In this document: positions 1 through 64,000 of the stretch, piece by piece
Layout of the letters: the number at the start of each line of letters is the position of its first letter
How positions within the stretch are numbered: position 1 is the stretch's first letter
From: an uncultured Gemmatimonadaceae bacterium
GTDB taxonomy: Bacteria; Gemmatimonadota; Gemmatimonadetes; Gemmatimonadales; Gemmatimonadaceae
Length of the DNA stretch: 64,000 bases
Direction of reading: 5' to 3'
Assembly: GCA_963829055.1 (NCBI GenBank)
Contig: CAWHHI010000005.1
Span: 128,001 to 192,000, forward strand
The notes under the pieces: model-generated
Seen by the model: only the letters and a program-made list of their open reading frames with translations
Database searches by the model: none
What the model was told of the DNA's origin: nothing
Position numbers and translations under genes: made by a program

Positions 1-1
1 C

Positions 2-445
2 TTCCTCGATGGGAAGTGGACCATCCGCTTCCAGGGACGGAAGTCGCCGACCGAGTTCGCCCCGGCCAGTGCCGGAACGTGGTCGGCGCACCGGACGCAT
101 GATGGCCTCGTCATCGAGGACGAGTTCAGTCTCATCAATCCGAGAGACGGGAGCCGGAGCCTGACGCTCACGTATCGCGTGTACAACAAGGCGCGGAAGA
201 CGTGGGAGATCGCCGGCGTGAGCGCGAGTCAGGGGAGCCCGTGGGCGCCCGGCGTGTCGTGGAGCGATGGACACGATCGCTTTGTGGTGCAGACGTACGG
301 AACGGGCGAGAAGGCGCTGATCACGCGCATTCGCTACTACGCCGTGACACCGAACCACTTTCTCTGGCGCGCCGACGGGTCGACTGACGGAGGGAAAACC
401 TGGATCAGAGACTTCTGGAAAATTGAAGCAGAACGGGTGAGATGA
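2..445 (+). CDS. Hypothetical protein, 5'-truncated by the window edge (DUF1579-like beta-barrel)
   Basis: Frame is open from base 2 (FLDGKWTIRF...LVIEDEF...TYRVYN...FLWRADGSTDGGKTW). The FLxGxW start and S.DGGKTW end resemble DUF1579-type proteins. Confidence 0.5.
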   Translation, partial: FLDGKWTIRFQGRKSPTEFAPASAGTWSAHRTHDGLVIEDEFSLINPRDGSRSLTLTYRVYNKARKTWEIAGVSASQGSPWAPGVSWSDGHDRFVVQTYGTGEKALITRIRYYAVTPNHFLWRADGSTDGGKTWIRDFWKIEAERVR

Positions 446-593
446 GCCGCCCACGCCGCGCTGCACGCAGCTCATGCGCGGCGCACGTGCGGCGCGCATC
501 GCAGCCACGTGCTGCTGCAGTTGGCACCCAGCGTCACCCAGCGCAGTTGGACGCGGTTCGCGCAACCAGCACGACCACCCAGCAACCAGCCGC

Positions 594-628
594 AGTCCCC
601 AGTCCCCAGTCCCCAGTCCCTAGTCCCA
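594..628 (+). repeat. Heptamer tandem repeat (AGTCCCH x5)
   Basis: agtcccc agtcccc agtcccc agtccct agtccca, overlapping the patatin stop codon. Confidence 0.9.
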
Positions 629-1687
629 GATCTGCACTCGCTCCGCGATCCGTCCTGTCTCCACCAGCTCACGCAACTCCTCGCCTAACGCCGCACTCGC
701 ATCCACGACTCCCTGCCAGCGACGCATCCGCTCCGTCTCCGGCATCGAGTAGAAGTCGCGCCGGTCAGGAATCTTGCCGCCCGGCAGCGACGCGACGAAC
801 GCGTCCGACGGCGCGATGAGCAACGCGCGGCGGAAGTTCGACGCGCCCGCACGGCGCCAGCGCATCGACTTGTCGAACCAGCCCGGCACGATGTGTGAGT
901 AGAAGTGCGGGTACAGTACCAACCCCGCGCCGGCGCCGAAGTCGAGATCGAGGTGGTAATCGAGCACGCCGCCGTCCCAGTGCAAGCCGCTGCCCGCACC
1001 CGGAATGCGCACACCCTCCACGAGCAGCGGGATCGCCCCCGAGGCGACCAGCACGTCGCGCAGATTCTCCCGCGTCAACGCCGCGTGCCGCGTCGGGAGA
1101 TCGGACAGCTTCGTGAACGGCGAATCCGCGCCGGCCGAATGGAAGATCCAGCGTCGCATCTGGAGCGCGAGCGTTCGGCGACTGACGAAGTTTCCCGCTA
1201 TCGCCACCGCCAGGCCCGCGGCGAGCAACGCGCGGCTCCCTCGTCCGGCGAGCCCTCGCCCCTCGGCCGTGATCACGTGCACGCGCGCCCACGGATGGCT
1301 CAGGATCTCGTCCACGCCCGTGGGGCCGAGCAGGAGATCGAGCGCGCGGCCGAGGACGGCGCCGACTTCCGCGGGGGACGGCTTCGGCGTATACCGCTGC
1401 TCATAGATGTACGCCTGATGTCCGCGGCCTAACGCGGCGATGGGATCGCGCTGCGCGAAGCACGCCATGCGCCAACTGCCGATGGATGACCCGATGAGAT
1501 GCATCGGCCGCGTCCTCGGCTGCTGGAGCAGCTCGCCGAACAGGTAGCGATCGAGCCCCGCGATCGCGAGCCACTTGGCACCCCCCGAGGCTCCGGGAAT
1601 GACATCGACATCCTCGGCGCGCAGCCCGCGCTCGCGAATGATTCGATAGGCCTCGGCGCCTGCCAGCAGGGTGAGCGTACGCATCAC
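620..1687 (-). CDS. Patatin-like phospholipase family protein
   Basis: Gly-rich GASGG, nucleophile motif GSSIG and DGG motif (WDGGVLDYH). Intact 355 aa ORF. Confidence 0.85.
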   Translation of the reverse strand: MMRTLTLLAGAEAYRIIRERGLRAEDVDVIPGASGGAKWLAIAGLDRYLFGELLQQPRTRPMHLIGSSIGSWRMACFAQRDPIAALGRGHQAYIYEQRYTPKPSPAEVGAVLGRALDLLLGPTGVDEILSHPWARVHVITAEGRGLAGRGSRALLAAGLAVAIAGNFVSRRTLALQMRRWIFHSAGADSPFTKLSDLPTRHAALTRENLRDVLVASGAIPLLVEGVRIPGAGSGLHWDGGVLDYHLDLDFGAGAGLVLYPHFYSHIVPGWFDKSMRWRRAGASNFRRALLIAPSDAFVASLPGGKIPDRRDFYSMPETERMRRWQGVVDASAALGEELRELVETGRIAERVQIWD

Positions 1688-1737
1688 TCAACCTAGCTGG
1701 CATGCCTGCAACAGTGGTTTGGATCGTCCATGCCAGC

Positions 1738-1898
1738 GACTGCTTCGGCAAGCCATCTCAGACGAAGGGCGAACGGATCCGGCGGATAAACCGGATTGAC
1801 TCCCACGCGGGACGGATGCTGAGCAATAGGCCGAATCAATCCGGCCGATCCGGCGAATCCGTTCGCTCCCCCTGTCTGAGATGGTTGCCGAAGCAGTC
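1738..1898. repeat. Palindromic MITE-like element, family B (CATCTCAGAC...GTCTGAGATG)
   Basis: gactgcttcggcaagccatctcagac pairs with gtctgagatggttgccgaagcagtc; inner arms also pair. Related copies at 39363, 55876 and 60069. Confidence 0.85.
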
Positions 1899-1949
1899 CC
1901 TGACGTCCTCCGGGTCCTCTGCGGTTGGTGCTGTTGGTGTTGCCGTGGC

Positions 1950-4302
1950 TCAGTATCTGTACGCTTGGAGTCCAATGCGAACCGTGCGTGGCAGCCCATA
2001 CGAGATGAGCGTGTTCGCGCCGGTGCCCGCGAGATTGATCTGATACTGCGTATCGCCGATGTTCTCGACCGACACGAAACCCGCGATCCCGCGCACGAGC
2101 TCGCGCTGCACGTTCGCGTCCACCACCGTGAACGGGTCGAGCCAGACGCCCTGCAGCGTCGTCGTGTGACCCTCGTGACGCCAGATGCCCGTCCACGTGC
2201 CGAACATCCTCGACGCGTACGTCGCGCGGATCGTCTGCTTGGGCGACGGCACGCGGTTGATGTGCGCGCCGACCACCGTCCCTGGTGGCCCCGACACCAC
2301 GCGCGCGTCGTCGTAGTTCACGCTGCCGCTGATGAACAGCTGCCTAACGGGGCGCAGCGCGAGGTACGCCTCGCCGCCCTTCGACCGCGATTCGTTCACG
2401 TTGAGCCGCTGGCGCGTCACCGGCGGACCGGCCGAGATCTGCACCGGAACGTTGAAGTTGTTGTAGTCCGCGACGTACCACGTGCCCTTGAACTGCATCC
2501 AGTCCGCTGGCTGCCAGTCGAGCCCGACTTCACGACCGAACGCCGTCTCCGGCTTGAGGTCGGGATTCGGGATCGTGACCTGCGTGGCAGTGATCTGTTT
2601 CCGATACAGCTCGGCGAGATTCGGCGCGCGGAACGCCTTGTACAGGGCTCCGTGGAACGACAGCGTCGGGATCAGCTGATACCTGACGCCTATCCGCGGC
2701 GAGAACTCGTCTTTCTGCTGTCCCCATAGTCCGTCGTGCCGAGCGTGGCGTCCACCGTGCGGCCGTTGTTGTTGCCCCAGTGATCGAAGCGCGCACTCAG
2801 CTCCACGCGCACCGGCGTGATCGGCGCCGCGATCGCCTGCACGAACGCGCCGCCCAACGCCTGATCACCACCGGACCAGATCGTCCGCACGACGTTCCCG
2901 CAGTTCGCGGTGGGGCACACCGTGTTGAGGTCCACCTCGTCGAACGCGCCGTTCATGTGCCGATAGTCACCACCGACGCTGAACGATTCCAGATGCCAGG
3001 CCCCGTGCGCGTCCATACAGCGGAGGCGCCCCAGTCATGACTCGGGATGTCCGCGACGACGCTCGAGTCCTCGCACTGGCGCGCCGCGGTGGACGGTGTC
3101 GGGCACGTCGCCGAAAGCACGCGGATCGATGACGAGCGCTGATGCTCATCCTGCCGACCGTCCCACGCGCGGAATGAGAGCAGGCCGCTCGTATACGCGC
3201 CGTAGTCCGCACCGAAGCTCACGTCGCCCTGTTCGCGCGTCTGATACGACAGCGGTGTCCCGGTATCGCGATTGTCGCCGAACAGGTGACCCGTCACGAA
3301 TGCGGAGAATTTCGCGGACGGGGTGTAGTTGAACCGGCCGTACACGTTGCGCTGGATGATCTCGGATCGCTCATCGACCGCGCCGCGCTTCGCCGAATCG
3401 AGGAGCGTGTATCCGCCGCCGTCCTGGTAGTCTCCGCTGAGATACGCGTTGACCGGGCCGTAAATCGGAACGCCGGCCGCCGCGAACACGTGACGCGTAT
3501 CGCGACTGCCGCCTTCGACGGTCATGTTGACCGCGCCGGGCGCGAGCGGGCGCGAGAAGAACGAGATCACGCCGCCCATGGCGCCGTTGCCGTACAGGCT
3601 CGACGTCCCGCCCTCGACGACCTCGACGCGATCGAGCATGCCCTTCGGCACGCGCCCCCAATCGATCCATTCCCCCCACGCGTCATTCACAGGGATCCCA
3701 TCGAACAACACGACCGTGCGCCCTTCGTCGACGCCGCGGATCGACACGATCTGCGCGGTACCGCCGACGAGACTGCTCGTGCGCGGGAGCTCGACGCCCG
3801 GAATCTCGCGCAGGAGATCCTGCGACTCGCGCGCGGGGCTCGTCTGCACGTGCTCCGGCGTCAGGACGTTCACCGTCGAAGCGACCTGCGACGCCTCGGT
3901 GGGTGTCCGCGTCGCCGTGACGATCACACTCGACAGCATGAGCGAGCCGGGCTCGAGCTGCGCGTCGAGCGACGCGGTCTGACCGGCGACTACGTCCACG
4001 CTTTTCCGCATGGGCTTGTGGCCGATCGCGGTGACCAGCACCTCGTAGCGTCCGGGGGAAAGATTGCGAAGTGTGAACCGACCGTTCGCGTCGGACACAA
4101 CCACGCGCTCGGGTGACTCGACGGCGATGCGAGCGCCCATCACGGAGCGGTGGTCGGCGGATGTGATGACACCGCGGATCGAGCCATCGCCCTGCGCGTG
4201 AGCCGCGACGGGCCAGCCGAGCAAAACGAGGCTTAGGAAACGCGCAACTGAGCGCGAGAACAGTGAGCGCGAGAAGAACGAGCGTACAATGAATGTCGAC
4301 AT
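1950..4302 (-). CDS. TonB-dependent receptor with N-terminal carboxypeptidase-regulatory-like domain (frameshifted in this assembly)
   Basis: Signal peptide, VIVTATRT, plug motifs (SIRG...VLFDGIP; RVEVVEGGTSSLYGNGAMGGVI) and C-terminal VENIGD...GLPRTVRIGL. Split over ORFs 2953-4302, 2690-3016, an intermediate frame and 1950-2498. Confidence 0.85.
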
Positions 4303-4363
4303 GTTGAATGGGTTCGGGTTGCGACGGTCGGAATGATACGAGCGGTGCTGCGCGACTGTTGAT

Positions 4364-4510
4364 TGTCATTCCGAGCGGAGCCGCGAAGGCCGCAGTCGAG
4401 GAATCGAGACCGTACGGTAGAGAGCCCTCTATCCGGACGATCGCGATTCCTCGACTGCGCGTCCGCTACGCGGCGCTCCGCTCGGAATGACAACCTCGCT
4501 CGGAATGACA
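4364..4510. repeat. REP-like palindromic element, family A1 (TGTCATTCCGAGCG...CGCTCGGAATGACA)
   Basis: Terminal inverted repeats, inner agtcgaggaatcg/cgattcctcgact pair, and a duplicated right end. Close relative at 36217-36372. Confidence 0.9.
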
Positions 4511-4559
4511 ACCGGCATAGATTCACGTCGCGGTTCACCCATCTACCGACATCCAGCAC

Positions 4560-4570
4560 TGGTCAGACCA
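4560..4570. promoter_or_regulatory. Candidate FadR/GntR-type operator TGGTCAGACCA
   Basis: Perfect 5-1-5 palindrome in the divergent region between the TonB receptor and the ABC ATPase. Confidence 0.4.
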
Positions 4571-4575
4571 CTGGC

Positions 4576-5289
4576 TTGACCCCTCGGCTCTCAGTCGACC
4601 GCCTGCACAAGCGCTTCGGCCAGATCGAAGCGCTTCGCGCCGCGACGTTCCGCGTGGAGCACGGCGAAGTGCTCGGCCTGCTCGGGCCTAACGGGGCTGG
4701 CAAGAGCACGCTGCTCGCCTGTCTCGCCGGCCTCCTGCATGCGGACGGCGGCCAGGTCCTTGGCGCCGATGGTCGCGCAATCGAGCCGGCGCGTCGCCGA
4801 GATGCGTTGATGTATCTGCCGGACGGCATCGCGCCGTGGCCGGATCAGACCGCGAGCTGGATCCTCGAGTTCTGGCGCGTGATGACGGGCGCGCGCGCCG
4901 ATGGTTGGGAGGCCATCGCCGACGTCCTCGGGCTGGCCGAGCTGCGTGGGCGGCGTATCGGCACACTGTCGAAGGGCGAGCGCAAGCGCGTACTGCTCGG
5001 TCTGGCGCTGGCGTCACCGCAGCCGGTCGTGCTCATGGACGAGCCGTTCGACGGGCTCGACCTGCGCCAGACGCGCGCGACGATCGCGATGTTCCGCGAG
5101 CTGGCGCGTGAAGGGCGATCGCTGGTGCTCTCGATCCACTCGATGCCTGACGCCGCGCGCGTCTGCGACCGGCTCGTGCTGCTGAACGACGGCAGCACGA
5201 TCGCCGAAGGGACACTGCCGGAGCTGCGCGAGCGTGCGGGACTCGCGGCCGGCGCCGACCTCGAGGACGTGTTCCTTGCCATCGCCTAA
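4576..5289 (+). CDS. ABC transporter ATP-binding protein (ABC-2 type)
   Basis: Walker A GPNGAGKS, signature LSKGERKR, Walker B LMDEP, H-loop. TTG start at 4576 is inferred because the longer ORF runs through a repeat. Confidence 0.9.
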   Translation: MTPRLSVDRLHKRFGQIEALRAATFRVEHGEVLGLLGPNGAGKSTLLACLAGLLHADGGQVLGADGRAIEPARRRDALMYLPDGIAPWPDQTASWILEFWRVMTGARADGWEAIADVLGLAELRGRRIGTLSKGERKRVLLGLALASPQPVVLMDEPFDGLDLRQTRATIAMFRELAREGRSLVLSIHSMPDAARVCDRLVLLNDGSTIAEGTLPELRERAGLAAGADLEDVFLAIA

Positions 5290-5305
5290 CGCTGTCGGCG
5301 TGGGA

Positions 5306-6623
5306 ATGCGATGGCGGTGGCTCGCCGCCAAGGAGTGGCGCGAGCTCGTGGCATCGCGCGCGATGCTGGTGTTCGCGTTGTGTCTCGGGCCCCTCGTGGG
5401 ACACGCGTTCGCGACGGCGGTGGACGTCTATGGCGAGGCGAGCGGCGCCGGCGGTGGACCTGCCGCGCTCGCGCAGGGGCTGAGTCCACTCGACGGCATC
5501 GTCGTGCCGACGTTCGGCGCGTACGCGATCGCGGCGATGCTGCTGTTTCCGTTCGTCGCTATTCGCGCGGTCGCGGCCGAGAAGGAGAGTGGCGCGCTGT
5601 CGCTGCTCGTGCAGAGTCGAGTGAGTCTCGGCACGATGATCGTCGTGAAGTTCGTCGTGCTGCTCGGCGCGTGGATCCTGGCGTGGGTGCCCGGCGTCGT
5701 CGCGCTCGCGATGTGGCGCGCGAGTGGCGGCCATCTGTACTCACCGGAAGTCGCGACGGTGTTCGCTGGCCACGTTATGCGCGGCGCGCTCGTCATCGCG
5801 CTCGGCCTCGCGGCGGCGGCCGTCACTGACGGCGCGGCGAGCGCCGCGGTGCTGACGCTCGCCGTCACGCTCGGCACGTGGGCCCTGGATTTCATAGGGC
5901 AGGTGCGTGGCGGCACGGCGATGAGCCTCGCGCGGTTCACGCCCGACTCGGCGCTCCGCGTATTCGAGCACGGCGAGCTGCGGCTCGATCTGCTGCTCGC
6001 GACCGCGGCGATCATCGCCGCGCTGCTCGCGTTCACGGTCGTGTGGCTTCGGCCGGCACGGCTCGTTCGCGCGCGTCTCGGGATAACGGCGGCGGTCGTT
6101 ACTCGCTGCGGCGCTCGTGTGTGTGGCGTCCGCGCGTGTAAGCACGAGTTGGGACATGAGTGAGGATCGACGCAGCTCGTTCGCCGCCGCGGATGAGGCG
6201 TTGCTGCGAACGATCCACGCGCCGCTCTACGTGACCGCGCATCTCGCACCGGAGGATCCACGTCTCGCCGACCTCGAGAGCGGTGTGTTGCGCAAGTTGC
6301 GGCGGACGCTGCCGGCGGTGCACGTGGACTACGCGGCTCGCGGCGCCACGGGACTCTTCGAAGGCTCGGCCGCGCGGTACGGCGAAGTCGTGTATCGCCT
6401 GAACGATCGCGAAGCGATGACGCGATCGACCACGGTGCCGATCGTGCTCGAGACCATCTATGGACTCGCCGGCCTGACGCCGCCAACGGCTGGCGCCGCG
6501 GACGCGTATCCCGGGTACCCGCACGTCGCGCACATCCGGCTGATCGCGCCACTATTCTACGTGCTCTGGCCCGTCGCGGTGCTCGTGATGTGGTGGACGT
6601 CGCGCCACCGTCGCCGCGCGTGA
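5306..6623 (+). CDS. ABC-2 permease fused to a GldG-like extracytoplasmic domain (one frameshift near 6100)
   Basis: Multi-TM ORF 5234-6163 (AAEKESGAL motif) continues into ORF 6117-6623 (SWDMSEDRRSSF..., C-terminal TM). Confidence 0.75.
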
Positions 6624-6658
6624 GATTCTACGGCTCGAACCCGCTCCTCCATCTCGCC

Positions 6659-7432
6659 ATGTTGAACTCGTCGAACCATCGCCTTCATCGTTGGCCATTC
6701 GCGCTGCTCGCGGGCGTCGTTCTCACAACGAGCGCGCGCAGTGCTCAGGCTCAGGCGCAGGCCGCGTCAGGCACCGCTGCGCGTCCCATTCGCGTGGATG
6801 TGGCGCGCGACAAGGTCGGGGCCGAGCCGTCCACGTTCGTACCGATGGTGGGCAACTGGGTCGTCGCGGATGAGGAAGGCAAGAAGGTCGTGATGGCTGA
6901 CGGGCGCGAGTGGAAGCGCGGTCAGCCGGCCGGCGGTCTCGCCGACAAGGCGCGCGCGATCTACGGCGCGAGACATGAGGAGTTCATCGACAACGTGAAG
7001 GCGTTCGCGTACTTCCCGATCGCCGTCGCGAAGGGGATCGATGACTTCCAGAACGGCGAGATCTCCGTGCGGTTCATGATGGTCGGCGGCACGCTCGACC
7101 GGTGCGCCGGCATTCTGTTCAACGTCAAGCCTAACGGCGACTACCTCACGGTTCGGTTCAACGGCACCGAGGACAACGTGGTGCTGTGGACGTTCAACGA
7201 GGGGAAGCGCAGCTTCGTGAAGCGCGCGCCGGAGAACGTGCCGCTCGAGCTCGGGACGTGGCACGAGCTCAAGATCGCGGTGCACGGGACGCAGCTGCAG
7301 GGGTTCCTCGACGGCAAGGCGCTGCTCGACTACACGCTGAAGGAGCCCGTCTCTGGCAAGGTCGGTCTGTGGTCGAAGACCGATAGCATGACGGAGTTCG
7401 CCGATTTCACCGTCACGCCGGCGGCGCGATGA
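6659..7432 (+). CDS. Secreted ConA-like / DUF1080-like beta-sandwich protein
   Basis: Signal peptide, AGILF, WHELKIAVHG...GFLDG, GKVGLW. Strong coding codon bias. Confidence 0.6.
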   Translation: MLNSSNHRLHRWPFALLAGVVLTTSARSAQAQAQAASGTAARPIRVDVARDKVGAEPSTFVPMVGNWVVADEEGKKVVMADGREWKRGQPAGGLADKARAIYGARHEEFIDNVKAFAYFPIAVAKGIDDFQNGEISVRFMMVGGTLDRCAGILFNVKPNGDYLTVRFNGTEDNVVLWTFNEGKRSFVKRAPENVPLELGTWHELKIAVHGTQLQGFLDGKALLDYTLKEPVSGKVGLWSKTDSMTEFADFTVTPAAR

Positions 7433-8114
7433 GCACGCGACCTGGGTCACACCTAACGCGTGCGGCTGTGATCGCGCTGGTCGCCGCGGCACCTCTCGCT
7501 GCGCAGGCGTCGAAGTCGGCGAAGTCCGAAAGCTGTCCCGCGGTGGACACGAAGGCGGGCTGGTACGTGAAGCAGCGCGCGTGGGCTGAGTGACTCGAGT
7601 CACGCGTGGTCGAACGATTCGCTGCGGACGGCGCTGATCCACGCTGCCGGCGCTCGACAACGCCAACGGCGGAACCGGCGCGCTCATGGGCTACGAGATC
7701 GTGGGAGCGACGCCTAACGCTGCACAGGGGGATGCGGCGACGGCGATCGCCGCGTTGCGCACGCTCGCCCAGACTCGCGGGTCGACGTGGCCGACGAAGT
7801 CGGTCGTTGGCGCGGAGGGAGTGCGGGCAGTGTGGGTGCTCGCGGGCCAGGACACGTCACTCGCGCGCGCGGCACTGCATCGGATGATGGAAGCGGGCCC
7901 GGAGGAATCCCCGCCGGCGGCGGTCGCGATTCTCGAAGATCGCCTGCGGATCGCGTCTGGCCGGAAACAGATCTACGGGACCCAGCTAGTGAAGAGCGCG
8001 GACGGCAAGCTCGAGCCGGCGCCGCTGGAGGACCCGAAGCACGTGGACCTGCGTCGCGACGCGGCGGGTCTGCCGCCGCTGGCGCAGGCGATGTGCGCGG
8101 CTTCGAGGCCGTAG
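7429..8114 (+). CDS. Secreted DUF6624-like protein (frameshifted)
   Basis: ATG overlaps the upstream TGA. C-terminal part has WP..S.VG..G..AVW.L, LEDR.RI..G.KQIYGTQ and VD.RR...GLPPL. Confidence 0.65.
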
Positions 8115-8139
8115 GAAGGAGGCCTGAGGAAGGAGATCA

Positions 8140-8245
8140 TGTCATCCCGAGCGCAGCGAGGGACCTTGTGTGAAGTACTCGTGGCCAGACCGGCTACGAT
8201 GACATCAGACAAGGTCCCTCGTCGCTAGCGCTCCTCGGGATGACA
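8140..8245. repeat. REP-like palindromic element, family A2 (TGTCATCCCGAG...CTCGGGATGACA)
   Basis: Arms gtcatcccgag..cgagggacctt / aaggtccctcg..ctcgggatgac around the conserved core gtggccagaccggctacgatg. Confidence 0.9.
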
Positions 8246-8256
8246 ATGTTCCCCGC

Positions 8257-8721
8257 TTACGGCGCCTTCGTCGCCTCCCAGGTCGACTTCCCGACCACGG
8301 AGTCGGGCTTCGCCGCGAGCATGAGGTTGGCCGTGCCGACCAGCTTTCCGTCCTTCAAGCGGCCGATCGACCGGAACATCACTTTCGGCGCATTCTTCGG
8401 CATCGTGGGATCCTTGTAGGCCACGGACGTCACGATGGAGCTGTCCGCGTCATACTTCGTGGTGAAGCGGACGGAATCCTTGCTGGTGCCGAACACGATC
8501 TTCCCCGTCGAGTCCGAGGTGCTCACGACGGTGAACGTGGTCGTGGAATCGGATCCCTCACGTTTACTCGTGCCGTTCCAGGTACCGCGCATGTCGGCGG
8601 GGGTCAGTGCCGCTGGTGCGGCCGGCGGCGGCGCCGCGACGGTGGCAGCCGTGTCGGTTGCTGGGGTTTCGGCCTTGGAGCATGCGACAACAGCCAGTGT
8701 GAGCAGGAATACTTTGCGCAT
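8257..8721 (-). CDS. Hypothetical lipoprotein
   Basis: MRKVFLLTLAVVAC lipobox, Pro/Ala linker, then a small beta-rich domain (GTWNG...). Confidence 0.7.
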   Translation of the reverse strand: MRKVFLLTLAVVACSKAETPATDTAATVAAPPPAAPAALTPADMRGTWNGTSKREGSDSTTTFTVVSTSDSTGKIVFGTSKDSVRFTTKYDADSSIVTSVAYKDPTMPKNAPKVMFRSIGRLKDGKLVGTANLMLAAKPDSVVGKSTWEATKAP

Positions 8722-8887
8722 TGACGCCTCGAGGTGGACGATCGATTGCGAGTGATTTCGCGCGAGCCCACGGCGGCCCACGCGGTTCGATGATGCAGAT
8801 TTCCCGTATGCGCCGCCAGCGGTCGGTAGGTGACAGCAACGGTAGCCGCCGTTCACCACCGAGGACGCGGCGGACTGCTTCACCACG

Positions 8888-9054
8888 CATCCAGAACCGA
8901 GGGTGTGGACGGAAACGGCCGGAAACATCGGATCGGGCGGATTGGTCAGATGCCGGGAGAGTCGGTGCCGCAACGAGCCTTGATAGCAAGGGGCGGTCTC
9001 GGCCGCATGTCAGTCGTTTCCGGCCGTTTCCGTTCCCACTCTCGATTCTGGATG
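8888..9054. repeat. Palindromic MITE-like element, family C
   Basis: catccagaaccgagggtgtggacggaaacggccggaaac pairs with gtttccggccgtttccgttcccactctcgattctggatg. Left arm is nearly identical to the copy at about 48460. Confidence 0.85.
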
Positions 9055-9364
9055 TCGTGACTCGCCGTCGCCGGATGCTGTCGATGCTGCATCGCACGCT
9101 GAAGCACGCACCATCGGCGATCCACGGGTCGCACGCCGGTATCCAGCTCGCCGCCAGCCGCCACCACTCGACGCGTACGCCTAACGCGGGCATCCTCACG
9201 CCCATTCGTGCAGCGACGCGGTCACCACGCCGGTCGCGAGTCATCATGCCACGAGCACCAGCAGTGAGCTTGCCAGTCCGACGGATGGCTGCTTCCTTTG
9301 CGCCACGGCAGACGGCGGCCACTGACTCGCGAGTGATCGCTGACGTCATCTCACGCGGAGCACG

Positions 9365-10407
9365 ATGGTCTGGGAAGAGCGCTGGCACCCACTGCGGCGG
9401 GAGTGGGTGGTGATCTCGTCGCATCGCGATCGGCGCCCGTGGCAGGGCGAGACCGTGGGCGACGCGCGCGCGCCGCCCGTCGCCTACTCGCCCGACTGCT
9501 ATCTCTGCCCCGGCAACGTGCGCGTGTCGGGCGAACGCGAATCCCGCGCTACACCGGCGTCTTCGCGTTCGACAACGACCATCCGTGCGTCGGCCCGTCC
9601 GCGCCGGAGCCCCGTCCCGCTCGCTGACGGTCCGTACCAGAACCGCCGCGCCGACGGCCTGTCGCGCGTCGTGTGCTACTCGCCGCGTCACGACCTCTCG
9701 CTCGCGGAGCTGCCGCCTAACGACGTCGTGAGTCTGCTGGCGGCGCTGCAGGAACAGTTTCGCGAGCTCGCCGCGCGGCCCGAAGTGCGGCACGTGCTCA
9801 TGTTCGAGAACAAGGGCGACGTCGTCGGCGTGAGCAACCCGCACCCGCACTGTCAGATCTACGCGACGAACTTCGTCTTCCGTACGATCGAGGTCGAAGC
9901 AGACGCCTCGGCGACGTACCTCGCCGATAACGGCGCGTACGCTGTTCCAGGACATCATCGCGGCCGAAGAGCGACGACCAGAGTCGGGTCGTCGTCTCGA
10001 ACGAACACGCTGTTGCGTTCGTTCCGTACTTCGCGCGCTACCCCTACGAGACGTTCGTCGCGCCACGCACGACGCACGCCGAACATCGCGTCGAGCTCTC
10101 GAGCGCCGAGCTCGAAGATCTCGCGCCGTGCCTCCGCGACACGCTCATTCGCATGGACAACCTCTGGCGCATGCCGTTTCCGTACGTCATGGCCTTCCAC
10201 CAGGCACCCATCGACGGCGCAGTCGCACCCGGGGTTCCACTTTCACATTGAGATTCACACGCCGCTCCGGAAGCCAGGGCTGCTCAAATACCTCGCGGGT
10301 CCGGAGATCGGCGGCGGTAACTTCCTCAACGACACCGCGCCGGAAGACAAGGCGCGCGAGCTGATCGCGCAGTCCGGCGTGCACTACCGCTCTGGTCCGT
10401 CCCATGA
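9365..10407 (+). CDS. galT: Galactose-1-phosphate uridylyltransferase family protein (frameshifted; end approximate)
   Basis: RWHPLRREWV, RPWQG, CYLCPGN, FENKG..VGVSNPHPHCQ (catalytic HPH), FHFHIEI, LKYLAGPE. Confidence 0.85.
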
Positions 10408-11475
10408 GCGACGCGCGGCGCCTCCTCCCCGCGATTCTCGCGCTGCACGATCGCATCCGCGCGTCGGTGCTCGACGCGTTCGCGACGCGTCACCGCGACG
10501 ACCTGTCCGGCGTCGCGCACGATGACGAAGGCGACACCATCTACGCCGTCGACCGTGTGAGCGAAGCCGCGCTGGTCGATGGGCTCGACGGAGATCGCGC
10601 GCGAGGAGCCGCTGTGCCTCGTCGCCGAGGGACTGCCGACCGGCGGCCTGACGCTGCCCGCGGGCACTCGCGACGCGGATTGCCGGTGGCGCCTGCTCGT
10701 CGACCCGATCGACGGCACGCGCGGGCTCATGTACCAGAAGCGGCCGGCCTGGATCCTCACCGGCGTCGCGCCGAACCGCGGCCCCGCCACTCGGCTCCGG
10801 GACATCGTGCTCGCCGTGCAGACGGAGATCCCGCTGCTCAAGCAGCACCTGTGCGATCAGCTCTGGGCCGTGCGCGGCGACGGCGTTCAGGCTCAGCGGA
10901 TCGATCGCCTAACGGGAAGCGTCCGTTCCGCTCGACGCTCCGTCCGTCGCACGCGACCACGCTCGCGCACGGCTTCGCGTCCGTCAGCCGATTCTTTCCC
11001 GGCGCGCGCGACGTCCTCGCCGCGATCGACGACGAAGTCGTGGCCGAGGTGATGGGGCAGGCGGTCGCGGGCAAGGCAGCGTGCTTCGAGGATCAGTACC
11101 TCTCCACCGGCGGCCAGCTCTACGAGCTCATGGCGGCCACGACCGGTTCATCGCCGACATTCGCCCGCTGCTCGATCGCCCGTTCTCGCGTCGCGCAGCC
11201 AGCCACGCCCCCTGTGCTGTCATCCCTACGACCTCTGCGCGATGCTCGATCGCCGAGGAGTGCGGCGTTAGGCTGACGGACGCCGCGGGCGAACGCGCTG
11301 GACGCACCGTTCGATCTCGACGCCGACGTCTCGTGGGTCGGCTACGCGAACGACCGGCTGCGCGCGCGGGTCGAGCCGGCGCTGCTCGGCGCGCTCGCGC
11401 GGCGCGGACTGTTGCCCAGCGTCGATCCTCTCGACCGCGGCCCCGGTGCGCACTCGCACGCTGAGCAGCTGACTA
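10404..11475 (+). CDS. Inositol monophosphatase / FBPase-like (FIG superfamily) phosphatase (frameshifted; end approximate)
   Basis: [28 protein letters not shown] metal-binding motif, [15 protein letters not shown], found across frames. Confidence 0.75.
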
Positions 11476-11487
11476 GCCGCCGGCGAC

Positions 11488-12908
11488 GTGGCGGTGGTTC
11501 GCGCCGGCACTCGAGCGTCGTTCGGTCGCTGCCGGCTGCCGGCGTCGGGCCACTTTCTCGCCGCCGACGAGCCCGTACTCATCGCGCGCGCGCCGGGTCG
11601 CCTCGACGTCATGGGCGGAATCGCGGACTACAGCGGCTCGCTCGTGCTCGAGATGCCGCTCGCCTGCGCGACGTTCGCCATCGCGCAGGCGCAGACCTGC
11701 GCTTCGACTCGACGTCCTGTCGCTGCGCGGCGGCGAGTCGTTCCGCTTCAGCGTCGAGCTCGCTGAGCTATTCGACTGGCGAACTGCGAACGCCTGAGCG
11801 CACTCGCGGCGTGGTTCGCCGACGCGACCGAGCCGATCGGTGGGCTGCGTACGTCGTCGGCAGCGTCTATCGATGCCTAACGCTGGCAGGCGTCGACGCA
11901 CCTCGGCACGGGCTGCGCCTGCTCATCACGTCCGACGTACCCGAAGGCAAAGGCGTCAGCTCTTCGGCCGCGCTCGAGGTCGCCGTCATGGCCGCGACCG
12001 CGGCCTGCTACGACGTCCGGCATGGACGCCGCCGAGCTCGCGACGGCGTGTCAGTGGGCAGAGAACCACATCGCCGGTGCGCCGTGCGGGATCATGGACC
12101 AGATGACATCCGCGCTCGGCCGCCAGGACCGGCTGCTGCGGCTCCGGTGTCAGCCGGCGACCGTCGAGGGACACGTCGACGTTCCGGCGGGCTATCGCTT
12201 CTATGGTATCGACAGCGGCATTCGTCACGCGGTGACCGGTTCCGATTACGGGACGGTGCGGACGGCGGCGTTCATGGGGTATCGCATGATCGCCGAGCTG
12301 GCGGGATTGCCGGCGGAGCCGGACGGAGCGCGCGTGCACGTCGCGGACGATCGTTGGCGCGGCTATCTCGCGAACATCCCGCCTGACGAGTTCGCGACTC
12401 GATTCGCGGAGCGGCTCCCTGAGCGAATGCGCGGGCGCGGAGTTTCTGGCGCGGTATGGCGGCGATCACGGATACGGTGACGCGCGTCGAGCCCGGAGCG
12501 ATGGTATCCGGTTCGTCAGGCGACGTCGCATCCGGTGTACGAGCACGAGCGCGTGACGCGATTCGCGGAGTTGCTGGCGACCGGGCTCGACCGAGCTGAC
12601 GCTGCGGTGGAGGCGATGGGCGCGCTGATGCTGCGCTCGCACGCGAGCTACGGCGCGTGCGGGCTCGGCAGCGATGGCACCGATCGTCTCGTGGACCTCG
12701 TGATGGAGGCGGGACCCGCGCGCGGACTGTTCGGTGCGAAGATCACGGGTGGCGGCAGCGGCGGGACGGTCGCGATTCTCGGAACCGATGCGGCGCGTGG
12801 TGCGGTGCATCACATCGCGCGCGAGTACGAGCGAGAGACGGGAGGACTGCGGTCGTGTTCGACGCGTCCGGACCAGGGGCGGAGGAGATCGGCGTGCTGT
12901 CATCCTGA
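11488..12908 (+). CDS. GHMP sugar kinase resembling the kinase domain of plant L-arabinokinase (frameshifted; start approximate)
   Basis: [85 protein letters not shown]. Confidence 0.8.
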
Positions 12909-12947
12909 ATCCGCATCGACTCGGGAATCGGCATTGTCTCGGCAGCA

Positions 12948-13099
12948 TGGCCAGTTGATCAGCACTGAGTCGCGTCAGTACGAGGTATCAGGCATCAGGG
13001 CACTGCGGGTACGGCGCGGGAACGGCGACCCAAGCCGGCGGATACGGGACTGAAACCTGATGACTCCTACTGAGTGACTGGCGCACTTGGTACTGGCCA
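12948..13099. repeat. Imperfect long inverted repeat
   Basis: tggccagt...tcagta...atcagg on the left pairs with cctgat...tactga...actggcca on the right. Confidence 0.55.
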
Positions 13100-13241
13100 A
13101 GCCTTGCCGGATGGGCTGCCGTCTCGCGAAACTCGAACTTGCTTTCAGCAGTTCCCTCATCATATGTTAGGCAAGCAGCACTCTCCTTCCCCGCGAAGGA
13201 GCCAAGCTCCCGCGATGATACAGTATCTCCTGCTCACCTCC

Positions 13242-13343
13242 ATGAACCGCCGTACCGGGCCGATTTTCCTCGGCTTCCTGGGCGCAGTGCGCCTCGGAAC
13301 GTCGGAATCGGTCGCTAAGACGGCCGGAGGCCGAGCACCCTAG
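13242..13343 (+). promoter_or_regulatory. Putative leader-peptide ORF of an attenuator (MNRRTGPIFLGFLGAVRLGTSESVAKTAGGRAP; alternative ATG at 13215)
   Basis: Short ORF ending 26 nt before a terminator hairpin, containing segments able to pair alternatively with the terminator's 5' arm. Confidence 0.45.
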
Positions 13344-13369
13344 AAGCGCGGGATTCGATGTCGTGATCC

Positions 13370-13405
13370 GGCCTTTCGGGTGCAGCCAACCCGAAAGGCC
13401 TTTTT
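13370..13405 (+). terminator. Intrinsic terminator in the 5' leader of the ABC exporter
   Basis: 12-bp perfect stem ggcctttcgggt/acccgaaaggcc, 7-nt loop, TTTTT tail, 30 nt upstream of ATG 13436. Confidence 0.8.
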
Positions 13406-13435
13406 GCTGCCCCTCCCTGTCAGCGGATCACGATC

Positions 13436-15693
13436 ATGAATCAGGAAATCATTACCCGATACATCGGCCAGCCGGCGCGTCTGCCTGACGACGCTCCGCG
13501 CGCGCTCGAGCGCGCGTGGAACGGCGAGCCGATACAGCTCTACGCGCTCGCGGACCTCGACCACACGCTCAAGCTCGAGCGAGTCGTGGCTGGCGTTAGG
13601 CGCGAGCCACGTCGCGCTCGCGCGCCGGCGTCGGACGGCGCGTGGGACGATCGAGAGCGTCGAGCGCTCGCGCATGCGGTCGCTGCGCGACGTCGCCCGG
13701 CCTCAGCGCGAACACGCTGCTCATCCTCGGCGACGAGGGCGCGGCGCCGCTGCTCGTCGTGCGCTACACGCAGCGGCAGCGCGCGCGCGGTCGAGAACAT
13801 TCGCTTCGTGCTCGACGAGGCGCTCACCGGACGCTCGGTGACGCTCGACGACGCGGATCGCGTGTACGCGGACGCGGTCGCGCGCCCGGTGCGCGACGCG
13901 CAGGCGCTCGTGTCGGGACGCGAGTCGCGCGGTGATGTTCCGCCTGCTCCGCTACCTCGCGCCGTACCGTCGCCAGGTGACGCATCGGTCTCTCGGCGGC
14001 GGCGGTCGTGACGCTCGCGAGCCTGCTTCCGCCGTACCTGGCGGGATACCTGATCGACCGCGTGGTGCGGCCGACGCAGGAGGGCACGCTCACGGTCGAC
14101 GTCGCGCGACGCATGGCGTGGATCGCGGTGACGGCGATGGCGCTGCTGCACGTCGTGCGGCAGGCGGCGGCGCACCTGCGGCTGCGGCTCATGTCGATGC
14201 TCGGCGAGCTGGTGGCGCGCGATCTGCGGCCGGAGCTGTACGCGCACATCCAGCGGTCGAGCCTCGTCGTTCTTCTCGCGCAAGAAGACGGGAAGCCTGA
14301 TCACGCGCGTCACGGCGGACACCGATCGCCTGTGGGAGTTCATCGCGTTCGGCGTCGTGGACGTGTCGCTGTCGCTCGTGATGCTCATCGGCCTCGGCGT
14401 CGTGCTGCTGACGCTCGACTGGCGGCTCGGTCTCGTGATGACGCTGCCGGTGCCGGTGTTCTGCTGGCTGATCTACCGGCACGGCGAGTCGCTGAACGGG
14501 TTGTTCATCCGCGACGTGGCGGAAGTGGTCGCGCGTGACGGACATCCTGTCGGACACGATTCCGGGCATTCGCGTGGTGAAGGCGTTCAATCAGGAGTCG
14601 CGTGAGATCGACCGGTTCGACGAGCGCAACGACGGACGTGACGGACGAGATCAACCGCATTCATCAGCTGTGGACGACGTTCTGGCCGCTGCTGATGCTC
14701 GCGGTGCACGCGACGACGGTGCTCGTGTGGGTGTTGGCGGTGCCGCGGTTGTTAGGCAGCGGCCATCCGCTGTCGGCGGGTGTGTTCGTGTCGTTCCTGC
14801 TGTACACGACGATGTTCGTCGCGCCGATCGAGGTGATCGGACAGATGGTGCGCACGATCAACCGCGCGACGTCGTCGGCGCATCGCGTGTTCGAGGTGCT
14901 CGACAGCGAGCCGGAGGTGAAGGACGTGCCGGAGGCGGTGCGTCTCTCGCCGGTGCGACGGTCGGGTGACGTTCGAGAACGTGACGTTCGCGTACGACGG
15001 CGTGCGGCAGATTCTGCGCGGCATCTCGTTCGACGTGCAGCCGGGCGAGCTGATGGGACTCGTCGGACCGTCGGGCGGCGGCAAGTCGACGGTGGTGAGC
15101 CTGATCGCGCGCTTTTACGACGTGTCGGGCGGCGCGATCCGGATCGACGGCGTGAACGTGCGCGATCTCGACACGCGGGCACTATCGCGAGCAGCTCGGC
15201 ATGGTGCTCCAGGATCCGTATCTGTTCCACGGGACGGTGCTGGACAACATCCGGTATGGCGTTGCCGAGGGCGTCGTTAGGTGCGGTGGTGGAGGCGGCG
15301 AAGGCGGCGAACGCGCACGACTTCATCTGCAAGCTCGGCCAGGGGTACGACACCGTGGTCGGCGAGCGGGGACACACGCTGTCGGGCGGTGAGCGTCAGC
15401 GGATCTCGATCGCGCGAGCGATCCTGCACGACCCGCGGATTCTCATTCTCGACGAGGCGACGAGCAGCGTGGACACGGAGACGGAGCATCAGATCCAGGA
15501 GGCGCTCGATCGGCTGATCGCGGGTCGCACGGTGTTCGCGATCGCGCACCGCCTGTCGACGCTGCGCAAGGCGTCGCGGCTGTTCGTGATCTCGGAGGGC
15601 CGGCTGGCGGAGTCGGGAACGCATCGCGAGTTGTTAGGCAAGCCGGATGGCATTTATCGGCGGTTGTACGAGATGCAGTTGCAGCTGCAGTAG
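13436..15693 (+). CDS. ABC exporter (fused TMD + NBD) with N-terminal extension, DUF1854-associated type (frameshifted)
   Basis: About 165 aa N-terminal extension, TMD ([15 protein letters not shown]), Walker [34 protein letters not shown]. Confidence 0.85.
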
Positions 15694-15804
15694 ATTCATC
15701 GGAAGCCTGCTCGAGCGAGCGATCGCGCGAGAGACTCGATCGCTGAGAGCGATCGCAATCGCGTCATCTGCTGACCGCACTGCGTTGCGAGCTGACGACG
15801 TCAC

Positions 15805-16306
15805 ATGACGATTACAGACGATGACATGAATTGAACGAGGCGCCGCCGGGGCTCATGCTGCGGCTCGCGACCGACGGGCGATTGCACGTCACGGTCGACG
15901 GACGGTGCGTGCGCGGTACGGCTGCGGCAGTGCTTTCCGTGGTCGGAGCCCGGGCTGCACCTGTCGCTCCGCGACGACGAGGATCGCGAGGTCGCGATCG
16001 TCGACGACCCGGCGCTGCTCGAGCCGGAGTCTCGGCGTGCGCTGGAGCAGGCGTTGGCCGAGGCGGGGTTCGTGCTCGAGGTGACGCGCGTGCTGAACAT
16101 CGACGGAGGAAGTCGAGATCCGGCAGTGGACCGTCGAGACGCAGCAAGGGCCACGGTCGTTCCAGACTCACCTCGACGATTGGCCGCGTGTGCTGCCTAA
16201 CGGCGGTCTGCTCATTCGCGACGTCGCGGGTGATCTCTACCGGCTCGCGTCACCGCAGACGATGGACAAGCACAGCCGCGAGCTGCTGTGGGCGTTCGTG
16301 GACTAG
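15805..16306 (+). CDS. DUF1854-like protein (frameshifted)
   Basis: Stitched frames read ...RQCFPWSEP..HLSLRD..DREVA...WTVETQQGPRSF...LLIRDVAGDLY...MDKHSRELL. Confidence 0.7.
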
Positions 16307-17295
16307 AAGCCGGAAGGCGGACGGAGGAGCGGCGGCACGGCGTGACCGGTCGCGAGAGCTCTCAGTCGGGATTCCCTCTGCACTTCCTCGGTCACGCTCG
16401 GAATTCCGGCGAGGTACTCGGCCACCGTGGCCGTTGCCTCCTCGTGTGGAAAGTGTCCGACGCCCTCCAGGTGCTCGGTACGGAGCAGGTTCCCGAGGGA
16501 CTCGAGCACCTGCAGCTCGGCGGAATCCGGCTCTGCGGGGTGCGGCACCATGCCCAGGATGACGGTGGTCGGAACGTGCACGCGCGACACCAGCGTTAGG
16601 CGCGACTCCGGCTCCCGCGCGCGCGAAAGACGCTTCGCCATCGCGATCACTTTGGAGAGATGGTCCAGGAACGGATCGGTGTACGCGCGCTGCGTAGCCG
16701 AGTCGAGCCACTCCTGATGCCCTGCGTTCTGTCGCAGGCCGCGGATGATGCGCCCGCGGACGAAGCCGCGACCACCCGGAAGTCGAACAATGAAAGGCAC
16801 CAGGCTCAGCGACGACGAGAATACCTTCGTACGATTCTCGGCGAGCGCGCCGACGTCGAGGAGATACAACGCCGAGACGCGCGTCGGCGCATTCGCGGCG
16901 AGTCGGAGCGCGACCCCGGCGCCGTGTGCGTGGCCAACGACCCGCGCCGAATCGACGCCATACTCGGCGAGCAGAACGTCGACGTAGCGCGCGAGCGCGG
17001 CGAACGTGACATCGGAGGAGTCGACCGCGAGGCGATACGGGTCGATGATGATGACGCGATGGCCTCGCTCGACCAGCTCCACCTGCAGTCGCCGGAATCC
17101 CGCGACGCCTCCGACGAGGCCGCTCAAGAGCACGTACGTCGCCGGACCGGTGCCGCTGATCGTCAGAACCGTGGAGTCACGACGCGTTGGCTGCGCGCCG
17201 AGCGCCGTGACTTCTGTCGCTGCTGTGACGAACGTGATGACGAACGCGAACGCGCACCACCGGCGCGCGGCGCACCAACCGATCGTACGACCCAT
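16303..17295 (-). CDS. Secreted alpha/beta-hydrolase fold protein with atypical nucleophile elbow (GHAHG)
   Basis: VLLSGL.GG, VVGHAHGAGVA, LYLLD, EGVGHFPHEE. ATG 17295 has an upstream GGAG. Confidence 0.75.
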   Translation of the reverse strand: MGRTIGWCAARRWCAFAFVITFVTAATEVTALGAQPTRRDSTVLTISGTGPATYVLLSGLVGGVAGFRRLQVELVERGHRVIIIDPYRLAVDSSDVTFAALARYVDVLLAEYGVDSARVVGHAHGAGVALRLAANAPTRVSALYLLDVGALAENRTKVFSSSLSLVPFIVRLPGGRGFVRGRIIRGLRQNAGHQEWLDSATQRAYTDPFLDHLSKVIAMAKRLSRAREPESRLTLVSRVHVPTTVILGMVPHPAEPDSAELQVLESLGNLLRTEHLEGVGHFPHEEATATVAEYLAGIPSVTEEVQRESRLRALATGHAVPPLLRPPSGF

Positions 17296-17408
17296 CCTGG
17301 CAGTCTCCGTCGAAGCAACGACCTGATGGTGCGCGTCAGGCCTCACTCATCGACTATGTCGCCCGCATCGACGGAGCGCCAGCTCGATTCTCTTCGAATC
17401 GTTTCCCG

Positions 17409-20400
17409 TTAGGGGTTTCCTTTCGACGCGCGGTCGATCGGCGCCGGGCGCGGTACGCGCTTGAACGGGTTCTGCTCGAGCAGCTTCATCGCCTCCTGCA
17501 CCGCGCGCTCGAGCTGCGGGTCGCGACCCTTGATCACATCGGCCGCCGAGTATTCGACTTCGATGTCGGGCTTGATGCCTTCGTTCTCGACCGACCACTT
17601 CCCGTTCAGGTCGTAGAACGCGAGACCCGGGGCGGTGATGCCGCCGCCGTCGATGGTCTGCGGAACTCCGAGCGTGCCGACGAGACCGCCCCACGTTCGC
17701 GTGCCCACGACCGGCCCGAGCTTGCGCTGCTTGAACATGTACGGAAGTGCATCGCCACCCGAGCCGGCGGACTCGTTCACGATCATCACCTTCGGTCCGA
17801 AGATGCCGGCCGACGGCGACGTGATCGTCTTGCCATCGCGCCTCGCGAAGAAGCCCATGAGCTTTCGATCGAGCTCGTTCACGATGTAGTCGGCGACCTG
17901 GCCGCCCTGGTTGTATCGCTCGTCGATGATCGAGCCTTCCTTCTGCTGCTGGGCGTAGAAGTAGCGCGTGAAGTACGTGTATCCGCCGCCCGCCGTGTTA
18001 GGCAGCCAGACGTACGCGAGCCGTCCATTCGACAGCGAGTCCACCAGCCGCCGATTGTTCTCCACCCACGCTCGGCTCCGGAGCCCGTCCTCGGTCGCGA
18101 CTGGTACGACGGTCACGAGCCGCGAACCTTCAGCGGAAGGCGTCTTGCTGACGCGAATGATCGTCTGGCGATTCGCGGTGCCCTCGAACGCCTTGTAGAT
18201 GTTGCTCGGCGGCGTGATCGGCGCGCCGTTCACCTCGAGCAGATAGTCGCCGTTGGCGACCTGAATCCCCGGTGCGCTCAACGGGGCGCGGAGGTCGGGA
18301 TTCCAGTTCTCGCCCGAGTAGATGTGTTTGATGCGATAGTGACCGTTCTCGATCGTGTAATCGGCGCCGAGCATGCCGACGCTCACCGGCGGGTCTGCGG
18401 GCACGTCGCCCGGTCCGGTCAGATACGAGTGTCCAACGACGAGCTCACCGGCTGCCGTCGCGATGAGATAGCCAAGGTCATCGCGGTGTCCGACGTACTG
18501 CACGAGCGGGCTGTACTTCGCCCACACCGCGTTCCAGTCGGCGCCGTGCATCTTGGCGTCATAGAAGTACTCGCGCTGAATGCGCCACGTCTCCTTGAAG
18601 ATCTGCGCCCACTCGGCGCGCGGATCGACGTACGCCTCGATCGTGCGCCACGGTGATCGGACCGTCGCCGACGCGTGCCGGACGATCGCTCGGGACGACG
18701 CCCCAGCGTCCGCCGTCGGGCCGCCGCCGGCCTGATAGAGGAGTTTCTTCCGGTCGCCCGAGAGCGAGTACGAGCGAATCCCTTCGATGAACGGCGTGGC
18801 CGCGCGATCGCGCAGCACGTAGCGCTGTACCCGGAACGCGCCGGCGCCGCCCGGCATCGGCTCGGCGTAGAAGAACGAGCCGGCCGGGCCGGCGGTGAGA
18901 TTGCTGTAGTCCGCTGGCGGAACGGCGATCGACAGCACGCGCTGTGTGATGCCGGCGACGTCGATGCGCGTCGGGGATTCGGGGCGCGGACGCGGAGTGG
19001 CCGGGGCAGCCGCGGCAGCCGGCGGCGGGCTACCAGCCGCCGGGGGACCACCAGCTGCCGGCGGACCACCGGCGTTAGGCGGCGGCGCTGGCGTGCCCGC
19101 TTCGTCGCCCGCTTCGGGAAGCAACGGCGACGGCTCGGTGGCCGAGAGGACGATGAGATAGACGGAGCGGCGAACGGGACGATCGGTGGAGCTCATCTCG
19201 AGCCAGCCGACGTTAGGCCCGAAGTTCGTGCTGGCGAGGAAGTAGAGATACTTGCCGCTCGCGTCGAATGCCGGCGAGATCGCGTCGGACAGACCGTCGG
19301 TCAGCTGATGCGCTTTGCCGTCGGCGAACGAGTACACGAAGATCGCGCGGAGATGATTGTCCAGGTTCTTCGAGTACGCGATCCAGCGCGAGTCGGGGGA
19401 CCACACGGGGTCGAGTCGTGCGGCCCGGATCGTCGAACGTGTCGGAATCGATCTTCGTCGCCTTGCCTGACGCGACGTCGAGCGACCAGAGATTGAGATG
19501 GTTGTCCTGGAACGAGAGCTGCTTGCCGTCTGGCGACCACGCGAGCTCGGACGGGTACGCGACCGACGGCAGCGTGACGGCGCGCGGTTTGGCGATGCCC
19601 GTCTGCTCGCCGATCATGAGCTGGTATTCGCCGGTCGCGTCGGAGAACCACGCGAGCTGCGATCCGTCTGGCGACCACACAGGATCGCGATCGTTCACGG
19701 CGGTGCTGCGCGTGACGTTGCGGTAGTCGCCTTTCTCGACCGGGACGGTGAAGATGTCGCCGCGCGCCTCGAGCGCGACGCGCACACCGGTCGGGCGAGA
19801 GCGACGAGCTCCGAATCATGCCGGCGACGCGCTTGATTCCCGCGCGCGCCCACGGCAGATCGCCCGTCACGTCGATGTCGAGCCGGCGTGACTGTCCGGT
19901 CTTGGCATCGACCAGGTGGATGTAGCCGGCCTGCTCGTAGACGACCGCGTCCGGACCCGCCGACGCATTCGCGATGTCGAAGTCGTCGTGATGCGTGAGC
20001 TGCTTCAGCTCCTTCGTGTCGCTGTTGTACGAGAAGAGATTCGTGGTGAACGCGCGGTCGGACAGGAAGTACACCGTGTTCCCGATCCACATCGGATACG
20101 AGTCGTTGCTGTCGGTCCACGGCAGCTTCGTGACGGAGTTGTCCGCCACGTTCATCACGCGAATGGGATGCGTGCGGCCGCCGCGGTAGTGGCGCCATCC
20201 GCTCTGCTCGATCCAGCCGGGAAACATCACGGTGGAGACTTCCTCGTACGCGACGCGCTTCCCGTCAGCCGAGTAGGCACCCGTGTACGCGCGGGGCATG
20301 GGGAGCGTGTCCGGGAGCCCGCCGTCGAGCGCGATCGGAGAACAGGCGGAAGTACGACTGGTGCGGCGGGCTCAGTCGCGCCGAGCCGAACACGCACGCG

Positions 20401-20760
20401 CTTGCCATCCGGCGTCCAGCCGCGGACGCGGTCCAGCCCCGGATGGAACGTCAGGCGTGTCGGGTCGCCGCCCGCGGTGGGCATGACGTACACATCGGTG
20501 TTGCCGCCGACGGTCGCGGTGAACGCGATCCTGGATCCGTCCGGCGAGAAGTACGGCTCGGTCTCGACGGTGGGTGTCGCCGTCAGGCGGCGCGCCTGAC
20601 CGCCCGCGCGCGGGACGGCCCAGAGGTCACCGGCGTACGTGAACGCCACCTGATCCTTGCTGACGGTCGGGTGGCGGAGGAGTCGCGTGCCTTGCGCCGA
20701 GGCGAGTGAGGTGGCGCCTAACAGCAGTGTCGCTGTGAGCAACAGCGGTCGATGATTCAC
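17409..20760 (-). CDS. Tricorn-like S41 protease (PD40 propellers, PDZ; frameshifted)
   Basis: LLRHPTVS..FTYAGDLW, WSPDG repeats, IIDERYNQGG, NESAGSGGD, GTRTWGG, VENEGIKPD, GRDPQLERA. Confidence 0.92.
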
Positions 20761-20782
20761 AATTAATCTCCGATTGACATAA

Positions 20783-20888
20783 TGTCATCCCGAGGAGCGC
20801 CAGCGACGAGGGACCTTCTGTAATAGCATCGTAGCCGAACCGGCCACGGGTGCTTCACAGAAGGTCCCTCGCTGACGCTCGGGATGAC
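20783..20888. repeat. REP-like element, family A2 (opposite orientation to the 8140 copy)
   Basis: tgtcatcccgag...gagggaccttctgt...catcgtagccgaaccggccac...acagaaggtccctc...ctcgggatgac. Confidence 0.9.
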
Positions 20889-20891
20889 GGC

Positions 20892-22784
20892 CTACTGCAC
20901 AACCTTCGTCTGCACTACTGGCAGCGAAATGAACGACGCCTGCGTTGGCGAGCGGAAGATCTTGTGCGTCGTCACTCGGAAATCCGAGTTCTTCGCCTCG
21001 AAGATGTTCGGCACGAACGTCTGCGGATTGCGATCGATGAGCGGGAACCACGAGCTCTGCACCTGCACCATGATCCGGTGCCCCTTCTTGAAGCGGTAGC
21101 TCTGCGTGTGCAGGTCGATCGCGACCTCTTCGACCTTGTTAGGCGTGAGCCCTTCCGGCTTCTCGAAGCTCTTTCGGAACCGGCTGCGGAACACTTCGTT
21201 CGACACCATCAGCTGATAGCCAGCGAGCTTCGGATTCGGCTCGTACTTCTCCGGGTAGACGTCGATCAGCTTGACGATGAAGTCTGCGTCGGATCCGGTC
21301 GTCGAAGCGAACAGCTTCGCGAGCACGTCACCGGCGATCACCACGTCTTCGTCGAGCGGAGCAGTCTGCCACGCATTGACGTCCGGGCGGCCCTCGGCGA
21401 AGCGCTGGTCGTCGACGAGCCATTGCGACCACGTCGAGCCCGGCCCGAACGTCGACAGGATCGGCCTCGCGCGGTACGGAACCGGCTTCGACGGATCAGA
21501 CACGTACGCATCGAACGCACTGTCCGGCTTCGTCGCGGGCGGCGCGTCGAACGCGAGCTTGCCGCCCGAATGGAAGTACAGCTTGCGTGCGGTCACCTCA
21601 CGCTTCGGCGGCCAGCTATCGTAGGACCGCCACTCATTCGCACCGGACTCGAACGTCGTCGCTTCCGCGAGATCGAGCTTGCCTTTGTCCTTGAGCCAGT
21701 AGGCGAACCACGGCCGCTCGATGTTCTTTCTGTAGTATTGCGCGGTGTTGCTGCCGAATTCGATCGGGCCAAGCTTGTCGCCGGTGCGGCCGCGCCAGCC
21801 CCCGTGATTCCACGGCCCGACGACGAGATAGTTCAGGTGCTTCGTGTCGTGCGGCTCGAGCGCTCGGTAGATCGTGACCGGGCCGTAGAAATCTTCCTGG
21901 TCCCACCAGCCGGCGACGTTGAGCGTCGGGACGGTCACGCGGTCGAGGTATTTGACGACCGCTTCGCGCTGCCAGAACTCGTCGAAGTTCGGGTGCGCGA
22001 CGTAGTTCTTCCACGTCGGGAACTTGCCCTGCGGCAAGCTATCGGTGATCGTCTTGAGGGAACCTAACGACAGATACCAGCTGTAGAGATCGTACTGGGG
22101 AAAGTCGAACAGCGTCATCTCCTTGCCGCCTTCCATCAACGCGACGTACTCGAACCCGTAGTTCAGGCGGAACGCGCCGTTGTGGTGGAAGTCGTCGCCG
22201 AGGAACATCGATGCGGGCGAGGCTTGCGGCGAGACGGCCTTGAGCGCGGGATGCGGGTCGAGCATCGCCATCACGGTGAGCCAGCCCGGGTACGAGACCC
22301 CGAGCATCCCGACGCGGCCGTTGTTGCCCGGCGCGTTCGCGAGCACCCACTCGATGGTGTCGTACGTGTCGCTGCTCTCGTCGATCGCCTTCGTGTCGCG
22401 CTTGTCGCGCGGCGGGCGCAACATCACGAACTGCCCTTCTGAGCCGAAGCGGCCGCGGATGTCCTGGAAGACGAAGATGAAACCCTCTTCCGCGAGCTCG
22501 GCGTACGACGTCGCGAACACACCTCCCGCTCCGGCGATGCCGTATGGGGTGCGCGTGAGGATGACGGGCAGGTTCGTCGTCCTGGCCTTTGGGGTGTAGA
22601 TGAGCGTGTGCAGCTTCACCCCGTCGCGCATGGGGACCATCACTTCGCGCTTCTCGAACGCGGTGGCGGGATCGGCAGGCGGCGCTGGCGTCTGCGCGCG
22701 AGCGATCGTCGCCGAAGCGACGACGGATGATGCGAGGGCGCCGGTGACGAGAACGGCGACGCGCGAAAGCCGGAGAGTCATCAT
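20892..22784 (-). CDS. CocE/NonD family hydrolase (alpha-amino acid ester hydrolase / glutaryl-7-ACA acylase-like)
   Basis: VPMRDGVKL, RTPY, QDIRGRFGSEG, GVSYPG nucleophile, GWWDQED, GPWNHG, QSSWFPLIDRNPQ. Confidence 0.92.
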   Translation of the reverse strand: MMTLRLSRVAVLVTGALASSVVASATIARAQTPAPPADPATAFEKREVMVPMRDGVKLHTLIYTPKARTTNLPVILTRTPYGIAGAGGVFATSYAELAEEGFIFVFQDIRGRFGSEGQFVMLRPPRDKRDTKAIDESSDTYDTIEWVLANAPGNNGRVGMLGVSYPGWLTVMAMLDPHPALKAVSPQASPASMFLGDDFHHNGAFRLNYGFEYVALMEGGKEMTLFDFPQYDLYSWYLSLGSLKTITDSLPQGKFPTWKNYVAHPNFDEFWQREAVVKYLDRVTVPTLNVAGWWDQEDFYGPVTIYRALEPHDTKHLNYLVVGPWNHGGWRGRTGDKLGPIEFGSNTAQYYRKNIERPWFAYWLKDKGKLDLAEATTFESGANEWRSYDSWPPKREVTARKLYFHSGGKLAFDAPPATKPDSAFDAYVSDPSKPVPYRARPILSTFGPGSTWSQWLVDDQRFAEGRPDVNAWQTAPLDEDVVIAGDVLAKLFASTTGSDADFIVKLIDVYPEKYEPNPKLAGYQLMVSNEVFRSRFRKSFEKPEGLTPNKVEEVAIDLHTQSYRFKKGHRIMVQVQSSWFPLIDRNPQTFVPNIFEAKNSDFRVTTHKIFRSPTQASFISLPVVQTKVVQ

Positions 22785-22797
22785 CGCAACGGTGGGC

Positions 22798-22823
22798 TTT
22801 GGTCGACAGTTTTGGTATACCAC
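22798..22823. promoter_or_regulatory. Candidate tandem GntR(FadR)-type operator upstream of the CocE/NonD gene
   Basis: tttggtcgacagttttggtataccac contains the palindrome TGGTATACCA and matches 24334-24358. Confidence 0.6.
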
Positions 22824-22945
22824 AACAGCCAAGCTAGGGCTCGGTCGCATGATCGGGAAGAGGGGCTGCTCGCTTTGCATTGTGCGCCCGGGGCTGGTCT
22901 GGATCGTCGCGGCGCTAGGCGCGGGCACTCGGCTCCGGTGGCCAC

Positions 22946-23340
22946 GCGCTTACACGCCTCGAGCCGACGGGTACCGAACTCCATGCTGTGAGAGTGGCTC
23001 GGCCCCGCCGTCTCGGGGCTACGCGCGAGGCCCCCTACGCCGAGCGCCCGCGCCCCCCGGTCATGGCACGCTCCGGGGCCGGCCGCTCGTCACCGCCGCA
23101 CGCATCGCGACCGCGCCCAGCGCGCAGCAAGTCCGCGTCCCCTCTGCGGGCGGCACGGTCAGCGTTAGGGCGCGCACTTGCTGGGTGCTGCGCGCTGCTT
23201 ACCCTGACGGTCGGGATGCGTACCAGGAGGCGGGGGTGTCGCGTCGTAGGCGTCGTTGGCGCGTAGCCCCGAGACAAGGGGGCCGAGCCACTCCTCACTC
23301 AGCGGAGCCCGGTACCCCTTGGCTCGAGGCGTGTAAGCGC
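22946..23340. repeat. About 395-bp imperfect palindrome (family D; MITE-like or structured RNA)
   Basis: Perfect 20-bp terminal inverted repeat gcgcttacacgcctcgagcc, plus nested complementary blocks running to the centre. Confidence 0.85.
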
Positions 23341-23425
23341 CTACGGCGCCGGAGACGCGACGCCCCCGCCGACAAGACAGTGATCTCGAACGTCAAACAG
23401 CAGCGAGCAGCAGCCAGCAGCCAGC

Positions 23426-24253
23426 CTAACGAGACCGGGGAGAACGCGCGCGTGGCGCGGGCACGGACGACGCCGGGTCCCACGCATGCCAGCTCCCGCG
23501 TTCGCCAAGTTGCCCGATGACCCGGGACAACCGCGCGGCGGCGTTGCGCCAGTTCGTCTCCACCGACCGCTGCGCCAGATGGGCATCGCCGGCCGCGATC
23601 GCGCGGACGATCCGCTCGTGCTCCTTCACCGACGTCGGCAGCTCATCCACCAGCGCGCTAATGTACAAACGCGTGTAGCGCTCGATCTGCGGCTTGATCG
23701 ACCGGTGCAGGGCGAGTAGCCGAGGGCCGACGACGTCCTCCACGTAGGCCCGGTGGAACGCCTGATCGAGATCGAAGATCCGCCCGAACTCCCGCCGCTT
23801 CGACTCCGCCGCGAGCTCGCGGTTGATCTCGCGCAGCCGCGTGACGATCCGCTTGCGCCGGTCGTCCGGGAGCGATGCCGCCGTATGGGCCGCGAGCCCC
23901 TCGAGATGTCCGACGATGAGGATGATCTCACGGCCGTCGTCCTGCGTGAGCGGCGCGACGATGAGGCGCTGGTCCTGCCCACGCCCGACGGACGAGACAA
24001 ATCCCTCCTGCTGGAGCCGATGCAGTGCGCTGCGCACCGGCGTTCGACTCAATCCCAACCGTTCTGCGACCGCGCGTTCGGCAATGCGAGCGCCAGGCGG
24101 GAGATGCCCCCAGACAATGAGGCCGCGCAGTTCCTGATAGACGCGCGAGACCGTGTCGGACCGCCCGTCGGCTTCGACCGAAGGCGCGCTCGCGGTGGGC
24201 GGCGGAGGCGGTGCGGGTCTGCGCGCGGTGCGGCGCGGGGCCGAAGTCGACAC
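23426..24253 (-). CDS. GntR family transcriptional regulator (FadR/FCD type; GTG start inferred)
   Basis: VYQELRGLIVWGHLPPGARIAERAVAERLGLSRTPVRSALHRL HTH; FCD motifs LDQAFH and EHERIVRAI..GD. Confidence 0.9.
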   Translation of the reverse strand: MSTSAPRRTARRPAPPPPPTASAPSVEADGRSDTVSRVYQELRGLIVWGHLPPGARIAERAVAERLGLSRTPVRSALHRLQQEGFVSSVGRGQDQRLIVAPLTQDDGREIILIVGHLEGLAAHTAASLPDDRRKRIVTRLREINRELAAESKRREFGRIFDLDQAFHRAYVEDVVGPRLLALHRSIKPQIERYTRLYISALVDELPTSVKEHERIVRAIAAGDAHLAQRSVETNWRNAAARLSRVIGQLGERGSWHAWDPASSVPAPRARSPRSR

Positions 24254-24333
24254 GACGGCCAAGCTTAGTGCGTACCCCCGAGGTCCGCAACCACGCAGCC
24301 CCTCGGTGACTGTTACACGGCACGGAGCGACCG

Positions 24334-24358
24334 TTTTGGTCGACCATTGTGGTATGCC
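24334..24358. promoter_or_regulatory. Candidate tandem GntR operator in the gntR/GNAT divergent region
   Basis: ttttggtcgaccattgtggtatgcc contains the palindrome TGGTCGACCA; same architecture as 22798-22823. Confidence 0.6.
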
Positions 24359-24415
24359 CCACCGCACCGTACGTTGTCGCTCGCGAGCCCGCTCTGCCCA
24401 CCCGTCTGCCTGGCC

Positions 24416-25357
24416 ATGCCGCTCGATCTCGACGACCGCTCTCGCGCCTCCGGATCCGACGGCACCGACGACGGTGCCGCTGCGGCCAGCCACTCCATCC
24501 CGAATGAGTCGACTCTGAATGAGTCGACTCTGAATGAGTCGTCTCTCACGTACCGCGCGTTCGCGTCGCTCGAGGACGCCGACGCGTGCGTCGCCCTGCA
24601 GGGCGAGATCTGGGGAACCGAGTTCGACCGCGTACCGGCGTCAGTCCTGCGCGTCGCGGCGAAGATCGGCGGACTGACCATCGGCGCGTTCGATGCGGCC
24701 GGCGCGCTCGTGGGCTTCGTGTTCAGCCTCACGGGCACGCGCGACGGCGAACCGATACAGTGGTCGCACATGCTCGGGGTCCGCGAGGACGTGCGCGGCC
24801 TGGGCGTCGGCCGCCATCTCAAGGAGATGCAACGCGCGGAAGCCGCCCGGCTCGGCGTTAGGCGCGTGCTGTGGACGTTCGACCCGCTCCAGGCGCGTAA
24901 CGCGCACCTGAACTTCAACCGCCTGGGCGTCGAGCTCATCGACTACGTCGAGAACATGTACGGCGTCACCGCGAGCCCGCTCCATCACGGCCTGGCAACC
25001 GACCGCCTCGTCGTGATGCTCTCCATCGGGCCAGCGACGGCCAGGCCGGCGGTGTCCAATGGGGCGGGCAGCACGAACGGGGGGTCGGGCACATTACCTG
25101 TGCTCACGCCCTTCCCTCGCGACGGTGACATCGTGATCGACCTCGAGAACACCCGCGCGCCCGCCGCGCTCATCGAGATTCCCAACGATCTGCAACACGT
25201 CATCGCCACCACTCCCGATGTCGCCGGCACGTGGCGCCTCGCCACACGCGCGAGCTTTCTCCAGGCCCTGCGGCGCGGATACGCCGTCACTGGGCTTCGT
25301 CGCGACGCGGCGACGAACCGCGCGTTCTACACGCTGGCCGGCCCGGCGACCGGCTGA
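24416..25357 (+). CDS. GNAT-superfamily acyltransferase (COG3375-like)
   Basis: LQGEIWG, GGLTIGAFD, WSHMLGV...RGLGVGRHLK..QR, WTFDPLQARNAHLNF.RLG, NMYG, TDRL. Confidence 0.8.
   Translation: MPLDLDDRSRASGSDGTDDGAAAASHSIPNESTLNESTLNESSLTYRAFASLEDADACVALQGEIWGTEFDRVPASVLRVAAKIGGLTIGAFDAAGALVGFVFSLTGTRDGEPIQWSHMLGVREDVRGLGVGRHLKEMQRAEAARLGVRRVLWTFDPLQARNAHLNFNRLGVELIDYVENMYGVTASPLHHGLATDRLVVMLSIGPATARPAVSNGAGSTNGGSGTLPVLTPFPRDGDIVIDLENTRAPAALIEIPNDLQHVIATTPDVAGTWRLATRASFLQALRRGYAVTGLRRDAATNRAFYTLAGPATG
24502..24546 (+). repeat. 15-bp tandem repeat x3 (gaatgagtcgactct; NESTL)
   Basis: Read directly. The first two units contain the palindrome GAGTCGACTC; the third has one mismatch. Confidence 0.9.
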
Positions 25358-25379
25358 CGCCACCTCTCGCCTAACGCCC

Positions 25380-26759
25380 ATGTCAACGAGCGGATCGACC
25401 GAGCTTCGGCGCAGCCTCGGCTTCACCGACCTCCTGCTGATCACCATCGGAACCGTGATCGGTTCCGGGATTTACCTGGTGCCGAGTCTCGTGCTGCGCC
25501 AGACCGCTGGACGGACCGATCTCGCGTTCATGGTCTGGGCCGTCGCGGGATTCCTGTCGCTCCTCGGCGCGCTGACGTACGCGGAGCTCGGCGCGATGCG
25601 CCCGGAAGCGGGAGGCCTGTACGCGTACCTTCGCGACGCGTTCGGACCTCTCCCCGCGTTCCTCTATGGGTGGGCCAGCTTTCTCGTCATCGCCAGCGGG
25701 TCGATCGCGGCGCTCGCCGTCGCGTTCGCGAACTACCTGTCGCCGTTGCTGCCGTTCCACGTACCCGGACCGGTGATCTCGCTGCTCACGATCGCCGTCG
25801 TCGCGGTGATCAACGTGAGAGGGACGCGAGGCAGCGCCACGGTGCAGAACTGGACGACCGGCGCGAAGTTCGGTGTGCTGCTCCTGCTCAGCCTTCTGCT
25901 CATCGTCCGCGGGAACGGCGGTGCCGGCACCGCGGGGACCATCACGGAGGCACCTAACGCGTCCCTGGCGGCGGGGATCGGCGCGGCAATGATCGGCGTC
26001 CTGTGGGCGTACGAGGGATGGCAGTACGTGACGTTCTCCGCCGGCGAGGCGCGGGACCCGCAGCGCACCTTCCCGCGCGCCATCAGCATTGCGACGTTCC
26101 TCCTGATCGTGCTGTACCTCGTGGCGAACCTCGGGTACGTCCGGGCGCTCGGTCCCATCGGCGCGGCGAACAGCCAGCGCGTCGCGGCCGACGCCATCGG
26201 CACGGTCCTCGGTCCGGTCGCGGGCGTGATCGTCAGCGCGCTGATTCTCGTCTCGATCTTCAGCGCGCTCAACGGCCTCGTGCTCACCACGCCCCGCATG
26301 TACTACGCGATGGCGCGCGACCGCGTGTTTTTCGAGCGTCTGGCGTCCGTGCATCCCAGGTTCGGAACTCCGGCGTTCGCGATCATCACGCTGACGGCGT
26401 GGGCGGCGGCGCTCGCGGCGAGCGGCACGTTCAACCAGCTGTTGACCTACGCCGTGTTCACCGGCTGGATCTTCTACGCGGGCGGCGCGCTCGCCGTGAT
26501 CGCGCTCCGGCGTTCGGCGCCTAACGCGCCGCGTCCGTTTCGCGTGCCGGGGTACCCGATCACGCCGCTGCTGTTCGTGATCGCCGCCGTACTGCTCGTG
26601 ATCAACACGATCGTGACCCAGCCGGGGATCTCGGCCATCGGTCTCGGTTTCGTCGCGTGCGGCGCGCCGGCGTTCTTCGTCTGGCGCGCGCGAGCGCGGG
26701 CGCGGTCGTCGGGTATCGTGGCCGTTCCTGCGCCCGTTGACGGGAGCAGCGACGCGTGA
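25380..26759 (+). CDS. APC family amino acid permease
   Basis: GTVIGSGIY, LTYAELGA, GGLYAYL, WAYEGW, AMARD, RPFRVPGYP; about 12 TM segments. Confidence 0.92.
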   Translation: MSTSGSTELRRSLGFTDLLLITIGTVIGSGIYLVPSLVLRQTAGRTDLAFMVWAVAGFLSLLGALTYAELGAMRPEAGGLYAYLRDAFGPLPAFLYGWASFLVIASGSIAALAVAFANYLSPLLPFHVPGPVISLLTIAVVAVINVRGTRGSATVQNWTTGAKFGVLLLLSLLLIVRGNGGAGTAGTITEAPNASLAAGIGAAMIGVLWAYEGWQYVTFSAGEARDPQRTFPRAISIATFLLIVLYLVANLGYVRALGPIGAANSQRVAADAIGTVLGPVAGVIVSALILVSIFSALNGLVLTTPRMYYAMARDRVFFERLASVHPRFGTPAFAIITLTAWAAALAASGTFNQLLTYAVFTGWIFYAGGALAVIALRRSAPNAPRPFRVPGYPITPLLFVIAAVLLVINTIVTQPGISAIGLGFVACGAPAFFVWRARARARSSGIVAVPAPVDGSSDA

Positions 26760-27066
26760 GGTCCACGCGCAATGGGCTGTGGCGCCCGGCTGTCACGATC
26801 GTGCTTTCACATGCGATCGTTGGCTCCCAGGGCGTCGTCGCAGAAACCCGAGCTCCGCAACCAACATCCAGAGCTTTGATGTCTACACCGTCAAGGCGAT
26901 GAAGGAATGGAAGGTTGGTGCGGCCTGGCGAAACCGACTGCTCGGCAAGTCGATGGTGATCTTTTCGATCGACGGGGCGGCGAACGTCTCCTCGATGAAG
27001 GTCGACAACCTCGACAAGTTTTCCCGCGCGTCAGCGAAGTCCGACACGACGTCCGGCGTTCGCTGA
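26737..27066 (+). pseudogene. Probable remnant of a serine hydrolase (beta-lactamase family + DUF3471) with a large internal deletion
   Basis: An N-terminal-type segment (FDVYTVKAMKEWKV) is joined directly to a C-terminal-type segment (WRNRLLGKSMVIFSIDGAANVSSMKVDNL). No SxxK core. Confidence 0.5.
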
Positions 27067-27176
27067 CGCCATCTCCGAAGCGGCCGCCGACGGTCGCTCA
27101 CGGAGCACGACACACGATCCCCTTAAGGCGAGGTGTCCCGATGTGGCAGGATTCAGGTCAGGCAGGCGCTCGATCG

Positions 27177-30100
27177 ATGAGCGCACTCGTTTTCCGACGC
27201 AGTTATCGAGCAGTTCTGCTGTCGTTGCTCGCGCTCGGGCCGTTTGCGGCCCCGCTCGTTGCCCAGGGGACGCGCACCGTTACCGGCGTCGTGTTGAGCG
27301 CAGCCTCGCTCACCCCGATTCAGGGGGCGGATGTGCGTGTGCAGGGCGCGGCAACGGGCGTGTTCACCGACGCGAGTGGTCGCTTCCGGATCCCTGACAT
27401 CGGAGCCGCTGAGGTGACGCTTGTCGTCAGGCGTATCCGGTTCCAGCCCGTCACGCAGACGGTGAGCGCTGGAACGAACGACCTGCGCGTGCTGATGACG
27501 GAAGCCACCATCCAGCTGGACGAGGTGGTGATCACGGGCACGACGGTCGGCACGCAACAGCGGTCCATCGGCAACGCCGTGTCGTCCATCAGCGCAGCAC
27601 AGGAAGTGGAGCGGTCAGGCGTCGGCGATGTGGGGAACCTGATCAACGCGCGCGCCGCTGGTGTGATTGTCACATCCGGCAGCGGGCGAGCGGGCTCGGG
27701 CACCGGCATCGCGATTCGCGGCCGGTCGACGATCTCGCTCAACCAGCAGCCGTTGCTCTACATCGACGGTGTTCGCGTCGCGAACGACGTCGTCGACCGG
27801 AACGCGCGGCCAGGGCGGCGCCGGCATCGCGCGCATGAACGACATCGCCCCCGAAGACATCGAGAGCATCGAGATCATCAAGGGGCCGGCCGCCGCGACG
27901 ATCTACGGCACCGAGGCGTCGAACGGCGTGATCCAGGTGATCACGAAGCGCGGGCGCGCGAGCGACAAGGCGCGCTGGGGTCTCGGCTTCCGCCAGGGCA
28001 CCAGCTGGTTCCAGGACCCCGAAGGCCGACTTCCCACGAACTACGGAAAGACCTCCGCCGGGCAGGTCCTGACGTGGAACGCCATGGAGATGGAAAAGGC
28101 GCGCGGCTTCGACATTCTGGAGGAACGGCCGCATGCAGAGCTACACCGGCTCCGTGAGCGGCGGCACCAACCTCGCGCAGTACTACGTGTCGTCCACGTA
28201 CGACACCGACAAGGGCATCGAGCCTAACAACTACCTCGATCGCTTCAGCGGCAACGCGAACCTGAACATGACGCCGAGCTCGAAGATCGACGTCAACGCA
28301 CGTGTCGGGTACGTCACCGGCACGACACACCTGGGTTCCGACTACGGCCTCGGCGCGATGTCGGGGACGATGTACGGATCGCCGATTCTGGCCGCAGGCG
28401 GTTCCCCTGACGCGCGGTTACGGGTTCAACACTCCACCCGAGGTCGTGTGGGGCGTCGTGGACAACACGCAGGAGCTGAACCGCTTCACGGGAAGCCTCA
28501 CGTTCAACCATCGCCCGCTCGACTGGTTCACGCAGCGTTTCATCGCGGGGCTCGATCAGACGTCCGAGGACAACCAGAACCTCAACAACTTCGTGCCGGT
28601 GGAGTGGCGCCCCCTGTTCACCGCCTCGGCGGCGAAGGGCTCCCTGCTGCAGGATCGACGCGACATCACGTTCGCGAGCGCGGACTACGGCGGGACGGCG
28701 AAGTTCAACATCACGCCCAGGCCTTCGTCTCGAGCACGTCGTTCGGCGGTCAGTACTACCGCAAGAAGACGCGGCTCGGTCAGGTGAGCGGTCGTGAGTT
28801 CCCGGCGCCAGGCCTCAAGACGGCAGCCGCCGCGGCGATCAGGGACGGCCAGCAGGACTTCTACGTCAACACGACGATCGGTCTCTACGCGCAGGAGCAG
28901 CTCGGATGGAACGACCGGTTGTTCCTGACCGGTGCGGTGCGCGTGGACAACAATAGCGCGTTCGGCGACAACTTCGATCTCGCCACGTATCCCAAGGTCG
29001 CCGGGACGTGGGTGATCAGCGAGGAGCCGTTCTGGAAGCTCGGCTTCATCAACACGCTCAAGCTGCGCAGCGCATTCGGCGTGTCGGGTCTCCAGCCGGA
29101 CGTGTTCACGGCGCTGCGCACGTTCCAGCCGGTTACGGGAACGGCTGACCAGGCTGCCGTCACGCCGCAGCTCATCGGCAATCCCGGATCTCAAGCCCGA
29201 GCGCGGCACGGAGTTCGAGGTCGGCTTCGACGCCATCATGTTCAACCGCCTGAGCCTCGAGTTCACGTACTTCGACAAGACGACGAAGGACGCGATCCTC
29301 CTGCGACCGGTGGCGCCGTCGTTAGGCTTCCCCGGCAGCCAGTACGTCAACATCGGGGAGGTGAAAAACCACGGCCTCGAGGCTCGCGCGACGCTTCAGG
29401 CGCTCACGCGCGACAACTTCGGCTGGGAGGTCACGGGGAACGTCGGCACGACCAAGGACGAGATCACGAACCTTGGCGGCATTCCGTTCATCGCGACCGG
29501 TGGCCCGGGGCAGCGACACGTGCAGGGATACCCGATCGGCGGGTTCTGGGCGAAGCGCGTCACCAGCGCGACGCTCGACGCCAATGGCCGCGCCCAGAAC
29601 ATTCAGTGCGACGGCGGGCCCGGTGCCCAACCCATGCCGTGCGCGTCGGCGCCGTTCGTGTTCCTGGGGACGATCACGCCGAAGATGACCGGCGCGGTGG
29701 CGAACACCTTCACGTTCTGGAAGCAGCTCAGCCTGTACGCGCTCGTCGACTTCAAGAACGGGAACAAGATCCTCAACGCCGACGATTTCAACCGCTGTGC
29801 AGCGCTGAGCGTGTGTGAAGTGAACGTGAATCCCACGAAATTCGACCCGACGTGGGTCGCCAACGCGCAGAACGGCTCGTCGCTGGTCATCGCCGATCAG
29901 TTCTACCAGAACGCGTCGTTCGCGATGCTCCGCGAGGTCTCGGCGACCTACAGCGTGCCGGACAAGTTCGCGCATTACGCACGGGCGTCGCGGGCCTCGT
30001 TCACGCTGGCTGGTCGCAACCTCCACCGGTGGACGGACTACACGGGCCTCGACCCGGAGAGCCGTTCTCTCAACACCACGTCCACGATCGGGAATACGAA

Positions 30101-30185
30101 CACGAACCCGTTCCAGACCACCTTCTCGCAAGCCGTCACGCCGTCGCTCGCGCAGTTCATCGCGACCCTCAACCTGACGTTCTGA
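27177..30185 (+). CDS. SusC/RagA-like TonB-dependent outer membrane protein 1 (frameshifted)
   Basis: LDEVVITG, IRGRSTI..QPLLYIDGV, DIESIEIIKGPAAATIYGTEASNGVIQVITKRG, RVDNNSAFG, GRNL..WT.YTG.DPE, terminal Phe. Confidence 0.9.
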
Positions 30186-30187
30186 CC

Positions 30188-31521
30188 ATGCGGATTACAC
30201 AGAAGCGGGGCACGACCCCAGTGGCCAGCCGTTCGCGCGGGTGGCGATTACACACACGCTGCGTATCTTGCGTTGTTCGCCGGTACGCTCGCCGCCTGCG
30301 ATCAGATCACGAGCCTCGACCAGGAGGCTCCGAGCCGAGTCATCGCGACCGATCTGTATCAGCCGGAGAACGCGCAGCTCCTCGTCACCAGCGCCATCAG
30401 TGACTTCGAGTGCGCGCTCACGCAGTACATCGTCGCCGCCGGGCTCGTCGGCGATGAGCTGATCGACGCACAGCTTTCGCAGGCGGGTTGGGACTACGAC
30501 CGCCGCACGATCGTGCCCTCGCTCGCGGCCTACTCGACGGCCGGGTGCGGGTCCGCTCAGGTCCCCGGCTACTACACGCCACTCGCGATCGCGCGCGCGA
30601 CGGCGGACAAGATCACCACGGCACTCGAGGGATGGACGGACGCAGCAGGTGCCGAATCGCCAGCTCTCTCATCGCCACGGCGGCAGCGCACGCGGGATAC
30701 GCCCTCGTACTGCTCGGCGAGTCCAGTTGCAGCGCGGCAATCGACGGCGGACCAGAGCTCACGCCGGTGCAGGTCCTCACCGAGGCGGAATCGCGGTTCA
30801 CCAAGGCGATCACCGCGGCGCAGGCGGCTAATAACACGGACATCCTGAACATGGCACGTGTCGGGCGAGCACGCGCACGGGTCGATCTCAAGAAGTTCGC
30901 CGACGCGAAGACCGACGCCTCGCTCGTGCCGGACAGCTACGTGCATAACGCGACCTACTCGGCGGCGAATCGCCCGCCGTGAGAACCTCATTCAACACGC
31001 AGTTCTTCCGCGGCCTGTTCTCCTCCGTCGATCCGTCGTTCCGCAACCTGACGGTGGGTGGCGTTCCGGATACGCGAGTACCGGTGGTCGACGCGGGTGT
31101 GAACGGCCAGGACGGGCAGACGCGCATCTGGCGCACCACGAAGTACCCGTTGATTTCCTCGCCCATTCCGATCGCGAGTGGCGACGAAGCAATCCTGCTG
31201 ACGGCGGAGGCGGATCTCGAGGCCGGCAACCTCACGGCAGTGGTCGCGGGCATCAACAAGCTCCGCACGAAGTCGTCGCTCCCGCAGTACGCCGGCGGCA
31301 CGGCCGCGGAGGTGCGCGCGCAGTTGATCGACGAACGGCGCCGCGAGCTGTTCCTCGAGGGGCAGCGCTTCAACGACATCATTCGGTTCAACATTCCGCA
31401 GTCGCCGGCAGCGGGGACGCCGTTCCCGGTCAAGGGCGGCGTCTACGGGAACCAGATCTGCTTCCCGCTCCCGGACGTCGAACGCAACAACAATCCGACG
31501 TTAGGCGGCAAAACCAGCTAG
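30188..31521 (+). CDS. SusD/RagB-like lipoprotein 1 (frameshifted)
   Basis: Lipobox LAAC, EAILLTAEA, ERRRELFLEGQRFND, FPLPDVERNNNP. Confidence 0.85.
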
Positions 31522-31540
31522 CGTGCGGATCGTGCAGCAG

Positions 31541-31592
31541 GCAATCAACGGCCCGGTGATAGACATGTTGCTATCATCGGGCCGTCGGTTGC
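31541..31592. terminator. Stem-loop after susD1 (terminator or mRNA stabiliser)
   Basis: gcaatcaacggcccggtgatag pairs with ctatcatcgggccgtcggttgc. No clear U-tract. Confidence 0.55.
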
Positions 31593-31768
31593 GCTGATCG
31601 TTCCTCGCGCACGAACTGCACATCACGAACTTTACGAGGCGAACGTCCGTTTCGATGTACCGCAGTATGTAGTAACCCACGCAGCAACGTAGCACGGAGT
31701 CGTAGCACGCAGCGCACGGCAGGTAGCACAATGCATCAACACGTATCTCACATCGACAGGAGTAACGC

Positions 31769-34700
31769 ATGACAACTGCGCTTGGTCAGCTCATCGGGCG
31801 CCGACCGCGCATCACAGCGTGGTTCGTGATCGGGGCCTGCATTCTCCTCCCTGGTCACAACCTCCGCGCGCAAAACGCGGCGAACGTGCCCAACGACCCG
31901 CCGGCGGCGGGACCCACCAACCCATTCGCGCCTCGCGCCGCCGGACGCCGAGCATTCACCGGGACCGTCACGGGACGCGTGACGGACGCGCGCACCTCAG
32001 CTCCGGTGTCCGCTGCGGCCATCGAGGTCGAGGGTGCGCGCCTCGCGACGACGACCAGCGATGACGGTCGTTTCCGCCTAACGGCTGTCCCGGCCGGCTC
32101 CCGCGTGATCATTGTTCGCCGCCTCGGCTACGCGGCCATGCGGAAGACCGTCACGGTCACGGACGACCAGCAGACCACGGTCGACTTCGCGCTGCAGTCG
32201 GCGGCCGTCGCGCTCGACCAGGTCGTCGTCACCGGCACGGCAGGCGGCGAGCCGCGCCGCTCCATCGGCAACGCCGTCTCGACGATCAACGCGACCGAGG
32301 CGTTGTCGAAGTCCGCCGCACCGAACGTGAGCAGCCTTCTGGCGCCCGCGCACCTGGCGTGATCATCGCTCCAACGACGTCACGTCTCGGCGCCGGTCCG
32401 ACCATTCAGATCCGCGGCCGCAGCAGCCTCTCGCTCGACAACAGTCCACTGCTCTACGTGGACGGCGTTCGCGTGAGCAACGCGACGGCAGTCGGCGCGA
32501 CGTCCGTCTCCGGCGGCGGCTCGAGCTTCGGCGGGCAGAACTCGAACGTCGCGGGACGCCTCAACGACATCAACCCCGAGGACATCGAGAGCATCGAGGT
32601 GATCAAGGGCCCGGCCGCGGCGACGATCTATGGAACCGAAGCGGCCAACGGCGTCATCCAGATCATCACGAAGAAGGGAGCGCCCGGCCGGACCGACTTC
32701 AACGTCTCGGTCGAGACCGGATCGCTGTATTTCCGCGACGCGGAAGGTCGCATGCCGACGAACTACGTGAAGGACCACGTCGGGCACCATCGTGCGCGTG
32801 GAACGGCGTTCAGTCAGGAAGAGGACCGTGGCACGCCGCTCTTCAAGACCGGCCAGACGCGCCAGTACACCGCGTCGCTCTCCGGCGGGCGCGACTCTGA
32901 CGCGCTACTACGTCTCGAGCCAGTACGAGAACGACTACGGCATCGAGCCGAACAACTCGCTCCGCCAGTTCGCCCTGCACGCGAACCTCAACGTCGCGCC
33001 GACCTCGAAGCTCGATTTCGGCGACGAGCCTCAACTACGTCGACCTGTCCGCGCACCTCGGCGCCGACTACGGTGTGTCGTCGATGCTCGGGCGCGACCG
33101 TCGGACACGGACTGCTCTTCCGGCCGCACGCGGGTTCTATCCGAATTTCCCGCCGGAGGTTCCGCAGACAGCTGTACGACAACGCGCAGGGCGTGAGCCG
33201 CTTCACCGGCAGCGGGACGATCAACCATCGCCCGATCGACTGGTTCACGCAGCACGTCATCGTCGGCGTCGACTATACCGGCGATGACAGCAGCGCCATC
33301 GAGCAGTTCGCCCGCCGGACCTCGCCGTGTTGCTCGGCGCCAAGCTCGGCCGGCGGCCGCATCGGCCAGACGCTGCGCCACAACACCATCATCACGGCCG
33401 ACTACGCCGGCACGGCGCGCGCGCCACCTAACGTCGTCCCTCTCCTCCGCGACCTCGGTCGGCGGACAGTTCTACCGCACGGAGCTCAACACCAGCTTCC
33501 TCGGCGGGTACGGGCTTCCCCGGCCCCGGCGTCGAGACGGTGTCGGCGCACGGCGAACAAGGCAGGATGCGACGCAGACGCAGACGATCAACACGACGAT
33601 CGGCGCGTACGGCCAGGAGCAGTTCGGGCTGCACGATCGGCTGTTCCTCACGGCGGGCCTCCGCGTCGACAACAACAGCGCGTTCGGCGAAGACTTCAAG
33701 TGGGTGACGTATCCGAAGGTCAGCCTCGCTGGGTCGTGAACGAGGAGCCGTTCTGGCGGGTCGACAAGCGTGATCAACACGCTGCAAGCTGCGCGCAGCG
33801 TACGGCGAGTCGGGCCGTCAGCCGAACGCGTTCGCGGCGCTGCGCACGTTCCTTCCCGTCGCAGGGCCCTGGCGGGTCGAACGCCGTCACGCCGAACTCC
33901 ATCGGCAACCCGGACCTCAAGCCGGAGCGCGGCAAGGAGATCGAGCTCGGCTTCGAGACGGAACTCTTCAACCGGCTCAGCCTCGACTTCACGTACTTCA
34001 GCAAGCAGACCGACGACGAGATCCTCAATCAGCCGATCGCGCCGTCGAGCGGGTTCACCGGCAACCAGTTCGTGAACCTCGGCCGCGTGGACAACCACGG
34101 CATCGAGCTGCAGGCGACGCTTCAGGCGCTCACGGCGAACAACGTCTCGCTGGGACATCGGCGGCAACGTCGCGACGAACCAGGACGAGATCAAGGATCT
34201 CGGCGGCCTTCGGCGAGCGTGGTCGCGAGCGCGGGGCAGACAACGTCGTCGGCTACCCGATCGGCGGCATCTTCACGCAGCCGCGTCGTCTCGGCGGATC
34301 GCGATCCGACCACCGGCCTGGCGACCAACGTGCTGTGCGACGGGCGCGGCTGGCAAGCCAGGCGTGGCGTGCGCGACGGCGCCGTTCGTGTTCATCGGAA
34401 CGCCGACGCCGAAGATGACGGGAGCGGTCACCAACACGGTCTCGATCATGAGCAATCTGCGGCTGTACGCGACTGGTCGACTTCAAGCGCGGCAACGGCA
34501 GTACGAACGCGAACGAGCAGATTCGCTGCCAGGGGCTCATCGGCGCACCGCTCTGCCGCGCGAACTACTACCCGCTCGAGTACTCGCCGATCTACCTCGC
34601 CGAGACGGTCGGGGACGGCGGCAGCGCATCGGCATCGTCGACCAGTTCTTCCAGGACGGCGTCGTTCGCGAAGCTCCGCGAGAGTCTCGGCGACGTACAC

Positions 34701-34906
34701 GTTCCCGAACAAGTGGCTGCTGGGGCGGCGGCTCGCGCGCCTCGCTCACGCTCGCCGGCCGCGAGCTGCACACGTGGACCGAAGTACACGGGCACCGATC
34801 CCGAAGTGAACGCGAACAACATCGCGACCACCGCCGTCGCTCCAGGACCAGGGGCTCGATCCCGCCGCTCAGTCGCCTCATCGCGACCTTCAACCTCAGG
34901 TTCTGA
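31769..34906 (+). CDS. SusC/RagA-like TonB-dependent outer membrane protein 2 (heavily frameshifted)
   Basis: RBS aggag; same motifs as copy 1 ([48 protein letters not shown], ...ATFNLRF). Confidence 0.88.
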
Positions 34907-34909
34907 CCC

Positions 34910-36214
34910 ATGCGAACCCTCAAACTCGCACTGGCCACGTCGCTCGTCGCGGCCTCGGTCACGCTCGCTGGCGTGCACGGACTCACGAGCGCTCAAGCAG
35001 GAGAATCCGGGGCAGCTCGACGCGTCGCACGCTCGTACGTCCCGGCGAACGCGCAGCTGCTCGTCAACGGCGTCATCGCTGATTTCGAGTGCGCGTACTG
35101 CTCGCTACGTCGTCGGCAGCGGCCATGTTCACCGACGAGCTGACGAACGCGTATCTCGCAGTCGAACAACTTCGACTACGACCGCGCGCACGCTTGCTCA
35201 CGAACGCGCACGTACGGCAACGGCTACGTGCGCGCAACAAGCTCAGCAGCCGCCGCATCTACACGACGCTGTCGATCGCGCGCGTCCGCGGGCGACACGG
35301 TCGCCGCGCATCTGGAAGGCGTGGACCGATGCCGAGGTGCCCAACCGATCGAAGCTGATCGGCCAGGCGTCCGCGTACGCCGGCTACAGCCTCGTGCTGC
35401 TCGGCGAGGGCATGTGCTCCGCGGCGATCAACGTCGGTCCGGAGCTCACAGCCGGCGCAGCTCTTCGCCGAAGCGAAGACGCGATTCGACAAGGCGATCG
35501 CCGCGGCGACGACGGCGAACGATGCGGCAACGCTCAACCTCGCGACGCTCGGTCGCGCGCGGGCGCGAGCTCGACCTCGGCGACAAGGCCGCGGCCGCGG
35601 CGTCGACGCCGCGAAGATTCCGGCCAGACGTTCGTCGTCAACACCTCGACCGACGCCGTCAACGTCGCGCCGTCAGAACTTCGCGTTCCTCAGCGTCTCG
35701 AACCAGAGCTCCTGGGCCACGGTCGACACGTCGTTCCGCGGCGTGACGATCAACGGCGCGCCCGGACCCGCGCGTCGCCGTGACGAACGCGCAATCGCAA
35801 CGGAACGGTGGGCGTACCCATCTGGACGCCCGACAAGTACCCGTCGCTCGCGGCGACGATGCCGGTCGCACGCTACGCCGAGGCGCAGCTCATCGTCGCC
35901 GAGTCGAAGCTGGCGGCGAACGACATCCCGGGCGCGGTGACGGCGATCAACGCCGTGCGTGCGACGCGCGCCGGCGTGCCGGCGTACGACGCGACGGGAC
36001 AGACGGCGGCGCAGGTGCTGACGCAGATCATCGAGGAGCGTCGCCGCGAGCTCTTCCTCGAGGGGCATCGGCTCGGCGACCTGCGTCGCTACAACCTGCC
36101 GTTCTCCCGGCAGCGGGCACGCCGTTCCTGTCCGGCGGCACGTACGGCACGCAGACCTGCTTCCCGCTGCCGGACGTGGAGCGCATCAACAACCCGAACA
36201 TCGGAAACCCGTAG
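34910..36214 (+). CDS. SusD/RagB-like lipoprotein 2 (heavily frameshifted)
   Basis: NAQLLV..VIADFECA, ARYAEAQLIVAE, ERRRELFLEGHRLGD, CFPLPDVERINNP. Confidence 0.85.
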
Positions 36215-36216
36215 CA

Positions 36217-36372
36217 GTCATTCCGAGCGCGGTGTCATTCCGAGCGGAGCGGCGATCCGGCGCGTAGTCGAGGAATCGAGGCTCTGCTGGATAGAGGTCC
36301 CTCTACAAGACACGAATCGCGATTCCTCGACTCGCTTCGCTCGCTCGGAATGACAACTCGCTCGGAATGACA
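36217..36372. repeat. REP-like element, family A1, with duplicated ends
   Basis: gtcattccgagcg x2 ... gtcgaggaatcg / cgattcctcgac ... cgctcggaatgaca x2. Confidence 0.9.
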
Positions 36373-36404
36373 ACACTCCACGGACACCCTAGTCCAATAC
36401 GACT

Positions 36405-37537
36405 GTGCCTCGCCTAATCGTTGCTCCACTCGCCCTCGCGTTCGCGGTTTCGTCTGCCGCCGCGCAGGTCTCGCTGCCGCCGTTTCTGGAAGTGCGCGTG
36501 CCGAAGCCGCCAACCGTCGCGACGGCGGAGAGGCGGATCGTTCCTCGCGTACGAAGTGCACGTCACGAACTTCATGCCGCAGGCGGTGACGCTCAAGAAA
36601 GTCGACGTCATGTCGGCAGCTGGCGATCACCGCGTGCTGTTGTCGCTCAGCGACTCATTGCTCGTTCGAGCGGTGACCCGGCCCGGCGCCGCGCCGATGG
36701 GCGGGACCGAGCGTCTCAAGCTCGCGGGTGGCACACGCGCCGTCGTGTTCATGTGGGTTCCCGTGGAGACGAGCGGCGCGCCGAAGACGCATCCAGCATC
36801 GCCTAACGATCGAGACCGGCACGGGCGATAGCGCGAAGACCCAACAGCTCGACGCCTCGGTCGTGCCGGTGACGGCCGAGGCAGTGGTCATTGGGCCGCC
36901 GCTCGCGGCGGCGTGTGGCTCACCGGCAATGGGCCGGCAGCCGAGTCCGGCCACCGCCGCGCGCTCATTCCGGTGGGCGGCGTGCCGGCGATCGCGCAGC
37001 GCTTCGCGATCGACTACGTCATGGTCGGTGACGATAACAAGACGTTCACCGGTGACCAGCTCAAGAACGAGAGCTATCACGCGGAGGGCGTCGACGCACT
37101 CGCCGTCGCGAACGGCGTGGTCGTCGAAGTGAAGGACAGCATTCCGGAGAACATCCCGGGCGTCAACTCGCGCGCGGTCCCGATCACGCTCGAGACGGTG
37201 GGCGGGAATCACGTCGTCATCGACATCGGCGGCGGACACTACGCGTTCTACGCGCACGTCAAACCCGGCAGCCTCCGCGTGAAGCTCGGCGATAAGGTCA
37301 AGCGCGGGCAGGTCATCGCCCTGGTGGGCAATACCGGGAACTCGACAGAGCCGCACCTGCACTTCCACATCTCCGACGGCGATCTCGCCGTTAGGCAGCG
37401 AAGGCGTGCCGTACCGGTTCGAGTCGTTCGAGATCGTCGGACACTGCACGACGTTCAACATGGGGTGTCAGCGTTCGGCGCCGGTGACTCGTAAGGGTGA
37501 AGTACCACTCTCGAACGTGTTGTTGCGCTTTCCGTAG
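36405..37537 (+). CDS. Secreted M23 family metallopeptidase (frameshifted)
   Basis: HRR...AQRFAID, GNHVVID, FYAHVKPGS, GNTGNSTEPHLHFH (HxH). Confidence 0.85.
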
Positions 37538-37545
37538 CTCCGGTC

Positions 37546-37646
37546 TGTCATCCCGAGCGATAGCGACGAGGATCTTCTGTGAATGTCATTGTGGCCAGTC
37601 GGCTACGATGCTTCACAGGAGGTCCCTCGCTTCGCTCGGGATGACA
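37546..37646. repeat. REP-like element, family A2
   Basis: tgtcatcccgagcg...gtggccagtcggctacgatg...ggtccctcg..cgctcgggatgaca. Confidence 0.9.
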
Positions 37647-37671
37647 ACATCACATCCTCGTGTGGCTATCA

Positions 37672-39333
37672 ATGACTCTTCGCTTCGTTCGATCCTCGCT
37701 CGCCGTCGTCGCCACTGCGTACTCTGCTCGACGATCGCCGTCGCACAAGCGCCCGCCGCGACCTACGACGTCGTCATCCGCAACGGCCGCGTGCTCGACG
37801 GCGCCGGGCAATCCGTGGATTCTCGCCGACGTCGGCGATCAAGGACGGACGCTTCGCGAAGATCGGCCGCATTGCGCGAGCGCGGCACGAACGCGAGATC
37901 GACGCGACCGGCAAGTACGTCTCGCCCGGCTGGATCGACATGATGGACCAGTCGGGCGGCGTGCTGCCGCGGAACGGACTGGCCGAGAACAAGCTGCAGG
38001 CAGGGCGTGACGACGGCGATCGGCGGCGAGGGCGGAACGCCGGTGCCCGCGCAGTCGCGGTCGCCGAGTATTTCGACGACGCTCGAGAAGCAGGGCATCA
38101 GCATCAACTTCGGCAGCTACTTCAGCGAGACGCAGGCGCGCAGCGCCGTGCTCGGCATGTCGGCCCGCGCAGCCGAACGCCGGCGGAGCTCGACCGGATG
38201 CGCGCGATCATGGACACGGCGATGCGCGGCGGCGCGATGGGCATGACGACCGCGCTCATCTATCCGCCGAGCGAGCTACGCGACGACCGACGAGCTGATC
38301 GAGGTGGCGAAGGTCGCCGCGAAGTACGGCGGCGTCTACGCGAGCCACATTCGCGGCGAAGGCCAGGAGGTCGTGCAGTCGGTGAGCGGAGCCGATCACG
38401 ATCGGCGAGAAGGGCGGGCATGCCGGTCGAGGTGTTCCATCTCAAGGTTGCGCACAAGCCGGGGTGGGGCATGCTGCATGGATTCCGTGCGCGCATGATC
38501 GATCGACGCGGCGCGCGCGCGCGGCGTGGACGTCGCGGCCGATCTCTACGTCTACACGGCGGGCGGCACTGGACTCGAGGCGACGATTCCGAGCTGGGCG
38601 TTCGAGGGCGGCAACGATTCGCTCAAGGCGCGGCTCGCGAATCCCGACGATCCGCGCGCGTCTCAAGCGCGAGCAGAAGACCGGCTCGCCGGGCTGGTGG
38701 AACATCATCGAGGCGGCGGGCGGCTGGGACGGCGTCGTGCTCGTCAACGCGCGCAACCCGGACAACGCGAAGTACGAGCAGAAGACGCATCGCGCAGATC
38801 GCGCGGAGCATGAACAAGGATCCCGCCGACGCCGCGATGGGATCTCGTGTCGCAGGGCAGCGGCCGCGTGATGGCGATCTACCACATGATGGGCGAGCAG
38901 GACATCGAGACGGCGCTCAAGTTTCCGTGGACGAGCATCGGCAGCGACGCCGGCGCCGTCGCGCACGTCGGCCAGCCGGACGAGACCGGGCCTGCCGCAC
39001 CCGCGCTCGCTTCGGCAACGCCCGCGCGTGATCGCCAAGTACGTGAAGGAGCGCCACGTGCTGACGCTGCGAGGAGGCGGTGCGCAAGATGACCGTCGTG
39101 GCCGGCGACGCGGATGCGTCTCGCGAATCGCGGCATCGATCAAGGAAGGCAACTGGGCCGACGTCACGATCTTCGACCTCGACACGCTGCAGGATCGCGC
39201 GACGTACGAGAAGCCGATGGAGTTCCCGACGGGCATCGAGTAGGTGCTCGTGAATGGCGTGGTGACGATCGATCACGGCAAGCACACCGGCGCGAAGGCG
39301 GGCAAGGTGCTCTACGGACCCGGCAAGCAATAA
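37672..39333 (+). CDS. N-acyl-D-amino-acid deacylase family amidohydrolase (frameshifted; in-frame TAG at 39241)
   Basis: YDVVIRNGRVLDG, VSPGWID, YASHIRGEG, FHLK, SIGSD, ADVTIFD...DRATYEKP...GIE*VLVNG. Confidence 0.85.
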
Positions 39334-39362
39334 GTAGAAGTCAGGCGGTTCTGAACTGCGTC

Positions 39363-39592
39363 CGGCAACCATCTCAGACGAAAGGCGAACGGATTTTACC
39401 GGATCTGACGGATTGATTCCGGGAGCGCGATAGACGCTGTTGCAACAGCATGCAAAGGGTGAACGGCCTCGGGATGCAGGAGTGTCCCGAGGCCGTTCAC
39501 CCTTTTTCACAGCTCATGCGCAAGCATTTGTCTCGTATTCGGAGTCAATCCGCAAGATCCCCGGCATCCGTTCGCGTCCTACGTCTGAGATG
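39363..39592. repeat. Family B element with an internal perfect 21-bp hairpin (39454-39505)
   Basis: ccatctcagacg...cgtctgagatg arms; inner aaagggtgaacggcctcggga/tcccgaggccgttcacccttt followed by Ts. Confidence 0.85.
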
Positions 39593-39728
39593 CGTGCCTC
39601 CGCAAAACTACGGAGGCGAGCCTCCGGTTCAATGCGAGTGCCCCGCTCTCTCGACGCGCGCTATCGTAAGCGAGCAGCGTCGTTGCTGTTCGCGACGCGA
39701 AGTCACAGCGTGCGGAGAAGGCGAACCG

Positions 39729-41054
39729 GTGCAGCTCGTCGCCGTCGGAATCAACCACACAAGCTCGTCCGTCAGTCTCCGTGAACGGTTCGCGGTAACG
39801 ACAGACGCGATTCCCGAGCTGTCCGGGCAGCTGCGCGACCGCGTGGCCGAGGCATTCGTCCTCTCGACCTGCAACCGCGTCGAGCTGTACGCGGTATGCG
39901 GCCACGAGTCATCCGGGGCCGACGTGCTTCGCGACGTTCTCGCGTCGTACGGGAATCTTCCGGTCGCCACCGTTCGGCAGGCGAGCTACGCGTACGGACA
40001 CGAGTCCGCGGTACGCCACCTGTTCCGCGTCTCGGCCGGGCTCGACTCGATGGTCCTCGGCGAGAACGAGATTCTGGGCCAGGTGCGCAGGGCACTCGGC
40101 GCCGCGCGCGAGGCCGGCATGACCGGCCCCATCCTCGACCGACTCGGCGACGCCGCGCTTGCGTGCGGCAAACGCGTGCGCACCCTGACGACGCTCGGGC
40201 GGAATGCAGAGTCGATGACCGCTGTTGGCCTTCGGATGTTGGCTCGCGTGCGTGGCGGGCTCGATGGTGCGCACGTCGTCGTGCTTGGGGCAGGTGAGAC
40301 GGCGAGGCAGGTCGTCGAGCAACTGGCGTGCGTCGACGACGCGCGTGTGACGGTGGTGAATCGCACGCCGGCCCGTGCCCTCGCGCTGGCCACATCACCT
40401 AACGTGACGGCGATCCCCTGGGACGACCTTCCTGCGTCGCTCGCGACCGCCGATGTCGTGATCGGATGCACGGCATCGCCTGCGCCGCTGCTCTATGCGT
40501 CCACGCTTTCGCACGCCCGCGAGACGAGCGACCGCGGGTTGGTGTGTCTGGACTTCGGCGTCCCTCGCGACATTGATCCGTCCGTCGCGTCGCTGCCCGG
40601 CGTCACGCTGATCGACGTGGACCGTCTTCGCGAGGAGGTCACGGTCCGCGACGCGGAGCGCACCCGCGAGGTCGCTCGTGCCGAAGCGATCGTGGGTGAC
40701 GAAGTCGAGCGCTACATGGACTGGTGGCGCGCGCGCGGTGTGACGTCGACGGTCGCGCGTCTGCACGCGCGGGCCGATGTGATTCGACGCGCCGAGCTCG
40801 AGCGGGCGTTGGCGCGTCTTCCAGGCCTAACGCCGTCCGAGCGTTCCGTGGTCGGCGAGCTGGCGTCGCGCGTGGTCGCGAAGCTCCTGCACGAGCCGAC
40901 GCTCGCGCTCAAGCGAGATCCCGAAGGCGCGAACATGGCCGTCGTCGTCGAGCGCCTGTTCGCCCTCGCCGACGCCGAACGCACGGCTGCGGCGACGCGC
41001 CGAGGAGATGTGCAGGCAGGACATGACTACCACAGGGAGACGATGGCATCGTGA
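39729..41054 (+). CDS. hemA: Glutamyl-tRNA reductase
   Basis: VGINH, LSTCNRVELY, GLDSMVLGENEILGQV, GAGETA, VPRDID, KLLHEP. GTG start inferred. Confidence 0.95.
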   Translation: MQLVAVGINHTSSSVSLRERFAVTTDAIPELSGQLRDRVAEAFVLSTCNRVELYAVCGHESSGADVLRDVLASYGNLPVATVRQASYAYGHESAVRHLFRVSAGLDSMVLGENEILGQVRRALGAAREAGMTGPILDRLGDAALACGKRVRTLTTLGRNAESMTAVGLRMLARVRGGLDGAHVVVLGAGETARQVVEQLACVDDARVTVVNRTPARALALATSPNVTAIPWDDLPASLATADVVIGCTASPAPLLYASTLSHARETSDRGLVCLDFGVPRDIDPSVASLPGVTLIDVDRLREEVTVRDAERTREVARAEAIVGDEVERYMDWWRARGVTSTVARLHARADVIRRAELERALARLPGLTPSERSVVGELASRVVAKLLHEPTLALKRDPEGANMAVVVERLFALADAERTAAATRRGDVQAGHDYHRETMAS

Positions 41055-41779
41055 CCAGCTCGCTGATCGCGACGGGTACGGAGACGCGCACTGAGGAGGC
41101 GGCGCCGGTCGCCTCGCAATTCGTGCAGTACCTGTTTCTCAAGGTCGATCCACAGTGGCGACGGCTCGGCGCGCCGGAACGCACGCGCGGTCGCGCCGAG
41201 TTCGCAGAGGTGGTCACCGGCGCAGAGCGCTCGGTCACGACGTACGCGTACAGCACGCTCGGTCTCAAGACCGGCGCGGAGCTCATGCTGTGGTGGAAGA
41301 GTGACGACCCCGCGGTGGTGCAGGACACGCTCGCCGCGCTTCTCTCGACGGGGCTCGGCCGCTACTGCGAGGTCGCGCACTCGTTATGGGGGCTGACGCG
41401 ACCGTCGATCTACACGAAGCGGCGCACCACGCAGGAGCAAGCGATCGACGAGACCACTCGCCTCCGGTACCTGGTCGTGTACCCGTTCACGAAGACGATC
41501 GAGTGGTACCTGATGAGCCGCGAGGCGCGACAGGGAATGATGAACGAGCACATGCGCATCGGTCATGACTTCGGCGACGTGCGTCAGGTGCTGCTCTACA
41601 CGACGGGACTCGACGATCAGGAGTTCATCGTCGCGTACGAGACGGAGACGCTCGAGCGACATCAGGATCTCGTGATCGCGCTCCGCTCCACCGAGGCGCG
41701 CCGCTACACGCTCCGCGACACACCGATCTTCACGGCGGTGCACCGGCCGTTGCCGGAAGCGCTCGCGCTCGTCGGCTGA
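41051..41779 (+). CDS. chdC: Coproheme decarboxylase (HemQ; chlorite dismutase superfamily)
   Basis: YPFTK matches the Y-P-(M/F)-x-(K/R) motif; WY, MMNEH (proximal His), GLDDQEF. Gln rather than the Cld distal Arg in VRQV. Heme operon context. Confidence 0.85.
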
Positions 41780-41793
41780 CGCGGCAGATCGAC

Positions 41794-42874
41794 ATGACAC
41801 CCTCTCCGCTGCTCGTCCGCGCCGCCAGGCGCGAGCCCGTCGATCGCACACCCGTCTGGTTCATGCGTCAGGCAGGCCGCATCCTGCCCGAGTATCGCGC
41901 GCTCCGTGAACGCCTGACGCTGATCGAGATATCGCAGCGCCCGGAGGTGGCGGTCGAGGTGACGCTGCAGCCGCTGCGCCGCATGCCGCTCGACGGAGCC
42001 ATTCTCTTCGCCGACATCATGACGCCGCTCCTCGGCGCCGGCGTCCCACTCGATATCGTGGACGGCGTCGGGCCGGTGATCGAGTCGCCCGTGCGGGATG
42101 AGGCGGCGGTGCGCGCACTGCCGGCGCTCGAGCCGGAGCGCGACGTGCCCCACGTGCTGGAAACGGTGCGCCTGCTCCGCCGTGCGCTCGACCCCGACGT
42201 GGCGTTGATCGGGTTCGCCGGTGCGCCGTTCACGCTCGCGTCGTACCTGATCGAAGGGACGGCCGTCGCGCGACTTCGTGCGCACGAAGTCGCTCATGTA
42301 CGGGGCGCCGGACACCTGGCGCATGCTGATGCACCGGCTCACCGAGCTCACCGTCGCGTATCTCCGCGCGCAGATCTCGGCCGGCGTCGACGCGGTGCAG
42401 CTGTTCGACAGCTGGATTGGCGCGCTGAGCCCTGAGGACTACGCGCGCTACGTCCAGCCGTTCATGCGACGGATCTTCACGTCGTTAGGTCCGGCGGGTG
42501 TGCCGATGATTCACTTCGGCGTCAACACCGCCACACTGCTCGAGGAGATCAGCAGTGACGGCGCGGGCGTGATCGGTCTCGACTGGCGTATCCCGCTGGA
42601 CGAAGGCTGGGCTCGCGTAGGACATAACCTCGCTGTGCAGGGTAACCTCGACCCCGTCGCGCTGTTCGCGCCGAACGACGTGCTCGAGGCGAAGGCGCTG
42701 GACGTCCTCGAACGCGCGGGGAGACGCCCGGGCCACATCTTCAATCTCGGTCACGGGGTGCTGCCCGGAACCCCACTCGACAACGCGATCCGGCTCGCCG
42801 AGTTCGTGCGCGACGAAAGCGCGCGCATTCGCGAGCACGAATCGGTCCTCGCATCCCGCGCGAATAACTCATGA
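41794..42874 (+). CDS. hemE: Uroporphyrinogen decarboxylase (one frameshift near 42260)
   Basis: [52 protein letters not shown]. Confidence 0.95.
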
Positions 42875-43821
42875 GCACACCAACTGGCGTCCTGCTACTC
42901 GCGTACGGGTCGCCCGAGACGCCCGATCAGGTCGAGCCATACTTCCGACACATTCGTGGCGGACGTACGCCGTCGCCGGAAGCGGTCGAGCATCTCCGTC
43001 ACCGCTACGAGTTGATCGGTGGTCGGACGCCGCTGCTCGCCATCACGACCGACACCGCGCGCGGCTTGCAGGCCGCGCTCGACCAGCGCGCGCCGGGCGA
43101 GTATCGCACGTACGTGGCGATGAAGCACTGGCACCCCTACATCGCCGACGTCATCCCGCGTCTCGCCGCCGACGGCATCCGTCGGGTCATCGCGATCGTC
43201 CTCGCGCCCCACTACTCGCGCATGAGCGTCGGCGGCTATCGGCAGTATGTCGAGCAAACCATCGCGAACCTCGACGCGCCCATGGAGCTGACGTTCGTCG
43301 AGACCTGGCACATGCAGCCGGAATTCCTCGAGCTCATGAGCGCACGAGTGCGAGAAGGTCTCACGCAGTTCCCTCGAGGAGAGAACGTGTGCGTGCTGTT
43401 CAGCGCCCACAGCCTCCCGGTACGCATCAGAACGTGGGACGATCCCTACGAGGCGCAGCTCAACGCGAGTTGCGTCGCTGTCGCACGGCACGCGCAATTA
43501 CGCGATTGGCGGTTCGCGTGGCAGAGCGCCGGCGGCACCGGCGAACCATGGCTCGGCCCCGACATCGTCGACTATCTCCACGTGCTTCACAGCGAGGGCG
43601 TCCGCAACGTCCTGTCCGTGCCGATCGGCTTCGTGTGCGAGCATCTCGAGGTGCTCTATGACATCGACCACGAAGCGGCACAGAAGGCTGCAGCGCTCGG
43701 CATGACGCTCCGCCGGACCCGCATGCCCAACGCGACGCCCGAGTTCATCGCCGTGCTCGACGCGCTCGTCGCCGAGGCCGAGCAGACGGCGGCACGCACC
43801 GAGCTCACCGCGGCGCCGTAG
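42871..43821 (+). CDS. hemH: Ferrochelatase, Bacillus-like coproporphyrin ferrochelatase (CpfC) type
   Basis: LLAYGSP, HIRGGR, RY..IGG.TPL, LAPHYS, FSAHSLP, WQS...PWLGPD, PIGFVCEHLEVLYDID. Confidence 0.92.
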   Translation: MSTPTGVLLLAYGSPETPDQVEPYFRHIRGGRTPSPEAVEHLRHRYELIGGRTPLLAITTDTARGLQAALDQRAPGEYRTYVAMKHWHPYIADVIPRLAADGIRRVIAIVLAPHYSRMSVGGYRQYVEQTIANLDAPMELTFVETWHMQPEFLELMSARVREGLTQFPRGENVCVLFSAHSLPVRIRTWDDPYEAQLNASCVAVARHAQLRDWRFAWQSAGGTGEPWLGPDIVDYLHVLHSEGVRNVLSVPIGFVCEHLEVLYDIDHEAAQKAAALGMTLRRTRMPNATPEFIAVLDALVAEAEQTAARTELTAAP

Positions 43822-43829
43822 GCTATCGC

Positions 43830-44768
43830 GTGGCGTCGAACCGCACTCTGGTCGTCGGCACGCGCGGGAGCCCACTCGCGCTCACGCAGACCGCATCAGT
43901 CATCGACGCCCTGCGCGCGGCACATGCGGGGCTCGACGTGCGCGTCCAGCGCATCACCACGAAGGGCGACGTGCTGCGCGACGTGCCGCTCGCCACGTTA
44001 GGTGGCCGAGGGGTGTTCGTGGACGCGATCGAGGAAGCGCTGCGAGGGAAGGAGATCGACCTCGCGGTGCACAGCGCGAAGGACCTTCCGTCGCGCGTGC
44101 CGCCCGATCTGGCGATCGCCGCGTTCCTCGAGCGCACCGACCCGCGCGATGTTCTCGTGTCGCGCGCCGGGTCGTTAGGCGAGTTGCCGCTTGGTGCGCG
44201 CGTCGGCACGAGCAGCGTTCGTCGCGTCTCCGCCCTTCGTGCGCTCCGGCCCGACCTGGAAACGCCCGACCTCCGCGGCAACGTGGACACGCGCCTGCGC
44301 AAGCTCGACGCCGGTGACTACGACGCGATCGTGCTCGCCGGTGCAGGGTTGTTGCGACTCGGGCTCGAAGCCCGCGTGACCGAATGGCTCTCGGTCGACG
44401 CGATGCTGCCGTCGCCCGGCCAGGGCGCGTTGGCCGTGGAGGTCCGCGGCGACGATCCGGAAGTCTGGGATCTCGTGCAGCCACTCGCGCACTCGCCGAC
44501 CGCCATCGCACTCGCGGCGGAGCGCGGCTTCCTCGCGCGACTGGGCGCCGGATGCTCGGCGGCCGTCGGTGCGTACGGCACCGTCGGCGCTGACGGCCAG
44601 GTGACGCTGCGCGCGATGATCGGCGCGCCTGATGGCCGATCGGTGACAGGAACGGAGAGTGGCGCCGGTGCGTCTGCCGAAGCACTCGGAGAGCGGCTGG
44701 CCAACCGGCTGCTGGCTGCTGGCGGCCGCGAGATCGCGGCGGAAGGGCAGCGCTGGAGCGTCGCGTGA
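43830..44768 (+). CDS. hemC: Hydroxymethylbilane synthase
   Basis: GTRGSPLA, TKGD, DLAVHSAKD, GTSSVRR, RGNVDTRL, GQGALA, LGAGCS. Confidence 0.96.
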   Translation: MASNRTLVVGTRGSPLALTQTASVIDALRAAHAGLDVRVQRITTKGDVLRDVPLATLGGRGVFVDAIEEALRGKEIDLAVHSAKDLPSRVPPDLAIAAFLERTDPRDVLVSRAGSLGELPLGARVGTSSVRRVSALRALRPDLETPDLRGNVDTRLRKLDAGDYDAIVLAGAGLLRLGLEARVTEWLSVDAMLPSPGQGALAVEVRGDDPEVWDLVQPLAHSPTAIALAAERGFLARLGAGCSAAVGAYGTVGADGQVTLRAMIGAPDGRSVTGTESGAGASAEALGERLANRLLAAGGREIAAEGQRWSVA

Positions 44769-45568
44769 GTACTCTCGGTGCTCAGACCGCGCTCGGCACA
44801 CGCCCGCTCGAGGGAAAGCGGATCGTGCTCACCCGCGCGCGCGCGCAGGCCGGAGACTTCGAGGCCCGTATCAGGGCGTTAGGCGGTGAGCCCGTGCTGG
44901 CACCCGCCATCGCCATCAGGTCGCCGGAATCGTGGATCATCGTCGACGCCGCCCTCCGGCGTATCGAAACCTACGACTGGGTCGCATTCACCAGCACCAA
45001 CGCGGTGCACGCGCTCGTCGGCCGAGCGCAGGCGATCGGCGTGGCTCGCGGATTCGTGAGCAGTAGACGACTTGCTGTGGTCGGCCCCGCCACCGCCGCC
45101 GCGGTCACCGCCAGCCTGCGCCCGCCCGACGTGGTTTCGTCGACGCAGACCGCGGAAGCACTCGCGCGCGACATTGCCGACGTGGAGAATGCCCGGATTC
45201 TCTTTCCACGTGGGGACCTCGCGGGCGACGCGTTACCCGGCGGCCTCCGTTCGCGCGGCGCGTTCGTGGACGACGTGATCGTCTATCGCACTGTTCCCGG
45301 CGACGGGATCGAGACGATCGCGTCGCTCGTCAGGAGCGGCGGAGCCGACGCCCTCTTGTTCACCAGCCCCTCCGCCGTGCGCTTCGTCGCCGACGCACTG
45401 GGCGGCGATCCTGTCGGCGAAGCAGTCGTCGTCTGCATCGGCCCCGTCACCGCCGACGCCGCGCGTTCCGCCGGATTCGAGCCCGCACTCGTCGCCGAGT
45501 CCGCGACGCAGGACGACCTCATCGATCACGTTGCGAGATGGTTCGCTGCACGCAGCCGCGGCCATTGA
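44765..45568 (+). CDS. hemD: Uroporphyrinogen-III synthase
   Basis: [41 protein letters not shown]. Confidence 0.92.
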
Positions 45569-45582
45569 GGAGCAGTCACGGA

Positions 45583-46604
45583 GTGAGCGACTTGGAAACC
45601 TTCTGGACGACAGGCGAAATCACACCTCGGGCGCGGCCGCGACGCCTGCGCCGGACCGCCGCGCTCCGCGACGCGTTAGGCGAGACGACGCTCCGGCCCG
45701 CGCAGCTCGTCCACCCGATCTTCGTGCGCGATGGCGCCGACAGCGAACGCCCCATCGCCAGCATGCCCGGGCACGCGCAGCGGACAGTCGATCGGCTCGA
45801 CGCGGAGATCGGCGAGGTCGACGCCCTCGGCATCCGATCGGTGCTGTTGTTCGGCATCCCGGACACGAAGGACACGACCGGATCGGGCGCCTGGGACCCG
45901 TCCGGCCCAGTGCCGCGGGCGATCGCGGCCATCAAGCGCCGCAGTCCGTCGATCACCGTCATCGCCGACGTCTGCCTGTGCGAGTACACGTCGCACGGAC
46001 ACTGCGGGCTGCTGAGTGACGCAACGGGCGTGGTCGCGAACGACGAGACGCTTCCGCTGCTCGGCCAGGCCGCGGTCGCCTACGCTGACGCTGGCGCCGA
46101 CGTCATCGCGCCGAGCGCGATGATGGACGGGCAGGTCGCGTCGATCCGTGCCGCGCTCGACGCCGCCGGCCACAGCGACGTCGCCATCCTCGCCTACGCG
46201 GTGAAATACGCTTCCGCGTTCTACGGCCCGTTCCGCGAAGCGGCGCAGTCCGCGCCCTCGTTCGGCGACCGGCGCGCCTACCAGATGCAGGCAGGCAACG
46301 CGCGTGAGGCGATACGCGAAGCTCGCCTCGACGAGGAAGAAGGCGCGGACATGCTCATGGTGAAGCCCGCCGGCCCGTACCTCGACATCATTCAGCGCGT
46401 GCGAGCCGAGTCGCGGCTTCCACTTGCCGCGTACCAGGTGAGCGGCGAGTACGCGATGCTCAAGGCGGCGGCGGAGCGTGGATGGATCGACGAGCCGCGC
46501 GCGGCGATGGAGAGCCTGCTCGGCATCCGCCGCGCGGGAGCGGATCTCGTCATCACGTACTACGCGAAGGCGGCAGCGCGCTGGCTGGCCGAGGGCGTGC
46601 AGGC

Positions 46605-46608
<4 letters not shown>
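45583..46608 (+). CDS. hemB: Porphobilinogen synthase (Zn-type)
   Basis: [53 protein letters not shown]. Confidence 0.96.
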
Positions 46609-47947
<1,339 letters not shown>

Positions 47948-47955
<8 letters not shown>

Positions 47956-48433
47956 CGCGCCCGCACAGCCGCATCCGGCCGCCGCGCCACGCGTGATCGT
48001 CACGTTGAGCGATGCGCAGTGCCGCGAGGTGCTCGCTCGACAGCGGATGTGCGTGGTGTCGGTGGTTGATGGCGACGAGCCATATGCGGTGCCCGTGTTC
48101 TACGGGTTCGATGGCGGTGACCTCTACCTCGGTGTCGCCGAAGGGCGAAAGACGCGCGCGCTCGACCGCAACGCGCGGGTGTACATCCTCGTGACCGAGG
48201 TTGGGCCAGGGGATGCGTGGCGCTCGGTCGCGGTTGCGGGCGAAGTGCGCTCGCTTCGCGATCCCGAGGAGCGTCAGCGCGGCGTCGACGTGCTGATCGC
48301 GCACAACCGACGGGTGCGGGCCCTGACGTCCGAGGCTCCGGTCACTCCGCGCCCGCGGAGCGGCGGCCGCATTCTGCGCGTAGAACGCGCGGTCGTCACG
48401 GGTCGCTCGTTCGGCGATCGCACGGCTGGGTAA
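47948..48433 (+). CDS. Pyridoxamine 5'-phosphate oxidase-like / NimA-like flavin-binding split-barrel protein
   Basis: C..VL, PYAVPVFY, GRK...L..N..V, WRSV...G, VTGR. ATG overlaps the hemL stop (ATGCCTGA). Confidence 0.8.
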
Positions 48434-48444
48434 CGCCGTAGAGC

Positions 48445-48718
48445 ACTGCTTCGACACGGCATCCAGCACCGAGGGTGTGGACGGAAACGGCCGGAAACAT
48501 TGGATCGGGCGGATCGACCAATGACGGACAGTCGGTCGCGCAACGAGCCGTCATTGAAAGGGAACAACGGCCTCGTGGGGCTAATGCAGCGCGAGGCCGT
48601 TCCCCTCGTTGAACGGCTCCTTCCGCCATTATCGCGGCCGCGATGGGCATCAGGTCCTTTCAGTTGTTTCCGTTCGATCAGTTCACACTCTGGGTTCTGG
48701 ATGCCGTGTCGAAGCGGT
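48445..48718. repeat. Family C palindromic element
   Basis: gcttcgacacggcatccag ... ctggatgccgtgtcgaagc terminal inverted repeat; left arm matches the 8888 copy. Confidence 0.85.
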
Positions 48719-48745
48719 CCGTGTGGATGGTTGCCGGAGCAGTGT

Positions 48746-49756
48746 TCAGCCCACGGCCTTCGCGATCCACGACAGCGCCGCCACGAGTATCACGAACGTC
48801 GCGAGCACGCGTCGATCGCCCGGTCCAACCTCGCGCTGCGCGGCGCGCCACACCGCGACGCCGCCCACGATGAACAGCAGTCGCTGCCCCGTCAGGTAGA
48901 GCGCGACCGCGATCGTCGCCACGACGATCCATCGCTCGACCCGCGAGAGCGCGTGAAAGCCGCGCGAGCCGTCGAGCTGCCAGACCGGGATCAGGTTGAA
49001 CAGGTTGAGGAAGCCCGTCAGATGCGCGATCGCGAGCCAGATCGGCTTGTCGGTCACGACGTAGACGCCTAACGACGCGAGCGCGGCGCCGAGTCCCCAC
49101 ACCGGGCCGGCGAGTCCGATCTTCGCGTCCGTGATCGGGTCGCTCACGTGCTGCTTGAGCATCACGAGCGCGCCCACGCCCGGAATGAACAGTGGCGCGC
49201 CGGCCGCGATGCCCAGGCGCCGCAGCATCGCGACGTGTCCCATCTCGTGGATGTAGATCGACACCACGAGCCCTAACGCCAGCGGCCAGCCGAAGATGTT
49301 CCAGTAGACGGCGAAGAACGCGAACATCGAGACGAACGTGCTCGCCTTCGTCAGCCCGAGCAGCAGGAACTTGAGCTTCCCGACGAGCAGCAGCGCCACG
49401 CTCAGGATCGCCGCGCCACCGCGGCGAAACCATGACCCCTCGGCCGTCGGCTTCGTTCCGGGTGCCGCCGTGCTGCCGTCGATGCGCTGCGTGAGCTCCG
49501 CGATCCGACCGCGAATTATCGTGTGCTGCTGCGACTCCGGCGGCAGGTAGCGAAGCGCCGTTTCCCACTGCTCGCGCGCCCTAACGAGCTCGTCGACCGC
49601 GACCGCGGCGTTGGCGGCCGCCGCGAGCTGCTTGAGCTTGTCCGCGTGAACGAGCGCGCCGCACGCCGGACACGCGAGCGCGTGCGGCGCCAGCTCGGTG
49701 CCACAGCGGGCGCACTGATCCCTGTTACCGGCGAACGACGGAACGCTCGAGGACAT
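48746..49756 (-). CDS. Site-2 (M50) membrane metalloprotease with an N-terminal zinc ribbon
   Basis: CARCG...CPACG, HEMGH, LAGP, NLFNLIPVWQLDG. Confidence 0.88.
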   Translation of the reverse strand: MSSSVPSFAGNRDQCARCGTELAPHALACPACGALVHADKLKQLAAAANAAVAVDELVRAREQWETALRYLPPESQQHTIIRGRIAELTQRIDGSTAAPGTKPTAEGSWFRRGGAAILSVALLLVGKLKFLLLGLTKASTFVSMFAFFAVYWNIFGWPLALGLVVSIYIHEMGHVAMLRRLGIAAGAPLFIPGVGALVMLKQHVSDPITDAKIGLAGPVWGLGAALASLGVYVVTDKPIWLAIAHLTGFLNLFNLIPVWQLDGSRGFHALSRVERWIVVATIAVALYLTGQRLLFIVGGVAVWRAAQREVGPGDRRVLATFVILVAALSWIAKAVG

Positions 49757-49759
49757 TCG

Positions 49760-50593
49760 CTAGCTCGTCGCCGGTGCCGGTCCCGCGCCCACCTTGTACG
49801 GTCCGGATATCTCGAGCTTCGGCGCCGCGGTCATCGCCCACGCCTGCCGAAGCCCGATGAAGATGATGAACGCGCCGATCAACCCCATCGGCATTGACCC
49901 GGCAACGGACATGACCGGCAGCGCGAAGACGAGGAGGAACAGTCCGCCGATCGCTATCGCGGTATCGCGGCCGCTGATGGCGGAGCTGTCGGCTTTCGCC
50001 ACCGGTCGATTCCTGTCACCGGCGGGAGCCACAGCACTCGTGCTGTCGGGGAGCGACGCGACACGCGCGGAATCGGTCAGCGACGACGCGGTGTCGTCAC
50101 CCTTGCCCTTCGTCGCCTGCTTGAAGGCCAGCGGCGCGTAGGCGAGACCGACCGACCAGTACGTGAGCACCACGGCCAGTATCTGGAAGCGACGCCCGCC
50201 ACGGCCGCCGGCACCTTTGCGCACCGCGTAGCCGACCATGTAGCCGATGAGGATCGCGACGATCCCGATCTCGAGGTTTGCGATCGCGATGACAGCGTAG
50301 TAGATCGCCGCGCCGGCGATCGCTGCGCCGAGCCCGAAGATGCCGCCGCGGATCAGCGGGCCGGTCGTTCGCGGGGTCGCAGCGGCGGACATCACGACGC
50401 CACGACAGCTCTCACAGACGGGCTTGTCGTTGACATGGTAGTACTGCGTGCCCACCGACTTCCCACATACGGCGCAGGTGATGCGCGGACTCCCGGCACT
50501 CGACGCCGAGGTGCCGGAATCAACGTGGTCGAATTGGAGATCCTGCGATTGATTCCCTGCCGCTCCTCCGCCCTGCACCTCGTCAGCGGACAT
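49760..50593 (-). CDS. Hypothetical membrane protein with a CxxC...CxxC finger
   Basis: CAVC...CESC followed by several hydrophobic segments; stop is 3 nt before the M50 start. Confidence 0.7.
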   Translation of the reverse strand: MSADEVQGGGAAGNQSQDLQFDHVDSGTSASSAGSPRITCAVCGKSVGTQYYHVNDKPVCESCRGVVMSAAATPRTTGPLIRGGIFGLGAAIAGAAIYYAVIAIANLEIGIVAILIGYMVGYAVRKGAGGRGGRRFQILAVVLTYWSVGLAYAPLAFKQATKGKGDDTASSLTDSARVASLPDSTSAVAPAGDRNRPVAKADSSAISGRDTAIAIGGLFLLVFALPVMSVAGSMPMGLIGAFIIFIGLRQAWAMTAAPKLEISGPYKVGAGPAPATS

Positions 50594-50752
50594 GCTGCTC
50601 CCGTCGAATAGGGTTGTTCGGTAACCCGGGTAACCCGCGGTCTTTCCGCCGCATCGGTGGAAAACTAAGATCAGGCGCTCTCCAACGCGTCGGTCAGTCC
50701 GCGCGAACCTCGCCGCGCTCGCCGCGCTCCTCCGTCCCTTACCGGAGCTCTC

Positions 50753-53700
50753 GTGGTTTCCCTCCGATTTCTCCCCCTCCCCCTCCCCCTCCCCCTCGGG
50801 CTGCTGCTCTGGTCCTCCGCTCCAGTCGCACTCGCCGCTCAGCCGAAGACACCCACTGCGACCGCGCGCGCCGCGACCGCCGCGTCGCCACAGGCCGGCT
50901 ACGACTCGTCCGCGTTCCGCGCGCTGCAGTGGCGCCTCATCGGCCCGTTCCGCGGCGGACGCGCGAACGCCATCACCGGCGTGACGAGCCAGCCGTTCGT
51001 CTACTACGTCGGCTACACCGGCGGCGGCGTGTGGAAGACGGAAAACGCCGGTGCCTCGTGGCGCAACATCTCCGACACGTTCTTCCGCACCGGATCCATC
51101 GGCGCGATCGCGGTGGCCGAGTCGGACCCTAACGTGGTGTATGTCGGGAGCGGCGAGCACGCGGTGCGCGGGCAGTCGTCATCCTACGGCGACGGCATGT
51201 ACAAGTCGCACCGACGCCGGCAAGACGTGGACGCGCATCGGGCTCGAGGCGACGAAGCAGATCTCGGCGGTGCGCGTACACCCGACGAACCCCGATCTCG
51301 TGTACGTCGCCGCGCAGGGCGATCGATGGAAGGGCACGCCCGACCGCGGCATCTACCGCTCGCACCGACGGCGGGAAGACGTGGACGCAGATCCTCAAAG
51401 GCGTGAACGCGACGAGCGGCGCGAGCGACCTGTCGATGGATCCGACGAATCCGCGCATCCTCTTCGCGACGTTCTGGGATCATCAGCGCCTGCCGTGGCA
51501 GGTGCGGAGCGGCGGCCCGGGCAGCGGCATCTGGAAGAGCACCGACGGCGGCGACACGTGGACTCGGCTCACTGAAGGTCTGCCGAAGCTCATGGGGAAG
51601 GTCGGCGTCGCGGTGTCACCCGCGAATCCGGATCGCGTGTTCGCGATCGTCGAGGCCGAGAAGGGCGGGCTCTATCGCTCGGACGACGCGGGCAAGACGT
51701 GGCGTCTGCTGAGCGAAGACCGGAATATCCAGGCGCGGCCGTGGTACTACATGAACGTCATCGCCGATCCGGCGAACGCGGACGTCGTGTACGTGATGAA
51801 CGCGCCGATCCTGAAGTCGATCGACGGCGGCCGCACGTTCGCCACGCTGCCCGCGCCGCACGGCGACAATCACGCGCTCTGGATCAACCCGAAGGACTCG
51901 CGCTACATCGCGAACGCGAACGACGGCGGCGGCACCATCTCGGTCGACGGCGCGAAGAGCTGGAGCACGATCGACAACCAGCCGACGGCGCAGTTCTACC
52001 ACGTGATCGTCGACGACGCGTATCCGTATCGTCTCTACAGCGGGCAGCAGGACAACAGCTCGGTGATCATCAAGAGCCGGAGCGACGGCCCGAACATCGG
52101 CGCGAGTGATTGGCAGAACGGACCGGGCTGCGAGAGCGCGAACATCGGCGTGGACCGCAAGAATCCGCGGTACACGTACGGCGGCTGCTATCAGGGCATC
52201 TTCCAGGAGATGGACATGCAGACCGGCCTAACGCGGCGAGATCATGGCGTGGCCGGCGCTCGCGCTCACGGAGCCGACGAACGAGATCAAGTATCGGTTC
52301 AACTGGACGGCGCCGGCCGTCGTGTCGCAGCACGACTCGCACGTGATCTACCACGGCGGCAACGTCCTCTTCCGCACGGCCGATCGCGGCAAGACGTGGG
52401 CACCGATCTCGCCGGACCTGACGCGCAACGACAAGGCGACGCAGGGCTGGGGCGGCACGCCGATCTCGAACGAGGGCGCGGGCGGCGAGGTGTATGGCAC
52501 CATCGTCACGATCGCCGAGTCGCCGCATGACGCGAATACGATCTACGTGGGAACGGACGATGGTCTCGTGCAGGTCACGCGCGACGGCGGCAAGAACGTG
52601 GACGAACGTGACGCCCGCCGGCGTCGGCGTCGGGCTCGCGAACGAGGTCGAGGTCTCGCCGCATGACGCCGCGACCGTGTATCTCGCGTTCCGCATGGAC
52701 CGTCGCGGCGACTACACGCCGTACGCGTTCAAGTCGACGGACTACGGGAAGACGTGGACGCCGATCGTGAAGGGGTTCCGCGCGGGTGAGCCGGTGCGCG
52801 TCGTGCGCGAGGACCCGGAGCGACGCGGTCTGCTGTACGCGGGCACGGAGACCGGCGTGTACGTCTCGTTCGATGGCGGCGCGAACTGGCAGACGCTCTC
52901 GCGTAATCTCCCCGTCGTTCCGGTGGCGGACCTCGAAGTGCGGCACGGCGATCTCTACGCCGCGACCGAGGGGCGTGCGTTCTGGGCGCTCGATGATCTG
53001 AGCCCGCTGCGCCAGATGAACCAGCAGGTGACGGCGAGTGCGGTGCACCTGTTCACGCCCCGCCCTGCGCAGTTAGGCGGCGGAGGCTCGGGCGCGTCGA
53101 CGAGCGCCGGCCGGAATCCGCCTGCGGGCGCGAACGTGTACTACTCGCTCGCCACGGTGCCGGACTCCGCGGCGGCAATGAAGCTCGAGTTCCTGGACGG
53201 CGCCGGGAAAGGTGCTGCAGAGCTACGCGCGCTCGTCAGGCAGTGCGCCGCCGGCAGCGGCGCTCCGGCCGGTTTCGGCGGCGCGCCGCCACGCCCGCGG
53301 CTCGAGCCGAAGGCCGGCCTCAACGCGTTCCAGTGGGATCTGCGTGCCGAGCCACCGACGACGCTGCCCGGCGGGATCTCGATGTTCGGCGGTCCGACGA
53401 ATGGCTATCTCGTGGCGCCGGGCCGCTATCAGGTGCGCCTGACGGTCGGCAGCACCGTCCTCACGCAGCCGCTGGAAGTGCGCCTCGACCCACGACAGAC
53501 GATCAGCGCCGCCGAGGTCGCGGCGCGCGACACGATGATGCGGACGACTCAACGCGCGCGTGTCGGAGATCAACGACGCGCTGATCCGCATCCGCGACGT
53601 GAAGGAGCAGGTGACGCGCTTCGTCGACCACGCGAAGGACGCACCTAACGCCGATTCGATCGCCGCCAAGGGCAAGCTGATCGGCCAGAAGGTGGACACG

Positions 53701-53988
53701 CTCGGCCCCAAGCTGTCGACGAAGGCGGCGAACGGTCAGGACATCATCAACTTCCGCAACGGCATCAACGCGCAGTACGTCTTCCTCCTCGGCAACGTGG
53801 AAGGGAACGACGTGCTCACGCAGCCGGTGCGTGACCGATTCGTCGAGCTCGAGCGTCTGTGGGGCGCGCTGCGTAATCAGGTGGACGTGCTGGAGCAGCA
53901 GGACGTGCCGGCGTTCAACAAGCTGCTGCAGGAGGGCAAGGTGGAGGGGGTGATTGTCCCGAAGCCGAAACCGAAGGTGGTCATGTAG
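50753..53988 (+). CDS. VPS10/BNR-repeat (sortilin-like) glycosyl hydrolase (frameshifted)
   Basis: [11 protein letters not shown], many S/T-x-D-x-G-x-T-W Asp-boxes, PTAQFY, QQDN, YRFNW, ISPDLT. Confidence 0.88.
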
Positions 53989-53989
53989 A

Positions 53990-54393
53990 GGCCATAGGAA
54001 GGAGGGCCTGAGGAAGGAGGGCGGAGGGCGGAAGGCGGAGGGCAGGCGAGTAAACGCGGTGTCATCCCGAGCGCCAGCGAGGGACCTTGCTTGATGTCAT
54101 CGTAGCCTGGTCTGGCCACGATCACCTTCGAGAAGATCCCTCGCTGACGCTCGGGATGACAACAAAACAGCAGACAGGATTGCAGGATTGGCAGGATTCC
54201 GGGCGCGCGGATCGCGACTGTCCCTGAGACGTCTCTCCAATCCTGCCAATCCTGGCAATCCTGTCTCTTGTTGTTGCTCGTGTTGGCTACGTTGTCTGTC
54301 GAACGTCATGGCTGCAGCCAGTCTGGCCACAATCACTCCACAGAGGTCCCTCGCTGACGCTCGGGATGACACCACGCCGACACTCGGGATGAC
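53990..54393. repeat. Repeat cluster: GGARGGC heptamers (54016-54043), A2 element (54060-54161), family E 9-bp-period palindrome (about 54165-54277), second A2 element
   Basis: acaggattgcaggattggcaggatt pairs with aatcctgccaatcctggcaatcctgt; gtcatcccgagcg / ctcgggatgac units. Confidence 0.88.
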
Positions 54394-54452
54394 AACATTG
54401 TTCGCTTCAGAGTCAGTGCCCACTGAGCATGCTCATTTCTCAAGGTCCCAGT

Positions 54453-55870
54453 ATGCGCCTAACGCTCGCCAGCCTCGCGATACTCGTCGCCGCGCCAGTC
54501 TCTGCCCAACAATCGGCATTCCCGGATTCGCTGGCTGGCCGGGTGGATGCCGTATTCTCCCGGTATGCCCGGACCGATGCGACCGGGCTGCGCGCTCGGC
54601 ATCTACCAGAACGGCGCCATCACGTACTCGAAGGGCTACGGCTCGGCGAACCTCGAGTACGGCGTCCCCATCACGCCCACCACGCCGTTCATCTCCGGCT
54701 CCGTCGCGAAGCAGTTCACCGCCGCGGCCATCGCGCTGCTCGTCGAGCAGGGCCGCCTCTCGCTCGACGATGACGTGCGCAAGTACATCCCCGAGCTCCC
54801 CGACTACGGCCAGCGCATCACCGTCGATCAGCTCGTGCATCACACGAGCGGGCTGCGCGACTTCTGGGCGCTCGTGCAGGTGGCCGGCATGCGCTACGAC
54901 GACGGCTACACCGTCGGCGACGTCATCCGCCTCGCGGCGCGGCAGAAGAAACTCAACTTCCCGCCCGGCACTGCATACGACTACAGCAACACCGGCTACA
55001 TCGCGCTCGGCCTCATCGTCCAGCGCGTGACGGGCAAGTCGCTCCGTGAGTTCGCGGCCGAGCAGATCTTCGGGCCGCTGGGGATGACGAGCTCGCACTA
55101 TCACGACGACCACACGATGATCGTGCCCGGCCGCGCGTCCGCGTATTCGCCGGTGTCCGAAGGCGGTTGGCGCATCAACGTCTGGAACAACGACATCGTC
55201 GGTCAGGGCGGCGTGATGACGACGATCGTCGACCTGCAGAAGTGGGACGAGAACTTCTACACGGGGAAGGTCGGCGGTCAGGGGTTCCTGAAGCGTCAGC
55301 TGCAGCAGGGCAAGCTCGCGAACGGGACGACGCTGTCGTACGCGTTCGGGCTCACGGTCGGGCAGTATCGTGGGTTGCCGCTCGTCGAGCACGGCGGCAG
55401 CAGTGGCGGCTACCGCACGATCATCACGCGCTTCCCGACGGCGCACACGAGCGTCGTCGCGTTATGCAACGAGAGTGACGCCAATACCACCGCGCTCTCG
55501 CATCAGGTGGCCGACATCGTGCTCGGCCCGAAATTCACCGCGCCGGCGGTCGCCCGTCGCGCTGATTCGTCGAGCACGACCGCGCGGCACGACGTAGCGC
55601 TTTCCGCGCGCGACATCGCTGCCTTCCCGGGCCGCTACTACTCACAGGAGCTCGACGCGACCTACGACGTGGCCGCCAGCGGCGGGACGCTCACGGTGCG
55701 CCGCCCGCGCGGCGAGGTCGACACGCTCGCGGTGGTGGACGCACGCACGTTCCGGGCTGACGGGCTGACGTACCACTTCGCGCCTAACGTCTGCTGGCGG
55801 CCTCCCCGGCTTCACGGTCGACATCGGTCGTGCCAATGGCATGGTGTTCGTGAAGAGTGGCACACGTTGA
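54453..55870 (+). CDS. Serine hydrolase, beta-lactamase/AmpC-like family (frameshifts near both ends)
   Basis: GSVAKQF (SxxK), HHTSGL, YSN, HGG; signal peptide in ORF 54429. Confidence 0.88.
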
Positions 55871-55875
55871 CCGGG

Positions 55876-56194
55876 CATCTACAGACGAAAGGGTGAACGG
55901 ATTCGACGGATCCGGCGGATTGACTCCTTTGTCATCCTGAGGAGCGGCAGCGACGAAGGGCACCCTGTCGGTCATCGTAGCCAACGCGCTCGGGACAGTC
56001 TCGTGAAGCCAAAGCGACGCGGTCCAGCGCGCTCGAGGCATCCACCGCAGAACGGCGCGGGATGCCGGCGTGCGTCGCTGTTCGGCGACCTCGCGCGGCG
56101 AAGCGCAACCTTCGCTTTCGTCGTGCGCCACCGTCCCGTTCTCGGAGGCAATCCGAACGATCCGATGCATCCGTTCGTCCCTTCGTCTGAAATG
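55876..56194. repeat. Degenerate family B element with about 220 bp of interior, including an A-type fragment
   Basis: catctacagacgaaagggtgaacggatt...ggattgactcc and aatccg..atccgttcgtcccttcgtctgaaatg; tgtcatcctgagg at 55930. Confidence 0.75.
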
Positions 56195-56219
56195 CTTGGT
56201 CCTCGCTTCGTATGCGGAT

Positions 56220-58587
56220 TCACCCGCCGCGCAGCACCGTCAGCGGATCGACCTTCGTCGCGCGGTGGGCCGGGATGACACTCGCCACCGCCGCCACGAC
56301 CGTGAGCAACACCGCCACCACGGCGAACGTCGGGCGATCCGTCGCGCCGACCTCGAACAACAGGGCGCCAAGCACACGCGTTAGGCCCCACGCACCCGCC
56401 AAGACCAACAACAACCCCTGCGAGCGCGAGACGGACCGCACGGCCCTACCACCGCCGCCATCAGCACGCGCGTCGGGGCGCCGAGCGCGATGCGGATCCC
56501 CATCTCCGGCATGCTCTGCCTCACGAGATACGACATCACGCCGTAGATGCCCACCGCCGCGAGCACGAGCGCCGTGCCGGCGAACACGCCGAACAGCACC
56601 ACCGCGAAGCGTCGCGTCGCCATCGCGTCCGTGATCAGCGTGTCCATCAGGCTCACCGTCGGCGCCGGGATTGCCGCATCCACCGCTGCGACAGCGTCAC
56701 GCACACTCGGCGCGAGACGCGCCGCGTCCCTCCCGCGCACCACGATGGACATCGCCGGCTCGATGCGCGCCAGCGACGAGAAGTACATCATCGGCCGGAT
56801 CTCCGGCGTCTCGAGACTCTGATACCGTGCGTCACCCACGACGCCGACGACGGTGAACACACGACCGCGCTCCGCACCCCCAATGCGCACCTGGCGACCG
56901 ATCGCATCGACGCCCGGCCACGCGCTCCGGGCGAGCACCTCGCTGACGATCACCACGTCCGGTGCGCCGCTCCGATCCTGGTCCGTGAAATCGCGGCCCC
57001 GCACGAGACGGATCCCCATCGTCCGAAGGTACCCGGGCGACGCGACACGATATTCGGCGTCCGGCGGTCGATCACCGGGATCTAAAGGGCGGTCGACGAC
57101 CGCATACGTGAGCCCAGCGCTCGGGCCGGCAAACGGCGCGCTGTTCACTGCCGCGGCCGCCGTCACGCCCGGCACGTGCCTAACGCGCTCCAGCGCGTCC
57201 TGATAGTACCGGCCCACCCGTGCCGAATCGGAGTAGGTTGCCGCCGGCAACGCGATCGGCAGCGACCAGCACGTCGCGCGCGTCGAACCCGACATCCACT
57301 GATTGCAGCCGCAGCAGACTTCGGGTGAGTAGGCCGGCCCCGACGAGCAGCACGAGCGACAGCGACACTTCCAGTACGACCAGCGTCGACCGAAGTCCCT
57401 GCCCGATGGTTCCCGCGCCACTCCCCTTCCCCGCCGCCTTGAGCGTCTCGGCCACATTGGGTCGCGACGCACGGAACGCCGGGAGAAGACCGAACAGCAC
57501 GCCACTCCCGAGCGAGAATGACGGCGGTGAACGCGAGCACCGGCGCGTCGAGGCGGACATCGGCGAGACGCGGGACGGTTTCCTCGCCGAACCTTCGCAG
57601 CAGCGCGATGCCGCCGACCGCGAGCAGCAGACCGGCCACCGCCGCGATCGCCGCGAGCAGAATGCTCTCGGTCAGCAACTGCCGCGTGATCCGCCAGCGG
57701 GTTGCGCCGAGTGCGGCGCGGAGCGCGATCTCGCGCTGACGCGCAGCGGCGCGCGCGAGCTGCAGGTTCGCGGCGTTGGCGCACGCAATCAGCAGCACGA
57801 AACCAACGACGCCGACAAGCACGAGCACCGCTCGGCGGAATGGCTGCCCGACCATCATCTCCGGCACCGCCATCATGTTCACCGACCACGGGCCGTTCGT
57901 CGTCGGATAGTCCTTGGCAAGGCGCGCCGCGACCACGTTCGCCTGCATCTGCGCTCGAGCGAGCGTGGTCCCAGGCGCGAGTCGCGCCAGCACGCGGAGG
58001 TATCGATTGCTGTGGTCCTCGCTTGTGAACGAATCGCTATTCCCGTTTCTGCGAGGTCTAGGCGCTCTGAGCGCCCTGCGTTGCGTAGTGCCCGCTTCGA
58101 GTAAAGCTCTCGCTGACGCTCGGGATGACAACGAACAGCAGACAGGATTGCAGGATCGGCAGGATTCCGGGCGGGCGGGTCGCCGCCGTCCCTGAGATGT
58201 CTCTTGAAGCGGCAATCCGCTGAACACCGCGGTGTTCGCGCCGATGCCGATGGCCATGGTCAGCGCGGCAACGAACGTGAACCCGCGGTTGGCGGCGAAC
58301 GTTCGCCAGGCGAACCGGACGTCTTGCCGTATGGCGTCGAGCTGATCCGCTCGACGCTTCATGCCCGCGCGCTCGTGCGAGAGCTCCTCACACTCCTCGC
58401 GTACCGTCGCGAAGCTTCCAAAACGTTGCATCGTGGCCTCCCGCGCCTGAGCCTCTGTCATGCCGGCGCGCCGCATCTCCTCCACCCGCATCTCGATGTG
58501 GAACGCGAGCTCCTCGTCCACGTCACGAGCCGGGTCGGCGCGCCAGAAGCGCCGGTAGCGGCGCCAGAGTGAATCGGACTGCATCAC
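56220..58587 (-). CDS. ADOP-family (MacB/FtsX duplicated) permease; first periplasmic domain replaced by repeat DNA, possibly a pseudogene
   Basis: DEELAFH, QDVRFA.R, GIGANTAVFS, LIACANAANL, REIALRAALGA, GIYGVMSY, EMGIRIALGA, PAHRATKVDP. Confidence 0.85.
58107..58205 (+). repeat. A2+E composite repeat inside the ADOP gene
   Basis: Close match to 54139-54236 (ctcgctgacgctcgggatgacaac..aacagcagacaggattgcaggat..gtccctgaga.gtctct). Confidence 0.9.
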
Positions 58588-58588
58588 G

Positions 58589-58931
58589 TCACCCGGGCTG
58601 TTTGGTCGCCGTGATCACCTTGGTGATCGCCGCAGCGTACTGCACCCAGCTCTCACTCTCGGCGCGGAGCGTCCGTCGCCCTTCCGGCGTGAGCGTGTAG
58701 AACTTGGCTGTCGATTGCTTCTCGGAGGTGCCCCACCGCGACTCGATCAGCCCCTTGTTCTCGAGGCGGTGCAGCGCTGGATAGAGCGACCCCTCCTCGA
58801 CCTTGAGGGCATCGTCCGTGGTGTCCTGAATCCACTGGGCGATGGCGTAGCCGTGCATTGGACGCCACGACACGGTCTTGAGAAGCAGCAGCTCGAATGG
58901 CGCCGCGCTTGAATGGCAGCTCTGCGGACAC
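58589..58931 (-). CDS. PadR family transcriptional regulator (ADOP-associated; frameshift near the start)
   Basis: LLLLKT...PMHGYAI, EEGSLYPALHRLE..G, FYTLTPEGR; adjacent to the ADOP start. Confidence 0.9.
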
Positions 58932-59065
58932 GAACGTCCTTCCCCTTGATTTGACAGGGGAACAATGCGCGCACATACATAGATTTGCAAGGGGTCGTAT
59001 CTGCGCGACTTCCGGAATGCCGGTCCCAAGCACAACGGCGAGCCCGGGCGTGGCGTATCGCCATC

Positions 59066-60052
59066 ATGGTCATCCCGCGCCGCCGAGGCGCCGCCCGACG
59101 ATGGCTCGACGCCCTCGGCGCTCCCATGCTGTTCCTCGCGCTCACCGCGTGCGCGACGCTGCGGTCGAATCGGCCGCTGACCAATGCGGCCATGGGCAGA
59201 ACGACGCGCCACACGCTCGTCGTCGGCAGCCGCACGCGGAGCTTCTACCTGCGGCTGCCACCGGCGTTCTCCGCGTCACAGCGCTACCCGCTGCTCGTGC
59301 TCCTGCACGGACACAACAGCAACGGCGCGAACGTCCTGCGACAGTCGCGACTGGAGCCAGCGGCGGACAAGCACGACGTCATCGTCGTCGCGCCTAACGG
59401 GACCGGGCGCTTCTCTCGCTTCGGCCTCACGTGGAACGCCGGCACGTGCTGCGGCTCCGCGCAGTCGCAGCACGTGGATGATGTCGCCTTTCTCGAGACG
59501 CTCATCGACACACTCGCCGCCGAGTTACCGGTGGACCGTGCGCGCGTCACGATCGCGGGCTTCTCCGCCGGCGGCATGCTCGCGCTCCGCGCCGCGTGCG
59601 ATCACAGCGCGATCGCGTACGCGTTCGTGAACGTGCAGGGGACGATGCCCGATACGACGTGCGCGCCGTCGCGCCCGGTGTCCATGCTGCTCATCGCCGG
59701 CGATGAGGACGAGGACATGCGCGAGGAGCACGCGGAGAACAAGCGGCACAACGGTCACGCGTTCGCCATCTCGGCCTCGGGGACCCTCCGGTTCTGGGCG
59801 CGTCACAACGGCTGCGACCCGGAAATGCCATCTCACGAAGGCCACGAGTACACGGAGTACCCGGCCACCGGCTGCGCGTCAGGCACGGTGACGCGGCTCA
59901 TCGTCGTGCACGGACATCCGCACGCGTGGCCCGGCGGTCGTCGCAGTTGGTGGCTGGCGCCGTCGCCGAACCCGGACGTGAGCGCCGATCAACTCATCTT
60001 CGAGTTTCTCGCTGCGTCGTCGCCGCATGACAGGGCGCCGATCGCGCGGTAG
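59066..60052 (+). CDS. PHB-depolymerase / LpqC-like esterase (possible lipoprotein)
   Basis: PLLVLLHG, WNAGTCCG, VDDVAF, AGFSAGG nucleophile, HAWPGG; LTAC lipobox-like sequence. Confidence 0.82.
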   Translation: MVIPRRRGAARRWLDALGAPMLFLALTACATLRSNRPLTNAAMGRTTRHTLVVGSRTRSFYLRLPPAFSASQRYPLLVLLHGHNSNGANVLRQSRLEPAADKHDVIVVAPNGTGRFSRFGLTWNAGTCCGSAQSQHVDDVAFLETLIDTLAAELPVDRARVTIAGFSAGGMLALRAACDHSAIAYAFVNVQGTMPDTTCAPSRPVSMLLIAGDEDEDMREEHAENKRHNGHAFAISASGTLRFWARHNGCDPEMPSHEGHEYTEYPATGCASGTVTRLIVVHGHPHAWPGGRRSWWLAPSPNPDVSADQLIFEFLAASSPHDRAPIAR

Positions 60053-60068
60053 CGGTCGTCACTCGAGC

Positions 60069-60146
60069 GCAGCCATCTGTCTCGTATTCGGAGTCAATCC
60101 GCTAGATCAGACGAATCCGTTCGCGTTTTTCGTCTGAGATGGCTGC
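60069..60146. repeat. Family B right-arm copy
   Basis: tgtctcgtattcggagtcaatccgc...atccgttcgcgt..cgtctgagatg matches 39529-39592. Confidence 0.85.
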
Positions 60147-60605
60147 CGCGTCCGGCCAGGCTATCCGAGCATCGGACGCATTCGACCAAGTAGGGACCCA
60201 CTGCCGTGAGTCCTCACGGCCACGTCGCAAGGCCTCCGCGCCTGACGCCGCTCGACCCGGAAGACGACGCCCAGCCTACAGTCCCCGGCCTAACGAGATG
60301 CGGATCTGACGCGACTCGACGGGATGGAAGTGAACGTCATCCGCGCCGCCCGTTAGGCCTCGGCGCACGCGCCCCTGTCTCTCGTCGGGCTCCAGGCTGG
60401 TCTCATGGTCCGACGTCTGTCTCATGATTGCTTGCCCAACTGTCCAACATGGCCTTACCTTCGTTCGCCGCCGAATGTTTACCACCGCCGGTCGTACGGC
60501 GTCGAGTCCATGAAGGTAGCTGCTCGAATACCGTCGATCAGTGAGATCGCGGGCCCCGCTGTTACCGCCGCTCGGCCACGGATCAAGGATCGGAAGGAGC
60601 CCGGA

Positions 60606-62141
60606 ATGAAGAAGGGACATGGCGCGGACGGCGATTCGACCGCGTTGTCGGATCCCGACAACCTGTACCGGCTGCTGGTCGAGAGCGCGCGCGATTACGC
60701 GATCTTCGCGCTCGACACCGCGGGTCGTGTATTGAGCTGGAACACCGGCGCCCAGCACCTCAAGGGCTACACGCGAGACGAGATCGTCGGGCGTCATTTC
60801 TCCGCCTTCTATCCGCCCGAAGACATTGCCGCGGGCAAACCGGACCGCGAGCTGACGGACGCGCAGCGCGACGGCAGTGTCGAGGACGAGGGCTGGCGCG
60901 TTCGCAAGGACGGGTCGCGGTTCTGGGCGAACGTCACGATCACGGCCCTTCGTGACGCATCGGGCGCCCTGATTGGCTATGCCAAGGTCACGCGCGATCT
61001 CACCGAGCGTCGTCGAGTCGAGTCCGAGCTGCGCGAGAGCGAAGAGCGCTACCGCGTCCTCGTTCAGGGCGTTCAGGACTACGCGATCTTCATGTTGGAC
61101 CCGGACGGACGCATTGCGAGCTGGAACGACGGCGCCCGGCGAATCAAGGGCTACGAACCCGAGGAAATAATCGGCCGCCACTTCAGCACCTTCTACCCGG
61201 CTGCGGACATTGCATCCGGCAAGCCTCCGTGGGAGCTCGAAGCCGCGGCCCGTGACGGGAAGTACGAGGAAGAGGGGTGGCGGATCCGGAAGGACGGCAC
61301 CTCGTTCTGGGCGAACGTGCTCATTACGGCCATGCGAGGGCGCGACGGAAGGCTGATCGGCTTCACCAAGGTGACACGCGACCTCACCGAGCGGAAAGCT
61401 GCTCAGGAGCGCGCGATCGCCGACGCGCGGCGCATCGCCGAAGCCGAGGCGGCGAGCCGCACGAAGAGCGAGTTCCTCACGTCGATGTCCCACGAGTTGC
61501 GCACGCCGATCAACGCCACGCTGGGTTATGCCGAGCTGCTCGTGATGGGCATCGGCGGCCCGACCACGGCGCAACAGCGCGAATACCTCGAGCGGATCCG
61601 CGGCAGCCAGGAGCATCTGCTTCGCGTCATCAACGACCTGCTCAACTACGGCCGGATCGAAGCAAGTCGGATGCAGTACGACATCACGACCATCCCGCTC
61701 CACAGCATCATAGAGACGGTGTTGCCGATGGTCGCCCCGCAGGCTCGGGCAAAAGCACTCCAGGTGACCCACGCAGCGTGCCCCGCGACGTTGACCGTGC
61801 GCGCCGACCGCGTGAAGGTGGAGCAGGTCGTCCTGAACCTGGTCTCGAACGCCGTCAAGTTCACGACGCGCGGCGGACACGTGACCGTCTCGTGCGCCGA
61901 GCGTGACGATCAGGCTGTGATCGCGGTGACCGACACCGGGCCGGGGATCCCCGCTGAGAAACACGCCGCGATCTTCGAGCCGTTCGTGCAGCTGGGCCGG
62001 ACCCTGACGAGCGGACACGAAGGCACCGGCCTCGGGCTCGCGATCAGTCGCGACCTCGCGCGTGCCATGGGTGGGGACGTCACCGTCGTCAGCACGCTCG
62101 GCCGCGGGTCGACGTTCACCCTCGCGCTCCCGCGCGCCTAA
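60606..62141 (+). CDS. PAS-PAS sensor histidine kinase
   Basis: Two PAS/PAC repeats (DYAIF.LD..G....WN.GA; RKDG..FWANV), MSHELRTP, N box, DTGPG, GTGLGL. Confidence 0.93.
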   Translation: MKKGHGADGDSTALSDPDNLYRLLVESARDYAIFALDTAGRVLSWNTGAQHLKGYTRDEIVGRHFSAFYPPEDIAAGKPDRELTDAQRDGSVEDEGWRVRKDGSRFWANVTITALRDASGALIGYAKVTRDLTERRRVESELRESEERYRVLVQGVQDYAIFMLDPDGRIASWNDGARRIKGYEPEEIIGRHFSTFYPAADIASGKPPWELEAAARDGKYEEEGWRIRKDGTSFWANVLITAMRGRDGRLIGFTKVTRDLTERKAAQERAIADARRIAEAEAASRTKSEFLTSMSHELRTPINATLGYAELLVMGIGGPTTAQQREYLERIRGSQEHLLRVINDLLNYGRIEASRMQYDITTIPLHSIIETVLPMVAPQARAKALQVTHAACPATLTVRADRVKVEQVVLNLVSNAVKFTTRGGHVTVSCAERDDQAVIAVTDTGPGIPAEKHAAIFEPFVQLGRTLTSGHEGTGLGLAISRDLARAMGGDVTVVSTLGRGSTFTLALPRA

Positions 62142-62159
62142 CGCCGACGGCCCGGCGGC

Positions 62160-64000
62160 CTAACGCGGTGCCGACGACGCCGGCTGCGTGGAGCGCGGCA
62201 GGATGAGCGTGAACGTGGACCCCTCGCCCGGCACGCTGTCCACGACCAGGTCGCCGCCCATCCCGCGAGCCAGGTCGCGACTGATCGCCAGCCCGAGCCC
62301 AACACCGTCGTGCGGCCGATTCAACGTGCGATCGACCTGCACGAATGGGTCGAACACCGTCCGTGCGCGGTCTTCCGGAATGCCGACGCCCGTGTCGTGA
62401 ACGTGAACCCGCGCCTCGGTATCCGTGGCGCTGCAACTCACCGTGATGCTCCCGCGCTCGGGCGTGAACTTGATCGCGTTCGAGAGCAGGTTGAGCACGA
62501 CCTGCTGGATCTTGTCGTGGTCCGCATGCGCCGTGAGCAACGGGTCACACGCCGCGTAGCAGTACCGCAGCGCCTTCGCCTGCACCTGCGGCGCGATGAC
62601 CGCCTCGAGACCCGACAGCGCCGCGTCGAGCGAGACGTCCTTCCAGTCGTAATGCACCTGCCCCGCGTCGAGCTTGGCGAAGTTCAACACGTCGTTGACG
62701 AGCGTCAGCAACCGCTGCTGGCTGCGGGCCGTTCGCGCCAACGCCTCGGTTTGCGCGGGAGTCACAGGACCGTGAATGCCGAGCGCGATCAGCTGCACGT
62801 AGCCGCCGATCGCGTTGAGCGGTGTGCGCAGCTCGTGGCTCATCACCGCCAGGAAGTCGCTCTTCGCCTTGTTCGCCAGGTCCGCGGACGCCTTCGCCTC
62901 GAGCAACTGCGCGTTGGTCTGCTCCAGCTCCTCCGCCACTGTCTGCGCCTCTTCGACCTGCGCTTCCAGCTCGTCGTGCGTCGCGCCGATCTCCTGACGC
63001 ATGCGGTTGAACGTCTTCGCCAACCGAGCCACTTCATCGCGGCCGCTGTCATTCACCGGACGCGAGTAATCGCCGATCGCGAGCCCCTCGGCCGCCGCCG
63101 ACAGCGCAGCAAGCGGTCGCGTGATCCGCTTGCTGATCGAGCCATGATGCCCCGGCACTCACGATGACAAGGAGCAGGCTGAATAGGCCGAGGCGCATCA
63201 TCGTGGGCGCGTGAGCGTGCCGCGATCACGTCGGTGGGCAGTTCGAGGCTGATGGCCCAGGGTGTCCCCGCGATGGCCGCCTGCGTCACCATGAGATCGC
63301 CGACGCCTGGCCTGGACGCCGTAGATAGCGTATCCGTGGTCGCCTGTCCTTCGGCGCGGCGGCCGGCATCCCGCCCAGCGTCGACCAGAACGACCCGGCG
63401 CGGTTTCTGAAATAGCCCGTCACGTCTTCGCCAATCAGGTCGCGCAGTGCCTGGGACGCCTGGGGACCTCCTGTAACGCGATGCTGCTGTGTGATGTACG
63501 CCGATGCGCTCCCCGTTCTCGTAGATGGGCAGCGCGATCTCGAAGAACACTCGGCCGTGCGATACGTAGAACTCGCTCACACGCGCGGAGTCTGCTCGTG
63601 GCGTGACGTTGTCCGCGGTGCGGCTCGACGCGACCTCGGGCGGTGCCGCTTCAGTCACGGACAGCGAGTCTTTGCCAAGGCGTAGCAGGCGGCGTCCGGC
63701 CGCACTCCAAAGCTCGATTGGCAGCCCGGAATCGGTGGCGGCGGTCAGGCGATCCAGGGCGGTCCGCGCTGCAGCGAGTATCGCGGCGTCCACGGCTGGG
63801 CTCGACGGTTGGCCAGACGTGTTCGAGCGGTTGGAATCCGTCGCGCTCCGGAGGAGCCGCCGTATGGCGGAATCGCTCGCGACCGCATGCTGCAGTACGG
63901 CGCGCTGCTCCGCCCCTCGCGCGACCGAGGTGGCCAGTTGCTGCGTGGCGCGGGCGAGTCGAACCGCCACCGCGTCCCGGGCCGATCGCGTCAACGTGCG
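62160..64000 (-). CDS. Membrane HAMP histidine kinase, 5'-truncated by the window edge (frameshifted)
   Basis: ITRPL..L HAMP, MSHELRTPLN, NLLSNAIKF, DTGVG, GVGLGL; periplasmic part lies in ORF 63053-63994. Confidence 0.88.

Follow-up and report, generated by a model that had tools for sequence, protein, structure and literature searches.

Some Gemmatimonadaceae genomes contain numerous dispersed copies of a short word, in which a strict 6-bp core CCTAAC is surrounded by graded flanks (consensus GCCTAACG), and these copies are kept by selection or drive that acts on the word as DNA; further, the same word is carried and conserved by phages. To our knowledge, only a few genome-wide words (viz. 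DUS/USS, HIP1, Chi and KOPS) are known, and the cause of the build-up of HIP1 and of the uptake sequences is still debated. No description of the present word was found among the papers listed in the literature searches, which did not extend to subscription journals.

In the window (i.e. the whole stretch of 64,000 nucleotides that was analysed), a recount reproduced exactly the earlier tally of 65 CCTAAC/GTTAGG sites, with 39 on the plus and 26 on the minus strand (a non-significant split, p=0.14), divided into 57 CCTAACG, 7 CCTAACA and 1 CCTAACT, and the word is present at all 12 of the coordinates that had been quoted. The expectation for CCTAACG from base composition, earlier put roughly at 7, is 7.2, and the order-2 Markov expectation for the window is 4.4, against the 65 CCTAAC sites observed. 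The near neighbours CCTAAT and CCTAAG occur once each, as noted before, and there are 0 copies of GCTAAC, ACTAAC and TCTAAC. The observation as a whole is thus confirmed, with the refinement that the signal is the 8-mer, a 5' G being present at 50 of the 65 window sites. Based on our own gene calls, where the first overlapping gene was taken, 49 sites are located in reading frames, 7 in stop codons and 9 outside the called genes, and all five stop codons quoted in the earlier note lie within the word. The in-frame sites encode x-Leu-Gly (19), Pro-Asn (16), x-Leu-Thr (8) or Val-Arg (6). Some representative sites are listed in the table; of these, the site at 44173..44180 is missing from the aligned same-genus orthologues.

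Table. Copies of the word in the 64,000-nucleotide window and selected individual sites.
Feature	Position	Strand	Basis or remark
Dispersed word copies, core CCTAAC, consensus GCCTAACG	683..62165	. (39 +, 26 -)	n=65, mean gap 961 bp
GCCTAACG, antisense in minus-strand gene, Ala-Leu(TTA)-Gly	683..690	+	recount and gene calls
GCCTAACG, sense frame, Pro(CCT)-Asn(AAC)	4686..4693	+	recount and gene calls
GCCTAACG, gives TAA stop of gene 4576-5289	5284..5291	+	gene calls
Flank variant CCCTAACG, gives TAA stop of gene 17409-19406(-)	17407..17414	-	recount and gene calls
GCCTAACG, complement is TAG stop of minus-strand gene ending at 23426	23424..23431	+	gene calls
Non-fixed site; A>C at 44177 in near-identical strain, run X2	44173..44180	-	orthologues and X2
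Ala-Leu-Gly site kept in three aligned same-genus orthologues	45674..45681	-	orthologues and X2
Two sites only 22 bp apart (a rare spacing) that provide the stop codons of a convergent gene pair	62136..62165	+	gene calls

The Gemmatimonadaceae genome G000 contains 7,103 sites in 7.78 Mb. The word survives a codon null in which the proteins were preserved, as the genes of this genome hold 4,801 sites versus 35 expected, and its enrichment in coding sequence is 136-fold for the 6-mer and about 340-fold for the 8-mer. Cores with a mismatch are not enriched, except for GCATAACG (3.2-fold) and two others (about 2-fold), and the flank variants are graded in frequency next to a strict core, which is a pattern like that of a binding protein. 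The word occupies 58% of the x-Pro-Asn-x slots able to hold it, and it occurs in all six frames, in both orientations and in stop codons, which bears out the earlier view that it is maintained at the DNA level. Of that earlier interpretation, the lineage specificity and the lack of polarity have also stood, whereas its methyltransferase option has not. The conservation of the sites in orthologues exceeds the synonymous background, with 47 of 68 sites common to same-genus orthologues, whereas these rare codons at other positions are shared in 66 of 409 cases. The sites represent in-frame substitutions, which often differ by two changes from the codons that word-poor orthologues use there, and they may leave a small mark on the encoded peptides (1.40 for Pro-Asn and 1.21 for its reverse; 1.20 for ALG and 0.93 for its reverse), with [ATSP]LG occurring 2.9 times per 1,000 in word-rich and 1.7 times in word-poor orthologues. 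A base-calling artefact, which the earlier note had considered, is excluded, as the word is dense in the polished isolate replicon NZ_CP007129.1 (801 CCTAACG versus 38 for the control) and likewise in named assembly contigs, and is also found in independent X2 contigs. The sites at 45675 and 49580 are letter-identical in difference-free X2 contigs (among the 40 of 297 difference rows listed), and the reading of the site at 45674..45681 is identical in an independent contig. The telomere-like look of CCTAAC was also considered and rejected, the flanks being G rather than C.

The suggested lineage specificity was borne out by the family genomes, of which 68 out of 301, in scattered lineages of a FastTree phylogeny, have abundant copies (these counts, like the prophage test described below, use rounded genome sizes). 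The status of the word differs between sister genera and inside the genus g54, the density across genomes ranges from 50 to 1,850 per Mb, and 20-kb samples from the word-poor genomes showed no other conspicuous word. In the cultured species G. kalamazoonensis, the word is present on both the chromosome and the megaplasmid. Among metagenome loci of at least 1.5 kb, 23 of 70 passed the density filter; most of the high-GC loci encode proteins similar to those of G000, the named relatives of locus L519 are only Gemmatimonadaceae, and loci L536 and L588 gave no taxonomic placement. A presence of the word in soil bacteria unrelated to this family was not confirmed by these loci.

A genome-wide word could also arise as HIP1 might, with a DNA modification at CCTAAC directing repair. 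In this regard, BREX sites are six-base and asymmetric with an A at position 5, and CCTAAC is alike. As m5C and backbone modifications are poorly detected by SMRT, a negative SMRT result does not cover them. The SMRT methylome of G. kalamazoonensis contains three m6A motifs, and the word is not one of them even though the plasmid of this species has 801 sites (PMC3974934). Further, G000 (86% complete) lacks any match to PF01555, PF02384 and PF00145; the adenine methyltransferases PF01555 and PF02384 do not track the word (5 genomes each), and PF00145 was not found in 3 of 5 word-rich genomes. The resemblance to HIP1 of cyanobacteria (GCGATCGC) is otherwise close, as both are 8-mers with a strict six-base core and deviating first and last bases, over-represented about 100-fold or more and conserved beyond the synonymous background (PMC4390886, PMC5861425). 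However, HIP1 is palindromic, whereas GCCTAACG and its reverse complement CGTTAGGC are not the same; HIP1 is near-universal in a phylum, whereas the word is patchy within one order; and no cognate methyltransferase or methylation was found for the word in the above comparisons. Repair acting site by site also predicts no 300-bp deficit in spacing of the kind described next, and an origin of this type is very unlikely.

The sites act whatever their orientation, and a second site nearby is disfavoured or adds little. A second site closer than about 200-300 bp is disfavoured in either orientation, within-gene pairs closer than 50 bp number 21 versus 162 under the slot null, and only 214 of the 7,083 gaps in G000 are below 100 bp. 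The spacing, as measured by variance-to-mean ratios, is more even than random, with no 10-11 bp phasing between sites. Of the pairs within 30 bp, 4 of 56 are convergent, and the genome-wide gaps and pairs show neither an excess of convergent pairs nor a class of terminator-type inverted pairs. The earlier argument against a polar role was upheld by the even distribution of sites by GC-skew strand (2,212 versus 2,358), with no replichore bias, and KOPS-like polarity towards the terminus is not seen for the word.

These results bear on two other explanations. If the word were the Chi site of an AddAB/RecBCD-type enzyme, its asymmetry and 8-bp length would fit, and so would its very high density in some phages, a trait that Chi can also show, with Chi in lambdoid phages providing a precedent for a phage density above that of the host (PMC3784561). 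However, the word is non-polar, its correlation with skew in 71 bins being weak (rho -0.27) while the control GGGNAGGG tracks GC skew (rho 0.66), and the deficit of close pairs is equal in the same and opposite orientations. Matches to PF12705 are present in 10 of 27 word-rich versus 16 of 23 word-poor genomes (within g54, in 0 of 4 versus 4 of 4), and no AddAB-type nuclease domain was detected in the other 17 word-rich genomes. The Chi explanation is, therefore, already largely refuted and we regard it as highly improbable. Alternatively, the word may be bound by a protein that organises the nucleoid, covers or loops 200-300 bp and takes no part in distinguishing self from non-self. The orientation-blind minimum in spacing, the graded flanks and the presence on chromosome and megaplasmid agree with this, and an architectural role has been proposed for HIP1 (PMC5861425). 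However, a core architectural factor should not switch between sister genera and within g54, and neither the lack of 10-11 bp phasing nor the wide range in density is in its favour. Hence this possibility is unlikely, and so is its corollary that phages acquire sites so that their DNA is organised or transcribed as that of the host is.

The letters of the word are also those of an integron attC end. In G000, 15 attC hairpins with paired inverted ends are located only at C20:119-207 kb, and in this array the word makes up the left end in 9 of the 15 and the right end in 6 of the 15. In word-poor genomes too, 62 of 116 attC ends are GCCTAACG or its variant with A, and the word is letter-identical to the commonest attC ends of the order (core GTTRRRY/RYYYAAC). 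It might be supposed from this that the word is a by-product of integron integrase activity, viz. scars or secondary sites. However, the dispersed copies are single and unpaired, they lie in genes and stop codons as in-frame substitutions, and the variant GTCTAACG, although present in attC, is not enriched genome-wide (5 versus 7.7). An IntI match above the cut-off is present in 15 of the 25 genomes rich in the word and in 15 of the 21 poor in it, and due to this absence of an intI correlation the by-product explanation is largely refuted, leaving it the least probable of those considered.

Contigs of tailed phages bear the word under the same flank rule as the host. In five such contigs (G479-G483), which encode terminase, portal, capsid, tail or integrase genes, the observed/expected numbers are 49/3.4, 43/2.8, 59/5.6, 19/2.1 and 23/3.6, respectively. 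As the phage loci came from a scan for site pairs, they constitute a selected set; no site at all occurs in the 7.6 kb of two terminase loci from word-rich hosts. Avoidance of the restriction or BREX type is not seen, the word being enriched in these phages, in a scan that detects only word-bearing phages. When G479 was compared with 291 genomes, its best match was a prophage in the word-rich G056, which has a host-like density (48 sites in 60 kb versus 15 in 20 kb of flank), and a search with the polymerase of G483 named no host. With 27 sites, the 7.1-kb contig L902 reaches 3.8 per kb, which is roughly double the density of any host counted (2.08 per kb at most in the host DNA measured); 13 sites are on the plus and 14 on the minus strand, each has at least one G flank, and the smallest gap is 95 bp (p=1e-5). 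In L932, a 90.5%-identical relative, 26 of these 27 sites are kept, and the third-position differences between the two number 2 of 45 in the sites versus 446 of 1,723 elsewhere. No excess of the word is seen in 78 distant relatives of L902 (98 versus 222 expected). The host and lifestyle of this 7-kb fragment can be proposed only tentatively; the clues to a putative host are a 35-44% remnant in the word-poor genome G292 and one named 45% match among 120, and the remnant indicates that the L902 family is able to integrate; no CRISPR-spacer-like match to L902 was found in 301 genomes. Prophages occur in 1 of 68 word-rich versus 22 of 233 word-poor genomes (p=0.035), and with both terminase queries in 2 of 68 versus 24 of 233 (p=0.083), both being weak tests in which kin are non-independent. 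The first reading of this DNA had included neither the carriage by phages nor the identity with attC ends.

The main alternative is that the word is a DNA uptake sequence, where a putative receptor on the cell surface, belonging to the competence pilus, would favour GCCTAACG and biased uptake with recombination would have spread it. This receptor would perhaps be tuned to attC ends and fish for gene cassettes; in V. cholerae, cassettes are delivered by transformation (PMC12614218). Similar to the DUS of Neisseriaceae and the USS of Pasteurellaceae, as described in PMC1939737, PMC2817400 and PMC7811141, the word is asymmetric, occurs roughly once per kb, is found on both strands with no preference for a replichore, is evenly spaced, lies inside genes and not in rRNA, and may have some effect on peptides. 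Its density is lower in atypical genes, rising with GC3 from 0.62 per kb to about 1.0. The orientation-blind spacing deficit fits the behaviour of H. influenzae, where two USS within 100 bp give no higher uptake (PMC7811141). The match of attC ends to the word even in word-poor genomes, the weak deficit of prophages in word-rich genomes, and the presence in G000 of comEC, dprA, pilMNOPQ and pilins are also in its favour. However, competence genes are equally common in word-rich and word-poor genomes (in both classes together, HHH_3 46/46, PilM 5/5, prepilin motif 48/48, DprA 5/5), and comEA and pilB are frameshifted in the G000 assembly, possibly by sequencing error. Unlike DUS/USS, the 8-bp word lacks an extended flank and shows neither inverted terminator pairs nor dialects in the 20-kb word-poor samples, its apparent peptide effect is 1.2-1.4x versus about 2x, and it is denser in one phage than in any host counted; in H. 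influenzae 23% lie within 100 bp, in contrast to the few such gaps in G000. A drive by uptake is not readily compatible with a phage at twice the top host density and under purifying selection, although G479, G481 and G482 are temperate and could thus have gained sites as prophages under such a drive. On balance, we consider the uptake explanation somewhat unlikely.

The interpretation that we tentatively prefer is that GCCTAACG may be an intracellular self tag that is read by a putative protein and mimicked by phages. The reader would be a cytoplasmic, sequence-specific double-stranded-DNA-binding protein that binds GCCTAACG in preference to GCCTAATG and has been gained and lost among Gemmatimonadales. 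When bound, it would favour the surrounding few hundred bases, either by shielding them from a host nuclease or by making them a preferred recombination donor, and due to this local advantage sites would accumulate wherever synonymous change permits. Phages of such hosts would copy the tag, some of them to saturation (one per about 250 bp). At 0.9 per kb, an estimated one-quarter of the host chromosome is within 150 bp of a site, and hence any protection cannot be all-or-none. More weakly, the attC end may have set the letters of the word, as each incoming cassette brings two copies of it; the lack of dialects would then be accounted for. A search for the reader found none, as seven candidate classes failed to track the word, including IntI (46 genomes), HHH_3/ComEA (46), prepilins (48), PF12705 (50), PilM (5) and DprA (5). 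The 20-kb syntenic block around comEC has no gene restricted to word-rich genomes (comFB is present in 10 of 11 word-rich and 4 of 9 word-poor), a scan by eye of the 129 P-loop proteins of G000 revealed nothing distinctive, and no obvious reader gene is marked by the five site clusters read out of six listed.

Due to the on/off switching of the word among close relatives, the reader gene should be findable by comparison; a cultured species with the word is available, and the phage evidence offers a direct test between uptake drive and intracellular selection. The word can also be used as a marker for bin purity and for the hosts of phages. It is doubtful, though conceivable, that a new class of self/non-self signal is involved, viz. 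an unmodified, orientation-independent, attC-derived word that is needed every few hundred bases inside the cell, has as its reader a host factor that moves horizontally, and is counterfeited by phages under purifying selection, and which is neither restriction-modification, Chi nor an uptake signal. If phages do counterfeit a self tag of their hosts, this would point to an undescribed system of defence or DNA handling in a phylum that is abundant in soil.

The hexamer CCTAAC (GTTAGG on the opposite strand), the core of a consensus octamer GCCTAACG, occurs 65 times in the window (39 on the plus and 26 on the minus strand), exactly as counted in the earlier note, whereas 4.4 sites are expected under an order-2 Markov model. 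The base following the core is distributed as reported there (G in 57, A in 7 and T in 1 of the 65 sites), all five of the quoted stop codons are covered by the word, and the strand bias is indeed weak and not significant (p=0.14). In the assembly holding the window (G000; 7.78 Mb, 20 contigs, 86% complete), a member of the Gemmatimonadaceae judging from the nearest relatives with a name, CCTAAC is present 7,103 times, 5,004 of these as GCCTAACG, with a density of 0.75-1.22 per kb across all contigs, and the neighbouring words CCTAAA, CCTAAG and CCTAAT are found in 50-144 copies apiece. The three largest word-free stretches (see the table) hold ordinary cellular genes, several of them frameshifted, and are probably chimeric or contaminant DNA rather than islands. 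A second, unrelated repeat in the intergenic DNA (TGTCATTC, 606 vs 113 expected; CTCGGAAT, 909 vs 250 expected) is probably a REP-like hairpin family. Local excesses of other words were observed in 14-21 kb loci of a word-poor Gemmatimonadaceae genome (L012; GCTATC, 20 vs 6.2) and a Chloroflexia genome (L023; GAATTA, 20 vs 4.1), and in a metagenome contig of 45% GC (L527) the word lies inside a seven-letter unit forming short tandem runs.

Features of assembly G000 with their coordinates (C, contig; L, extracted locus)
Feature	Position	Associated feature
Integron array with 15 attC-like hairpins	C20:119-207 kb	Integrase at L100:18008-18985 (C20:208 kb)
comEA, pilB and AddAB-like genes broken into short frames	C12:492-495 kb; C15:11-16 kb	
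Word-free stretch at contig end	C6:6854-55038	Many genes duplicated elsewhere in assembly
Word-free stretch at contig end	C11:7377-44055	Many genes duplicated elsewhere in assembly
Word-free stretch at contig end	C6:591809-623330	

The earlier proposal that the word is maintained at the level of DNA, not protein, is borne out by a codon-preserving null, in which proteins were kept and codons drawn by context (3 simulations; our own gene calls, 8,086 genes, Markov model). Within the G000 genes, CCTAAC was observed 4,801 times vs 35 simulated, and GCCTAACG 3,426 times vs 10. Sites fall in every frame (1,414 Pro-Asn, 833 x-Leu-Thr, 607 Val-Arg and 1,947 x-Leu-Gly), and the word supplies 366 of 985 TAA and 270 of 1,981 TAG stops. 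The Pro-Asn pair is written CCT-AAC 1,414 times and with the synonym CCT-AAT only 9 times, and the octamer fills 58% of permissive x-Pro-Asn-x slots. The six core bases are strictly kept: octamers with one mismatch there are near expectation, except for GCATAACG (3.2x) and two others (about 2x). At the two outer positions the preference is graded (5' G>A>C>T; 3' G>A>C/T), and at least one flanking G is retained at nearly every site. Of the sites with conserved amino acids, 47 of 68 are common to same-genus orthologues, which are saturated (about 50% identical wobble positions); outside sites the same rare codons are shared in 66 of 409 cases. Orthologues from word-poor relatives share 0 sites and are often two bases off, and thus no single mutation makes the word.

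The earlier argument against strict polarity agrees with a replichore-skew check in G000 (2,212 vs 2,358, no bias). The word correlates with GC skew at rho -0.27 (p=0.02), and GGGNAGGG tracks it in the same bins at rho 0.66. When sites were redealt among compatible slots within genes, 162, 162, 152 and 155 pairs were obtained at separations of 0-50, 50-100, 100-150 and 150-200 bp, vs 21, 50, 78 and 84 seen, and the shortage vanishes by 300-400 bp. As this deficit is equal for same-strand, convergent and divergent pairs, a single site appears to suffice for a few hundred bases irrespective of direction. With increasing GC3, site density climbs from 0.62 per kb to about 1.0, and rRNA regions of 1.6 kb and 6 kb contain 0 sites. 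That the word is a purely architectural site we consider improbable.

Among 301 genomes of the family, CCTAACG reaches at least 150 per Mb in 68 (about 1,850 at most), lies at 50-150 per Mb in 13 and below 50 in 220, five of the latter being unpublished genomes on which no conclusion rests. In a tree of 21 genomes (FastTree, 12 genes, 4,025 columns, midpoint root), the word-rich lineages are dispersed: the rich genus g9 adjoins the poor g11 (support 0.945), the rich g45 and g53 adjoin g39 (1.0) and g38 (0.948), respectively, and one rich pair is nested within g54. Two further families also have elevated counts of the word, one in genus g102 and the other in two genera; across 201 sampled genomes of the phylum, no rise was seen beyond the order, in keeping with the lineage-specific signal suggested earlier. 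Such scatter suggests that one reader, with a single specificity, was repeatedly gained or lost; no such reader was found in the families profiled (methyltransferases, PF12705, IntI and competence genes).

The earlier suggestion of a methyltransferase-linked site was not supported. The SMRT methylome of Gemmatirosa kalamazoonensis contains only RGATCY, ATGCAC and CCAGN7TCA (PMC3974934), and a plasmid of this species (NZ_CP007129.1) carries CCTAACG 801 times vs 38 for the reversed control; further, the DNA methyltransferase families PF01555, PF02384 and PF00145 have no match in G000 (a 7.8-Mb soil genome, 86% complete). The word was rejected as a mark of methylation; m5C or backbone marks may be present at it, and an origin in modification-directed repair is very unlikely. 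Its interpretation as Chi, a highly improbable reading, was rejected; the AddAB/RecB nuclease domain PF12705 is found in fewer rich (10 of 27) than poor (16 of 23) genomes. Within g54 (G065, G147, G175 and G219 vs G113, G253, G268 and G297), an AddAB-like helicase-nuclease pair is present in 4/4 word-poor and 0/4 word-rich genomes, a contrast that fails family-wide. Competence genes occur in rich and poor genomes alike, and G000 encodes comEC, dprA and a pilus cluster; the short frames of its comEA, pilB and AddAB-like genes may reflect sequencing error or decay.

The hairpins of the G000 integron have GCCTAACG as left end in 9/15 and CGTTAGGC as right end in 6/15, and its integrase, only just over the family cut-off, seems to lack the catalytic Lys and first His. 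In word-poor genomes, GCCTAACG or GCCTAACA forms 62 of 116 hairpin ends (loci picked for CCTAACG runs; 58 candidates, some false, mostly from one genome, G027), which indicates that the attC end is independent of the genome-wide word. GTCTAAC accounts for 7 of these 116 ends, but GTCTAACG is unenriched in G000 (5 vs 7.7 expected), and thus the two specificities differ. An integrase product was likewise rejected, as IntI exceeds the cut-off in 15/25 rich and 15/21 poor genomes; of the explanations considered, that of an integrase by-product is the most remote. Eight viral contigs (L651, L699, L678, L869, L871, L880, L890 and L913) show small-gene runs between inverted GCCTAAC pairs 25-110 bp apart, resembling phage-borne integron cassette arrays; L880 includes a DNA methyltransferase-like gene.

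The word-bearing phages are a selected set, as viral contigs were searched for pairs of sites in seven scans (flanks taken for at most 80 loci per scan). Loci of at least 4 kb numbered at least 153, at least 155 and at least 64, of which at least 7, at least 10 and at least 8 (the last also GC-filtered) passed the enrichment filter, duplicates and cassette-like arrays included. Over 28-46 kb apiece, the five records G479 to G483 contain 49, 43, 59, 19 and 23 sites vs 3.4, 2.8, 5.6, 2.1 and 3.6 expected, respectively, with a flank preference matching the host rule; all carry tailed-phage head or tail protein genes, and three an integrase. The top DNA match of G479 among 291 genomes lies in word-rich G056: a prophage (76%, E=7e-89) with 48 sites in 60 kb, a density like that of its flank. 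For G480, part of the terminase matches a terminase of word-rich G243 at 67% identity; the G481 terminase is nearest (56-58%) to prophages of word-poor hosts. G483 (L244/L431) encodes a DNA polymerase, clamp and primase of its own as well as QueC/D/E-like genes, and no integrase was found among its scanned proteins (70% complete).

The extreme case is L902 (7,109 bp, 59.6% GC), a contig with virion proteins phrog_2941 and phrog_3287 and a lysozyme, which we take to be podovirus-like. It contains 27 sites vs 1.7 expected (13+/14-), every one with a G flank, distributed over four reading frames and stop codons and at least 95 bp apart (p=1e-5). A second strain (L932, 90.5% identical) retains 26 of the 27 (p=5e-6), vs 57% survival expected for a random six-mer; third positions differ at 2/45 in sites and 446/1,723 elsewhere, and two sites are altered, only to the second-best flank. 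In 78 relatives with 41-43% protein identity, there are 98 sites vs 222 expected. L902 thus has 3.8 sites per kb; the most site-dense host DNA counted, 120 kb of G014, has 2.08. The host pattern agrees well with a DNA uptake sequence, which may be tuned to attC ends (PMC7811141, PMC2817400, PMC1939737), and in V. cholerae transformation brings in cassettes (PMC12614218). However, this explanation poorly fits a phage with twice the host density, and we regard it as doubtful.

Selection or drive acts on an 8-bp double-stranded word, orientation-blind and saturating at a few hundred bases, in chromosome, megaplasmid and phage DNA. Our tentative reading, held at somewhat below even chances, is that a sequence-specific protein would read the word inside the cell and favour DNA near it, and that phages would mimic this tag. 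Against the phage part count two terminase loci of word-rich hosts with 0 sites in 7.6 kb, the selective way in which the set was gathered, and the putative status of the host and lifestyle of L902, the host clues being a 35-44% remnant in word-poor G292 and one named Gemmatimonadaceae match (45%) among 120. In its working the word is nearest to DUS/USS and HIP1 (PMC4390886, PMC5861425) in the host and to Chi (PMC3784561) in phages (see also PMC13756078). As it fails a defining test of each of HIP1, Chi, KOPS and attC, and counts for DUS/USS as a candidate at most, it is filed under none of the known systems. The word is real and belongs among hyper-abundant genome words, and it is undescribed in the literature searched, the open-access full texts yielding no account of it or of over-represented gemmatimonad words. 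That it represents a self-tag system of a new class is possible, if rather unlikely.
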